NCBI RefSeq assembly: GCF_039654945.1
Contig: NW_027361840.1
Span: forward strand, 10,664,001 to 10,728,000
DNA length: 64,000 nt
Source: Dendrobates tinctorius
Lineage: Eukaryota
Reading direction: 5' to 3'
Shown here: piece after piece, positions 1 to 64,000 of the stretch
Layout of the letters: each line of letters begins with the position of its first letter
Numbering within the stretch: the first letter of the stretch is position 1
The notes under the pieces: generated by a model
What the model saw: only the letters and a program-made list of their open reading frames with translations
Database searches by the model: none
What the model was told of the DNA's origin: nothing
Made by a program: the position numbers and the translations under genes

Positions 1-1335
1 ATCTTGTACATAGGGGGCAGTATTATAGTAGTTATATACTTGTACATAGGAGTAGTATTATAGTAGTTATATACTTGTACATAGGAGCAGTATTATAGTA
101 GTTATCATCTTGTACATAGGGGGCAGTATTATAGTAGTTATATTCTTGTAAATAGGGGCAGTATTATAGTAGTTATATTCTTGTACATATAACAGTATTA
201 TAGTAGTTATATTCTTGTACATAGGGGCAGTATTATAGTAGTTATATTCTTGTACATAGGGGGCAGTATTATAGTAGTTATATTCTTGTACATAGGAGCA
301 GTATTATAGTAGTTATATTCTTGTACATAGAGGCAGTATTATAGTAGTTATATTCTTGTACATAGGGGCAGTATTATAGTAGTTATATTCTTGTACATAG
401 GAGCAGTATTATAGTAGTTATATTCTTGTACATAGAGGCAGTATTATAGTAGTTATATTCTTGTACATAGGGGCAGTATTATAGTAGTTATCATCTTGTA
501 CATAGGGGGCAGTATTATAGTAGTTATATTCTTGTACATAGGGGCAGTATTATAGTAGTTTTCATCTTGTACATAGGGGGCAGTATTATAGTTATATTCC
601 TGTACATAGGGGGCAGTATTATAGTAATTATTGTGCTGTATATAGGGGCAGTATTATAGTAGTTATATTCTTGTACATAGGAGCAGTATTATATTAGTTA
701 TATTCTTGTACATAGGAGCAGTATTATAGTAGTTATATTCTTGTACAGAGGGGCAGTATTATAGTAGTTATATTCTTGTACATAGGAGCAGTATTATAGT
801 AGTTATATTCTTGTACATAGCAGCAGTATTATAGTAGTTATATTCTTGTACATAGAGGCAGTATTATAGTAGTTATATTCTTGTACATAGGGGCAGTATT
901 ATAGTAGTTATCATCTTGTACATAGGGGGCAGTATTATAGTAGTTATATTCTTGTACATAGGGGCAGTATTATAGTAGTTATATACTTGTACATAGGAGC
1001 AGTATTATAGTAGTTATATACTTGTACATAGGAGCAGTATTATAGTAGTTATCATCTTGTACATAGGGGTCAGTATTATAGTAGTTATATTCTTGTACAT
1101 AGGGGCAGTATTATAGTAGTTATATTCTTGTACATATAACAGTATTATAGTAGTTATATTCTTGTACATAGGGGCAGTATTATAGTAGTTATATTCTTGT
1201 ACATAGGGGGCAGTATTATAGTAGTTATATTCTTGTACATAGGAGCAGTATTATAGTAGTTATATTCTTGTACATAGAGGCAGTATTATAGTAGTTATAT
1301 TCTTGTACATAGGGGCAGTATTATAGTAGTTATAT
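1..1335. repeat. ~35-36 bp AT-rich minisatellite (GCAGTATTATAGTAGTTATATTCTTGTACATAGG[G/A]), left part of array
   Basis: Directly visible tandem units with small variants; interrupted at ~1336 by the tail of an L2 element. Confidence 0.97.
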
Positions 1336-1691
1336 TAATAATAATAATAAAAATTTTTATTTTTATAGCGCCGACATATTCCACAGCACTTTACATTTCA
1401 GAGGGGATTTGTACAGACAATAGACATTACAGCATAACAATAATCACATACAGTAGATTATAACAGATACCAAGAGGAGTGAGGGCCCTGCTCGCAAGCT
1501 TACAGTCTATGAGGAAAGAGGTAGACATGAAAGGTGGGTGGTAACAGTTGCCCTGATTGTATGGACCAGCCATAATGTTAAGTGTGCAACAGTACAGACA
1601 CAGAGGGCTAATGGATGCATAAAGCATGTGGGAACATGATGCTGGGAACCTGGTTATGGTAAAACTTTTGGCTCTGCCACACAGGGATAGG

Positions 1692-4600
1692 TTAGGTTAA
1701 TGTGTTGAGGCGATAGGCCAGTCTGAATAAATGCGTTTTCAGGACACGCTTAAAATTGTGGGGATTGGGGACTAATCGTATTGACCTGGGAAGTGCATTC
1801 CAAAGAATTGGCGCGGCACGTGTAAAGTCTTGGAGACGGGAGTAGGAGGTTCTGACTATTGAGGATACTAACCTCAGGTCATCAGCAGAACGGAGGGCGC
1901 GGGTAGGGTGGTATACTGAAACAAGGGAGGAGATGTAGGGTGGTGCTGAGCCATGGAGGGCTTTGTGGGTGAGGGTAATAAGTTTATACTGAATTCTGGA
2001 GTGGATGGGTAGCCAGTGTAATGACTGGCACTAGGTAGAGGCATCGGTGTAACGATTGGTGAGGAATATGATCCTGGCTGCAGCATTCAAGACAGATTGG
2101 AGAGGGGAGAGTTTGGTAAGAGGGAGACCGATTAGAAGAGAGTTACAATAGTCGAGACGAGAATGAATAAGAGAAACAGTAAGAGTTTTTGCAGAGTCAA
2201 AAGTAAGAAAAGGTCGAATTCTAGAAATGTTTTTGAGGTGCAGATGACAAGAGCGAGCCAGTGATCGAATGTGGGGGGCAAAGGAAAGCTCGGAATCAAG
2301 TATGACCCCAAGACAGCGGGCATGTTGCTGGGGAGTAATAGTGGAACCACACACAGAAATAGCAATGTCGGGTATAGGTACATTAGTAGCGGGAGGAAAC
2401 ACCAGGAGTTCAGTCTTTGACAGGTTCAGTTTCAGATATAGTGAGGACATGATATTAGACACAGCGTTTAGACAATCACCAGTGTTTTCTAGAAAGGCTG
2501 GCGTGATGTTAGGAGAAGAAGCGTATAATTGGGTGTCATCAGCATAGAGATGGTACTGGAAACCAAATCTACTGATTGTTTGACCAATAGGGGCAGTGTA
2601 CAAGGAGAAGAGGAGGGGGCCTAGAACCGATCCTTGAGGAACCCCAACAGTAAGGGGAACGTGAGAGGAGGAGGAACCGGCAAAAGAAACAGTAAAGGAG
2701 CGGTCGGAGAGATAGGAGAAGAACCAGGAGAGAACGGTGTCCTTGAGGCCAATGGAATGGAGCATAGTGAGGAGGAGCTGATGATCCACAGTGTCGAATG
2801 CTGCAGAGAGATCCAAGAGAATTAGCATGGAGTAATGACCATTTGATTTAGCTGTTAGCAGATCATTAGAGACTTTAGTGAGGGCAGTTTCAGTGGAGTG
2901 TAAAGAGCGGAAACCGGATTGGAGAGGGTCGAGAAGAGAGTTTTCTGAGAGATAGCGGATAAGACGGGAGTGGACCAGGCGTTCCAGGAGTTTAGAGATG
3001 AAGGGAAGATTAGAGACAGGTCTATAGTTAGCGGCACAGTTTTGGTCGAGGGATGGTTTTTTAAGTAGTGGATGTATGATGGCATGCTTAAATGAGGAGG
3101 GAAAAATACCAGTAGAGAGAGAGAGGTTAAATATTTTAGTTAGGTGAGGGGTGACAGCAGGGGAAAGGGACTGGAGGAGATGTGACGGAAATGGGTCACT
3201 GGTGCAAGTAGTTGGGCGAGAAGATGCAAGGAGCCTGCTTACTTCTTCTTCTGTGACTGGTTCAAAATCAGAGAGTGAGTTAGATGCAGTGGGGGAGGGA
3301 GGACGGTGCATGGTATGAGGGGATTTGGAGATAATTTCCTGTCGGATCTGGTCAATTTTTTCTTTGAAGTAATTGGCCAGATCGTCAGCTCGGAGCTCCG
3401 TGGTTGGGGCCTGTACTCTTGGATTGAGTAGAGAATGAAAAGTGTCAAAGAGACGTTTCGGGTTATTGGACAGTGAGGTGATGAGGGTGTTGAAATAGGT
3501 TTGTTTGGAGAGGTGAAGGGCAGTGTTGTATGTTCTAAGCATAAACTTAAAATGGATGAAATCTTCGTGTAGATTGGATTTTCTCCACAGACGTTCGGCG
3601 CACCTGGAGCACCGCTGCAGGAAACGTGTTTGCACCGTGTGCCAGGGTTGTCGCCGTCTGTGTTGTGGTGTTCTATTTATAGGGGGTGCAAATTCATCCA
3701 GGGCAGTTTGAAGTGTTTCATTGTAATGCTTCAATGCAGAATCAGGACATGAGAGGGAGGAGATAGGGGCCAATGAAGACTGCAAGTTCTTCATAAGTTT
3801 CTGGGTGTTAATGGCCTGTATGTTTCTATAAGTCTGAACAGTGGGGGTGACCTGAGCAGCCTGGCAGTTCTTTATAGAGAATGAAAGAAGATTGTGGTCA
3901 GAGAGCGGGAGAGGGGAGTTTGCAAAATCATCCACTGCACAAAGCCGAGAGAAGACCAAGTCGAGGGAGTTTCCGTCTTCATGCGTTGGAGAATTAGTGA
4001 GCTGCGAAAGGCCAAATGAGGAGGTTAGAGATAAAAGGTGAGTAGCAGATGGGGAGAGGGGAAGAGCAATGGGGATGTTGAAATCTCCCATGATGAGGGT
4101 AGGGATGTCACAGGAGAGAAAATGTGGAAGCCAAGTGGCAAAATGATCCAGGAACTGATGGGAGGGGCCGGGAGGACGATACACCACCGCCACTTGCATG
4201 GAGAAGGGGGTGTAGAGTCTGACGGCATGGACCTCAAAAGAAGGGAAGACAAGTGAGGGTACTTGAGGGATAACCTGAAAGGTACATTTTGGTGATAGGA
4301 GCAGACCAACGCCTCCACCAGCTCTATTGTCTGATCTTGGGGTATGAGAGAAGTGTAGCCCCCCATATGAAAGAGCAGCAGCAGCGGTAGTATCTGACTG
4401 CTGGATCCAGGTTTCAGTAAGAGCCAGGAGGTTAAGAGAATTAGAAAGGAAGAAGTCATGAATGAAGGAGAGTTTGTTACACACTGAGCGAGAATTCCAA
4501 AGTGCACAATTAAGAGAGATAGATGGCATGCAGGGAATATTAATGAGATTAGAGGGGTTTCTGAGTGTAGCAGTGGGGGGGTTTGACTTTCTATAACATG

Positions 4601-4988
4601 GGGGACCAGGGTTGGGAGCAATGTCTCCTGCGACTAGGAGAAGGAGGATAGAAAGAGTGAGCAGATGGTTAAGTGATTTGTGAGAGCGTCTCTGGTGTTG
4701 AATGGTGGGACTGCCTGGATCTGTGCAATTTAACAATGTGAAAAGAGCGTGAGTGCTATACATAGGAGAGGAAAGGAGTGAGGGGCCAATATGGATGGAG
4801 TGTGGAGAATTAATGCCAGGGCGGTGGATGTGTGTGAATGCAGCGGCCAGGATATAAATTACACAAATGCATATGGTATATATTTGTTGTACTCCAAATG
4901 TACAGGGAGTAGATGTATATAAATGTCTTACCTGTCTCCTGCCCTGTCTAACTGTCATGTTATAACTGCCAGTAGTACTTTGATACAT
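1692..4988 (-). pseudogene. L2 APE-RT polyprotein with one premature stop at 2031-2033
   Basis: 985-aa ORF 2031..4988; the same frame continues past TAG as CQSLHWLPIHSRIQYK...LWNALP...FKRVLKTHLF to TAA at 1692, a typical L2/CR1 C-terminus. Confidence 0.88.
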
Positions 4989-5485
4989 GTACTTTGATTA
5001 CATGTGCATAAATGCCACCCCTGCATAAATGCTCCCCCTAGCTATGTCCGAATATATAGGAGATTAAGGCTAAGTTTTGTTTTTTTTTGGCTCTCTCTTC
5101 TCGTTAATCAATCACACTAAATTGAGACACCAGGACCCAATAAAATGTTGTGGTCAAATAAACACATGTCCAGCACTACATGGATCATAAAGCACTTTGA
5201 AAAGTTTCTTGACCTCACAACATAAGGGGACAAGCAGAGTAAGTTGAAAAAAACTATATACCAGATATAAGTTTGCAGAGTTGAAAACACATAGATAGCA
5301 TTCAGGATTAACTGCTTGCTGACATTGAATGGAGACACAGGAGTGGATTCAGAGCAGAGATTGGAAAAGCTGGTTACCTGTATGAAGAGAATAGAGATGC
5401 GTGTCACATTCATCCATGTTATAACTGCCAGAAGTACTTTGATACATGTACTTAGATTACATGTGCATAAATGCCACCCCTGCAT
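4956..5485. repeat. 71-bp direct repeat (4956-5026 and 5415-5485) in the L2 5' region
   Basis: CATGTTATAACTGCCAG[T/A]AGTACTTTGATACATGTACTT[T/A]GATTACATGTGCATAAATGCCACCCCTGCAT present twice, 459 bp apart. Confidence 0.85.
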
Positions 5486-8400
5486 GTTATCATCTTGTAC
5501 ATAGGGGGCAGTATTATAGTAGTTATATACTTGTACATAGGAGTAGTATTATAGTAGTTATATACTTGTACATAGGAGCAGTATTATAGTAGTTATCATC
5601 TTGTACATAGAGGCAGTATTATAGTAGTTATATTCTTGTACATAGGGGCAGTATTATAGTAGTTATCATCTTGTACATAGGGGGCAGTATTATAGTAGTT
5701 ATATTCTTGTACATAGGGGCAGTATTATAGTAGTTTTCATCTTGTACATAGGGGCAGTATTATAGTAATTATATTCTTGTACATAGGGGCAGTATTATAG
5801 TAGTTATATACTTGTACATAGGAGCAGTATTATAGTAGTTATATACTTGTACATAGGAGCAGTATTATAGTAGTTATCATCTTGTACATAGGGGGCAGTA
5901 TTATAGTAGTTATATTCTTGTACATAGGGGCAGTATTATAGTAGTTATATTCTTGTACATATAACAGTATTATAGTAGTTATATTCTTGTACATAGGGGC
6001 AGTATTATAGTAGTTATATTCTTGTACATGGGGGCAGTATTATAGTAGTTATATTCTTGTACATAGGAGCAGTATTATAGTAGTTATATTCTTGTACATA
6101 GAGGCAGTATTATAGTAGTTATATTCTTGTACATAGGGGCAGTGCAGTATTATAGTAGTTATCGTCTTGTACATAGGGGGCAGTATTATAGTAGTTATAT
6201 ACTTGTACATAGGAGCAGTATTATAGTAGTTATCATCTTGTACATAGGGGGCAGTATTATAGTAGTTATATTCTTGTACATAGGGGCAGTATTATAGTAG
6301 TTATATTCTTGTACATATAACAGTATTATAGTAGTCATATTCTTGTACATAGGGGCAGTATTATAGTAGTTATATTCTTGTACATAGGGGGCAATATTAT
6401 AGTAGTTATATTCTTGTACATAGGAGCAGTATTATAGTAGTTATATTCTTGTACATAGAGGCAGTATTATAGTAGCTATATTCTTGTACATAGGGGCAGT
6501 ATTATAGTAGTTATATTCTTGTACATAGGAGCAGTATTATAGTAGTTATATTCTTGTACATAGAGGCAGTATTATAGTAGTTATATTATTGTACATAGGG
6601 GCAGTATTATAGTAGTTATCATCTTGTACATAGGGGGCAGTATTATAGTAGTTATATTCTTGTACATAGGGGCAGTATTATAGTAGTTTTCATCTTGTAC
6701 ATAGGGGGCAGTATTATAGTTATATTCCTGTACATAGGGGGCAGTATTATAGTAATTATTGTGCTGTATATAGGGGCAGTATTATAGTAGTTATATTCTT
6801 GTACATAGGAGCAGTATTATATTAGTTATATTCTTGTACATAGGAGCAGTATTATAGTAGTTATATTCTTGTACAGAGGGGCAGTATTATAGTAGTTATA
6901 TTCTTGTACATAGGAGCAGTATTATAGTAGTTATATTCTTGTACATAGGAGCAGTATTATAGTAGTTATATTCTTGTACATAGAGGCAGTATTATAGTAG
7001 TTATATTCTTGTACATAGGGGCAGTATTATAGTAGTTATCATCTTGTACATAGCGGGCAGTATTATAGTAGTTATATTCTTGTACATAGGGGCAGTATTA
7101 TAGTAGTTTTCATCTTGTACATAGGGGGCAGTATTATAGTAGTTATATTCTTGTACATAGGGGCAGTATTATAGTAGTTATATTCTTGTACATAGGGGCA
7201 GTATTATAGTAGTTATATACTTGTACATAGGAGCAGTATTATAGTAGTTAAATACTTGTACATAGGAGCAGTATTATAGTAGTTATCATCTTGTACATAA
7301 GGGGCAGTATTATAGTAGTTATATTCTTGTACATAGGGGCAGTATTATAGTAGTTATATTCTTGTACATATAACAGTATTATAGTAGTTATATTCTTGTA
7401 CATAGGGGCAGTATTATAGTAGTTATATTCTTGTACATAGGAGCAGTATTATAGTAGTTATATTCTTGTACATAGGGGCAGTATTATAGTAGTTATATTC
7501 TTGTACATAGGAGCAGTATTATAGTAGTTATATTCTTGTACATAGGAGGCAGTATTATAGTAGTTATATTCTTGCACATAGGAGCAGTATAGTAGTTATA
7601 TTCTTGTACATAGGGAGCAGTATTATAGTAGTTATATTCTTGTATATAGGAGCAGTATTATAGTAGTTATATTCATGTACATAGGGGTAGTATTATAGTA
7701 GTTATATTCTTGTACATAGGGGGCAGTATTATAGTAGTTAGATTCTTGTACATAGGAGCAGTATAGTAGTTATATTCTTGTACATAGGGAGCAGTATTAT
7801 AGTAGTTATATTCTTGTACATAGGGGCAGTATTATAGTAGTTATATTCTTGTACATAGGGGCAGTATTATAGTAGTTATATTCCTGTACATAGGGGCAGT
7901 ATTATAGTAGTTATATTCTTGTACATAGGGGGCAGTATTATAGTAGTTATATTCTTGTACATAGGGGCAGTATTATAGTAGTTATATTCCTGTACATAGG
8001 GGCAGTATTATAGTAGTTATATTCCTGTACATAGGGGGCAGTATTATAGTAATTATATTCTTGTATATAGGGAGCAGTATTATAGGAGTTATATTCCTGT
8101 ACATAGGGGGCAGTATTATAGTAATTATATTCTTGTATATAGGGAGCAGTATTATAGTAGTTATATTCTTGTACATAGGGGCAGTATTATAGGAGTTATA
8201 TTCCTGTACATAGGGGCAGTATTATAGGAGTTATATTCTTGTACATAGGGGCAGTATTATAGTAGTTATATTCTTGTACATAGGGGCAGTATTATAGTAG
8301 TTATATTCTTGTACGTAGGGGCAGTATTATAGTAGTTATATTCTTGTACATAGGAGCAGTATTATAGTAGTTATATTCTTGTACATAGGGGCAGTATTAT

Positions 8401-8895
8401 AGGAGTTATATTCTTGTACATAGGGGCAGTATTATAGGAGTTATATTCTTGTACATAGAGGCAGTATTATAGTAGTTATATTCTTGTACATAGGAGCAGT
8501 ATTATAGTAGTTATATTCTTGTACATAGAGGCAGTATTATAGTAGTTATATTCTTGTACATAGGAGCAGTATTATAGTAGTTATATTCTTGTACATAGGG
8601 GCAGTATTATAGGAGTTATATTCTTGTACATAGGGGCAGTATTATAGGAGTTATATTCTTGTACATAGAGGCAGTATTATAGTAGTTATATTCTTGTACA
8701 TAGGAGCAGTATTATAGTAGTTATATTCTTGTACATAGGGGCAGTATTATAGTAGTTATATTCTTGTACATAGGAACAGTATTATAGTAGTTATATTCTT
8801 GTACATAGGGGCAGTATTATAGGAGTTATATTCCTGTACATAGGGGGCAGTATTATAGTAATTATTGTGCTGTATATAGGGGCAGTATTATAGTA
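5486..8895. repeat. ~35-36 bp minisatellite, right part of array
   Basis: Same unit as 1-1335, in tandem over 3.4 kb. Confidence 0.97.
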
Positions 8896-9048
8896 GAGTC
8901 CTGCCAATTGGGGGTTAGTCTTACATGAGCATTGTATTTAGTTCTATGAATGTATACTGTGTGTCTCACATGATCTCATCATGGTCACAGCATGCAGGGG
9001 GTTAACAACACTATATATTATACACCTCCTTTTACCGCTCAGGGATAT

Positions 9049-9450
9049 GTCACGTGATTAGAGTCAGGTTTCCAGAGTGACTAATCCCATCCGGGCATTT
9101 GTTTCCTAGGCTCCGCCCTCTGTTTATTGTCCTCAGTGTCTCCGCCTCTGGTTTCATCCAATCCGGGCCGCGCTTCCCTTCCCCCACAATGTAACACTAC
9201 CCGCCTTTTCCTGTGGAAACAGTGTGACTCCGCCTCTCACCATCCACCAATCGCCGGAGACTTCTCGCGCTCCAGATTAGTCGTCTCCTCCTGACTCCGC
9301 CTTTCGCTCTCATCCAATCCTCTGTCACTTTCTTTTCTCCCGCCTCATTTTATTCCCGCCTTTCTCATTGCGCCAATCGCCTGTCGCCGGCTGTCTCCGC
9401 CCTACTCTTGTTACCCCCTCCCCCATTGCGGCTCCGCCTCCGCCACAGAT
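9049..9450 (+). promoter_or_regulatory. TATA-less CpG-rich promoter of the KRAB gene
   Basis: E-box GTCACGTGAT at 9049; many CTCCGCC/CCCGCC GC boxes; CCAAT boxes at 9158, 9247, 9314 and 9373; CpG-dense to ~9730; directly upstream of ATG 9514. Confidence 0.8.
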
Positions 9451-9513
9451 CGCTCCTCCCTCCGGTTCTCGCCCATTATTCGGGCTGTAGTCGGTGACCG
9501 GCGACGGCGGAAC

Positions 9514-9549
9514 ATGGAGCGCCCGTTGATTTCGGAGACTCTGGCGCAG
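9514..9549 (+). CDS. KRAB gene coding exon 1 ([12 protein letters not shown])
   Basis: AACATGG strong Kozak context in the CpG island; donor CAG|GTAGGA, phase 0, matches the phase-0 start of the KRAB-A exon. Confidence 0.75.
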
Positions 9550-12500
9550 GTAGGACCGTGCTCGGCGGCCTGGTGTGAGGAGAACGGCGCTGCTGTGCTC
9601 CGTGTGGTGTTATCTCTAGGAGCCGCCATAGATACGGAGCGGAGGGGTTAATAGAGCGTGAGGGGAGCGCTGCTGTGCCCGGAGCGGCCTGCAGGGGCCG
9701 CTGGTGGGTGCCGTCCCCTATACAATCTATAGGGCCCCGAATTTACATAGAAACGGATGATCCCGTGAGGTGAAAAGAGCTCTCCCCACCATCTATAGCA
9801 TAGACCCCCACATACAGGACCCCCAGATACAGAAACCCCCCTGTATACAGAGCTCCCCACCATCTATAGCATAGACCCCCACATACAGGACCCCCAGATA
9901 CAGAAACCCCCCTGTATACAGAGCTCCTGACCATCTATAGCATAGACCCCCGCATACAGGACCCCCAGATACAGAAACCCCCCTGTATACAGAGCTCCTG
10001 ACCATCTATAGCATAGACCCCCGCATACAGGACCCCCAGATACAGAAACCCCCCTGTATACAGAGCTCCCCACCATCTATAGCATAGACCCCCACATACA
10101 GGACCCCCAGATACAGAAACCCCCCTGTATACAGAGCTCCTGACCATCTATAGCATAGACCCCCGCATACAGGACCCCCAGATACAGAAACCCCCCTGTA
10201 TACAGAGCTCCCCACCATCTATAGCATAGACCCCCACATACAGGACCCCCAGATACAGAAACCCCCCTGTATACAGAGCTCCTGACCATCTATAGCATAG
10301 ACCCCCGCATACAGGACCCCCAGATACAGAAACCCCCCTGTATACAGAGCTCCCCACCATCTATAGCATAGACCCCCACATACAGGACCCCCAGATACAG
10401 AAACCCCCCTGTATACAGAGCTCCTGACCATCTATAGCATAGACCCCCGCATACAGGACCCCCAGATACAGAAACCCCCCTGTATACAGAGCTCCTGACC
10501 ATCTATAGCATAGACCCCCGCATACAGGACCCCCAGATACAGAAACCCCCCTGTATACAGAGCTCCTGACCATCTATAGCATAGACCCCCAGATACAGAA
10601 ACCCCCCTGTATACAGAACTCCCCACCGTCTATAGCATAGACCCCCACATACAGGACCCCCAGATACAGAAACCCCCCTGTATACAGAGCTCCTGACCAT
10701 CTATAGCATAGACCCCCGCATACAGGACCCCCAGATACAGAAACCCCCCTGTATACAGAGCTCCTGACCATCTATAGCATAGACCCCCGCATACAGGACC
10801 CCCAGATACAGAAACCCCCCTGTATACAGAGCTCCTGACCATCTATAGCATAGACCCCCGCATACAGGACCCCCAGATACAGAAACCCCCCTGTATACAG
10901 AGCTCCTGACCATCTATAGCATAGACCCCCAGATACAGAAACCCCCCTGTATACAGAACTCCCCACCGTCTATAGCATAGACCCCCACATACAGGACCCC
11001 CAGATACAGAAACCCCCCTGTATACAGAGCTCCTGACCATCTATAGCATAGACCCCCACATACAGGACCCCCAGATACAGAAACCCCCCTGTATACAGAG
11101 CTCCTGACCATCTATAGCATAGACCCCCGCATACAGGACCCCCAGATACAGAAACCCCCCTGTATACAGAGCTCCTGACCATCTATAGCATAGACCCCCG
11201 CATACAGGACCCCCAGATACAGAAACCCCCCTGTATACAGAGCTCCCCACCATCTATAGCATAGACCCCCACATACAGGACCCCCAGATACAGAAACCCC
11301 CCTGTATACAGAGCTCCTGACCATCTATAGCATAGACCCCCGCATACAGGACCCCCAGATACAGAAACCCCCCTGTATACAGAGCTCCTGACCATCTATA
11401 GCATAGACCCCCGCATACAGGACCCCCAGATACAGAAACCCCCCTGTATACAGAGCTCCTGACCATCTATAGCATAGACCCCCAGATACAGAAACCCCCC
11501 TGTATACAGAACTCCCCACCGTCTATAGCATAGACCCCCACATACAGGACCCCCAGATACAGAAACCCCCCTGTATACAGAGCTCCTGACCATCTATAGC
11601 ATAGACCCCCGCATACAGGACCCCCAGATACAGAAACCCCCCTGTATACAGAGCTCCTGACCATCTATAGCATAGACCCCCAGATACAGAAACCCCCCTG
11701 TATACAGAACTCCCCACCGTCTATAGCATAGACCCCCACATACAGGACCCCCAGATACAGAAACCCCCCTGTATACAGAGCTCCCGACCATCTATAGCAT
11801 AGACCCCCAGATACAGAAACCCCCCTGTATACAGAACTCCCCACCGTCTATAGCATAGACCCCCACATACAGGACCCCCAGATACAGAAACCCCCCTGTA
11901 TACAGAGCTCCCGACCATCTATAGCATAGACCCCCACATACAGGACCCCCAGATACAGAAACCCCCCTGTATACAGAACTCCCCACCGTCTATAGCATAG
12001 ACCCCCACATACAGGATCCCCAGATACAGAAACCCCCCTGTATACAGAGCTCCCGACCATCTATAGCTTAGACCCCCACATACAGGACCCCCAGATACAG
12101 AAACCCCCCTGTATACAGAGCTCCTGACCATCTATAGCATAGTGCCTATAAGGATGTGCTGTATACATCACTGAAGCTGCGCAGGAGGCTTCCATCAACA
12201 TACGGGACCCCCCTGTATACAGAACTCCAGACCATCTATATATAGCATGGAGTCTGACCCCCACATACAGGACCCCCTGTATACAGGACTCCCGACCATC
12301 TGCGCAGGATGCTTCTATTAAATCCCCAGGACCCACAGACACAGAAACCCCCCTCCCCACGTACAGGACTCCCCAATCATCTATAGCATAGTCTATAGGG
12401 ACGTCCTGCATACATCACTGGTGCTGCACAGGTTGGCTCTATCAACATACAAGACCCCCAGATACAGGGCTCCCCCATACAGAACCCCCTGCATCCAGTC

Positions 12501-15500
12501 CTCCCGACCATCTATACACCATAGAGTCTATAGGGATGTCCTGTGTACATCACTGGTGCTGCGCAGGATGCTGCTATCAGATCCCCAGGACCCCCCGATA
12601 TAGGACCCCCAGATACAGGGCTCCCCCATACAGAACCCCCCTCCCCCCGCATCCAGTCCTCCCGACCATCTATACATCATAGTCTATAGGGATGTCTTGT
12701 GTACATCACTGGTGCTGCGCAGGATGCTGCTATCAGATCCCCAGGACCCCCGATATAGGACCCCCAGATACAGGGCTCCCCCATACAGAACCCCCCTCCC
12801 CCCCGCATCCAGTCCTCCCGACCATCTATACACCATAGTCTATAGGGATGTCTTGTGTACATCACTGGTGCTTCGCAGGATGCTGCTATCAGATCCCCAG
12901 GACCCCCAGATACAGGGCTCTCCCATGCAGAACAACCCCCTCCCCCCACCTCCCGTATATACAGCTCTGGCAAAAATTAAGAGACCACTGTAAAATTGTT
13001 CAGTTTCTCTGATTTTCCTCTTTATACTTTTGAGTAAAATGTACATTTCTCTTTTATTCTATAAACTGCTGACATTCCAAGCAATACATTTTGTATTTAT
13101 TTTCAGAAAATGAGAAATGGTCAAAATAACAAACAAATGCAGAGTGCTTGTAGACCTCAAATAATGCTAAGAAAACAAGTCCATAATCATTTAGAAACAA
13201 CAATACTAATGTTTTACCTCAGGAAGAGTTCAGAGATCAATATTCTGTTGGATCCCCATGATTGTTAATCCCAGCTTTCCTGCGTCTTGGCTGCTTTCCT
13301 CCAGACTCTCACACGGCTTTTGGGTGACCTTATGCCGCTCCTGGGACACGCATGTCAGCAGTTCTTCTTTGTCTGATGGCTTGTGACTCTCCATCTTCCT
13401 CCTGATTACGTTCCAGAGGTTCTCAGTGGGGTTCAGGTCTGGAGATTGGGCGGCCATGACAGGGATTGGATGTGGTGGTCCTTCATCCACACATTGACTG
13501 ACCTAGCTGTGTGGCATGGCGCATTGTCCTCAGAGTTGGGGAACATTGCCTGAGCAGAAGGAATCGGCTGTTTTTCCAGGATAACCTTGTATGCGGCTTG
13601 ATTCATACGTCCTTCACAAAGATTAACCTGCCCAATTCCAGCCTTGCTGAAGCATCTCCAGTGGTTGATACCTTTTCATGGCTAACTGAAAAGATGGTAA
13701 GACATTGCAGCTTTCGAGATTACTCAGGTCTCTTCATCAGGCTATAGACTAATACAAAATCTGAAGAATCACATAATTATACGCAACACAGCACAGAAAA
13801 AATGCAATAGATAAGACAAGTGACGTGAAGCAGAGCTATCATTATGGGAGAGGGAGAAACATAAATATTGGACCAGTTCGTAGATAAGAAGTCTGGATGT
13901 TTTATTGTCTTCTGATTGCGGTCGCCTAATGTGTTGTGATGCCCCCACAAGGTCTTAGGAGCAAATTCCTTAATTGATGTAAAAAGACATAAATCCATGC
14001 GACACATTCATTCCAGCATTGAGTGTGTCAAAGGTCGGCATGAGGTTGTACTCCTCTCTCTCTGAGATATGAAGTTACTTTTCAATACCAGTAATTTCAT
14101 ATCCATGGTGTTGTGATCAGGGATACAAATAGGAAAGTTGTGATTCTGTCTGCAAACATCTGGAGAGGTAAAGGACTTAACAAAAAGACAAGGAATACGT
14201 ATGAAGTGGCGCAAAATAAATAGTGAATGAGGAGCAAACAAAAAGAGCAAATGACTCCAGAAAAGCAGAGAATCGGCAGCAATGGATCAGCCAATGTGTA
14301 TAGGGCGCTATCTGTAGGCTCCTCTGTCCAGAACACTGTAATGTACAGGTCTCTGGTGCAAGAATCCCCCTCCCGTCACCCGTCAGACGTTTTGGACTGA
14401 TAATGAGCGTTCTTTATATTGCTATATTTGTAAAATGCAACTATTTAGTTCATCTTTGTTACACAGCGTCAAATTATATAGTAAATAAAGTCCACATCTT
14501 GTGATATATAAGACCAGGAATTAATTTAAGCTTTTCTGCAGTGATGCTCCTCCTTCCTGCAAAAAAAAATATATATACAGTACAGACCAAAAGTTTGCAC
14601 ACACCTTCTCATTCAAAGAGTTTTCTTTATTTTCATGACTATGAAAATTGTGGATTCACTCTGAAGGCCTCAAAACTATGAATTACCACATGTGGAATTA
14701 TATAATTAACAAAACAGTGTGAAACAACTGAAAATATGTCTTATATTCTAGGTTCTTCAAAGTAGCCACCTTTTGCTTTGGTTACTGCTTTGCACACTCT
14801 TGGTATTCTCTTGATGAGCGTCAAGTGGTAGTCACCAGAAATGGTCTTCCAACAGTCTTGAAGGAGTTCCCAGAGATACTTATCACTTGTTGGTCCTTTT
14901 GCCTTCACTCTGCGGTCCAGCTCACCCCAAACCATCTCGATTGGGTTCAGGTCTGGTGACTGTGGAGGCCAGGTCATCTGGCGTAGCACCCCATCACTCT
15001 CCTTCTTGGTCAAATAGCCCTTACACAGCCTGGAGGTGTGTTTGAGGCCATTGTCCTGTTGAAAAATAAATGATGGTCCAACTAAACACAAACCCGATGG
15101 AATAGCATGCTGCTGCAAGATGCTGTGGTAGCCATGCTGGTTCAATATGCCTTCAATTTTGAATAAATCCCCAACAGTATCACCAGCAAAGCCCCCCCCA
15201 CACCATCACACCACCTTCTCCATGCTTCACGGTGGGAACCAGGCATGTAGAGTCCATCCGTTCACCTTTTCTGCGTCGCACAAAGACATGGTGGTTGGAA
15301 CCAAAGATCTCAAATTTGGACTCGTCAGACCAAAGCACAGATTTCCACTGGTCTAATGTCCATTCCTTGTGTTCTTTAGCCCAAACAAGTCTCTTCTGCT
15401 TTTTGCCTGTCCTTTTTGCTGCAGTGGTTTCCTAGCAGCTATTTTACCATGAAGGCCTGCTGCACAAAGTCTCCTCTTAACAGTTGTTGTAGAGATGTGT

Positions 15501-18500
15501 CTGCTGCTAGAACTCTGTGTGGCACTGACCTGGTCTCTAATCTGAGCTGCTGTTACCTGAGATTTCTGAGGCTGGTGACTCGAATGAACTTATCCTCCGC
15601 AGCAGAGGTGACTCTTGGTCTTCCTTTCCTGGGGCGGTCCTCATGTGAGCCAGTTTCTTTGTAGGGCTTGATGGTTTTTGCCACTGCACTTGGGGACACT
15701 TTCAAAGTTTTCCCAATTTTTCAGACTGACTGACCTTCATTTCTTAAAGTAATGATGGTCACTCGTTTTTCTTTACTCAGCTGCTTTTTTATTGCCATAA
15801 TACAAATTCTAACAGTCTATTCAGTAGGACTATCAGCTGTGCATCCACCAGACTTCTGCACAGCACAACTGATGGTCCCAACCCCATTTATAAGGCAAGA
15901 AATCCCACTTATTAAACCTGACAGGGCACACCTGTGAAGTGAAAACCATTTCCGGTGACTACCTCTTGAAGCTCATCAAGAGAATGCCAAGAGTGTGCAA
16001 AGCAGAAATCAAAGCAAAAGGTGGCTACTTTGAAGAACCTAGAATATAAGACACATATTTTCAGTTGTTTCACACTTTTTTGTTAATTATATAATTCCAC
16101 ATGTGCTAATTCATAGTTTTGATGCCTTCAGAGTGAATCTACAATTTTCATAGTCATGAAAATAAAGAAAACTCTTTGAATAAGGTGTGTCCAAACTTTT
16201 GGTCTGTACTGTGTGTGTATGTGTATATAATTTAGATTGTGGTTTGAGCGTCTGTTGTCGTCACTGTAATATATTCAGTTATCCATGTTCCGATTCCCAA
16301 TATGACATTTTAAAGACAGCAGCTCCTTTTTAGATTTGATTTTAAGAAACATGTTTACTGGATGAATTACATTTACTATAATCAACAGAGGTTTATGAAT
16401 TACACTAGAGATGCAATAAGGGGAATAGCAGATCCAGCTAGGCCCAACACCTTCCACTAACACAATAGAATGTGAATACTCCCCCAAGAATTGACAAGGT
16501 TGAGAACAAAGGTACTGTCACACTTAGCGATGCACCAGCGATAGGACGCGGTCAGGATCGCTGGTATATCGCTAGGTGGTCGCTAGTGAGCTGCCACACA
16601 GGCAGATCTCACCAGCGACATCGCTGGGGTCGGGGGTCGCTACTTACCTGTCAGACGCGGCGATCCTGACGTCCTCCCGCCCGCGTCCATGCGTCGCTCG
16701 TCGGCGCCACAGGAAGCCCAGCAGGAAGCTGACGACAAGAAATGATCCAGGACCTTCTCGTGCGACCAGCGATGAGCAGCGGGGGAGCCGGTCGGAGGTA
16801 AGTATCAGACATAGCGATATCGCTAGCAATATCGCTGCTACGTCACAAAATCGGTGAAATTACAGCGATATTGCTAGCGATATCGCAGTGTGTAACGGGG
16901 GCTTTAGGGTCTCGCTCTTAATACTCCTATGGAACATTTCCTAGATGAGCTCTCAGAGAAGAGATCACCTCTCACCTAATCTCTGCTATTCTTGCATCTC
17001 ATGATTCATGTAACTGAAGGACATATCACGAGTTCCACGTAGGCCTAATGTAGATGAGTACATAGTCTTAGAATTAGATGAATCACCATAGATAAAGGGG
17101 CTTTGAACCCTTAGTAAGACAGGTTAATGAGGCTAATGCTAGGGTATTGTATAACCAATACCTGTTTACATCTTTTTCTGGAAATTCCTGAGTGTATCTA
17201 ATAATTAACAGCCGAAGACAATCTGATTGGTTGCCGAATATGAATGTGATTGGGTGGAACCATTTATGCTTACCTTTGATAATTAACTGACCAATGAAAT
17301 ATGATGCAATGTTAACACCCACCAGAAAGGGTATATAGGACCACACCTTTTCATTAAATGTGGTGCTTGGACAGCATCCTTGATACAGATACACCCTGTC
17401 TCTGTGTTGATCTGTCACCTTGCCCGGGCAACAAGCTATCAATCTGGCTACCATTTGGTATGGCTAAAAGATCTCCCGTTGAGAGATAAAGATCAAAGTC
17501 ATCAATATTGTGCTGACAACAGCAACCAACTATAACCCCCCCCCCCCCCCCCAAACAACTGCAGTGTAAAGCATGGAGGAACAGCGGCAGTTAGAGCCTT
17601 TGCTAAGGCAGCAGGTAGATTTCAGACTTTGCCCCACTGGAATAGAGCTGCAGTGTGAAGCATGGAAGAAGCACTGCCTGACTGCCTCTGATAAGACTGA
17701 TGATGGAGTCCATTATTTTCTGCCTGATCGTTTGTAGATTACAATGAAAAACTATGACAATCTCTTCTCATTTATTACAAAATTCACAATATCAATAATG
17801 CAAAAATTACTGAAATTCCTCTTCAATTATTTTTATTTTATAGAGGTCTGAGCTCTATTTTTTCCAGCACAGAACTCCAAATCCACCCACATTCAGTTGC
17901 ATAACTGTCTTTCTGCAGCCACCACTAGGGGGAGCGCCCCGTGTACTGTTAATATGGAATAATGATATAGCCATTGTGCAGGGAGCTCCCCCTAATGGTG
18001 GCTGTGGGAAGGTAGAATATTAAGAATTTGTCTGTGCAATAGACTTGGAGCTTTGTTTCTGGGGAAAAAAAAGAGCTAAGAATAATTTATTATGAGGGTT
18101 TGATGCTTTGAGATGGAAGACTGATGCATCCTTTACCACCCTGAAACTTACATCAGCCCTAATATCAATGCCTTTTAAACCATTGCAGATCGACTTCTTG
18201 TTTTATGCAATGGTTGTGCATTTGGGCACTAAGTAAGGCTATGTTTACACATTGCATTTTTCTTTCTGCAGGCAAAACCTGCTCTCTTTGCAGTAAAGAA
18301 ACTGCTTACAAAAAAGTAGCTTAAGTTGCGGTTTTCCTGCAATTTTTTGTTGTCTCATAAAGTTTGGTGTAACCCCCCCCCCCCCCACACACACACACAC
18401 AAAAAAAAAAACATGATGCAACTTCCTTACATTTTTGCACTTGCTGATTGTTTTCTATTGGTTAGAAAAAGCACTGAAAATACTCTGAAGGAGGTGACAT

Positions 18501-21500
18501 GTTGCAGTTTAGGCCTGTTTCACACTTCCGTTTTTGTGTCCGCCAAACGGATCCGTTTCCGTTTTTTTGACGGAAACTGATGCAAACGGATCCGTTTTTA
18601 AAAAAACGGATCCGTTTTTTTGACGGATCCGCGGTAACCACTAATGGAAGTCTATGGGACAAAAAAACGGATCCTGCAAAAAAATGGCGGATCCGTTTTT
18701 TTACGGAAACCAACGGATTTTGACGGATTTGAAAAAACGGAAGTGTGAAACAGGCCTTACTAAAACGCAGCAGTTTTCCAAATCAGTCAGGAAAAAAAAA
18801 TGAAGTGTGCATGAGATTTCTGAAATCTCACATATTTTCCTGGTTTCCTGTTAACGAAGCTTAAAACGTGGATTAAAAAACGCATTAAAAACGCACCGTG
18901 TGAACATGAAAAAACCTCTTGGAAGTAGGTTTAGGCTCTCTTGCATGATACAAAGTTATTGATGTGCAGTTGTACTGCACAATTACCATTCCTGAGATCA
19001 CTGATGTCCCGATAATTGTGCACTGTAATTGGGCTGCTCCGATCAGCCGACGCGCAAGCAAGACATTCATTCGTTGGGTGAAATCTTTGGCGTGCACAAA
19101 ACACCATTGTCCCGTGTGACCAGTATAGTCTGAAACTGTTCTCGGCAGCACATCGTCCTGTATAACCATTATAGTCTGAAATTGTTCTCGGCAGCGCATA
19201 ACCTGTGTGACCAGTATAGCCTGAAATTGTTCTCGGCAGCACATCATCCTGTGTGACCAGTATAGCCTGAAATTGTTCTCGGCAGCACATTGTCCTGTGT
19301 GACCAGTATAGCCTGAAATTGTTCTCGGCAGCACATCATCCTGTGTGACCAGTATAGCCTGAAATTGTTCTCGGCAGCACATTGTCCTGTGTGACCAGTA
19401 GAGCCTGAAATCGTTCTCGGCAGCACATGTGCACTGAATCGCTGATTGCTAAATTTCTGTCGAGTGGCGGTTGGTAAATTCATAATGTAATCAGATGCCT
19501 GTTTTGCGGAGCACGGGAACTTCTCTAGTCCCAGTCGGAGCTGTATTCACAATTCTTCCACTCTTACATCGCTGCTTTCTGCCCGGGTCTATGCCATCCT
19601 TTCCTGGCCGCAGCCCTTGCCGACTCATCCTCTGCTGATGCGCCTTATTGTGGGAGCAAAAGTTCTGGAACACATGAAATGTAAATCACTATAGGAGAGA
19701 GGAAAAAAATTGTGTTTGGCTTCTTTGTTCAGGTGCACGGTTATATGCACAGTCCTTTAATAAAGTTTAATTTTGGAGTCCATGCATAAAAGAAAAGACC
19801 GACTAATATTCGTTTCCCCACCAACATTGGATTACCGTTATACTTGTGTGTCCCTTGTCTTACACATGTTTATTATACTTGTCTATATTTCCCCTTTTCA
19901 CATGTAAAGCGCCATGGAATAAATGGCGCTATATAAATGCATAATAATACTGAAAAAATAGACCACGCTTAACTTGCTTGTTTTTTGTTTTTTTTTGCAA
20001 GAGAGTTGTAGCTTGCTGAACCGCATTAGGCAACATGGCTGCTTTGTTGAAGAAATGGCGCTGCACCTGTCCCCGGGCCGCCTGTAGTGTTGCCTCCGTG
20101 TCCCCGGGCCGCCTGTAGTGTTGCCTCCGTGTCCCCCGGGCCGCCTGTAGTGTTGCCTCCGTGTCCCCCGGGCCGCCTGTAGTGTTGCCTCCGTGTCCCC
20201 CGGGCCGCCTGTAGTGTTGCCTCCGTGTCCCCCGGGCCGCCTGTAGTGTTGCCTCCGTGTCCCCCGGGCCGCCTGTAGTGTTGCCTCCGTGTCCCCCGGG
20301 CCGCCTGTAGTGTTGCCGCCGTGTCCCCCGGGCCGCCTGTAGTGTTGCCGCCGTGTCCCCCGGGCCGCCTGTAGTGTTGCCGCCGTGTCCCCCGGGCCGC
20401 CTGTAGTGTTGCCGCCGTGTCCCCCGGGCCGCCTGTAGTGTTGCCTCCGTGTCCCCCGGGCCGCCTGTAGTGTTGCCTCCGTGTCCCCCGGGCCGCCTGT
20501 AGTGTTGCCGCCGTGTCCCCCGGGCCGCCTGTAGTGTTGCCGCCGTGTCCCCCGGGCCGCCTGTAGTGTTGCCGCCGTGTCCCCCGGGCCGCCTGTAGTG
20601 TTGCCGCCGTGTCCCCCGGGCCGCCTGTAGTGTTGCCGCCGTGTCCCCCGGGCCGCCTGTAGTGTTGCCGCCGTGTCCCCCGGGCCGCCTGTAGTGTTGC
20701 CGCCGTGTCCCCCGGGCCGCCTGTAGTGTTGCCTCCGTCCCATTCACGTCAGTGTACCTGAGCTACAATGTTCGACACAATCTGTGAACTGTCCTTAGAT
20801 CAGCGGCTTATGAGGAAACCGAAGATGCCTCAATCTGATAACTCCTGAGGCTCGGATGCATCAGGGATGGACGTGTTTGACACCCGTGATTTAGAGAGGT
20901 GTGGTGTATGATTTCGGTGCAGGACGGTGCCTTATACAAGGGTGGAGACAGGCGATACAATATAAACATTAATTTACCATCTCGGCACATAGATTATGCC
21001 AAAATGAACATCCAGAGTATATAAAGTGACTTGCTTGTTTAGGTGTCCTCACGGTACCTTATCTGTAAGGCTGTGTTCACACGGGGGATTTTTTGTTTAG
21101 CTTGTGAATCGCGTCCAAACACTGAGCTGCAATTGTCTCTCTTTGATGTTACCATGCTGTGCTGTAATATAAGCTTGTAGGCTGCAAAGGAAAGCGGAGA
21201 CCCCACTGCAGACACTGAAATTATTATTTATCGCCATTGGTTCCATGGTGCTGTATATGAGACGGGGTTACATACAAAGTACAGATAACACTTACAGTAA
21301 ACTAACAATCACAGACTGATACCCTCCCCTTTCGGGCTTACATTCTACAGGGCAGCAGATGCAAGGCATTAAGATGCGAGACTCGTCCAAGTTTCTCGCA
21401 TGTGTGATCCCCCGGCCTTAGAAAAAGTAGAGCATGGAGCCGTTTTTTTTTTTTTTTTTTTGCTGCAAAAATATAGGTTAATTGCCAGAAAATGGGCGTT

Positions 21501-22734
21501 TTCAGTGAGTGGCATTGTATTATGCTGTGTGCCATTTAGATAAATTTCCGCCATGTTTGCCACCACAGAAAATAATCCATTTTCAGTCTCTACTGAAAAT
21601 TCTCCCTTGTGTCAGTATTTGCCTTACGTAAGTTTAGGACCTGGATCATTGGAAGTCTCCATTTAGAAGGATTTAGGTAGTTAGGTTTGTTGCTTGTTCC
21701 CAGTTGAGTTGTAACATCTTCAAACAGGATTTCCTTGATGATTCTGGAAGGATACGGCCATGAGAATATTTCCTCTGCAGCTGCTGGTATGAGAACGCGG
21801 GATGTGTGGGAGGGGATATGCATATCAGCACATCTTATTAAAGAGGCGCTCCCATCAAAGTTTTTATCCTCTTAATATCTTGCAATCATCATATTATACA
21901 GCACTGTGTACTTACAATTGCTTGTTTTGCCTTTCTACCCAGATAATTATTTTCTTTGATCCCTCTCCCCTGCTAGGGACTTTTTCAGTGATGCATGTAG
22001 GGATCAGTGAACCCAAACTGTAAAGTCCGAGGTTCGTACCAGACACCCAGTGTCCGGTAACAAATACTGACTTCATACTGTATGTTTGTGTTACTGTTCA
22101 GGTTTGGCAGCCTAATAAAGCTTGTTGAAAGGCAGCGCAGCTGACAGCTGTGAACTGACAGCTGTGAACTGGACTTATTATGCTGGGAAAGGGACAATAT
22201 CCGTGGACCTTCCCAGCCTATTATCATCCCCACCTGTCTGCTTTGCCTTTGCATTTTTATTAAATATGGGGGGACCCTAAAAATAAAATGTGGTGTCCCT
22301 TTTTTTTTTTTTTTTCTGAATTTCCAGTTTTCACCCATTTATTAAAAAAAAATCCACATAGGTCCGCAGTAATCCAAATGAAGGTCCTGCGATGATACCA
22401 GTCTTCATCCTTTTGTATGAAGCTTTGTTCAGAGAAGCCTCTTCCGGGTCTCGCTCTGTACTCCACAAGACCCGGCTGCTGTGAACTGAGATGACGTCAC
22501 TGCTCATCAGTCCGACACTCGCTCTGCCCTTTTGAGAACTGACACCTGTGAACTGAAGTAACGTTACTGACATCGCCTCAGTGAGCAGAAGCCGGGTCTT
22601 GCGGAGTACAGTGTGATGCAGTGGCTGTTGCTTCAGTGTATGGAGCTTCGCGCTCTAAACGGAGCTCCATAAACTGGATGAAGAAGGCAGGGACTGTTGT
22701 GGGACCTCCATATGATGGTGGATCGGTGTGTGTG

Positions 22735-22765
<31 letters not shown>

Positions 22766-23095
22766 GTGAAAGAGGAAAATTGTCGGAGTTATTTTTTTTT
22801 TAAATAAAGGACTTTTGAATGTGTTTGTCGACTACGGGGTTAATAATGGGGTTGTTTGAAAGACGCATCTCCATTACTAACCCAAGTGTTTGATGTAAGC
22901 TGTTGACATCGACCCCGATTTGGCAATTGGGAAGAGCCGAGGCTCAATTTCTGGTGCGGCTAAGGTCTGGTTTTATTGGACTGGGAAGGGGCCAATATCC
23001 TTGGCTTTTCCCTGCCTTTTAATATCAGCCCCTGCCTGTGTGCCTTGCCCTAGCTTATTAATAAAAATAATTTAAAAAAAAAATGGGGAGACCCC

Positions 23096-23127
<32 letters not shown>

Positions 23128-26100
23128 TCTTTTTTTTCTTTTTTTTCCCCCATTTGTCCAACCATATTTAATAATCAGCAAAGCAGACAGTTGGGTCTGA
23201 TATTACAAGTCCTAGAGGGTCCATAGATAATGTTCCCTTCTCAACATAATAAGTACAGCTCAGAGCCGACTGCTTTCCCTTAGTTTTTTATAAGAATAGG
23301 GGGGACACCACGTTGTTTTTTTAGTTTTTTATTAACAAGTACAGTAAAAATGCACACGCAGGGCGCTGCTCCATTCCTCTACTTGGATCTCCACCTCCCC
23401 GTTTAAGATAATTTTAAAGTTATTTTCTTATCCACATTTCTTTGCAGGGCGATTGTCCTGCTTTTACCCCCTTTTTGCTTCCTTTTTTCAGCCCCGTACC
23501 TCTTACTACGACCATTTTACAGCACTAAAGTTCGGGTCCCCATAGACTTGTATGGGTTTCGGTTCCCAAACTTACCTTTGGAATCAAGTTGGGCTGAACC
23601 GAAATTTCCATGGGTCCGCTCATCCCTACTCGTGGTTTATAGAGGGGAAAACCTCCTGTTTCTACATAGAGCTTAGAACGATTCGGCTCATCTGTTTTTA
23701 ATTATGTGATGTCATATTCATAATGGAAAATAGAAGAATTAGCTTGGAAGAAAGGTGAAATAAGTAATAGTGTATACATGGTGCTGTATATATTGAGAGT
23801 CTAAACACTTTGATGGGAGGAGTGCTTCTTTATTACTGGAGAAGACTCTAATGAATCGCTGAGATGACGAGAAAATATTAGAATTTGAGCGTCCTCAGTG
23901 GTTGATGCCTTTTAATGCTGAACTGAAAAGATGGTAACACATTGCAGATCTCTTCATCAGGCAGAGAATAATACAAAATCCGAGAGGACGAGAAAAATTC
24001 CCAAGGAGCTCATTGGCCACATCAGCCTGAACTGTACACTGATTGGCCTTGTTTATTGCAACAGTAATCCTGATAAATCTAAGTAGTTGACATTGTGTCT
24101 TTTGGCTCAAAAAAAGCAACAAGGAACCAAAGTTGATGGTTTTTGTAGACCCTGATACCTTCGATTATAGAGACAGTGTAGTCGTGGCCGGAGAGCGCAA
24201 AATACACACTTGGATTTGACCGAACGGCTGCGAACAAAGAAATGTTGCCGTGCAGAGTCCACACCAAGACACGGGAGAAGATGACCCCTCCTGGGCAAAA
24301 ACATCTTTCAAGGCCACCCTTTAAAATATATTTTTCATTTTGCGCCTTCATATCATATTTTTTTTTATTGCCTATGCCCTTCTTCCAAGCGCCATAACGT
24401 TTATTCCTCTGTCCACATAGCCTTATGAGGTTTTTTTCCCCCTTGCAAACTTGAATGGCACCATTCGCTTTCTACTCTTTTCACACACAAAAAAACAAAC
24501 TTTTGTTCAGTATGATTATAGCCATACCAAAGCTTTATTGTTTATTTTATTAATTTAACCCCCCCCCCCAAAAAAAAATAAAAAAATAGTGTAAAAAATG
24601 GTGTCACCATTTGCTGATAAATGGAACTTTCTGAAACTTATCTACTAGATGGTGGCCCGATTCTATCGCATCGGGTATTCTAGAGTCTCTGTTAAAATAA
24701 AAAATAGTGATATACTCGCCTTCCGACAGCCCCCGGACTCTGTCCCGCCTCTCACCACGCTCCCGGCATCTTCCGGTCCCAGTAATGCTTTGTGCGAAAC
24801 ACCGCTGATGACGTCGCGCTCTCGCAAGAGTGACTTCATCTCCGGCCCTTCTCGCTAATAATTACTGGGACCGGAAGATGTATTGTACTCCAGTTACTCC
24901 CAGAGCTGCAGTCACCGTTCTGCTCTTACCTAATGCATTATACTCCAGTTACACCCAGAGCTGCAGTCACTTTTCTGCTGTTACCTAATGTATTGTACTC
25001 CAGTTACACGCAGAGCTGCAGTCACTTTTCTGCTGTTACCTAATGTATTGTACTCCAGAATATGTACAGGACTGTGTCTGTGTAATGAGCAACGCAGCAG
25101 TGATGCCTTTAGCGGCTGTAATGTGCCTGTACAATAAGCAATGCAGCCGTGTTGCCGCGACCACTAAGCAATTGTCGCTGATTGGTCGCGGCCTATCTGC
25201 CGCGACCAATCAGCAAGGCAGGATTTCCATGACAGACAGACAGAATTAGACAATTATATAGTAGATGGAGCTATGTGAGGTCTTACTTTTTTACGTGGTA
25301 CCATTTTTGGATATGTGCAATGTTTTGATCATTTTATTGCTTGGTTACTTTTTAGTTAGAAAAAAAAATTCTAGTGTGTGTGGTGTTTGTTTGTTTTTTT
25401 TTTGTTTTTTTTGGGGGGGGGGTAGACTTAACTAGTTTTTAAATTATAGTTGTTGTTGTTATTATTGCGCCATTTGTTCCATGGTGTTTTAAATTTGAAA
25501 AGAGGTCTACATAATAAAGACATGTACATAATCTTGAACCAAATGAGTGAGAGTGGTACAGGAGGAGGGAGGACCCTGCCCGCGAGGGCTCGGTCTATAA
25601 GAATATTCTGTATTGTGCCCCCTTAAGGAATTGCTATCTTTATTATGCAGAAAACGAAGGTAATTGCATGTGAAGACCAGCCACAGTCTGGGCTTAAAAA
25701 TATTTCCAAGACCGTGCTGATGCCTCAAATGGCATGGTAGCTCATCAACACCCCACAATTGTCACATAGTAGTGGGGGAGGACAGCTGTCTCCTGAACAG
25801 ATCCTGGTCTGCTTTAATCCATTTAAAGTGAACCTGTGACATCATTTCAAGCATCTAAACCAGACCTGGGCAAAGTGCGCACCATGCCTGCCCGCTCGAT
25901 GTCTCCATCTGCACTGACTGCGTTGCTGGAACAGGAGCCACTTCCTCCACCTATCAGCGTGTGAAACAGCCGACACGATAACGTGTCAGCTGTATACTAC
26001 AAAGAGTCAGCGCACCAGAAACGCTGAGACAGGAGCAGAGCGCGGGGGAACTTGACAGAGGTGAGTATGTGGTGTGTTTTTATAATATATTATAATATAG

Positions 26101-29100
26101 GGGGTGTCGTGCAGCACATGGGGGGGGGTGGCTATGGGATTGACTTGCGCATGGGGAGGTTATGGCGGTGTCGTGTAGAACAAGAGGAGGCTGTGGGGGG
26201 GGCCCCAGATGCAGTGTATGTGGGGAGGCTGTGGGGGGGGCCCCAGATGCAGTGTATGTGGGGAGGCTGTGGGGGGGGGGGCCCCAGATGCAGTGTATGT
26301 GGGGAGGCTGTGGGGGGGGGCCCCAGATGCAGTGTATGTGGGGAGGCTGTGGGGGGGGCCCCAGATACAGTGTATGTGGGGAGGATGTGGGGGGGGGCCC
26401 AGATGCAGTGTATGTGGGGAGGATGTGGGGGGGGGGCCCAGATGCAGTGTATGTGGGGAGGATGTGGGGGGGGGCCCAGATGCAGTGTATGTGGGGAGGC
26501 TGTGGGGGGGGGCCCAGATGCAGTGTATGTGGGGAGGATGTGGGGGGGGGCCCAGATGCAGTGTATGTGGGGAGGATGTGGGGGGGGGCCCAGATGCAGT
26601 GTATGTGGGGAGGCTGTGGGGGGGGGCCCAGATGCAGTGTATGTGGGGAGGCTGTGGGGGGGGGCCCAGATGCAGTGTATGTGGGGAGGCTGTGGGGGGG
26701 GGGCCCAGATGCAGTGTATGTGGGGAGGCTGTGGGGGGGGGGCCCAGATGCAGTGTATGTGGGGAAGGGCTGTACTCGGGTTAAAGTGGGATGTCAGCAT
26801 ACTTAATTCTGCTCAATATTAAGTGATACAATTAATATTATCAATAATATAATTATAATATATCGATATTAATATTGAGTAGAATTAAGTTCAGCCTATT
26901 GGTTCGGCCTCCACACTAGTCAGTCTCTCATGTGGCCCCTTGGGAAAAATTAATCGCCCACCCCTGATCTTAACGGTCCTCAGTGTGTTGTTAGTGAAGT
27001 AATGTGCATCACTTACATTTGTTTAATTAAACTCAGCACTGTAATGATGTCCAAAAAGCCTTTATATAGTTATGATACCTGCTCGTTTAGTCCTAGGGGT
27101 GTGATTTCTTTTTCTGTTTAGTCATGGGCGTCACCACCTACACAATTTGATTTCCCTGGTTGCGCCGACATCCCTGGAATCCAACGCTTGTGCAGTGTCG
27201 AGCGGGCAGCCGCGTTTGTGCAGAGTGGAGCCGGTCGCGCTTGCGCAGTGACAATGCTCCACACTCAACCCTGTGCAACTGCGGCCCGCTCCTCTCTCGA
27301 CACTGCACAAGCGCGGGATTTCAGTGAAGTCAGCGCAGCAAGGGAAATCAATCACATTGAGTGGGTGGCAACGCCCATGACTAAACAGAAAGTGAATCAC
27401 ACCCCTATGACTAAATGAGCAGATACAATATAATTACTGTGTATAAAGGGCTTTTTGAACATCATCACAACGCTTTGTTTAATGAAGGAAAAAATGTGTA
27501 ATGCAAACATGCTGGGGATGGTTTAGATGCTTGAAATGACGTGACAGATCCCCTTAAATGCAGTTTTCAGAGATGGTTAAACAGCAGCGATGGGAATTGG
27601 CTGTGGTCGCGCTGTTGGCGGAAGTGCCGGCTGTATGATACAGACAGAACCTGTTGTATGCGCTCCTGAGCCCGCTCCATATAATGCACATCGGACCTGA
27701 GACATGTACGCCACAGATCATTAAAGGTTATTTAGAGATAGACTGACTGTCTCGGCGTCAGGGTGTGACTGAGAGTGGGATGATGTCATCCCAATAATTA
27801 AAAGTGGTAATTAAAGACTTCCTGAATTTCTCAACCCTGTGGGAGGTGCTCAGCCTTTCCCATGTAATAAAACTATTGTCCCAAATTAAAGGCTTTTAAA
27901 TTAAAGGCTTTCTTAGTTTTATGTAATTAGCTTAATTACTGCATAATAAAGTTTTACAACTTTCATCTTTCTACCAGTATGACTTTGATACAATTCTTCA
28001 TAAGTTTACTAATTGGACCCGTAGAAGCGCTCGGGTAGCGCGAAATGGCCGTTGTCAGCTAATTCGCATCTTTTGTCACGATCCCGACTTGACATGTAAT
28101 ATATGTGTCAATAAAGCAGCAATATAATTATCCCGATGAGTGCGACCCTTTTTCTTCATGGAGTTACTAATTGGACCGTTTCTTCACTGGGCACTGCCTC
28201 TTCCAATGTTAAGACCTGAAAAAACATTCAGCGAGCGTCTAATGTACACCAACTTGTGGCTCTCAAGTTATTGTAATACTACTACTCCTACCGTGCTCTG
28301 ACGGCTGCAGGCTGCACGAAAAAATGTCGGAATTAGCCACGTCCACCAATTGGGAAGCCTTCATGAGTGCGACATCGTGGGTGACGACTGGTCTTTTGAA
28401 TGATGGGTGCATTACCGGATAACAGACCCACCACTATGTGCTGGACCTGCTCTGGCTCATCGGGAGTATCTAAGGGTTTAGCCATCTTGGCCCATGATTA
28501 TGAAGCTTCTCTCATATTATTGCTCAGAGCTTGAAATCTTCATGGACAGGAGGAGATGGTAAATCTTCAATGTCATGTACATGCTGATTGTTCCGCGCCA
28601 CATGTTGAACTTCTGGAACATTCTACCTTGACTATTAAGGCTATGTGCACATGTAGCGGAACTCTCGAAGTTACCGCGAGAATTCCAGAATTCCATTCCG
28701 CGGGAAAACTGCATTTTAAACTCTCGCGATTTTCCCATGGAAAAACTAGCGATTTGCAAGCGTAATTAGCTTGCAGAATGCTAGTGTTTTCCAAGCGATC
28801 TGTAGCATCGCTTAGAGAACTGATTGACAGGTTGGTCACACTCGTCAAACATAGTGTTTGACAAGTGTGACCAACTTTTTACTATTGAGGCTGCCTATGC
28901 GGCATCAATAGTAAAAGAATGTTAAAAATAGAAAAAAATAAAAAATAGTGTTATATTCACCTTCCGGCATCCCGCGCAGCCTTCCCGGGCCTCAGCGACC
29001 CTCCTGTTCCCAGTAATGCCTTGCGAGACCTTTGATGACGTTGCGGTCTCGCGATAATGTAGCGATCTCGCGAGGAATAGGGACTGCTACATTATCGTGA

Positions 29101-29597
29101 GACTGCGACATCATCAAAGGTCTCGCAAGGCATTACTGGGAACAGGAGCGTCGCTGAGGCCCGGGAAGGCTGCGCGGGATGCTGGAAGGTGAATATAACA
29201 CCATTTTTTATTCTATTTTTTTTTTTTCACAGGGATCTGGTACCCAAAGCCCGGAGGACAGTCTCCTCTCCTCCGGACCGTGGGTACCATCCGCAAATGT
29301 TCTGCTTACTTTTCGGATAAGTGGAACAATGCAATCCTATGGGTGCGGGATCGCTGCGATTCCGCAAAATAATGAGCATGCTGCGGATTTCTCCACTATG
29401 CGATTCCACCGCTGGAAAATCCGCAGCATTGCGGAATCCCATAGGATTGCATGGGATGCTGTGTTTTTTGCGTTTTCGCGGCAAAATCACGCGTTAAAAA
29501 CGCTGTGAAAGCGCAAAAAAAGCGACGTGTGGACGCATCCTTAATGTTTCGACTATAAATAGGTGGGGACATTAGTTGTAACATTTGTGTGTGTGTG

Positions 29598-29645
<48 letters not shown>

Positions 29646-32271
29646 CACACACACACACATGTGTGTGTATATTCTCAAAACAACACATAGACCAGCTAAC
29701 CTCCGAACTCTGGATGGTAAATACCTGTTTCCTCTGTGTTGCACGGACCAAGACTGGGAACAAGTCCAACAATGTAGAAATCATGGCAGAAGAGTCCAGC
29801 AAGCGTAAACTTCAGGTGGTATAATAAAATCCAAGAATTTTTATTGCAGATAATTTAAAAAATCCAGAGTTCAGTAACCAGATGCAGACATAATGCTGAA
29901 CAGACTACGCGTTTCGGCGGTTACAACTGCCGCCTTCACGGTCTCAAAACAGTCTCTGTTCAGCATTATGTCTGCATCTTGTTACTGAACTCTGGATTTT
30001 TTTTAAATTATCTGCAATAAAAATTCTTGGATTTTATTATACCACCTGAAGTTTCCGCTTGCTGGACTTTTCTGCCTTGAAAATATATATACAGTGGGGA
30101 AAAAAAGTATTTAGTCAGTCAGCAATAGTGCAAGTTCCACCACTTAAAAAGATGAGGGGCGTCTGTAATTTACATCATAGGTAGACCTCAACTATGGGAG
30201 AGAAACTGAGAAAAAAAAATCCAGAAGATCACATTGTCTGTTTTTTTTTCTTTTTATTTGCATATTATGGTGGAAAATAAGTATTTGGTCAGAAACAAAA
30301 TTTCATCTCAATACTTTGTGATATATCCTTTGTTGGCAATGACAGAGGTCAAACGTTTTCTGTAAGTCTTCACAAGGTTGCCACACACTGTTGTTGGTAT
30401 GTTGGCCCATTCCTCCATGCAGATCTCCTCTAGAGCAGTGATGTTTTTGGCTTTTCGCTTGGCAACACGGACTTTCAACTCCCTCCAAAGGTTTTCTATA
30501 GGGTTGAGATCTGGAGACTATAATTGTTGTTGGTATGTTGGCCCATTCCTCCATGCAGATCTCCTCTAGAGCAGTGATGTTTTTGGCTTTTCGCTTGGCA
30601 ACACAGACTTTCAACTCCCTCCAAAGGTTTTCTATAGGGTTGAGATCTGGAGACTATAATTAAACAAAACCGTTGGCACAACCCTGTAGTATTAGTGGTG
30701 CTCAAGTAGGATCCCAATCCGTGACTCGTGATATACAAAAACTTGGCACACACTCGTGGATTCTGATGCAGAAAAGTGATTGATTTTAATAAAGTACAGT
30801 ACATACAAATAGACGTTTCGGTCTATGACCTTCATCAGTGTACGTGAGACTGTACTGTGAGCTCAAAAATAACTGGGCATAAATCTAGAAATCCAATAAA
30901 TGAGGAGGCACAAAAGGCCGTTTCTCGTGGCTTGTAAATAGTAAATGGACGCGGTATCCGCCGCAAGTCAATAGCTGATGAAGGTCATAGACCGAAACGT
31001 CTATTTGTATGTACTGTACTTTATTAAAATCAATCACTTTTCTGCATCAGAATCCACGAGTGTGTGCCAAGTTTTTGTATATCACGAGATCTGGAGACTG
31101 GCTAGGCCACTCCAGGACCTTGAAATGCTTCTTACGAAGCCACTCCTTCGTTGCCCTGGCGGTGTGCTTTGGATCATTGTCATGTTGATAGACCCAGCCA
31201 CGTTTCAACTTCAATGCCCTTGCTGATGGAAGGAGGTTTACACTCAAAATCTCACGATACATGGCCCCATTCATTCTTTCATGTACACGGATCAGTCGTC
31301 CTGGCCCCTTTGCAGAGAAACAGCCCCAAAGCATAATGTTTCCACCACCATGCTTTACAGTAGGTATGGTGTTTGGAGGAAAAAGAATACTGAGTTGCAT
31401 CCATCAAACACGACAAGTTGTGTTTCTACCAAACAGTTCCAGTTTGGTTTCATCAGACCATAGGACATTCTCCCAAAACTCCTCTGGATCATCCAAATGC
31501 TCTCTAGCAAACTTCAGACGGGCCCGGACATGTACAGGCTTAAGCAGTGGGACACGTCTGGCACTGCAGGATCTGAGTCCATGGTGGCGTAGTGTGTTAC
31601 TTATGGTAGGCCTTGTTACATTGGTCCCAGCTCTCTGCAGTTCATTCACTAGGTCCCCCCGCGTGGTTCTGGGATTTTTGCTCACCGTTCTTGTGATCAT
31701 TCTGACCCCACGGGGTGGGATTTTGCGTGGAGCACCAGATCGAGGGAGATTATCAGTGGTCTTGTATGTCTTCCATTTTCTAATTATTGCTCCCACAGTT
31801 GATTTCTTCACTCCAAGCTGGTTGGCTATTGAAGATTCAGTCTTCCCAGCCTGGTGCAGGGCTACAATTTTGTTTCTGGTGTCCTTTGACAGCTCTTTGG
31901 TCTTCACCATAGTGGAGTTTGGAGTCAGACTGAGGGTTTGCACAGGTGTCTTTTTATACTGATAACAAGTTTAAACAGGTGCCATTACTACAGGTAATGA
32001 GTGGAGGAAAGAGGACTCTTAAAGAAGAAGTTACAGGTCTGTGAGAGCCAGAAATCTTGATTGCTTGTTTCTGACCAAATACTTATTTTCCACCATAATA
32101 TGCAAATAAAATGAAAAAAAAAACAGACAATGTGATTTTCTGGATTTTTTTTTTTTCTCAGTTTGTCTCCCATAGTTGAGGTCTACCTATGATGTAAATT
32201 ACAGACGCCTCTCATCTTTTTAAGTGGTGGAACTTGCACTATTGCTGACTGACTAAATACTTTTTTTCCCC

Positions 32272-32358
<87 letters not shown>

Positions 32359-35300
32359 TAAATACTCCATATTAATATCCATATATAACAAAATAAGTTG
32401 TGGAATTTTTGACACAGAGCACTAGGCTTAGTGCTAAACTAATTTTTCCTGTTCTCTCCAATGACTTTTCAGTAGTCTTATTATCATCACAGACATGGAT
32501 ACAATGACTCGTAATGCCTCTATATATTGTAGATAGCTCACTAAAGTACTGTTACTGGTCTTTGAACTCCTGACTCTTCTGATAAAGAGCCTGCTGAAAA
32601 GTATACTTCAGGCATTGTCAGGTTGGCAGTGTTAAATTGATTAAAATGATACCTGGGGTGAAGACCTCAGTCTTGTGGTTATAGTGTAATCAGTGTTAGA
32701 AATTTTCAGTTAATGACATGCCTGTGCTCCGAGGCGGGACTGTAGGCAGAATCTTATCTTCAGAGAGACCTGCCCACAGGCCGCCCCAGCACATCAGTCT
32801 GTGCGTCTGTCTCTGAGGAGGAACATGTTTGTGCATGGGGGCAGCCTGTAGGCAGGTGTCTCTTTGGGTCTCTCTGGTTTAGAGAAGGAAGATAGAATTT
32901 GTGCCCATAGTTTTGCCCTGGAGCACAGGCATCTCCTTATCTGAAAACTTTTAACATTGATTACACAAGAACAACAGGACAGATTTCTTCACCCCAGATA
33001 TCATTTTAAACCGTTTAAACACTGCCAGCCTGACATTGTCTGTAGTTTACTTGGCAAAATCCTGCTGACTTTTCTTAAAACGAACCTGCTTTAAGGAGAA
33101 AAAAAAAACACTTCTCAGAGGCTGTATCATGATTTCCTTAAATCAAAATTCTAAATTTTTTTTTCTTTCATTATTTTTAGTTATCCATATTTCCAAAAAT
33201 AATATCCCCAGACTAATACACTATTATATAAAGCATAACAACCCTTTGCGCTGTCCGAGGATCCCTAACCCTGCTGCCAATCAATTCTGTACGTGACTGT
33301 ATCCTCAGTATAAAAAATATACATTTTATTGGAGACAATTAATAGAAAATTGCAGTAAAACTTACATCTTCTCACTGTTTATCTCAAAATAAAAAACAAT
33401 ATCAATTATAATTGGCATAAAAAAAAGCCAGAATGATGAACAATCCCTTTTCGAGTTTGTGCAGTCCTTGATTGATTGGACACTGCTCCCAATGTTAGGA
33501 GGCTCTTAAAATATGAGAACGTTTCCACGTGGTGATTGTAGTATTTGTGATGAGGCCCCACAGACCCTCGTGCACACGGCAGCACTACAAGGCGGTGACC
33601 TATCGAAGTCCACGAGCCTCTGTGGAATCCATCACCTTATCTTATACATAAGCAGATACAATGTGATCTCTACACATGATGGGTTTGATGCTGGTTTGTA
33701 TACGATTAGACCAAAAGAACAACCTAGCCTCCAAACAAGTGAAAAGTTGCATATTTTTGGGTCTGACCCAAATGGTTTGAATTGAGTGGTGGTCCCTCGT
33801 GAACACCTTCGCTCTATATACTGTTTAGGGGGCTGTGGGACGTTCCCGAGTACCACCCTGTAGGTGGGAGATATGTCATTGTAGCCGTATAAGAGGGTAT
33901 CACAATATATTTCCAATCAGTGACGGCAAGCCAAGAGACATTGTGGTATCGTGAACAGAATATTCCATGGGATCCTCTGCATGTTTTTTGCTCTCTGGCG
34001 TTGAGGATGTTGGGAGTTGCGGTGATGATATCGCTGTCAGGTCATGTTTGCGCTCGTTACCTGGAGAGTCCCCCAGCGGTGTATTAGACTTTGTGGTGCG
34101 AATCATTTACACTCCACACATTAAATATTTCTCTTTTATTTGCTAATTATTTTCCACTAATTGCTTCTTTGAGAGCTTAATAGCCGTGCGTGTAAAGTTT
34201 CCTAATTGCCATGTAATTATTCACTGTGAGCGCGTGTATGAGAGAGAGCGAAAATAAATCTGTCTCTGGGCTGAAGGTTCGCTCCTTCTGGAGATGTTAG
34301 GAGCTAAAAGTCTCAGCTCTTCACGCTAGTTCTTAAAGGGATTATTTAAGTCATTTTGTGCAGGGATATGTCCACACGACCTAGGATACTTGTAATGAAC
34401 CTACAAACATTTTCTCTCTTCCTCTCAGGTGACCTTTGATGATGCCGCAGTTTATTTCTCAGAGGAACAATGGCAGAACCTGGAGGACTTTCAGAAGAAA
34501 ATATACAAGGAGCTCATCAAGGAAATCTATCAGACTATGCTGGCGCTGGGTAAGGATGGCGGTCATATAGATGTTGGTTATCGGTGATGAGCAAAGCAGA
34601 CAAAATTCTGCCGGTCACTCACGTCAGAGGTGTTCCCGATGCAAAACATCTCCCACCATTTTGCTGAAATCCACACAAAAGAATCAGAGCATTGGGAGCG
34701 GCTGGCTGCTATTTTCCTACCTGTAATAACTCTGTCCATTTCTTGTACTTCACCGGACCTGTGATTTGCTTTTAGGATGAGTCTGTTTAATCCCATGTAA
34801 TTTACCACAAAGCTTAAACTTGTATATCCCCATCTAAAGCTAGTTTCACACTAGTGTATGGCAGAGCTGCGAAGGGATGCGGACTTCCACTGTGAGCCTC
34901 TGCCCACTGCCACACCTCCTCCAGTCTGCTCCACCTACATCTGCAAGCGGCCTGCGTACCTATCTTTAACATTGGGTACGCAGGCCATGCGGATGCCTCC
35001 GCATGCGTCGTTTTGACGGTGCAGCGACCGCAACAAAATACAACACGTTGCGTTCAGTGCAGGTCACCACACCGTCAAAACGACGCATGTGGAGGCATCC
35101 GCATACATCCGCATGGCCTGCATACCCAATGTTAAAGATAGGTACGCAGGCCGCATGCAGATGTAGGTGGAGCTGACTGGAGGAGGTGTGGAAGTGGGCG
35201 GAGCTTCACAAAGGAAGTCCGCAGCTCTGCCATATGCTAGTCTGAAACTAGCCTAAGTAAATCTGCACCAAATGAAGGTGTTTGTCCTGGTGTTTGCTAA

Positions 35301-38300
35301 TGCAGTTCATGGCCAAATAACGGACTTAAGGTCTTCTGGCTATAGCCGCCGGATCAGTAGTTAGAATCCCCTTTTAGGTGGTAAAAATACATTTTTTTTC
35401 TTTTTTTTTTTTTCCAATCGTCTTGTGTCACTTTGCATACTTTCTGAAAAGCATTTGAAGGGTTAATAAACTAACGGAAAGCAATTTTCAATATGTCGAG
35501 AGGCGCTGCTTTTAAAATATTATCACTTTTGGGGGATATATATTGGCCCCCCAAAGTAATTTCAAAACTGAATTGGTCCCTTAAAGTTCTGTAAATTTTC
35601 CTTGCAAAACAATGAAAAATTACTGCTACATTTTTAAACCTTTCAATATGTTAACAAAATGGAGTTGATGTAAAGCAGACATGAGGGAAATGTTATTTAT
35701 TATTGTCTTTGTGTGTTTTGACTGTCTGGATTTAAGAGATAATCAAAGTTTGAAAAATGCTAATTTTTTTTGAAAATTTTTTCTCAAATTTCTGATATTT
35801 TTAGAAATAAACAAAACATATCAACATAAGTTTACCATTATCGTAAAGTATATTGTGCCATGAAAAAACAACGTCCAAATCAATTGGAAATATTGACGCG
35901 TTGCAGAGTTATCGCTACATAAAATGACAATAGTCAGATTTCAAAAATTTGGCCGTCATTAAGGGGTTAAATCAAATTGGTGATATTGTTGTCCAATTTA
36001 GTTCTCTTATTTATTCCATTGTTTTACAGGATATCGCATCCCAAAACCAGACATTGTGTCCCGTATTGAGCGGGGAGAAGAACCATGCGTTGATGCCAGC
36101 AAGAAGTCGAAACAGCAAGAACCACAGCCAGAGGGCACCCCAGATGGCAGCAAAGGTGCGCAGTGTCTATTATATTTCCTAATATTTAATATGCAAATAA
36201 AACTGGAATCATTTCTAAGGTACTAAACTGTCAGGGTAGAAACAAGGGCTTTATAAGCATCTAATTGCCTCTATATACAAGAATATACGGTAACTACTAT
36301 AATGCTGCCCCTATGTACAAGAATATAACTACTATAATACTGCTCCTATGTACAAGAATATAACTACTATAATACTGCCTCCTATGTACAAGAATATAAC
36401 TACTATAATACTGGCCCCTATGTACAAGAATATAACTACTATAATACTGCCCCTATGTACAAGAATATACGGTAACTACTATAATACTGCTCCTATGTAC
36501 AAAAATTTAACTACTATAATACTGCCCCTATGTACAAGAATATAACTACTATAATACTGCTCCCTATATACAAGAATATAACTACTATAATACTGCCTCC
36601 TATGTACAAAAATATAACTACTATAATACTGCCTCCTATGTACAAGAATATAACTACTATAATACTGCCCCTATGTACAAGAATATAACTACTGTAATAC
36701 TGCCCCTATGTACAAGAATATAACTGCTATAATACTGCTCCTATAGTAATTATATTCTTGTACATAGAGGCAGTATTATAGTAGTTATATTCTTGTACAT
36801 AGGGGCAGTATTATAGTAGTTATATTCTTGTACATAGGAGCAGTATTATAGTAGTTATATTCTTGTACATAGGAGCAGTATTATAGTAGTTATATTCTTG
36901 TACATAGGAGGCAGTATTATATACAAGAATATAACTACTGTAATACTGCCCCTATGTACAAGAATATAACTACACTGCGTGCAGAATTATTAGGCAAGCT
37001 GTATTTGAGAGGATTCTTTTTATTATTGAACAACTACACTCACTGGCCACTTTATTAGGTACACCTGTCCAACTGTGTGTTAAGACTTAATTTCTAATCA
37101 GCCAATCACATGGCGGCAACTCAGTGCATTTAGGCATGTAGACATGGTCAAGACAATCTCCTGCAGTTCAAACCGAGCATCAGTATGGGGAAGAAAGGTG
37201 ATTTGAGTGCCTTTGAACATGGCATGATTGTTGGTGCCAGAAGGGCTGGTCTGAGAATTTCAGAAACTGCTGATCTACTGGGATTTTCACGCACAACCAT
37301 CTCTAGGGTTTACAGAGAATGGTCCGAAAAAGAAAAAAAATCCAGTGAGCGGCAGTTCTGTGGCCGGAAATGCCATGTTGATGCCAGAGGTCAGAGGAGA
37401 ATGGGCAGACTGGTTCGAGCTGATAGAAAGGCAACAGTGACTCAAATTGCCACCCGTTACAACCAAGGTAGGCAGAAGAGCATCTCTGAACGCACAGTGC
37501 GTCGAACTTTGAGGCAGATGGGCTACAGCAGCAGAAGACCACACCGGGTACCACTCCTCTCAGCTAAGAACAGGAAACTGAGGCTACAATTTGCACAAGC
37601 TCATCGAAATTGGACAGTAGAAGATTGGAAAAACGTTGCCTGGTCTGATGAGTCTCGATTTCTGCTGCGACATTCGGATGGTCGGGTCAGAATTTGGCGT
37701 AAACAACATGAAAGCATGGATCCATCCTGCCTTGTATCAACGGTTCAGGCTGGTGGTGGTGGTGTCATGGTGTGGGGAATTTTTTCTGGGCACTCTTTGG
37801 GCCCCTTGGTACCAATTGAGCATCGTTGCAACGCCACAGCCTACCTGAGTATTGTTGCTGACCATGTCCATCCCTTTGTGACCACAATGTACCCAACATC
37901 TGATGGCTACTTTCAGCAGGATAATGCGCCATGTCATAAAGCTCGAATCATCTCAGATTGGTTTCTTGAACATGACAATGAGTTTACTGTACTCAAATGG
38001 CCTCCTCAGTCACCAGATCTCAATCCAATAGAGCATCTTTGGGATGTGGTGGAACGGGAGATTCGCATCAGGGATGTGCAGCCGACAAATCTGCGCCAAC
38101 TGTGTGATGCCATCATGTCAATATGGTCCAAAATCTCTGAGGAATGCTTCCAGCACCTTGTTGAATCTCTGCCACGAAGAATTGAGGCCGTTCTGAAGGC
38201 AAAAGGGGGTCCAACCCCTTACTAGCATGGTGTACCTAATAAAGTGGCCAGTGAGTGTATGTTCTCAATCAACCCAAAAGACTCATAAATATCAAAGCTT

Positions 38301-40615
38301 AATATGTTTGGAAGTTGGAGTGGGTTTTTTTTTTAGATTTGGCTATCTTAGGAGGATATCTGTTTTTTCAGGTAACTTTTACTGTGCAGAATTATTAGGG
38401 AACTTAATAAAAACCAAATATATACCCATCTCACTCATTTATTTTCACCAGGTAAACCAATATGACAACACAAAATTTAGAAATAAACATTTCTGACATT
38501 CAAAAACAAAACTCAGTTACCAATATAGCTTTCACCTTTCTTTCTGATGACACTCCCCTTCCTTCCATCCATAGATTCTGTCAGTTGCTGGATCTGTTTA
38601 CGATCCACATTGCAATGTGCCGCAGCCACCACAGCCTCCCAGACACTGTCCTCAGAGGTGTACTGTTTTCCCTCCCTGTAGATGTCACGTTTTATGAGGG
38701 ACCACAGGTTCTCTATGGGGTTCAGATCAGGTGAACAAGGGGGCATGTCATTATTTTTTCTTCTTTTAGACCTTTACTGGGCAGCCACGCTATGGAGTAT
38801 TTGGATGCATGTGATGGAGCATTGTCCTGCAGGAAAATCATGTTTTTCTTGAACGATACCAACTTCTTCCTGTACCACTGCTTGAAGAAGGTGTCCTCCA
38901 GAAACTGGCAGTAGGTCTGGGAGTTGAGCTTCACTCCATCCTCAACCCGAAAAGGTCCAACAAGTTCATCTTTGATGATACCAGCCCATATCAGTACCCC
39001 ACCTCCACCTTGCTGGCGTCTGAGTCAGAGTGGAGTTCTCTGCCCTTTACTGATCCAGCCTCGGGCCCATCCATCTGGCCCATCAAGAGTCACACTCATT
39101 TCATCAGTCCATAAAACCTTAGAAAAATCAGTCTTAAGATATTTCTTGACGTTTTATCTTATGTTTCTTGTTCAAAGGTGGTCATTTTTCAGCCTTCCTT
39201 ACCTTGGCCATGTCCCTGAGTATGGCACACCTTGTGCTTTTTGATACTCCAGTAACGCTGCAGCTCTGATATGTGGCAAATGGCATCTTGGCAGCTTGAT
39301 GCTTGATTTTCCTCAATTCATGGGCAGTTCTTTTGCGCCTTTTTTTTATCAACACGCTTCTTGCGACCCTGTTGGATTTTTGCCATGAAACGCTTGATTG
39401 TTCGGTGATCACGCTTCAAAAGTTTGTCAATTTCAAGACTGCTGCATCCCTCTGCAAGACATCTCACAATTTTTGACTTTTCAGAGTCCGTCAAATCTTT
39501 CTTCAGACCCATTTTGCCAAAGGAAACGAAGTTGCCTAATAATTAAGCACACCTTATATAGGGTTTTGATATTAGACCACACCCCTCCTCATTACAGAGA
39601 TGCAAATCACTTGATTTACATAATTGGCAGTTGGCTTTCAAGCCTATGCAGCTTGGATTAGAACAACATGTATAAAAAGGATGATGTGATCAAAATACTC
39701 ATTTGCCTAATAATGCTGCACACAGTGTACTATAATACTGCTTCTCTGTACAAGAATATAACTACTATAATACTACCCCCATGTACAAGAATATAACTAC
39801 TCTAATACTGCCCCTATGTACAAGAATATAACTGCTATAATACTGCTCCTATGTACAAGAATATAACTACTATAATACTACCCCCATGTACAAGAATATA
39901 ACTACTATAATACTGCCTCCTATGTACAAGAATATAACTACTATAATACTGCCTCCTATGTACAAGAATATAACTACTATAATACTGCCTCCTATGTACA
40001 AGAATATAACTACTATAATACTGCCCCCTATGTACAAGAATATAACTACTATAATACTGCCCCCTCTGTGCAAGAATATAACTACTATAATACTGCCCCC
40101 TCTGTACAAGAATATAACTACTATAATACTGCCCCCTCTGTACAAGAATATAACTACTATAATACTGCCCCCTCTGTACAAGAACATAACTACTGTAATA
40201 CTGCCTCCTATGTACAAGAATATAACTACTATAAGGCTGAGTTCACACGTCGGGGTTTTTTCGCGGCAGTTTTAAACGCGCGATTTTGCCGTGAAAACGT
40301 GAAAAATAAGCATCCCATGCATTCCTATGGGATTCTGCAATGCTGTGCTAATGCTGCAGTTTTTACCGCGGCGGAATCGCTTCGCGGTAAAAAACGCAGC
40401 ATGCTCATTAATTTAGCGGAATCGCGGCGATTCCGCACCCATAGGAATGCATTGTTCTGCTTACTTTCCGCATGTGGTCATTCGCGCAACGTCAGCGCGA
40501 ATGACCGAGACGTCGCGATCCCACAAGAACGGACGTCATCGCGGTCATTCTCGCAAAGGATTACTGGGACCCCGGGAGCGTGGAGAGAGGCGGGAAGGCT
40601 GCGTGGGACGCCGGA

Positions 40616-40646
<31 letters not shown>

Positions 40647-43600
40647 CCATCCTATCTTTTACTTTTGATGCCGCATAGGCAGCCTCAGTAGTAAAAAGTT
40701 GTTCACAGTCGTCAAACACTGTTACACTATGCTACAGATCGCTTGGAAAACGCTAGCAATCCTGCAAGCTGATTATGCTTGCAAAACGCTAGTTTTTCCA
40801 CGGGAAAATCGCGGGAATTTAAAATCCTAATTTTTTCTTTTTTCTTTTTTTTTTGATTTTTATTTTTTTTCCCCCCGGAATGGAATTCCGGAATTCTCGT
40901 GGTAATTTCCGCGAGAGTTCCGCTACGTGTGAATGAAGCCTAATACTGCCTCCTATGTACAAGAATATAACTACTATAAGGCTGGGTTCACACGTAGCGG
41001 AAATTACCGTGAGAATTCCGGAATTCCATTCCGTGGGAAAATCGCATTTTGAATTCCCGCGATTTTCCCGCAGAAAAACTAGCATTTTGCAAGTGTTTGA
41101 CGAGTGTGACCAACTTTTTACTATTGAGGCTGCCTATGCGGCATCAATAGTAAAAGATGGAATGTAAAAAATAATAAAAAAAAAAAATTATTGTTCTCAC
41201 CTTCCGACGTCCCGCGCAGCCTTCCCGCCTCTCTCTACGCTCCTGGTCCCAGTAATCCTTTGCGACAATTACCGCGATGACGTCCGTTCTCGCAGGATCG
41301 CGACATCTCGCGGGCATTCGCGATGACGTCGCGTGAATGACCGAGACTTTGCGATCCCGCGAGAACGGACGTCATCGCTCGCAAAGGATTACTGGGACCG
41401 GGAGCGTGGAGAGAGGCGGGAAGGCTGCGCGGGACGTCAGAAGGTGAGAATAACAATATTTTTTATTTTAAATTCTATTTTTTTACAGGGATATGGTACC
41501 CAAAGCCCGGAGGACAGTCTCCTCTCCTCCGGACCGTGGGTACCATCCGTAAATGTTCTTACTTTTCGCATGGTGGGCACAGCCACATGTGGAAAGTAAG
41601 CAGAAAAATGCATTCCTATGGGTGCGGGATCGCCGCGGTTCCGCGAAATTAATGAGCATGCTGCGTTTTTTACCGCAAAGCGATTCCGCCGCGGTAAAAA
41701 CCGCACCATTAGCACAGCATTGCGGAATCCCATAGGAATGCATTGGATGCTTATTTTTCTCGGTTTCGCAGAAAATACCGCCGCAGAAACGCGAAACAAA
41801 CGGTACGTGTGAACGAGGCCTTATACTGCCCCTCTGTACAAGAATATAACTACTATAATACTGCCCCTATGTACAAGAATATAACTACTATAATACTGCT
41901 CCCTATATACAAGAATATAACTACTATAATACTGCCTCTATATACAAGAATATAACTACTATAAGGCCGGGGTCACACTGGCGAGGAATACGGCCGAGTG
42001 AGAGGCGCTAAAAGCCCGCATTACACACGGACAAATGATTCTCTATGGGGTCCCTCGCACCAGCCGTATATTTCTCATCCGTATTCTACGGTCCGTGCCA
42101 ATCGCAGCATGCTGCGATTGTCAGCGTACTACGCCCGTAATACGTCAATGCAAGTCTATGGGTGCGCAAAAAATACGGATTGCACACAGACCACACGTTT
42201 GACTTGCGAGAAATACGCACCAGGTGTCTTTTAGCAAAGCCGGCAATTCAGTGAGCTATACAGTAAACTCACACTGACAGTTTTAATAAAGAAACGAAAG
42301 AATAGATATAGACACATAGAATACATATTCTATGTGTCTATATCTATTCTTTGGTTTCTGTTAGAAACCCTGTCATAGGGCTCCATTATATGTCCATTTT
42401 GCAAGCCTGCGAGAAAATCTCGCCATACGGGTTACATACGGATGCTGACATGCGCAAAATACGCGACCACACCTTGCTTACGGATGACCTACGGAGCACT
42501 ATTTAGGGGTCATTCATCCGTATTACGCCTGTAATCTACAGACCGTATTTTGCGCAGGTTAGTGTGACCCCAGCCTAATTCTGCCTCTCTGTACAAGAAT
42601 ATAACTACTAAAATACTGCCCCTATGTACAAGAATATAACTACTATAATACTGCCCCTATGTACAAGAATATAACTACTATAATACTGCCCCTATATACA
42701 AGGATATAACTACTATAATACTGCTCCTATGTACAAGAATATAACTACTATAATACTGCCCCTATATACAAGGATATAACTACTATAATACTGCCCCTCT
42801 GTATACAAGAATATAACTACTATAATCCTGCCCCCTATGTACAAGAATATAACTACTATAATACTGCCCCTATGTACAAGAATATAACTACTATAATACT
42901 GCTCCTATGTACAAGAATATAACTACTATAATACTGCCCCTATATACAAGGATATAACTACTATAATACTGCTCCTATATACAAGAATATAACTACTATA
43001 ATACTGCTCCTGTGTAAAAGAATGCAACTACTATAATACTGCCCCTTATATACAAGAATATAACTACTATAATACTGCCCCTGTGTACAAGAATATAACT
43101 ACTATAATCCTGCCCCCTATGTACAAGAATATAACTACTATAATACTGCCCCTATGTACAAGAATATAACTACTATAATACTGCTCCTATGTACAAGAAT
43201 ATAACTACTATAATACTGCCCCCTATGTACAGAAGAATGTAACTTTATTCCCTGTCCTATAGATAGGATCTAACTTGCTAATCGTTGAGTGTCCCAGCAG
43301 TCACACCCCCAACGATCCTGAGAGTGGGGTACTGGAGTCTCTAGTACTGGTTTTGTATCCCTGTCCCGAATAGAGTGGAGATACACATGGGTACCTTTTT
43401 GTTTTATTCCTTATCTATGGGACTGAGAAAAATAGCGGAGCACAGTTGCATAGACAATGAGTGAAGGCTGTGCTGAGCCCCAATCTTAGGATTGCTGAGG
43501 GTTCCTGTGTTCAGACCTCAAGCAATCAGCAATTTTTTTTTTCCTCCTACCTTATGGATAGTAGATAGCTTAATATTTTTTTTTTAACCCCTTCATGACA

Positions 43601-46600
43601 TGCGCCATATATACTGTATTTTTCGGACTATAAGACGCACTTTTTTCCTCCCATAATGTGGAGGAAAATGTGGGGTGCATCTTATAGTCCGGATGTACCA
43701 GCTGTGCTGGGGAGGTAGGGGAGCAGTTTCGGCGGAGCAGTGGGTCACAGAGGCAGGAGCCTGCGGCTAACTCCTGTGCCCGCTGCTAAAGAGAAATGAA
43801 TATTCATTGCATTCCACGCCCATGGGTGTGGAGGGCAATGAATATTCATTTCTTTTTGGCATCCTGGTATGATTGGCCCCATCCCGTTCTTGGTATGCAT
43901 GGCCCCATCACAAAAGATAAAAAAAAATTACACTTACCTTCCTGCGCTCCCTTGCAGCTTCCTGCTTCGGTGCCAGCAGCTGCTTTATGCTTGTGAGCAG
44001 CGCATGGCAGGGACGTCATGCGCTGCTCACAAGCAGATCACAGTTGCCAGTATACTTACCGGGACTGTTCATCGCAGAGAGATTAAGATAAATGAATATT
44101 TACGTGGCCGCCGGCAGCAGCAGCAAGGCTCCGGCTGAGACTGTGTGCGCTACTGAAGAAGAATGAATACTCACTGCTCCCTGCAATGAACAGTCCCGGC
44201 TAGTATTCCGGTAGCTGTGCCTGCTTGTGAGCAGCGTACGACGTCTTGAATGTGGTTTTGAGCACCTTGAGGGGTGCAGTTTTTAGAATGGTGTCTGTCA
44301 CCCCACATGTGATGTGGTCCCTTACAAAAATAAAAAAAATTTTGTTGGAAAAATGACAAATTGCTGCTCAATTTTAAACCTTTCTAATTTACTACTTTAA
44401 CAAAAAGTTTCAAAAATTTCTGATGTAAAGTAGACATGAGACGTGAGAAATGTTATTTATGAATTATGTTGTGTGACATAATCTCATTTAAGGGCATAAA
44501 AATGCCCGCTGCAATAGAAAAACCGGTGAGTGTTGCTTTAGGATGGTAGTCCTGCCTTACATTTCAGCAATGTATCTGATCCATCCTTTATCTCCTTCTT
44601 TCCAGATTCTCAGCCGGTGATTAAGGTGGAGCGGGAGTCTCCAGAAGCCTCCACTCCTATGGCTCCAAGTGAGATTTCCTCATCGCAGGAGCGCAGCGGA
44701 GCTCAGTGCCCACGTTGCGGGATGTTCTGCAATAACCAGTGCAGAATGGGATTTCAGTGGAATGCAACAGGGATGTATCCCACATCTCCTATGGAAGGAA
44801 ATCATGCGAAGCCATATATGACCCCTCCACCTGCTTACTTTAATGGGAGCCCAATATCACCTGGATTTGCCAGTAGGGGCGAAGGAATGTCACATCCCAC
44901 CTCTCCGATGGCTGCTTATGGAAATGCAGGAATGGTTCCTTTGTCTCCACACTATCCTGGTCCCAGCTACAGAAATGCCACCGACCCCAGCCCCCCCTAT
45001 CCAGTGCCAGAGCGGCATGGAAATCAAGTCTTTGCTTATGAGCAAATGCCCATGGGGCCACCCAGTAGTCATGTCGGTAAGTGTCCAGTTAGAAGGAAAG
45101 CTTGAGTCTGTGTCGGTTTGTTGCAGGAACTGGGCTACATTAGTTGTTGACTAATGGCTCTGTCACACACAGCGAGATCGCTGATTTTATGACGCCAAAG
45201 TGATCTCGCCTGCGAGATCGCTGTGTGTGACATGTATCAGCGCCGGCTCCCCCGCCGGGTATCGCTGATCGCACTCCAACGTCCTGGGCCATTTTTTGAT
45301 CATTGGTCTCCCGTTGGCCAGCGCGCATCGCTGCGAGAGACCAACGATCAGCGACACTGGATGGATACCCGCTGTTTACCTTGGATACCAGCTTGCTCAC
45401 TGGTCCTGATCGCTGGTGGGTCTGTCTAACGATGTCCCAGCGATCCCATCCACGTCAGATCGTTGGTGGGATCGCTGGGACATTGAAGCGTGTAACGGGG
45501 CCTTAACATTCCTATTGTCCTGAATAATAGGCTGTGTTATGGAGCGGAACAAGGCATAAGATTGGTGGTAAATCTGACTTTTATCCGTACCTGTATGAAC
45601 TCTTCATGTATGGCCAAAAACAGAAGAAGATATCTCTGCTGAGCGGCAGTACAGACACTGTTTATTCTGGGTCACCCTTGCCATGATTGTTTGTTCCTCT
45701 ACACAATTTTTGATATATTGGTCCAAAATTCTGTGCTGATTCGTTTCTTAAAGGGGTTGTTGGCATTTTTTTTAAATTGTTTTTCAACAAGGCTCGGCAC
45801 CCTACTAAAAATGATTTTAAAAAAAGTCCCTCATTCACCATGGTGCTTCTGGAGTTCCCCACTGTACATCCTATTTTGGTTGTTCAGACATGTGACCAAT
45901 TCAGTCAATCACTGGCTGTGATTTTTCACATGTCTGTCCTTTCCTGAAGAGGAATCCCTGAAACGTGCATTGAACAATGGCATCTCTACAGAGGAATGTC
46001 AGGGGCTCGCTAAGGGCAGTTTCACACGTCAGTATCTCCGGTACGTGTAGTGACAGTTTTCTCACGTATCGGAGACACTGACACACGTAGACACATTCGA
46101 ATGGATGTGTCTATGCAGATGTCAGTGTGTTTTCACGGACCGTGTCCGTGTGCAAAACACGCTGACATGTCCGTTTTTGTGCACCAGCACGGATCACACG
46201 GACCCATACAGGTCAATGGGTCCGTGTAAACACGTACCGCACACGGGTGCTGTCCGTGTGCGATCCGTGTGCGTTTTTCAAAGTCAAAGGGTTAACATTG
46301 AAAATAATTTTTCAAAAACACGGATGGTACTCACGGACATACGGATGTCACACGGATGGCATACGGATGCACACGGACACGGATAGCTCCGGTACCGGTT
46401 TTTCTGGTACCAGAATTATCTGGACATGTGAAACTGCCCTAAGATAGGATACAATTTTATTTTTATATCCTGGTGTTACCTTGTTAAAAAGGGCTGGGCC
46501 GGTGTGGGTAATGGGGCTTTAGTGGTGCATTGTCCACTTCTTCATTGCTTGATGCAGCTGGACCGGAATTTCAGCTCTTCCAAAATGTATAACTTCTGGC

Positions 46601-49600
46601 GGATGACACAGGTGCGAGGTACACTGGTCTGTTCTGGGGGTGTGCAATGCTTTGTCTGATGCTGCTTGAGTTCCTGAAATGTATATAAGAAGGACCGGAC
46701 CGTGGGTACCTGTTCTGTCTCATCGGAAACTGTCGGGGCTGTCACCTGTCTGGGGGAAATGTCTAAGGGACCGGACCGATCTTGGTATCTGGGAGCAGAG
46801 GGTGTGGCTAAGGGTTTGCAGCCTGAGTGCGAAGTGGTCAGACTTGGCGGGAAGAGAGCGCGCAGCGACGAGAAGTGTATGCTCTGTCCCTCGAGCATCG
46901 TTGCAGTGCTGGCCCAAGCTTCCCCGCTGCCGACAGCCGAGGCTGTGAGGAGAGACGTACGGCATGTCTGTTGGCCACCATGAACCAAGGTGCCAAGTGC
47001 TCTGGGTCCGAAAGTACCGCGTGCCACCACAGAGATCGGGTGCAGGACCGTTTTCTGCACACCGACCACCCAGTGTATATATGCTGGGCCACGTTGGGCT
47101 CAGACAGAGCTGAAGCTTGCTCCCTCTAGCTCGCATCAGACAAGCACCGCGCCAGCTGTCGTTGGCGCCATCGCGTGATCTGAAACTTCTACAGCCTGAG
47201 GGATGACTGACAGACTAAGTGGATTCAACAAGAACTACTATCACAATATCCTTTGTTGTTCTTCATTGACTTTGCAAATTTTTTCCCGCATTTAAATTGC
47301 CTTTTACCCCCCATTTAACCTGCTCACACTTGGCGTAGTCAGCAGGATGCAGTCTCCAGGTACAGAAGAGACAGACCAAGCGGCCGGGGGTGCCCCAAGA
47401 GCCAGTATACCGCTGGGGGGCAATGTTGAGCAACCTCCCAAAGTTTACAGGGAGCAATGCTGTGCTGTGCTGTGAGACTGGACTGAGCGAGTCAGGGGTA
47501 TGTTAAGGATGCACCCCATGACTCCTGTGATGGAGGCAGAGATTGCCATGATGGTCCTGGATGGAGAGGCGAGGAGCTCCGTCATGTCCCGTCCTCCCTA
47601 AGAGCGCGATACCTTCGACCTTGTGTTACAAATATTGGAGGACATGCATGGAGATCCCACGGATGTCAGAGAATTGCGCATGCGCCTGTTTTGCCATGCC
47701 TAAGGGGAGTCCAGGACCCAATACATGAACGCGTTGCAGGAGATCCACGCTGCAATTGCTAAGTGAGATGGCATAAGCGTAGGACCCTCTGACATAGTCC
47801 TGAGAAATCAGCTAGTGGCAGGCTTTAGATATGCATTGCTTAAACAGGTTTTGCGAGAGCGTTTGCGGGTCTATCCGTGCATGATCTTTTTGGAAATTGG
47901 GGCCAAAGCATGCAAGCAAGAGCAGAGCGTGACAGTTCCAGTGGGAAGGTCTGGAACGTGGAGGTATCCGCATTGTTGGCAGTTGAACCAAGTTGGGTGA
48001 GAGAGCTTCGGAAGGAAATCCAGGACATGAGAGGAATGGTCTGATTTGAAGAACAAACCTTCAGTACCCCCCAAACCCCTCTGCAGGCCAAACTGGTCCC
48101 AAGCTTCACCATGAAATGATAGTGCCTCCCGCAGAAGGGCTGCTGGTCTGTGTTTTAACTGCAGGAGCACTGCACATTACGCACGAGGATGCGCGCGTTG
48201 GAGCAGCTAAGAAGAAAGAGAGAGAAGTCCAAATAAGTTTGGTTTCCCTGAGTCCTCTCATGTGAGCTGAAATGGATGGTCGGGCCGTCCGCTGTTTAAT
48301 TGATACCGGCTCTCAAGTAACCACTATGCCCAAGACTTTTATTTCAGGCGTCATTTCCCCAAGACAATGCGGCCTGAATGGGGCCCAGTGATAAAATTGA
48401 CGGCGACCAATCAGTTGCCCATCCCGGTCGCAGGGGTGGTCTGGATGCAGATTACTGTGTGGGGCAAAAATGTGGGCTGGAAGGGAGTCGTGTTGACCAC
48501 TGGGGACCTTGACAATGACCTCACTGTGACTTTAGGAATGAATATGTTGAAAGAACTTGGCAACATTTTGGTCACTTGGGTCATCAGATGTATTTCTGAA
48601 TCGATGGAGCCCTCACCCCCCCCCCCCCCCCCCCCAGAGAAAAGTGTTCCAACAGTTGATACGGGCAGCCCTAGAGACATCGAGTGAAGGGAGAACACTG
48701 GGTAAGGTGGTTATTCCGGCCGCTGCCAACCTCATCTTACAACCGGGTCAGACTGTGCTCACTCTACCTATCCGAGCCTGTACCCCTCTCGAAGGAGTCG
48801 AAGTCCAGATAGAACCGGCGTTCATAGAGCAACTACCTACAGGGCTCCTCGTTGTGCCAACGTTAGCCGTTGGCCACGACGGTAGTGTACCAGTGCGCTG
48901 TGTTAACCTCAGGGAAGATTATCTCATGCTTTCACCCATGAATGAAGCAGCACACATCGTGGGAATTCCAGAAGTGCGGATGCCGCTGGGGGCCGTTCAG
49001 TTGGCGGTGAAAAAAGGGATCCCTGGACGGTGGCCGTGACTGTGTTTTCTGAACCAGCCTCTAGCTACCTAAGGGAAGGACGTTGAATCCTGGAGCAGAT
49101 ACGGCCCGAATCAACGGAACTATCACCCCAACAGGTACAACAAGTGGAAGCGGTATTGGAGCAGTATTGGGATGTTTTTGCCCGCGATAATGATGATGAT
49201 TTTGGGTGTACCACAGCTATCGCCCACAAGATTCCAACAGGAAGCACCGCGCCCGTCAGAGAACGATATCGACAAATTCCACCCCAAATGTACCAGGAGG
49301 TGAAGGAGATGTCACATATGCTGCAGAGTGGGGTCATCCGAGAGAGCCAGAGTCTGTTGGCTTTGCCGATTGTCCTAGAAAGGAAAGGACGGGACCCTGC
49401 GTTTGTGTGGATTATCGGAAACTGAACGCCTGCACCGTGCAATACTCATATCCCCTATTGAGGAATTGCTGTCTGCCCTGGGTAAAGCAAAGAACTTCTC
49501 GTTGGACCTGGCCAGTGAACATTGGCAAGTGCCCATGTCCGAACATGACCGGGTGAAGACAGCATTCATACTGCCCGTGGGATTGTTCAAATTCAATCGG

Positions 49601-52600
49601 ATGTCCTTCGGCCTCACCAAGGCACCCATGACCTTTCAAGGATTGATGGAGAGATGCTTGGGAGACCTGAATTTTGAGGCTTCCCTCATCTATTTGGATG
49701 ACGTTATCGTCTACGCAGCCACGTTTTGAAGAACACCTGCAATGGCTGGAAATAGTGTTTAGTCGGCTACAGAAGCACGGTCTGAAGGTGAAACCTCGGA
49801 TGTTTCCCCTCTTCCGCCAGCAGATTGAATATCTGGGACATGTTGCATCTGCAGAGACAGTCGCTTGAGAAGATTGCAGCAGTACAGGACTGGCCCACCC
49901 CGAAGACTGTGCAGGATGTCCATGCTTTCTTTTCTGGGACTCACGGGGTACTATCGGCGGTTTGTGAAAATTTTCCCCCGTAACGTAAACTTGCCGCTGG
50001 AGTTGCTAAAAGGTAGGCCGGCCGGTGCAAGGAATCGGACCATCCAGTGGGAAAATGGCCAAGAAGCCGCTTTCCGAGCCCTAAAAATGGCTGATGCACG
50101 TGTACTGTCCTATGCAGACTTCTCGCAACCGTTCATTCTTCACACCGATGGAAGCTTACAGGGATTAGGCACTGTCCTGTCACAAATGCAGGATGGGAAA
50201 GAGCGAGTGATTGCCTTTGCAAGTCGATCTCTCCACGACTCCGAACAAAACCCAGCTAACTACAGTTCTTTCAAGCTGGAACTGCTGGCATTGGTGTGGG
50301 CGATGACCGAGAAATTCGCGGAGTACCTGTTGGGGTCTGAAGTCTTGGTACGCACCGATAACAATCCTCTGGCTCACTTAGAAAATGCGAAGCTAGGGGC
50401 CCTGGAGCAGAGATGGGTGGCCCATATGGCCAAGTACTGATACAAGATCGCCTATCGAAGAGGAGCTGAGAATAGATATGCTGATGTTTCCTGAGTGACT
50501 CACGAGCTACCCGGACCCAATCGAAATGAAGTGCTGGAGGCTGAAGAGATCCCTGAGTTTCGTATTACCACAAGGACGTTGGCGGCAACGCAGGGGCAGA
50601 TTGGGGAGGCGTCCGGGGAAGTACATACTGAGATGCTTCTGTGACGACTGGGTGCGGCTTCAGCAGGAAGATGGAGAATGTGCTCAGATGAGGCAATGGG
50701 TGGCTCTGAAACAACTTCCCAGCAAAAGGGAGTGAGACGCCTTGTCCCTGGGTACGCTGCAGATCCTTCGGCAGTGGAGGAGACTTCAACTGAAAGATGG
50801 CCTACTACATCGGAAAGTCCAGTTGGCACGAGAGTTGGGAGACACCTGACAAGTGGTGCTCCCAGAAAGGCTGTTCGACGAGGTGTCCACAGAAGCTCGA
50901 GAGAGGGGCCCACTTTGGCCAAGAGAAGACGCTCCAGTGGTTGCAGAAGTTGGTCTACCATCCTCTGCTGAAAGCTGCAGTGGATGAAGCCTGTCAACGA
51001 TGCAGGAACTGAGTTAGCTAAACCTCCAGAACAGAGGGCCCCTACATTGTGACTTCTGCTCCCCTCGAAGTGTTTGATCGACTGTAGGTCCAGCTCACCT
51101 TGGATACGAACACTGTCTGGTAATAACCGACCACTTTACTAAATTTGCTGTGGTGACTCGAACCTGGGATCAGACTGCTGAGTCAGCGGCACAGGCCATT
51201 TGCAGAGACTTTATCCAGGTCTACGGCTGCCCGAAGAAGATTCGTTCGGACCAGGGCCGGTGATGGAGGAATTGCACCACATGTATCGAATTGAGAAATC
51301 CAGGATGACACCCTACCATCCACAGAGAAATGGGGCCTGCGAGTGTTTTACCGGACGCTGATTCAGATGTTGAGAACGCTGGAGGAGGACCGGAAACTTC
51401 GCTGGCCTGAGTTCGTGGCTGAATTAGTCTGGATGTACAACAACCGGGTGCATTTCACAACTGGATACACGCCATGCACTCTGCTGTTCGGCGGAAAAGG
51501 GTGAGAAATCACCGAGATGGAACTGGATCCAGAGGAGGACTACCCGCAGGCGGGGGTGTCCACCTGGGTCCGTGAACATCGACACTGTCTGCAGACTCTA
51601 CATTGACTTGTACAGACCAAGTTTCGAGATCCAGAACATCACAATACGATTTGATTTCCCTATGATGGACAGCTCTCAAGGCTGGGGACCAGGTGCTGGT
51701 CCGAGACTAACGTCCTCTAGGCAAGTTGGAAAGCCGGTGGGAAAAGACCCCGTACTGGGTAAAACACCAGGATTGGATCCGAAGGTCATGTCTGCGAAGT
51801 TCAACCTGAAGGGGGGAAAAAGGCTCCCCCCACTAGGGTAGTCCATCAAAACATGCTATGCCCTTTCTTGTCACAAGACCCCCGACCAGCCAGAGGGAGC
51901 ACCAAGCGTTCCTGAAACACCCCCTCCTACAGCTTTCGACTTCAGGAGAGGAACAAGAGCCTGAAACTCCCAAAATAGCTGCTCCATTCAACCTGGGTGA
52001 GTCCCCCGCCCTCGCCTGCGCAACCTAACTCGACTACTCAACCTGACTTGCGCCGCACGGAGCGGTCAACAGCTGGAATACCCCCCAATCGATACAAACA
52101 GGACCAATTCATTTGGTAGCAAATTATCTGAGAGATGGAAGAGTGTCAACGTCTTTTGCAAGAACTCTTTGTCTGTGGAATGGCGAGCAAAAGGAGAGGG
52201 GGAGTGTAAGAAAAAGGATCGGACCGTGGATACCTGTTCTGTGCCGGATCCTGAACAGTCGGGCTTTCGCCTCTTTTCCAGGGAATGTTTAAGGGACCGG
52301 ACTGATCTTGGTATCAGGGAGCAGGGGGTTTGCAGCCTGAGCGCGCACGGAAATGGTCAGACTTTGAGGGAAGAAACAGCATGCAGCGAGGAGAAGCGTG
52401 TGCACTGTCCCTCGAGCATCGTTGCAGCACAGGCCCGCGCCGAGCTTCCCCGCTGCCGACAGCTGAGGCCTTGAATAGAGATGTACAGCGTGTCTGTTGG
52501 TCACCACGAATCAAGGTGCCAAGCACTTCAGCTCTGCAAGTACCGCGCGCGTGCCCCCAAAGAGAGACCGGGTGCAGGACTGTTTTCTGCACCCTGATGC

Positions 52601-55600
52601 CCCCCCCCCCAGTGTATATATTGGGTGCAGAGCTGAAGCTTGCTCCCTCTCGGCCACATCAGCAAATGGACTAGGGGCCGAGCGGAAGGTACCGGATACC
52701 GACCGCTGCCGCCAGAAGACAGATCATCGCTAACCTCTAGCTCACATCAGACAAGTATCATTTGTTGTTCTTCATTGACTTTGCATATTCTTTCCCCCCA
52801 TTTTAACTGTTTTCCTCCCTGCGTGGAGTATCCCTGTGTTAAGTAAAATCATTAATCCTTGCTCTGTCTCTTGTCCTTAGCTGCATCTCGCAACCTGCTC
52901 ACATATACTCAGTTATAAGCTGTCCTGAATATAAGCAGAGGCACCTAATTTCACCACAAAAAGCTGGGAAAACTTATTGACTCAAGTATAAGCCTGGTAT
53001 GCATGGCCCCCTCATCCCCATCCTGATATGCATGGCCCCCCCATCAGAAAAACATTAAAAAAACAAACCATTCTATTTACCTTCCTGGTGCTTTCTCACA
53101 GTATCCTGTTCGGGCTCCAGTAGCTGATTTATGCTTACAATCAGCGCATGGCAGTGACATCATGCACTGCTTATAAGCAAAGGACATCTGCCGTAATACT
53201 CACTGCTCTCCACTCCGAGACTATGGGTGTGTGTGGAACAGTGAATATTGATTGATCTTTAATAGCTGGCATAGTAACCTCAGCTGCTGGCTTGCTGTAG
53301 CGGCCGGGCTATCGCGTGTGACCGTTAGCAAAGGGAATATTCGCTGCTCTCCTCGCCCATGGGAGTGGAGAGCAGTGAATATTAATTCCGTTAAGTCGCA
53401 GTCACACTTCAGAGCCCAGCAGCTGCATGAAGCTGCTGCAGCTAACAGCGTGTCCACTATTAAAGAGAAATGAATATTCACTGCTTTCCACTCCCATGGG
53501 TGTGGAGAGCAGTGACTATTCATTTCTCTTAAGCAGCAGGCACAGGTGTCAGCCGTAGCAGCCGGCTCTTGCCTCCTGTGACTTGCTGCTCTGCCGCTGC
53601 CGCTCCCCCTCCCTCTTATAGTCCAAAAAATACCGTGTGACCCTCACTCAAGTATAATATGAGAGGGACTTTTTCAGCATAAAGAATGTGCTGAAAACTC
53701 TGCTTATACACGAGTATATATGGTACTTATTTTACTAGTTTTGGCGTAAGCATGTTTGGAAAGCTGAACTACAACTACATATGGACATGCTGGTGGTTTA
53801 CTGCACCCAAAGTGATGAGTATTTTAGCTTTTCCATCTACAGGAACATGATCCAACTTTTTTTTTTTTTCTTTTTCATTCTCAAATTTTGTGCAAAAAAA
53901 ACCCAAACACTTGAGGACTGTCAATGCAAAGGTCAGTGTTATACAGTGAGAAAGGTGGACATTTCTGTAAGCAGAACCATTGCAGACAGGACTCTGCTAC
54001 ACACATGTATATAGCGCAGACCCTGAATAGAGTGTGCACACGAAGTAAAGCAGAACCTAATTGGCACAATTTATTTTATCATTTCAGATCTTGAGAACAG
54101 AAATAGGAATCATCTCACTCATATGCGTGATGCAATGTTCCATGATCGGAGGAATCCTTTGTCCCCATGTCCCGGATGCGGAGCTTTTTGCAATAATCAG
54201 TGTGGAATAAACATGCACTGGGAACAAAGGCGGTTGCACCATCCTATGCCGGGGCCAACTGACGGAGCCCAGGGGCATCGATACACTTCTCCTCCCAATC
54301 CATACTATAGTGGTGGAGTCAATTCTGGTCCTTACTCAAATATCCGCCCTCCAGTCAGACATGGAGCCCCTCCAGTGAATGTTCAGGGGAATCCTGGGAT
54401 GATGCCGGTATCCTCACCATATACAGGATATCGTGGGCCTGGGGATTCTAAGTCTCCAAACTTTTTTCCCAATAAGCCAGAGCTCCCTGTGGGCAATGGC
54501 ATCCATGGAAACAACACAGCAGTCTCTTCGCCTCATGGGGCTAACCAGGGTGTGAAGTATGGAATGGTACCTGCAAACAGTAGCGGGAGTCATAGGAGGT
54601 CACAATCTATGTCTCCTCTGGCAGCTCTTGAAACCATGCCGGTGTTTGCAGCCATTAATAGTCCAGGTGCTGTTGGTGACCAGAGGAATAGACATTTACC
54701 CCAAACGGTGACCAGTAGTGATAATGGCAGAGACCGAAACCTGATCCCTTCTTATAACAACAGTCAACAACAACAACTACATTTTTCTATCCATGGTAGC
54801 AAAATTACCAGATTACATCAAGTGACTTCAGCGACTGGGCAACTGAAACCCGGGGAAGCCGCTGTAAATAAGACTGCCTTGCCATTAGATGGAGGGGACA
54901 AAGCTTCCAAACAAGCTCTTCCCTCATCCCCCACTTTTGTTGCTCAAGAAATGAAGCAGGTCATAGTAAATGAAAGTCATGCCACTAAAAGGCCTGCTTC
55001 CCAGACTGCTTCAGAAAGTGGGCTTCCTGTAAAAAGAGCCAGTCCACCAGTGATCATTGTTGACTGTGACGAAAAAAAACGCACTCCAAAGGCAAGATCT
55101 GCTGGGAATAACCAAGGTTCAGCTTGTGTTATGCCTCCAACCACTAAACCAGATCCTCCTGTGATGATTATTGGAATCCCGGCCCCTAAGAAGACTCTGA
55201 CACCTGAAACTAGAGAAAATAGGAGCCAAACACGCCAAACACCACCTATTACCATCAGTAATGTTCGGAGTGCAGGCGAGCCTGAAAAAAGGTGCCCAAC
55301 ACCACCAATCACCATCAGTAATGTTCGTGGTGCCGGAAGTCTGGAAATTAAACAAATGAGGCCCCCAACTCCACCAATTACCATCAGCAACGTTCGGAGT
55401 ACCAGCACTCCTGAAGTGAAAGATAATAAGCGCCAGACACCACCAATTACCATCACCAATATCCGAAGTTCTGGAATTTTTTTCCCTCCGTCTCCCAGAG
55501 GGCCAATAGAAGTAAAGAAGGACTCCAATCCGATCATAATAATTGATGACAAGGATGGGGAAGGAATGGCTGAACCACCACACACGTCTCCCACCAGTAG

Positions 55601-56963
55601 CTCAAATATTGAGCTTAAAACTTCTGCACCTGTGACAACTCAACCAACCAACCCCATAAATAACCGGGAACCTCCTCCTGCTGCTCTGCCTTCCTCAACC
55701 AATAAAACGATCCAAACTCAAGGTGCCCAACAGGGTGGTGCAGTTTTGGTCAATAAAGTTCAGGTGCCACAGCCCTCTCCAATTATTGTCACTGGAGGTA
55801 CAAATCTGGGCAACCAGCAATTGTCTGTCCCCGTGAATGGCAATCAAAGTATCATGTTGACTTTCCCTGTCTCGGTCGGTAGTTCAGGAATCGTGCTTGC
55901 AACACCTCTGAATATTGCAGAAAACCAGATCTCTGGCATAAAACAGAACAACAGAATGACCATTAATAAGAACACAAGACTCGTGCAAACAAATGCCATT
56001 AACACTCCAAGAACTGTCAATCCTAAATTTAGCTCTGTGGCCGTCACACCAGTAATTGGGCAAACAAATACACTTTCTGTACCTCCTGGGCAAGCAAAAC
56101 CTGTGGCCATCAATGTTAACAAAACAGGCACCATCAACAGTGCGCTCGGTGTAAAAAACTCTAACCTTCCAAAGGTTGGTGGTGCAGCCCTCAAGGCCGT
56201 TCCGGTATCTGCTGCGGGAAATCCGCCTGTGGGACAAGCTATTCCACTATTTGTAGATGCTAATTCTGGGTTAATTCTAACTGGATCCGCTGTTCCTTCC
56301 AAGGATAATGTCTCGTCCGGCCTTGGCAATGCAACTGTCGTCACCGTAAATGGGAATGTGGTTGGTGGAAAACTGGCGTTTAGCAACCTTTCTCCTGTAA
56401 ATGGACTTTACATAGGCAATAATTCCCCTGTTGCTCTGGCAGGCAATGCCAATAACTTTAATAGTAAAGGAACATTGAGCATCAACAATCCCACCATCCT
56501 CACCCTGAATGGCAACTTAGGCATTGGCAATTCGGGATCAGTTGCAGCACCAATCGCGAATATTGCTTCTGTCGGTGCAAACAGGACTTTGCAGGTGGCT
56601 GCCCCGACTGCAGCTCCTACTGTGTTGGGTAACGGTAGTCAGCAGAATACAGTGTTTATAAGAAAAATTGGCGAGCAGAGTGTGGTATCCACCCAACCCA
56701 ACAGTGAGCAGCATCCAGCAGTTGTATTGGAAAGACTGTTTAAATGCAGCAAATGTGATCAGAAGTTTAATTCCCTCGAGAACTTGACTTCCCATCAAGC
56801 TGTTCACAGACCCACGGGCGTCCCAGCCAGTGGACATGCTGGTGAATCGGCCTCCAAAAACTCTAACCAAGTACTTCCAGGAACGAGAGAGGATGATGCT
56901 CCGACTATATTGTACACTACACAGGGAGACGACGGCAGCACGGTCTACGTCGTTACAGTATAG
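9514..56963 (+). CDS. KRAB-domain protein with a single C2H2 zinc finger, 1209 aa; join(9514..9549,34429..34549,36030..36155,44606..45076,54088..56963)
   Basis: Five exons with GT-AG sites and phases 0/1/1/1; lengths 36+121+126+471+2876=3630 nt in one open frame ending TAG; KRAB-A and KRAB-B recognisable; small extra exons cannot be excluded. Confidence 0.85.
9781..12140. repeat. 71-bp VNTR (with 56-bp deletion variants) in intron 1
   Basis: Unit CCATCTATAGCATAGACCCCC[A/G]CATACAGGACCCCCAGATACAGAAACCCCCCTGTATACAGAGCTCC(TGA/CCA), >30 copies; the ORF-track periodicity of 71 nt agrees. Confidence 0.95.
12140..12960. repeat. Degenerate longer (~160 bp) units related to the 71-bp VNTR
   Basis: Recurrent CCAGTCCTCCCGACCATCTATACACCATAGTCTATAGGGATGTC...ATCAGATCCCCAGGACCCC blocks. 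Confidence 0.75.
12962..13658 (-). mobile_element. Tc1-type DNA transposon fragment (one TIR plus decayed transposase C-terminus)
   Basis: TA|CAGCTCTGGCAAAAATTAAGAGACCACTG end; ORF 13230..13490 with [12 protein letters not shown]; truncated by a Penelope-like insert. Confidence 0.8.
13659..14140 (-). mobile_element. 5'-truncated Penelope-like element (GIY-YIG C-terminus plus pLTR with degenerate hammerhead)
   Basis: Minus strand reads [23 protein letters not shown], then after a frameshift [22 protein letters not shown] (PLE endonuclease tail); followed by CTGATGAAGAGACCTGAGTAATCTCGAAAGCTGC at 13706-13740. Confidence 0.75.
14578..16211 (-). mobile_element. Tc1/mariner element, DD38E (Intruder-like), long TIRs, decayed transposase
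   Basis: Termini CAGTACAGACCAAAAGTTTG and CAAACTTTTGGTCTGTACTG, inverted repeats >200 bp; ORF 14741..15145 QQDN...SPDLNPIE with 38 residues between D and E. Confidence 0.88.
16510..16903. mobile_element. Non-autonomous palindromic MITE (Harbinger/PIF-like, AGCGAT-rich family)
   Basis: Imperfect TIRs GTCACACTTAGCGAT / ATCGCAGTGTGTAAC; near-identical body at 62809-63177 and a related element at 45155. Confidence 0.7.
17850..18077. mobile_element. Palindromic MITE relic with two inverted CTCF-like motifs
   Basis: GCCACCACTAGGGGGAGC at 17918 and GCTCCCCCTAATGGTGGC at 17985; complementary outer arms. Confidence 0.6.
18237..18910. mobile_element. Degenerate MITE hosting a younger MITE
   Basis: TAA|GGCTATGTTTACAC ... 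GTGTGAACATG imperfect TIRs. Confidence 0.5.
18512..18756. mobile_element. Young palindromic Harbinger-type MITE
   Basis: Perfect TIR GGCCTGTTTCACACTTCCGTTTTT; TTA target duplication on both sides; internal ACGGATCCGT repeats. Confidence 0.88.
19113..19427. repeat. 46-bp tandem repeat, ~7 copies
   Basis: GTGTGACCAGTATAGCCTGAAATTGTTCTCGGCAGCACAT[C/T][A/G]TCCT. Confidence 0.92.
19840..19950 (+). mobile_element. L2/SINE 3'-tail fragment
   Basis: TGTAAAGCGCCATGGAATAAATGGCGCTATATAAAT...AATAATA stem-loop tail like that of the L2 at 1336. Confidence 0.6.
20068..20737. repeat. 32-bp GC-rich VNTR, ~21 copies
   Basis: GTGTCCCCCGGGCCGCCTGTAGTGTTGCC[T/G]CC. Confidence 0.96.
21842..23829. mobile_element. 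T2/Kolobok-like MITE interrupted by a nested element
   Basis: TTAA|AGAGGCGCTCCCATCAAAGT ... ACTTTGATGGGAGGAGTGCTTCT|TTAT with complementary arms. Confidence 0.65.
21998..23628. mobile_element. Non-autonomous hAT-like element
   Basis: Termini TAGGGATCAGTGAACCC and GGGTCCGCTCATCCCTA; internal inverted segments; no 8-bp TSD recognisable. Confidence 0.55.
23893..23982 (-). mobile_element. Penelope-like pLTR relic, same family as 13659, with hammerhead stem II deleted
   Basis: CAGTGGTTGATGCCTTTTAATG...AACTGAAAAGATGGTAACACATTGCAG...TCTCTTCATCAGGC...TAATACAAAATC aligns with 13659-13762. Confidence 0.7.
24645..25265 (-). mobile_element. Non-autonomous Helitron
   Basis: Minus strand: A|TCTACTATAT 5' end; subterminal hairpin CCCGAT-GCGATAGA-ATCGGG; 3' end CTAG|T; inserted between A and T with no TSD; internal ~56-bp tandem repeat at 24878-25058. 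Confidence 0.8.
25827..27553. mobile_element. T2/Kolobok-like MITE with internal insertions
   Basis: TTAA|AGTGAACCTGTGACATCATTTCAAGCATCTAAAC ... GTTTAGATGCTTGAAATGACGTGACAGATCCCC|TTAA. Confidence 0.65.
26185..26765. repeat. ~39-bp G-rich VNTR, ~15 copies
   Basis: GGGGAGG[C/A]TGTGGGGGGGG(G)CCCAGATGCAGTGTATGT. Confidence 0.93.
28020..28163 (+). mobile_element. 144-bp retroposed insert (Penelope-like solo pLTR) with 14-bp TSD
   Basis: TTACTAATTGGACC at 28006-28019 and 28164-28177; starts with a hammerhead-like GAA-GCGC-loop-GCGC-GAAATGGCCGTT; internal AATAAA. Confidence 0.65.
28639..29540. mobile_element. Harbinger-type MITE with long central palindrome
   Basis: TAA|GGCTATGTGCACATGT ... ACGTGTGGACGCATCC|TTA; arms ~28950-29065 and ~29085-29200 are complementary; same family as 40235 and 40980. 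Confidence 0.82.
29785..30076. mobile_element. Penelope-like inverted pLTR relic with degenerate hammerhead in the spacer
   Basis: ~120-bp inverted arms (29785-29904 and ~29955-30076); minus strand 29902-29945 reads GAGACCGTGAAGGCGG-CAGTTGTAA-CCGCCGAAACGCGTAGTCT. Confidence 0.65.
30656..31085. mobile_element. Penelope-like insertion with inverted pLTRs, TSD up to 14 bp
   Basis: GAGATCTGGAGACT duplicated at 30642-30655 and 31086-31099; perfect 114-bp inverted repeat 30725-30838 / 30975-31088 containing a hammerhead core and AATAAA/ATTAAA motifs. Confidence 0.8.
30793..30856 (-). ncRNA. Type I hammerhead ribozyme motif
   Basis: AGUACA-gucucac-GUACA CUGAUGA A GGUC-AUA-GACC GAA ACG-ucuauu-UGU A UGUAC UGUACU: conserved core, 4-bp stem II, 3-bp stem III, GUA site, 5+6-bp bulged stem I; folded by eye. 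Confidence 0.72.
32590..33070. mobile_element. Degenerate palindromic MITE
   Basis: Complementary arms TTGTCAGGTTGGCAGTGTTAAA...ATGATACCTGGGGTGAAGA and TCTTCACCCCAGATATCAT...AACACTGCCAGCCTGACA. Confidence 0.6.
34429..34549 (+). CDS. KRAB gene exon 2: KRAB-A box
   Basis: Polypyrimidine tract+CAG|[40 protein letters not shown](G)|GTAAGG; classic KRAB-A exon, phase 0-1. Confidence 0.93.
34838..35253. mobile_element. Almost fully palindromic Harbinger-type MITE
   Basis: TAA|AGCTAGTTTCACACTAG ... CTAGTCTGAAACTAGCC|TAA; whole body self-complementary. Confidence 0.82.
35420..35970. mobile_element. piggyBac-like non-autonomous element end
   Basis: Ends ...CATTAAGGGG|TTAA; shares GATGTAAAG[C/T]AGACATGAG...AAATGTTATTTAT with 44420-44460; left boundary uncertain. 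Confidence 0.45.
36030..36155 (+). CDS. KRAB gene exon 3: KRAB-B box
   Basis: TTTTACAG|(G)[41 protein letters not shown]|GTGCGC; the KPD..SR.E.GEEP KRAB-B signature; phase 1-1. Confidence 0.92.
37037..38257 (+). mobile_element. Intact Tc1/mariner element, DD36E (Incomer-like), 1221 bp
   Basis: Perfect 29-bp TIR CACTCACTGGCCACTTTATTAGGTACACC; TA TSD on both sides; uninterrupted transposase. Confidence 0.95.
37185..38225 (+). CDS. Tc1-family DD36E transposase, 346 aa
   Basis: N-terminal HTH, GRK motif, [26 protein letters not shown] with 36 residues between the second D and E. Confidence 0.95.
40235..40940. mobile_element. Harbinger-type MITE, opposite orientation to 40980
   Basis: TAA|GGCTGAGTTCACACGT ... 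ACGTGTGAATGAAGCC|TAA. Confidence 0.87.
40980..41820. mobile_element. Harbinger-type MITE, same family as 28639 and 40235
   Basis: TAA|GGCTGGGTTCACACGTA ... TACGTGTGAACGAGGCC|TTA. Confidence 0.87.
41965..42575. mobile_element. Harbinger-type MITE of a different family
   Basis: TAA|GGCCGGGGTCACACT ... AGTGTGACCCCAGCC|TAA. Confidence 0.85.
43614..44250. mobile_element. Non-autonomous TA-target DNA element fragment within a piggyBac-like left end (TTAA|CCCCTTCATGAC at ~43588)
   Basis: TA|CTGTATTTTTCGGACTATAAGACGCAC terminus; complementary arm at 53460-53635; right boundary uncertain. Confidence 0.5.
44606..45076 (+). CDS. KRAB gene exon 4: Cys module copy 1 plus Pro/Tyr/Met-rich region
   Basis: Strong acceptor CCTTTATCTCCTTCTTTCCAG| and donor G|GTAAGT; phase 1-1; frame of ORF 44617..45105; [12 protein letters not shown] homologous to exon 5. 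Confidence 0.9.
45155..45503. mobile_element. MITE (AGCGAT-rich family)
   Basis: TAA|TGGCTCTGTCACAC ... GTGTAACGGGGCCT|TAA. Confidence 0.7.
46014..46439. mobile_element. Harbinger-type MITE
   Basis: TAA|GGGCAGTTTCACA ... TGTGAAACTGCCC|TAA. Confidence 0.85.
46680..52903 (+). mobile_element. Gypsy/Ty3 LTR retrotransposon, decayed
   Basis: LTRs 46680-47328 and 52205-52903 (TGT...AACCTGCTCACA); PBS TGGCGTAGTCAGCAGGAT at 47331 (tRNA-Ser-like); PPT 52189-52204; CCHC knuckle 48151-48192; protease DTG 48302; RT YLDD 49691; RNase H then integrase; many stops and frameshifts. Confidence 0.92.
52904..53725. mobile_element. Non-autonomous DNA element(s), left terminus clipped by the LTR
   Basis: TATACTCAGTTATAAGC ... 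GCTTATACACGAGTATATATGG|TA imperfect TIRs; internal inverted arms. Confidence 0.55.
54088..56963 (+). CDS. KRAB gene exon 5: Cys module copy 2, four [10 protein letters not shown] repeats, low-complexity region, one C2H2 finger
   Basis: Acceptor TTATTTTATCATTTCAG|, phase 1, in frame with the 946-aa ORF 54123..56963; [23 protein letters not shown] at 56739-56807; no TE motifs. Confidence 0.92.
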
Positions 56964-59528
56964 AGCTGCCTAAAGATGTTATATGTTGTCCTTTTAGTTT
57001 TTTGGTAGTTACAAGCCTTTTTTCTGTTGTTGTGGGTTTGGGGGGGGGGGGGGGGGGGTTCTATATGTGTAATATATATGATAGAAAATTAGATTTTCAA
57101 TGTGTTGTCTCAGATTTCAAGCTTTCCCCGACCTTCGTCTGGAACTTGTGTAGAATATCGGCATGTTCGTTGTAGGATACCTGCCTTTTTACCACTGGCT
57201 GATTAACCAGAAAGGGAAAAATTAGTTTAGAAATGTAAAATTGTAAATAGTGCACTGTACCGAAAGCAAATCGCTTTACCTATCCCCACTACAGCTTCCC
57301 AAACTTCCACACATCAAGAGGAGCTCGAGTTCCTGCTGATCTGGTCATGGACCGAACCGGGTTATGACAAAGTGCAGACACCATTAATTACTGTAATGAC
57401 AAGGAGATGGTAGCGTGAGGCTGTATTCACACTATGCAGCAGTCTTGCAAAAGATTTTCTGTTGTGCAGTCTCATGTAGCATCGCATGAACACAACTTTA
57501 AAGACGTACAAAGCATGTGTCGTGTGGACATCTGCCCACGTTTGCCATCAGTACCAGCAGCAATCCTGTGGTTAAGTCGCTGCTGTAAATGTACGTGCCA
57601 TGACCTGATGGCAGAGGAAGTAAAATCAATCGGTTTTAAGGTGCTATCAAGGACTAACAGATTCCCTGTTAACTTCACACTAGTGGGGGTGAAGTAGGTT
57701 TCTTTTTTTTGTTTTTGGCCTTGAAGCTACACGTTAGCTCCAGGTACACTGCAGCACCTTGCCCTATACATACAACTGCAGCATCTGTTCATCCTGCCCT
57801 TAAACGGGTTATCTGGTTTTCTTCCGGGCTGCAGTTTGTATATAAAAAAAAAAAAAAAGTAAAAATAAAAAAAATAATTGTTCTTTAGTCAGTCTTTCCA
57901 GGTCCAGCGTTGAGGCTCCGTCGGGGCTTCTGGTGTCTCTTAATGATCACATTGATGGTGCTGCACCCGGTAACGGAGCTTCTTGGCTCTGCACAAGTCG
58001 CGCCAAACTCGCTGGCTGCAGCGCTTGTCAACACAGACAATAACAGACACTGGGAGCAGAGACTCTGCACCCGACTTGGGGAAGGTGAAAAACGCAATTT
58101 TATTTTGTTGAAAGGTTTGTGGTTTTTTTCGGAACTAGAAAATATTGTCCATATTTAGTGTATCACTAGTCAGGAGTGTAGAACGGCCCATGTTTAGACT
58201 GGCAATGCGTCCATGGTGGCTGAAGCCCAGATTATCTGGAGAAATTTATATGTTTAAATCGCTAAATACAGCTTTTCAAAATGTGATGGAGGCTAACGAG
58301 TATTTACTGGGATTATTAAAAAGTTTTGGTGAAATTTTCCCTGCAAGTTTTTGCATTGGATGTGTTGAGAGCCAAACTCTACCTAGGACCCGGTAGGGAT
58401 TATGTACATAAAGCCATTTTACTGTAACAGTATGGAAAATGCCTATTTGAGCAAACAAGACATTCCAGTCAAAGCCAAAAGTGGGCAAGAAACAAAAGCG
58501 GGGATGCCCTGGGCCAATGACCGTGCAGGCGGCCTTCAATGGATCATGGTCTGCTGTGAGTACTCCGCAGCTGGTGGCTAGATGGGCAGAGGACTGAGCA
58601 CTCGCCTAACTCCTGACCTTCCTGCATGGAACAGAAGACGATTCGGGCACAAAGTATATCGGGAACTTGTAATGATGCAATATTTAAATAAGTATTCCTG
58701 AGATTTAGATTTACTTTCTCATTTGTTGATTGCATTTTCTTCACTGGAGAAAACCCCTAAAATCTATCTGCTCATTACGACAGGCGTGCACCCACCCATT
58801 ATAATAAAGGCTTATTACTGCAGATGAGGGTCTCCTGGGATTATAAGCTACTGAAAGAGTTGCGACAAATTGCTTTGTTTGGAAATATTTGTGGTTTTTT
58901 TTGTGTTTTTTTTTTTCTTAAACTGGAAAATGGCTCATTATCCACTGACATTGTTAGTTTTGCAATTCCTTTTTAAGTTTCTCCACTGGCATAAAAATGT
59001 GCGCAAGGCAATGAGCAGGTAGCATTCACTTGTATGGGGATTATATGTTACTTCACAGTGTGATAGGGTAGTGGGCGCTGCCATTTTTGCATTATATATA
59101 CTTCCTCAACAAGACTTTCACTGCCGGGAGCCCGAGGCAGTATCCTTCATGGTGTACACTGAACTCGCGTGTGCCCACAGCCCAAGCGTGACATTGGGTA
59201 ACCCTGAGAGATTCTGAACTAATTGCACTTGTGGCCTATATAGTAATTGGCATTCCTGACCCCAGTCTATATAAGAGCTATTGGTTTCTTGGACCAAAGC
59301 TTACAGGCTTCCCAGTAAGGTCACCACACATGGCGCCGTGCTGCCCTCATCACTGCACACCGTGATGTCATGTTCTGGTTGCTGCCAACAGTTTATCTTG
59401 TAAATATTTTGTATCAGTGTTTTGTTAACCAATGTAGTGTTATGTACCTGACCTGTCACTTCTACCTCAACATGCGGTCCCGGGGTACACAGCCTTCTGT
59501 TTTCAATTTTTCACATAACTTTGTACTC

Positions 59529-59534
59529 AATAAA
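59529..59534 (+). terminator. Probable polyadenylation signal of the KRAB gene (3' UTR ~2.6 kb)
   Basis: AATAAA preceded by several TGTA motifs and followed by a T-rich tract; an alternative AATAAA occurs at 58803. Confidence 0.6.
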
Positions 59535-62391
59535 TATTTTAAAGTCCGACCTTGACTCCAGCGCTTTTTTTTTTTTTCTTTTTTTCTTTATTACGAGAAA
59601 TGTACAATGGATTTTGCTGCTCAGTGCTTGTAAAAAGCAGAAAAGAATTAAATTAGTCCTTACTGGGGTGGATTTGACAGTAATCTAATTTTTTTTACGT
59701 TTATAACCAACTTTTATAGTAAGTAGTTTGACACTCAACTCCACCGTTGTTTACTTTTCCAAAGTTTTATTGTTTTTCAAAACAAAACAATAACATCGAG
59801 TCATTAATTGACGCAACAGACGTTAGATCATACAAAATCAAGTGCAAGCGCAAACATAGCGATCAAAGTAATGGATAAAGTACAATAAACGGTATGTCAC
59901 AAATCAAGTTGAGGGACCACTTTGTTAAATAAAAATCCTACCAAACTCATACAGGGGAGGGAAGACATGGTCCCATACAGACCATTTCTTGAAGAATTTG
60001 TTGAAGTGATCATTATGAAGAGCGAATTGTAGCTCATGTGATCTATGTTGATTGATCAGTTTAATTATGTCATTAGAACTAGGTAAAAAATTGGATTTCC
60101 AATGGTATGCTATGGTGTTCTTCGTGACGAGACATATATGATTGAAAATAGGTCTCAGTGAATGATCTATTTCATCCAAATTTAATGAAAGCAGGGCAAT
60201 GCAGGGAGTAAGGTTGAAAGGCTTTCCAATTATTTTGTTGATTATAGATGAAGAGATTTGAGACCATAACAATTTAGTCATTGGGCATCCCCAAAAGACA
60301 TGCAGAATATCCCCTTTTTGGCCGCATCCTCTCCAACAAAGTGGGGAGTTTGAGGAACCTATGTGAGCCAGTCTCTTGGGAGTGTAATACCATCTGGAGA
60401 TAGTTTTATAGTGGGTCTCCTGTAGTGGGATGGACATTACAGATTGGTAAGCTGAAGATAGAGCGTCCTCCCAACTCAACATTGAGGGATTTTTAAGTAA
60501 TAATGTGTCGTTATTTTAAGTTATGGCTCCAAAAGATCTGGTGCTCATGATTGTTCAATAACTTTACAGATGCTTCAGAGAAATTGAATTTTAGGTCCAG
60601 AAAGGATTGTATGGTGTCTTTGAGGATTTGGTACTCTAGGAAAGAAGATGAGGAAATATTATATTTTCTCTTGAGAAAAATAAAACTCGAGAATTTGTTT
60701 TCGTGGAAGATGTCTCTTAGTTTGAAAATATTGGAATCTGCCCAGATAGGAGACAGAGTACGGTTGACGAGATTTGCTATGAAGGTAAGGGGGAGTTTTT
60801 TTGAATTTCAATTTGCTGAATTTTTAGTCTTGTTTTTGAGAACTTATTCCAGGCTGTAGCAATGGCCTGGAAGATTGGGTGAGCATTCATGTTGGGGAGG
60901 TTATTGGTAATGGCTTTGATAAGTGTGGCTTTGGGGTGTACATCGTTATTCAGAGTAGTTTCCAAATCAAGCCAGGCTGGGCTGTGAGAATCATTTAGCC
61001 AGTGAGCACTCTGATTAAAAGCGTGTTATAGTGAACTGTGATATTTGGTATGCAAATGCCTCCGTGTATTTTCTTTTTATATAACATTTGTGTTGCAACT
61101 CTTGGCTTCTTATGGCCCCATATAAAGGAATTTATCTGTGATTGCATGCTGGTAAGGTGGATAGAGATTATTGGGAGAGGAAGACATCTAAGTATGTGAA
61201 GAAGTTTAGGAATAGTGAACATTTTCATTGTCAAGACCTTCCCCCACCAGGTTAAGTGTTTAGTTTTATAGGTGGCATTGTCTTTAGTGATGATTTCAGT
61301 CATTTTATTAAGATTGGATTTGACCATCTGTGTGAGGTTTTTGGAGATGAGTATACCTAGGTGGGGAAGAGTTTTATTGGTCCAATTAAGAGAAGTAACT
61401 GTTTTGATATGAGACTGATTTTTCATTAACGTTAATCGGGAGAATATATGATTTTTGGTGGTTAATTTTAAGGTTAGATATGGCAGAGAATTGGTCAATT
61501 TCAAGGATAGTTTCAGGGATGGAGATGCAGGGTTCCGTAAGAGTAAGGAATAAGTCGGCGGCATAGAGGCTAATTTTATATTGGCGATTTTGCGTGTCTA
61601 TACCTTTTGATAGGATGGTTTCTAATTCGCTCTGCTAGGGGATCCATGGCAAGATTGAAAAGGAGAGGAGAAAGGGGGCAACCTTGCCTAGTGCCATTTT
61701 TTGAGGAATGTGTCAGATACATGGTTATTGCAAACTACTCTGGTTTTGGGGGATGAGTAAAGAGACATTATGGAGGTTACTAGTGAATCATTGAATCCAA
61801 ATTTAGTTAGGGTTTCTCGAAGGAAAGGCCAGCTTAATCTATCAAATGCTTTTTCTGCATCGAGCGATATTAGTCATAGGGTGTTTGGTAGCATTGGCGC
61901 ATTTTATGGAGTTTCAGTCTCCTTGTGGCATCTGCTGGTTGCCTTCCTTTGACAAAGCCCGACTGATCATTGTGAATAAGCCTAGGGAGAATAGAGCTAA
62001 GCCTGTTCGCTAGAATTTTAGCCCGACTGATCATTGTGAATAAGCCTAGGGAGAATAGAGCTAAGCCTGTTCGCTAGAATTTTAGAGTATAATTTAACAT
62101 CAGTGTTAAGGAGGGATATGGGTCTAAAATTCTCGATAGCCTCTGGATCTCCTTTGTTTTTAGGTAGAACTGAGATGGAAGCTTCCAACATCTCAGAGGG
62201 AAATTGACCTGTATTGGAAGCATGGTTAAAGGGTGAGGTGAGGTGAAAGGATAGTGTTGAAAGCTTTATAATACGTATTGGTGAACCCGTCGGGGCCTGG
62301 AGATTTGTGGAGGTCGAGCTTGTTGATGGCTTTCTGATTTGTCTATTGGGGCGGATAAGAACGAAAGGTCATTTTCAGAAAGAAGGGGGAG

Positions 62392-63272
62392 TGTCACGGG
62401 GTCCTTCTCTGGTATCACACAATCAACAGAGCAAGCGAAGAGTGAACAATTCCAAGACCTTTATTCAGGCAAAAATACGAAAAGGTCCATATTCAGTCCA
62501 CCACACAAAGGATAAGATAGTCCAGAATAAGAATGCAGTCCAGTATCAGGATACAATGTCCAGGGAAAGGAGATTTCAAAACTCTAGCATTCAGAAGATA
62601 AAAATGGATCCTTCTCTCTGAAATGCAGCCTTTTCACCATCCTGTCTATACCGGAACTGACCTGTCCAGCTGCTGTTCTTCCCCCCACCCCCTTCCTTGT
62701 CCAGGGGTAGTCCAACAAGTTGCCTCCCAGAGGAGAACAAAAGGCCTTGGGGATTAATGCACTACAGGGGGTCATCAAGAGACAGATACAGTGAGGCTGT
62801 AGACTTAAGGCCCTTTTACATTTAGCGATGCACCAGCGATCCAACCCGGTCAGGATCGCTGGTGCATCGCTACATGATCGCTAGTGAGCTTTCATACAGA
62901 AAAATCTCACAGCGACGCAGCGCACGATACTTACCATTCACACACAGCGATCCTGCGTCCTCCCGCCCGCCTCCACGCGTCGCTGGACGTCACAGCAGGA
63001 AGCGCCCGACGAGAAATGGAGCCGGACATTCTCGCGCGATCAGCAATAACCAGCGGGGGAGCCGGTCGCTGGTAAGTATCACACATAGCGATATCACTAG
63101 CAATATCGCTATAACGTCACAAAACCAGTGACGTTTTAGCGATATTGCTAGCGATATCGCTTAGTGTAAAGCCCGCTATACAATGTAATAAAAACTCTAT
63201 GAAAATAACTGGAATTGTTAAAAATAGGAATATACAAAAAATGACATCCACATAACATATCACACCATCACA
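62392..63272 (-). mobile_element. Solo LTR inserted in the L1
   Basis: TG...CA termini (TGTCACGG / CCATCACA); flanks GGAG/GAAG (4-bp TSD with 1 mismatch); minus-strand AATAAA at ~62460; L1 sequence resumes on both sides. Confidence 0.6.
62809..63177. mobile_element. MITE nested in the solo LTR, same family as 16510
   Basis: GGCCCTTTTACATTTAGCGATGCACCAGCGAT ... ATCGCTTAGTGTAAAGCCCGCT. Confidence 0.75.
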
Positions 63273-64000
63273 GAAGGTTAATAGATGAGAGGTAATTGGC
63301 AATTTCTGCTGTATTCTGAAGCGAAGATGTGGGGTTGGTATTTAAGTTGTAGAGATTGGCATAAAATTTTTCAAATTCATTTGAAATCTCTTGAGGATGG
63401 CAAATTTTGGAGTTTCCTACAAGAGATTTGATTGTTTATTTTACTTTGAATTCTGCTATCTTTAATTTTGTTGGCCATGTATTTTGTGGGCTTGTTTAGA
63501 GAGGTATAGTAATTGAATTTGGATGATCTCACTGCTGCTTCATAGGGGGCCTGAATTAGATTCCTAAAGTCAATTCTGAGTTTTGATAGGTCCGATTGAT
63601 GTTGTGATGGCGAGGGCAAACAAATTATATTGTTCTCTATTTTCCAAATTGATTTTTGGATATTGGAAATTTTTAGGTTATTTTCCTTTTTGTTCTTAGA
63701 GGAAATCTCTATTAGGATACCTCTTACCACTGCCTTGTGAGCACACCAATTTGTTAGCGGACTGGTGTCTTGTTCTCATTAAAATAGTTGTTGATAGCGT
63801 TTTGTAAGGTAACTTTATGTATGGGGTTATTGACAATGTTGGCGTTACATCTCCAAAGTTTAGTATTTCTTAGCGGAGGACCTAGAAATTTTTTTCCAAT
63901 AACCGGTGCATGGTCGGACATTGTTCTGTGGCCAATAGAGACATCTTCAAATCTGGTAAGAGAAAAAACATCAGAAACGATGAGGTCGATTCGCGATGCG

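Follow-up and report, generated by a model that had tools for sequence, protein, structure and literature searches.

A single-copy frog gene with a KRAB zinc-finger layout, one C2H2 finger and a putative role as a protein adaptor

KRAB proteins are usually seen as fast-evolving repressors of transposons that bear arrays of zinc fingers. Within the KRAB zinc-finger proteins, hereafter abbreviated as KZFPs, the old members with a variant KRAB domain often carry DUF3669 or SCAN domains. KRBA1 (KRAB-A domain containing 1) is a KRAB protein that is long and rich in proline and has no array of fingers. The readers of SUMO with several SUMO-interaction motifs (SIMs), such as RNF4 and ZNF451, combine hydrophobic four-residue cores and acidic flanks in a disordered chain; the consensus of such motifs is a hydrophobic (V/I/L)(V/I/L)x(V/I/L) core that lies, within a disordered stretch, beside residues that are acidic or Ser/Thr. 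An old subset of KZFPs with variant KRAB is presented as independent of TRIM28 in those passages of PMC9753469 that cite Helleboid et al. 2019. Lone fingers have also been described in Drosophila, where a single C2H2 finger with an adjacent β-strand dimerises and serves self-association, not DNA binding (bioRxiv 10.1101/2025.09.04.674178).

The locus that we compare here with these systems occupies positions 9514-56963 on the plus strand of a 64-kb stretch of DNA from Dendrobates tinctorius, hereafter called the window, which contains zero runs of N. It is a single-copy frog gene with a KRAB zinc-finger layout (start exon, KRAB-A exon, KRAB-B exon, spacer exon and a large last exon with one finger) and, on balance, we lean slightly towards reading its product as a disordered hub or adaptor with a variant KRAB, acting through protein contacts and not through recognition of DNA sequence.

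Gene model and transcripts

The coding sequence comprises five exons and 3630 nt with the stop codon, giving a protein of 1209 aa that is 100% identical to RefSeq XP_073407339.1 (here P0001), an "uncharacterized protein" of Dendrobates tinctorius retrieved by a word-based search with the large open reading frame as query. The gene spans 47,450 bp, identical to the annotated span in GCA_039654945.1 (9514-56963), and is not the hidden gene of the original prediction, since it is already annotated under the accession given above. Two open reading frames were visible beforehand, the large one at 54123-56963 and another at 44617-45105. When the exons were mapped by tblastn of P0001 against the window, with inspection of each boundary, the five exons, the junctions at 44606 and 54088 and the length of 1209 aa all proved to have been predicted exactly.

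The coding part of exon 1 (9514..9549, +) contains the start codon among its 12 codons, aligns in tblastn with 100% identity to residues 1-13 of P0001 and runs from ATG to CAG/gtagga, with the GT donor at 9550. A CpG-island-like promoter region (9200..9800) lies over this exon, with a GC content of 0.56-0.66 and a CpG observed/expected ratio of 0.77-1.23 in 200-bp bins, the ratio in the flanking bins being at most 0.72 upstream and 0.09-0.17 downstream. Exon 2 (34429..34549, +; cag/GTGACC to CTGG/gtaagg) encodes the KRAB-A box, recognised by Pfam KRAB, and exon 3 (36030..36155, +; acag/GATATC to AAAG/gtgcgc) encodes an acidic/basic linker and the KRAB-B box, which aligns to KRAB-B of ZNF568 and ZNF93 (7w5q and 7z36). 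Exon 4 (44606..45076, +; ccag/ATTCTC to GTCG/gtaagt) is an in-frame cassette of 157 codons with a sumoylation-type site and the first of two Cys modules (tblastn 100%, residues 95-251), and the last exon, exon 5 (54088..56963, +; tcag/ATCTTG to the stop), contains 958 codons plus the stop (tblastn 100%, residues 252-1209). All introns are of the GT-AG type, with phase 0 after exon 1 and phase 1 after exons 2, 3 and 4.

Exon 4 is symmetric (471 nt). Annotated isoforms of Phyllobates terribilis and Xenopus laevis leave out precisely this exon, and with it residues 95-251 and 93-250, respectively, so that the first Cys module may be dispensable. Past the stop codon, the first three polyadenylation-signal hexamers stand at 57864, 58315 and 58803, which suggests that the 3'UTR extends over at least about 0.9 kb, resembling the UTRs of 0.6-1 kb in the intronless contigs L004-L006.

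Expression was followed in contigs of four public sequencing runs, three of organism A and one of the related organism B, from three studies, which were mapped to positions 33800-36800. The joint between exons 2 and 3 (34548/9 to 36029/30, with GT..AG ends) is present in all four runs and, in X1 and X3, the bins immediately upstream and downstream of exon 2 have zero depth; spliced joint and empty introns together indicate that the contigs derive from spliced RNA. The X1 contig that bears the joint is 3731 nt long, with exon 2 at 63-185 and exon 3 at 186-312. The 65 nt that precede exon 2 fit 36 nt of coding sequence plus 29 nt of 5'UTR, and the 3419 nt that follow exon 3 fit 471 + 2876 + 72, so that the contig, the remainder of which lies outside the mapped region, fits the length of the full five-exon mRNA with short UTRs. 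Of the junctions for which RNA evidence had been sought, that between exons 2 and 3 is hence seen directly in four runs, and those between exons 1 and 2, 3 and 4, and 4 and 5 of D. tinctorius rest on the length of the X1 contig and on conservation. Additional evidence comes from Logan contigs of 4281, 5094 and 5089 nt from other sequencing runs, which contain uninterrupted reading frames that translate exactly to family members of 1212 aa and 1335 aa, with the KRAB at one end and a full-length match to the finger-and-tail region. In genomes, these genes extend over 20 kb or more, and the intronless contigs are therefore mRNAs. The five-exon gene is real and expressed.

Mobile elements are found in and around the gene. 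About 4.5 kb upstream of exon 1, a LINE ORF2 (2031-4988, -) has an open reading frame of 985 aa with Exo_endo_phos and RVT_1 domains and looks intact, and intron 3 contains a Tc1/mariner reading frame (37185-38225, +) encoding an open transposase of 346 aa with HTH_Tnp_Tc3_2 and DDE_3, possibly a young copy. The original prediction had taken the intact large exon among decayed transposable elements as a sign of selection, an argument that fails with these neighbouring frames still open. A fragment of an LTR retrotransposon with RT-RNase H (RT_RNaseH, E=1.5e-26) is found in intron 4 (49865-50440, +). Of note, a repeat in intron 3 (36224-36800) reaches a summed contig depth from thousands to about 600,000 in all four runs and probably belongs to an abundant, transcribed repeat family.

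The KRAB domain and its TRIM28-contact positions

The protein contains, in this order, KRAB-A/B, two Cys modules, tandem repeats, an Asn/Val/Gly-rich stretch, one C2H2 finger and a C-terminal tail, an architecture that Pfam, pattern scans and BLASTP confirm to be as real and as unusual as predicted. The KRAB domain (PF01352) is recognised by Pfam at residues 13-53 with E=9.7e-12 and 44.8 bits, against a cut-off of 20.4, and passes the threshold also in the orthologues of Ascaphus, Xenopus and Rana. Its A and B boxes align to those of ZNF568 (PDB 7w5q, E=1e-11) and ZNF93 (7z36, E=6e-10), and the whole domain is nearly unchanged across frogs. Simple regular expressions for KRAB gave zero matches in the translated window, because the domain departs here from the consensus.

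This departure can be followed at the positions that contact TRIM28, in ZNF93 numbering. D8, F13, W18, L21, Y29 and E35 are kept (frog D17, F22, W27, L30, Y38 and E44, respectively) and I11, V32 and M33 are conservatively replaced by V20, L41 and I42. Different residues are found in place of V9 (A18), E17 (Q26), L34 (K43) and N36 (I45), and these four changes are fixed across frogs with the exception of Rhinophrynus, in which a Val follows the A18 position. With respect to the 12 residues that standard TRIM28-binding KRAB domains need for silencing and KAP1 contact, the frog domain thus deviates at V9, E17 and N36. All three are required for silencing: V9 is buried in the KRAB-KAP1 complex's core and silencing is lost when it is mutated, E17 makes a salt bridge with K296 of KAP1 and every substitution of it abolishes silencing, and E35 and N36 provide essential polar contacts (PMC9753469). 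The rules of this interface probably transfer between species, since the KRAB of the frog protein XFIN binds human TRIM28 and acts as a repressor in cells of frog as well as human origin (PMC3912051), a result that shows the interface to be common to these species and not how the one-finger KRAB behaves. The frog-wide replacement of three silencing-essential positions makes a variant KRAB more likely and, measured against the requirements of mammalian KRAB domains, this variant would probably have weak or no binding to TRIM28.

The alternative is that the protein works as a TRIM28-recruiting KRAB repressor, targeted to chromatin by its partners or by its single finger and relying on the conventional co-repressor. 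Such a function would be in keeping with the score above the Pfam threshold, with the six residues kept and the three replaced conservatively, and with the existence of KRAB-TRIM28 repression in frogs (PMC3912051); moreover, the B box looks canonical and, together with the strong conservation of the KRAB, suggests that TRIM28 binding may persist. We nevertheless consider this alternative unlikely, given that all frogs have A, Q and I at the three silencing-essential positions and that one of these, E17, tolerates no substitution (PMC9753469).

Distribution in frogs, conserved modules and short motifs

Orthologues of the gene are found in 28 frog entries that include Ascaphus, Discoglossus, pipoids, pelobatoids and Neobatrachia. 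In 25 of the 25 species checked, from Ascaphus to Neobatrachia, the protein has KRAB-A/B, usually two Cys modules, one finger and an identical C-terminus of 12 residues. (The N-terminus of the Bufo bufo model, P0006, fails to align with the KRAB of other species, possibly an annotation problem.) The same exon layout is seen in Anomaloglossus, to which all five exons map, and in Xenopus tropicalis, in which tblastn recovers exons 2-5. A maximum likelihood tree (quick search) of 27 sequences shows one copy per species plus two copies in X. laevis, and recovers Neobatrachia, Ranoidea, Hyloidea, Myobatrachoidea, Pipoidea and Pelobatoidea, the accepted major groups of frogs. The presence of the gene in the early-branching Ascaphus indicates that it has been kept since before the frog crown group. 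Comparison of D. tinctorius with Anomaloglossus puts dN/dS at 0.19 in exon 4 and at 0.22 in exon 5, at a dS of 0.35-0.42, with the lowest value (0.06) at residues 973-1072; purifying selection, as originally proposed, is supported by these ratios.

The database names of the orthologues are uninformative ("uncharacterized protein", "hypothetical protein" or labels driven by composition) and no mention of the clear Xenopus orthologues (LOC100486247 in addition to LOC108718652 and LOC108719787) was found in a literature search for these locus identifiers, in agreement with the predicted uncharacterised status. The family had been tentatively proposed to be an amphibian one; what stands is an uncharacterised family, which profile and word-based searches detect in frogs only and not in other amphibians. 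For these searches, a profile of 17 orthologues, without KRAB and with the finger included, was compared with 1.84 billion representative proteins. Among the best 150 matches, those outside the finger are six full-length frog representatives and two fragments closely resembling ranid orthologues, and all other matches listed, of at least 54 bits, are multi-finger proteins aligning at profile positions about 1018-1045. Since the finger was kept in the profile and the matches listed below about 140 bits are multi-finger proteins, non-finger relatives under about 54 bits could be masked. Word-based searches with the tail plus finger (residues 1128-1209) and with the Cys-module region (residues 112-345), covering annotated proteins of 0.55-1.75 times the query length (665-2115 aa), also retrieved frogs only. 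Regarding synteny, neither Xenopus nor Dendrobates has a called neighbour within 10 kb; a partial neighbour in Anomaloglossus has no recognisable open reading frame. By sequence comparison, the family is without detectable relative outside frogs (Anura) among the proteins searched.

Such a restriction could also be an artefact of search sensitivity, if the gene were orthologous to some known vertebrate gene but so diverged that only short islands are still conserved. The crowding of the profile matches by multi-finger proteins below about 140 bits, the length range of the word-based searches and the lack of an informative neighbour within 10 kb leave room for this explanation, which we regard as improbable: no non-frog protein aligns outside the finger among the listed matches of at least 54 bits, none in the range of 665-2115 aa has words in common with the tail or with the Cys modules, and no Pfam family besides KRAB and C2H2 fingers lies above threshold. 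Equally, no well-characterised gene with the same architecture, an orthology that would have spoken against the original prediction, emerged from profile, word-based or Pfam searches.

Between the KRAB and the finger, the most distinctive elements are the Cys modules. The first (residues 129-140; 44707..44742, +) has the pattern C-x2-CG-x2-CNNQC and its four Cys are invariant in 17 species; the second (residues 279-290; 54168..54203, +), also with invariant Cys, is a duplicate of the first. The two match each other in BLASTP with E=2e-12 and 29% identity over 144 aa, each opening a unit of about 140 aa rich in Pro and Tyr, a relationship that at the sequence level is that of an old internal duplication. 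Neither Pfam nor PDB families were matched by the modules, for a profile of their region against PDB gave only C1-domain matches with non-significant E of about 4, and an ESM Atlas feature search returned no usable match for this region, with scores of at most 0.86 for the whole protein. Their cysteines presumably form metal-binding knuckles. In Pfam searches of four orthologues, no DUF3669, SCAN or KRBA1-type domain is matched at E<=0.1.

Disorder is predicted for nearly the whole protein. In AlphaFold2, the pLDDT averages 33 across residues 795-1209 (the C-terminal 415 aa) and 45 across residues 100-345, values that are no proof of disorder since the input consisted of frog alignments of just 17-20 sequences, without metal; the confidence of the model is usable for the finger and, more weakly, for a C-terminal β-hairpin, and for nothing else. 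The Asn/Val/Gly-rich region (residues 801-1127; 55734..56714, +), with 13% N, 12% V and 11% G and a pLDDT below 50, includes short conserved blocks resembling β-strands. In the disordered middle of the protein, Rana temporaria (P0014) and Discoglossus pictus (P0027) show private tandem expansions of short units rich in Asn, Ser, Pro and Arg.

Several short motifs are conserved along the predicted disordered chain. IKVE (residues 100-103; 44620..44631, +) corresponds to the sumoylation pattern psi-K-x-E, which is kept in 17 of the 17 aligned frogs with K101 and E103 invariant, and is followed by xxSP in most species. Two cores with an acidic flank follow the SIM pattern at the sequence level: VIIVD (residues 573-577; 55050..55064, +), kept in 14 of 17 species, and IIIIDD (residues 734-739; 55533..55550, +), kept in all 17. 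Patterns as short as these can arise by chance, their conservation being what speaks for function, and they point most plausibly to the SUMO system.

Four repeats of the form TPPITI[ST]N[VI]R, a unit of 10 residues (individual letters not shown), span residues 637-708 (55242..55457, +). Tandem Repeats Finder detected no array at the DNA level in exon 5. One copy is present in most non-hyloid frogs and 3-6 copies in several hyloids including dendrobatids, species ranging from 0-1 to 6. Given their resemblance to P-x-I-x-I-T, their location in a region of low predicted confidence and the conservation of one copy in most frogs, the repeats might be taken for a multivalent array of calcineurin-docking (PxIxIT) sites, and the protein for a calcineurin scaffold or substrate. 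We find this very improbable, because the published loose pattern P[^PG][FILV][^PG][FILV][^PG] (bioRxiv 10.1101/632547) fits in neither register, PPITIS having Pro at position 2 and PITISN Thr at position 3, and because the copy number falls to 0-1 in many species while rising to 6 in others.

The single C2H2 finger (residues 1136-1158; 56739..56807, +) is matched by Pfam zf-C2H2 with E=7.6e-4 and 20.2 bits, below the cut-off of 25.2, yet conforms to the canonical pattern C-x2-C-x3-F-x5-L-x2-H-x3-H, of which C, C, F, H and H are invariant among 17 aligned frogs. AlphaFold2 models it with a pLDDT of 81-83, and the best matches in a structure search are all C2H2 fingers, with a best Z of 3.5 and every Z below 4; IKZF1 ZF2, for instance, has Z 3.3 and an rmsd of 1.4 Å over 30 residues. 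Positions 3 and 6 of the finger helix vary among frogs, which argues against a conserved DNA target, with position 2 (Glu) and the structural residues fixed; all the same, a lone finger can contribute to nucleic-acid binding. The tail beyond it (residues 1190-1209; 56901..56960, +) ends in 18 residues (letters not shown) that are invariant in the alignment of 17 species, the last 12 being identical in 25 species. It contains DDGST followed by VYVV and is predicted to form a β-hairpin, with strands at 1191-1197 and 1203-1208 (pLDDT 52-71).

It is hardly credible that the form with one finger arises by mis-joining or is a minor isoform, the main product using another last exon with a finger array: the window does end 7 kb past the stop codon, leaving farther exons beyond the reach of the sequence, but the pattern C-x2-C-x12-H-x3-5-H occurs once in its six frames, with no second C2H2 pattern in any of them, the 3731-nt RNA contig has the length of the five-exon mRNA, full-length intronless contigs of other runs end in the same tail, and the models of 25 out of 25 species have exactly one finger, hence no tandem array of the KZFP kind, and the same C-terminus. 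On the six-frame scan of the window and the 25 orthologue models, we reject a hidden finger-array exon; the alternative last exon of this kind, named at the outset as a finding that would count against the prediction, is absent from both.

Proposed role and comparison with known systems

The disordered adaptor that we favour slightly would have a series of candidate contacts along its length. These include the strongly conserved KRAB-A/B domain, the two duplicated four-cysteine knuckles, presumably binding metal, the psi-K-x-E-x-x-S-P site of the sumoylation type, the two hydrophobic, SIM-like cores with their acidic flanks and, towards the end of the protein, the lone finger with the invariant C-terminal β-hairpin after it. 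Such a role would fit both the prediction of disorder and the short motifs that frogs conserve.

A bolder version of this proposal seems to us possible but rather doubtful. It holds that a KRAB zinc-finger gene lost its array before the frog crown group and became a TRIM28-free, DNA-blind disordered hub, in which the C-x2-CG-x2-CNNQC metal knuckle and the C-terminus of finger plus invariant β-hairpin would be new modules, and the conserved acceptor site together with two or more SIMs would provide a connection to SUMO. If this were true, the protein would be an adaptor in chromatin or signalling, restricted to one lineage and equipped with new types of domain.

The interest of the more cautious adaptor reading lies in the opposition between this gene and the usual picture of KRAB proteins, for it is single copy, of pre-crown age and under purifying selection, and combines a single finger with a KRAB that is out of line with the rules of TRIM28 binding. 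It may thus offer a natural test of what a KRAB does when uncoupled from the finger array and, probably, from TRIM28. It has in addition two conserved modules without a described family, and its Xenopus orthologues make knockout and interaction experiments feasible.

With KZFPs such as ZNF93, ZNF568 and Xenopus XFIN, the frog protein shares an N-terminal KRAB with its A and B boxes encoded by separate exons, a last exon of large size and a C2H2 finger of canonical pattern. It differs from them in having one finger instead of an array and about 1000 residues of frog-specific sequence predicted to be disordered, in being encoded by a gene that is single copy across Anura and not by a member of a fast-turnover cluster, and in the replacement of three TRIM28-critical residues. 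With KRBA1 it has in common that it is a long KRAB protein, rich in proline and devoid of a finger array, but there is no Pfam match to the KRBA1 repeat (E<=0.1), and the frog protein adds a B box, the two Cys modules, its one finger and the tail. Its likeness to RNF4 and ZNF451 is one of motif pattern, since no sequence relation was found and the frog protein has neither a RING nor a finger array. The dimerising fingers of Drosophila resemble it as lone C2H2 fingers with conserved β-strand elements, but they are N-terminal, carry a CGEx motif that the frog finger lacks and are stated to be Diptera-specific, whereas the frog hairpin lies about 30 residues past the finger, at the C-terminus, unlike the finger-strand class. 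The TRIM28-independent old KZFPs keep their finger arrays, and a profile search detected no relation to them beyond the KRAB; as far as the passages citing Helleboid et al. 2019 portray them, they nonetheless resemble the frog gene in being old and conserved, with a KRAB that is off consensus at the positions of contact with TRIM28.

What the first reader, a model, noticed from the sequence alone, without database searches (positions are those of the whole stretch)
44707..54440. Internally duplicated ~95-aa module led by an unrecognised C-x2-C-x3-C-x3-C motif
Seen: exon 4 has [12 protein letters not shown] (44707-44742) and exon 5 has [12 protein letters not shown] (54168-54203). Each is followed by a Trp six residues later and by collinear blocks ([12 protein letters not shown] vs [12 protein letters not shown]; [14 protein letters not shown] vs [14 protein letters not shown]). 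Both exons begin in phase 1. The motif is 10/12 identical while the flanks have diverged strongly, which implies selection on it. Inference: an ancient exon duplication of a small metal-binding (Zn or Fe-S) or dimerisation module. I do not recognise it as a named domain.
Basis: partly seen in the sequence, partly recalled or inferred. Interest (0 to 1): 0.75.

Follow-up and report, generated by a model that had tools for sequence, protein, structure and literature searches.

The report
Frog-only duplicated four-cysteine protein module
Two exons of an uncharacterised frog-specific KRAB-domain gene each encode a copy of a conserved module built around an invariant four-cysteine motif that matches no known domain family and probably holds a zinc ion, though that is untested.

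Summary
[12 protein letters not shown] (44707-44742) and [12 protein letters not shown] (54168-54203) lie in exon 4 and at the start of exon 5 of a five-exon gene of Dendrobates tinctorius. Its product is a 1209-aa "uncharacterized protein" with an N-terminal KRAB box, two modules, one C2H2 finger and an invariant C-terminal tail.

- **Duplication:** the repeated unit is the whole 157-codon, phase 1-1 exon 4, not about 95 aa. The two copies align at E=2e-12 here and at 46% identity (E=5e-39) in Ascaphus.
- **Age:** a tree of 52 modules splits copy 1 from copy 2 with 100/100 support, and each side mirrors frog phylogeny. The duplication therefore predates crown Anura.
- **Conservation:** the four Cys and the Gly are invariant in 52 of 52 modules. 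NNQ and the Trp are at least 90% conserved. dN/dS is 0.15-0.23.
- **Expression:** spliced transcript contigs contain exon 4 with exact boundaries.
- **Distribution:** Pfam, PDB sequences and an exhaustive profile search of 1.84 billion proteins find the module only in frog orthologues. The frog's own genome holds only these two copies.
- **Structure:** AlphaFold2 predicts no fold.

The first half of the motif is a textbook CPxCG zinc knuckle. My best reading is a small Cys4 zinc knot inside a disordered docking region. Metal binding and dimerisation remain untested.

The parts
9514..9549 (+). Coding part of exon 1 (start codon, 12 codons)
   Evidence: The only GT-AG model that translates exactly to P0001; tblastn match
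34429..34549 (+). Exon 2: KRAB-A box
   Evidence: Pfam KRAB PF01352, 49 bits against a cut-off of 20.4; exon model
36030..36155 (+). Exon 3: KRAB-B-like segment plus linker, phase 1-1
   Evidence: Aligns to the B-box part of the ZNF568 and ZNF93 KRAB structures; exon model
44606..45076 (+). Exon 4 = module copy 1 (471 nt, 157 codons, symmetrical phase 1-1)
   Evidence: Spliced transcript contigs cover exactly 44604-45076 with 0 mismatches inside records of 1029-3731 nt
44707..44742 (+). Cys motif of copy 1, [12 protein letters not shown]
   Evidence: Four Cys and the Gly are invariant in all 52 aligned modules
44758..44760 (+). Conserved Trp, sixth residue after the last Cys of copy 1
   Evidence: W in 23/24 copy-1 and 26/28 copy-2 sequences
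54088..54593 (+). Module copy 2: 5' part of exon 5 collinear with the whole of exon 4
   Evidence: BLASTP collinearity; profile match to residues 268-384 of P0001
54168..54203 (+). Cys motif of copy 2, [12 protein letters not shown]
54219..54221 (+). Conserved Trp of copy 2
54088..56963 (+). Exon 5 (last exon, includes the stop codon): module 2, disordered middle part, C2H2 finger, C-terminal tail
56739..56807 (+). Single C2H2 zinc finger
   Evidence: Pfam zf-C2H2 E=5.7e-4, 20.6 bits, below the 25.2 cut-off. C, C, F, H, H are invariant in 29 orthologues. It is the only confidently folded piece of the C-terminal model, pLDDT 77
56907..56960 (+). C-terminal 18 residues, identical in 28 of 29 anuran sequences; predicted beta-hairpin

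Best explanation
Shown: the two motifs are the cores of two paralogous copies of one ~115-157-aa module. Copy 1 is exon 4 and copy 2 is the 5' part of exon 5. The gene is single-copy and expressed, and it is detectable only in frogs. Its product carries a variant KRAB box, two modules, a long disordered region with short conserved hydrophobic runs, one C2H2 finger and an invariant C-terminal hairpin. The copies arose by one tandem duplication of a symmetrical phase 1-1 exon before the last common ancestor of living frogs. Both have been kept under purifying selection since. Inferred: each C-x2-C-G-x2-C-N-N-Q-C stretch chelates one Zn2+ through its four cysteines. The first pair is a canonical CPxCG zinc knuckle; the second pair is a CxxxC only three residues further on. 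This would pin an otherwise disordered Pro/Tyr/Gly/Ser-rich segment into a tiny knot, comparable in size to a retroviral CCHC knuckle. The knot would display the conserved aromatic residue at motif position 7, the NNQ triplet and the Trp six residues downstream as a docking surface for a partner protein or nucleic acid. Two such knots in tandem would give bivalent binding within a nuclear scaffold or co-repressor-type protein. My probabilities: a real, selected, duplicated and family-less module about 0.95; Zn binding by the four Cys about 0.5. The confidence figure given for this explanation is that of the inferred mechanism.
For: The motifs and the collinear blocks are present. In Ascaphus the two copies are 46% identical over 147 aa, E=5e-39. 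Every full-length orthologue has both copies. C13, C16, G17, C20 and C24 are invariant, and N21, N22, Q23 and W30 are at least 90% conserved, in 52 modules. Identity between the paralogous copies averages 74% in the motif and 32% elsewhere over 24 species. The copy-1 and copy-2 clades each have 100/100 support and each mirrors anuran phylogeny. dN/dS against Anomaloglossus is 0.21 for the copy-1 core and 0.15 for the copy-2 core. Exon 4 sits in spliced transcript contigs from two studies of the same species and from a related species. The consensus of the zinc knuckle is 'CPXCG' (PMC4999995), and both copies in the window match it. The sporadic sub-threshold Pfam hits of individual modules are nearly all to Cys-rich metal-binding domains: DUF2116 treble clef, PHD_3, the EHMT Cys-rich region, C1_1 and Fer4_9. 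The best PDB lead is the zinc-binding C1 segment CKDCGMNCHKQC of RasGRP1, at a non-significant E=1.3. The nuclear context rests on the KRAB box at 49 bits, the C2H2 finger and a 14-finger KRAB-ZNF gene ~106 kb upstream on the same strand.
Against: AlphaFold2 with the 52-sequence alignment gives no secondary structure and a mean pLDDT of 54.5; the motif block reaches only ~60. It usually folds genuine zinc fingers, but this alignment is shallow and comes from one clade. The C-x2-C-x3-C-x3-C spacing matched no paper in the full-text search and no solved structure by sequence. In 11 of 24 copy-1 sequences motif position 7 is a fifth Cys, so the ligand set is not certain. No metal measurement exists. 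The KRAB box departs from tested TRIM28-binding positions (A8, A9 and I-K-E in place of V8, F9 and M-L-E), so the co-repressor context is itself uncertain.
Confidence: 0.5

Rival explanations
1. Metal-free conserved linear motif. The module is a purely disordered interaction region, and the cysteines are conserved as direct contact residues, as a redox-sensitive switch (reversible disulfides CxxC/CxxxC) or as modification sites. They do not act as metal ligands.
For: AlphaFold2 sees no fold in the module. The rest of the protein outside KRAB, the C2H2 finger and the tail is also predicted disordered yet conserved in short blocks. That shows this protein relies heavily on linear motifs. dN/dS of the motif cores (0.15-0.21) is not far below that of other conserved disordered parts (0.17-0.18).
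Against: Four cysteines plus a Gly invariant over the whole of crown Anura, in the exact CPxCG knuckle arrangement, is the usual signature of metal ligation. Disulfides are unlikely to be stable in a nuclear protein (general knowledge).
Confidence: 0.25
2. Metal-bridged pairing module. The two CxxC/CxxxC halves do not close on one ion within a copy. Instead they share Zn ions (zinc-hook or zinc-clasp style) or an Fe-S cluster between copy 1 and copy 2, or between two molecules, giving metal-dependent dimerisation.
For: Two copies have been retained in every species. A predicted isoform of Phyllobates skips exactly the 157 codons of exon 4 (P0002), so valency could be regulated by splicing. One module hit Fer4_9 at E=0.024.
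Against: There is no positive evidence. The spacing differs from the ferredoxin CX2CX2CX3CP motif, and a single sub-threshold hit among 52 modules is noise. The co-folding test gave no verdict and is not counted either way.
Confidence: 0.15
3. Eroded remnant of a known zinc-finger domain (C1, PHD, treble clef or C2H2 array) inherited from the ancestral KRAB-ZNF gene, so not a new module.
For: The gene lies beside a canonical 14-finger KRAB-ZNF gene. There is local resemblance to a C1-domain segment and a few sub-threshold Pfam hits.
Against: No family is hit by more than 4 of 52 modules and none reaches its cut-off. The PDB match has E=1.3. The profile finds no C1, PHD or C2H2 protein among 1.84 billion representatives. 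The module has no histidines in ligand positions and none of the remaining ligands of those domains.
Confidence: 0.05
4. Chance similarity, low-complexity artefact or mis-annotated non-coding sequence.
For: The flanks are Pro/Gly/Ser/Tyr-rich, and two repetitive proteins (P0031, P0032) gave spurious profile hits.
Against: BLASTP with composition adjustment gives E=2e-12 and 5e-39. The spurious hits lack the Cys motif. The module is conserved in 28 frog proteins, under purifying selection and present in spliced transcripts.
Confidence: 0.01

Closest known systems
Zinc knuckle turn 'CPXCG' of rubredoxin-type, zinc-ribbon and treble-clef fingers (PMC4999995)
   Same: The first five residues of both copies (CPRCG, CPGCG) match the consensus exactly. 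The Gly is invariant in 52/52 modules and the Pro is present in 29/52.
   Different: In those folds the second ligand pair comes from a second knuckle or a helix after a loop and beta-hairpin. Here it follows after only three residues (CxxxC), leaving no room for that architecture. No family of that kind reaches its Pfam threshold.
Retroviral-type CCHC zinc knuckle (C-x2-C-x4-H-x4-C; Pfam PF00098)
   Same: All four putative ligands lie within 12-14 residues. It starts with CxxCG and has an aromatic residue inside the knuckle. It occurs as tandem copies in otherwise flexible protein.
   Different: The ligand set here is Cys4 with no His. The spacing is 2-3-3 rather than 2-4-4. There is no Pfam hit. 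Resemblance in size and logic comes from my own knowledge and is not a tested homology.
C1 (phorbol ester/diacylglycerol) domain segment, e.g. RasGRP1 CKDCGMNCHKQC (PDB 4l9m)
   Same: Best sequence lead in the PDB: the same C-x2-C-G-x2-C-x3-C string. Two of 52 modules touch Pfam C1_1 at E>=0.007.
   Different: E=1.3 is not significant. In a C1 domain this string is part of a ~50-residue, two-zinc domain with six Cys and two His, and none of the rest is present here.
KRAB-C2H2 zinc-finger proteins (KZFPs)
   Same: The KRAB box is above the Pfam threshold. KRAB-A and KRAB-B lie on separate exons followed by phase-1 introns. The gene neighbours a 14-finger KRAB-ZNF gene and further KRAB exons on the same contig.
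   Different: There is only one C2H2 finger instead of an array. About 1000 residues are frog-specific sequence. The KRAB-A box has A8, A9 and I-K-E where canonical boxes have V8, F9 and M-L-E. Those positions were shown by mutation to matter for TRIM28 binding and repression.
4Fe-4S ferredoxin motif C-x2-C-x2-C-x3-C-P
   Same: Four closely spaced cysteines beginning with CxxC.
   Different: The spacing is 2-3-3, not 2-2-3, and there is no trailing Pro. Only 1 of 52 modules gave a sub-threshold Fer4_9 hit.

Membership tests
KRAB box (Pfam PF01352) | Score above the Pfam gathering cut-off | tested here: met
   49 bits against a cut-off of 20.4 for Dendrobates, Ascaphus and Xenopus tropicalis N-termini. 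Best PDB relatives are the ZNF568 and ZNF93 KRAB domains.
KRAB box (Pfam PF01352) | Canonical residues needed for TRIM28 binding and repression (V8, F9, L20, V27, M32-L33-E34 in ZNF10 numbering; PMC8835667) | tested here: inconclusive
   The alignment read against one search gives D7, L20 and E34 kept, V27->I, V8->A, F9->A, and MLE->IKE with no gap. This is a sequence comparison only; binding was not tested.
KRAB-C2H2 zinc-finger protein (KZFP) | Tandem array of C2H2 fingers in the last exon | tested here: not met
   One finger only, whereas the upstream neighbour has 14.
C2H2 zinc finger (PF00096) | C-x2-C-x12-H-x3-H with the conserved Phe; score above cut-off | tested here: inconclusive
   The pattern is present and its C, C, F, H, H are invariant in 29 orthologues. 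It is modelled as strand-strand-helix at pLDDT 77. The Pfam score of 20.6 is below the 25.2 cut-off.
CCHC zinc knuckle (PF00098) | C-x2-C-x4-H-x4-C | tested here: not met
   No His is present, the spacing is 2-3-3 and there is no Pfam hit.
C1 domain (PF00130) | ~50-residue H-x12-C-x2-C-x13/14-C-x2-C-x4-H-x2-C-x7-C, score above cut-off | tested here: not met
   2 of 52 modules, best E=0.007, below threshold. The PDB profile match has E=1.3 over 29 residues.
4Fe-4S ferredoxin-type cluster motif | C-x2-C-x2-C-x3-C-P spacing | tested here: not met
   The spacing is 2-3-3 in all 52 modules. 1 of 52 modules hit Fer4_9 at E=0.024.
Zinc-knuckle-containing Zn(Cys)4 sites in general | CPXCG-type knuckle supplying two ligands | tested here: met
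   CPRCG and CPGCG in the window. Both Cys and the Gly are invariant in 52/52 modules. The consensus is quoted from PMC4999995.
Zinc-knuckle-containing Zn(Cys)4 sites in general | Actual stoichiometric metal binding and a metal-dependent fold | not testable with these tools
   AlphaFold2 gives no fold. This needs ICP-MS, Co(II) titration or NMR on peptides.

The most novel reading that the evidence does not exclude
The module is a new, lineage-born metal-binding mini-domain: a Cys4 'C-x2-C-G-x2-C-N-N-Q-C ... W' knot that arose in the stem lineage of frogs inside a gene derived from a KRAB-ZNF. It was duplicated once and has been fixed for the whole history of living frogs. It would define a domain family with no relatives in any other organism, in a frog-only nuclear protein whose variant KRAB box may no longer use TRIM28.
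Probability: 0.4. Interest if true: 0.6.

Novelty: new variant of a known kind. Interest (0 to 1): 0.45.

Why it matters
If the motif binds zinc, it would be a clean case of a structured metal site born recently (in vertebrate terms) inside disordered sequence, then duplicated and frozen. That bears on how new domains originate. The host gene is also notable. It is a single-copy, strongly conserved, frog-restricted descendant of the fast-evolving KRAB-ZNF family that has kept one finger and gained ~1000 residues of conserved linear motifs. No paper in the searched library mentions its Xenopus orthologues (LOC100486247, LOC108718652, LOC108719787). These are directly accessible to knock-out and interaction studies in a standard model organism. 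If the motif is not metal-binding, it is a well-conserved but ordinary linear motif in an uncharacterised lineage-specific protein.

Tried and rejected
- **Pfam:** scans of the two exons, the whole last exon and all 52 modules gave no family above threshold.
- **PDB sequences:** a profile search found nothing significant.
- **ESM Atlas:** the last exon returned only generic C2H2 look-alikes with low shared-feature counts. Residues 95-400 gave no usable hit.
- **Wider homology searches:** three word-indexed searches (last exon, residues 800-1209, residues 1120-1209) and one exhaustive profile search found frogs only. P0031 and P0032 from the profile search are repetitive proteins without the Cys motif and were rejected as spurious.
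- **AlphaFold2, module:** no fold, so no fold search was run on it, because low-confidence models give meaningless matches.
- **AlphaFold2, C-terminal 420 residues:** disordered except for the finger and the tail hairpin.
- **Complex prediction:** copy 1 plus copy 2 plus two Zn gave no verdict (score 0.00). I count it neither for nor against binding.
- **Literature:** searches for the Xenopus locus names and for the C-x2-C-x3-C-x3-C spacing returned 0 papers.
- **Third degenerate copy:** none found; extra profile domains all have E>0.008 and scores below 8 bits.
- **Single-motif proteins:** I first read the four with one motif as exon-4-skipped isoforms. One search shows that P0004, P0013 and P0023 are N-terminally truncated models that begin inside copy 1. 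Only P0002 (Phyllobates isoform X2) lacks the 157 codons of exon 4.
- **P0002 genomic locus:** not on record.


Full report
**1. The observation**

Translating the + strand gives [12 protein letters not shown] at 44707-44742 and [12 protein letters not shown] at 54168-54203. BLASTP with composition adjustment aligns the two regions over 144 residues: 29% identity, E=2e-12 for the single comparison. The window contains no N.

**2. The gene**

The 946-codon open frame that starts module 2 is 100% identical to a 1209-aa "uncharacterized protein" of Dendrobates tinctorius, P0001. One GT-AG model, and only one among the splice-site combinations tried, reproduces that protein exactly:

| Exon | Coordinates | Content |
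|---|---|---|
| 1 (coding part) | 9514-9549 | start codon, 12 codons |
| 2 | 34429-34549 | KRAB-A |
| 3 | 36030-36155 | KRAB-B-like, phase 1-1 |
| 4 | 44606-45076 | 471 nt, phase 1-1, module 1 |
| 5 | 54088-56963 | phase-1 start, module 2 and the rest |

Every intron after KRAB-A in this gene is also phase 1, so the shared phase alone is weak evidence for duplication.

Contigs from public runs cover exactly 44604-45076 with no mismatch inside records of 1029-3731 nt that continue with unrelated sequence on both sides. These come from three runs in two studies of the same organism, plus a related species. They are spliced transcripts, so exon 4 is expressed with the modelled boundaries.

**3. 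Protein architecture**

- Pfam finds a KRAB box at residues 13-53: 49 bits against a cut-off of 20.4.
- Pfam finds a single C2H2 finger near the C-terminus: 20.6 bits, below the 25.2 cut-off. Its C, C, F, H, H are invariant in 29 orthologues.
- Nothing else is recognised.
- AlphaFold2 models the last 420 residues as disordered, except the finger (pLDDT 77) and a hairpin formed by the last 18 residues. That tail is identical in 28 of 29 frog sequences.
- The middle of the protein contains short, highly conserved hydrophobic runs flanked by acidic residues, such as P-I-I-I-I-D-D-K-D.

**4. The duplication**

- A profile built from 52 modules (alignment A1) matches exactly two places in every full-length orthologue and no third copy.
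- In Ascaphus truei the two copies are 46% identical over 147 residues, E=5e-39. The repeated unit is therefore the whole of exon 4, about 157 codons, not ~95 residues.
- A maximum-likelihood tree separates all 24 copy-1 sequences from all 28 copy-2 sequences with 100/100 support. Each half reproduces the frog phylogeny: Ascaphus first, then pipoids and Rhinophrynus, pelobatoids, then Neobatrachia.
- There was therefore one duplication before the last common ancestor of living frogs, and both copies have been retained since.
- The frog's own 6.36-Gb genome contains only these two copies at E<=0.01.

**5. Constraint**

- In the 52-module alignment the four Cys and the Gly after the second Cys are invariant. 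N, N, Q and the downstream Trp are conserved in at least 90% of sequences.
- The column profile gives C-[PQ]-x-C-G-[TAM]-[FYC]-C-N-N-Q-C-x3-[FYILV]-[QH]-W.
- Between the two copies of one species, identity averages 74% in the 12-residue motif and 32% in the rest, over 24 species. The motif is thus the most constrained part.
- The flanks are not free either. Blocks such as P-P-x-P-Y-F-N-G and G-N-x-G-M-x-P-L-S-P-x-Y-x-G-Y-R are conserved within and between copies.
- Codon comparison with the Anomaloglossus orthologue (L019) gives the following dN/dS values:

| Region | dN/dS |
|---|---|
| Copy-1 core | 0.21 |
| Copy-2 core | 0.15 |
| Whole modules | 0.17-0.23 |
| Other parts of exon 5 | 0.17-0.32 |

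The whole gene is under purifying selection, with the motif cores at the low end.

**6. Distribution**

- Three word-indexed searches of 5.8 billion proteins returned only anuran proteins. The queries were the last exon, residues 800-1209 and residues 1120-1209, the last including the invariant tail. The hits span Ascaphus, Discoglossus, Xenopus, Hymenochirus, Rhinophrynus, pelobatoids, myobatrachids, ranoids and hyloids.
- The exhaustive profile search of 1.84 billion representatives with A1 found ten proteins. Eight are frog orthologues or fragments. Two are repetitive proteins without the Cys motif.
- All source names are "uncharacterized", "hypothetical" or automatic mislabels.
- No paper in the searched library mentions the Xenopus loci.
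- Caveat: these searches see predicted proteins only. I assume, but did not verify, that annotated salamander and caecilian proteomes are in the collections. Unannotated genomes were not searched.

**7. Origin of the gene**

The nearest KRAB exons in the genome lie on the same contig and strand. The best is ~106 kb upstream of the window start, 51% identical in KRAB-A, and is followed by an open frame with 14 C2H2 fingers. The gene therefore sits at the edge of a KRAB-ZNF cluster. It most likely descends from such a gene, keeping the KRAB box and one finger.

Its KRAB-A keeps the modern spacing but reads A8, A9 and I-K-E where canonical boxes read V8, F9 and M-L-E. Mutation of MLE abolishes TRIM28 binding and repression, and F9 was required to activate an ancestral KRAB (PMC8835667). 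Whether this KRAB recruits TRIM28 is therefore open.

**8. What the motif resembles**

- No Pfam family is hit by more than 4 of the 52 modules and none reaches its cut-off. The scattered hits are nearly all Cys-rich metal-binding domains: DUF2116 treble clef, PHD_3, the EHMT Cys-rich region, C1_1 and Fer4_9.
- The best PDB sequence lead is the C1-domain string CKDCGMNCHKQC of RasGRP1, at a non-significant E=1.3.
- The first five residues of both copies match the 'CPXCG' zinc-knuckle consensus (PMC4999995).
- The second Cys pair follows after only three residues. That excludes a zinc-ribbon or treble-clef architecture. It leaves a compact site comparable in size to a CCHC knuckle; this last comparison is from my own knowledge.
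- AlphaFold2 gives no secondary structure and a mean pLDDT of 54.5 for the module. This weighs against an autonomous fold, but only weakly, because the alignment is shallow and from a single clade.
- The co-folding test of copy 1 with copy 2 and zinc gave no verdict.

**9. Reading**

Shown:
- A real, expressed, anciently duplicated module.
- Strong constraint on its four Cys.
- No known family, and restriction to frogs at current sensitivity.

Inferred, with probabilities for the mechanism:
- About 0.5: each motif is a small Zn(Cys)4 knot that organises a docking surface (aromatic residue, NNQ, Trp) within a disordered, bivalent interaction region of a nuclear scaffold protein.
- About 0.25: a metal-free or redox linear motif.
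- About 0.15: a metal-bridged pairing element.
- About 0.05: a remnant of a known finger.
- About 0.01: chance.

**10. Verdict**

This is not a member of any described family. It is best filed as a new variant of the small Cys-rich metal-site theme, in an uncharacterised frog-specific KRAB protein. Interest is moderate. It is a clean, testable candidate for a lineage-born mini-domain in a gene with tractable Xenopus orthologues, but there is no functional or metal-binding evidence yet.

Noticed in passing
window 55242-55466 (+): The four tandem [10 protein letters not shown] repeats noted by another first-stage finding vary in number between species. A strict pattern finds 4 copies in Dendrobates, Anomaloglossus, Eleutherodactylus and Bufo, 1-3 in other hyloids, and 0-1 in ranoids, pipids, pelobatoids and Ascaphus. 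Only the last copy, just upstream of the I-I-I-I-D-D block, is conserved in the family alignment. The array is a recent expansion of one older motif.
   Followed up: partly
window 55050-55064 and 55533-55547 (+): Two hydrophobic runs followed by acidic residues, V-I-I-V-D-C-D-E and I-I-I-I-D-D-K-D. The second is almost invariant across frogs. From my own knowledge they look like SUMO-interaction-type motifs. This was not tested.
   Followed up: no
window 56907-56960 (+): The last 18 residues of the protein are identical in 28 of 29 frog sequences spanning the whole order. They are modelled as a beta-hairpin. No protein outside frogs shares them. Their function is unexplained.
   Followed up: partly
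window 37185-38225 (+), intron 3: An uninterrupted 346-codon Tc1/mariner-type transposase frame (HTH_Tnp_Tc3_2, DDE_3 and HTH_23 above the Pfam cut-offs). Further Tc1 fragments lie on the opposite strand at ~31047-31943.
   Followed up: partly
window ~48400-50500 (+), intron 4: Reverse-transcriptase and RNase H pieces of an LTR-type retroelement, split over different reading frames and therefore degraded (RVT_1, RT_RNaseH). I only observed this.
   Followed up: partly
window 19898-20747, 26052-26822, 39870-40275: Three tandem-repeat blocks in introns 1-3 give long repetitive open frames on both strands. They are ordinary satellite-like DNA.
   Followed up: no
G000:C172:10557904-10560000 (L003), ~106 kb upstream of the window start: A canonical KRAB-ZNF gene on the same strand: a KRAB-A exon 51% identical to this gene's, followed by an open frame with 14 C2H2 fingers. 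More KRAB exons lie at C172:10387707, 10409260 and 10425994. The interval between it and the window holds mostly transposon-like open frames.
   Followed up: partly
P0002 (Phyllobates terribilis isoform X2); window exon 4, 44606-45076: A predicted isoform lacks exactly the 157 codons of exon 4, giving a one-module protein. Because the exon is phase 1-1, skipping keeps the frame. I did not check whether this isoform exists in reads.
   Followed up: no
alignment A1, motif position 7: In 11 of 24 copy-1 sequences the aromatic residue at motif position 7 is replaced by a fifth cysteine (C-G-T-C-C-N-N-Q-C). This occurs in ranoid sequences, several hyloids and Hymenochirus. Copy 2 always has Phe or Tyr there. 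This is unexplained.
   Followed up: no
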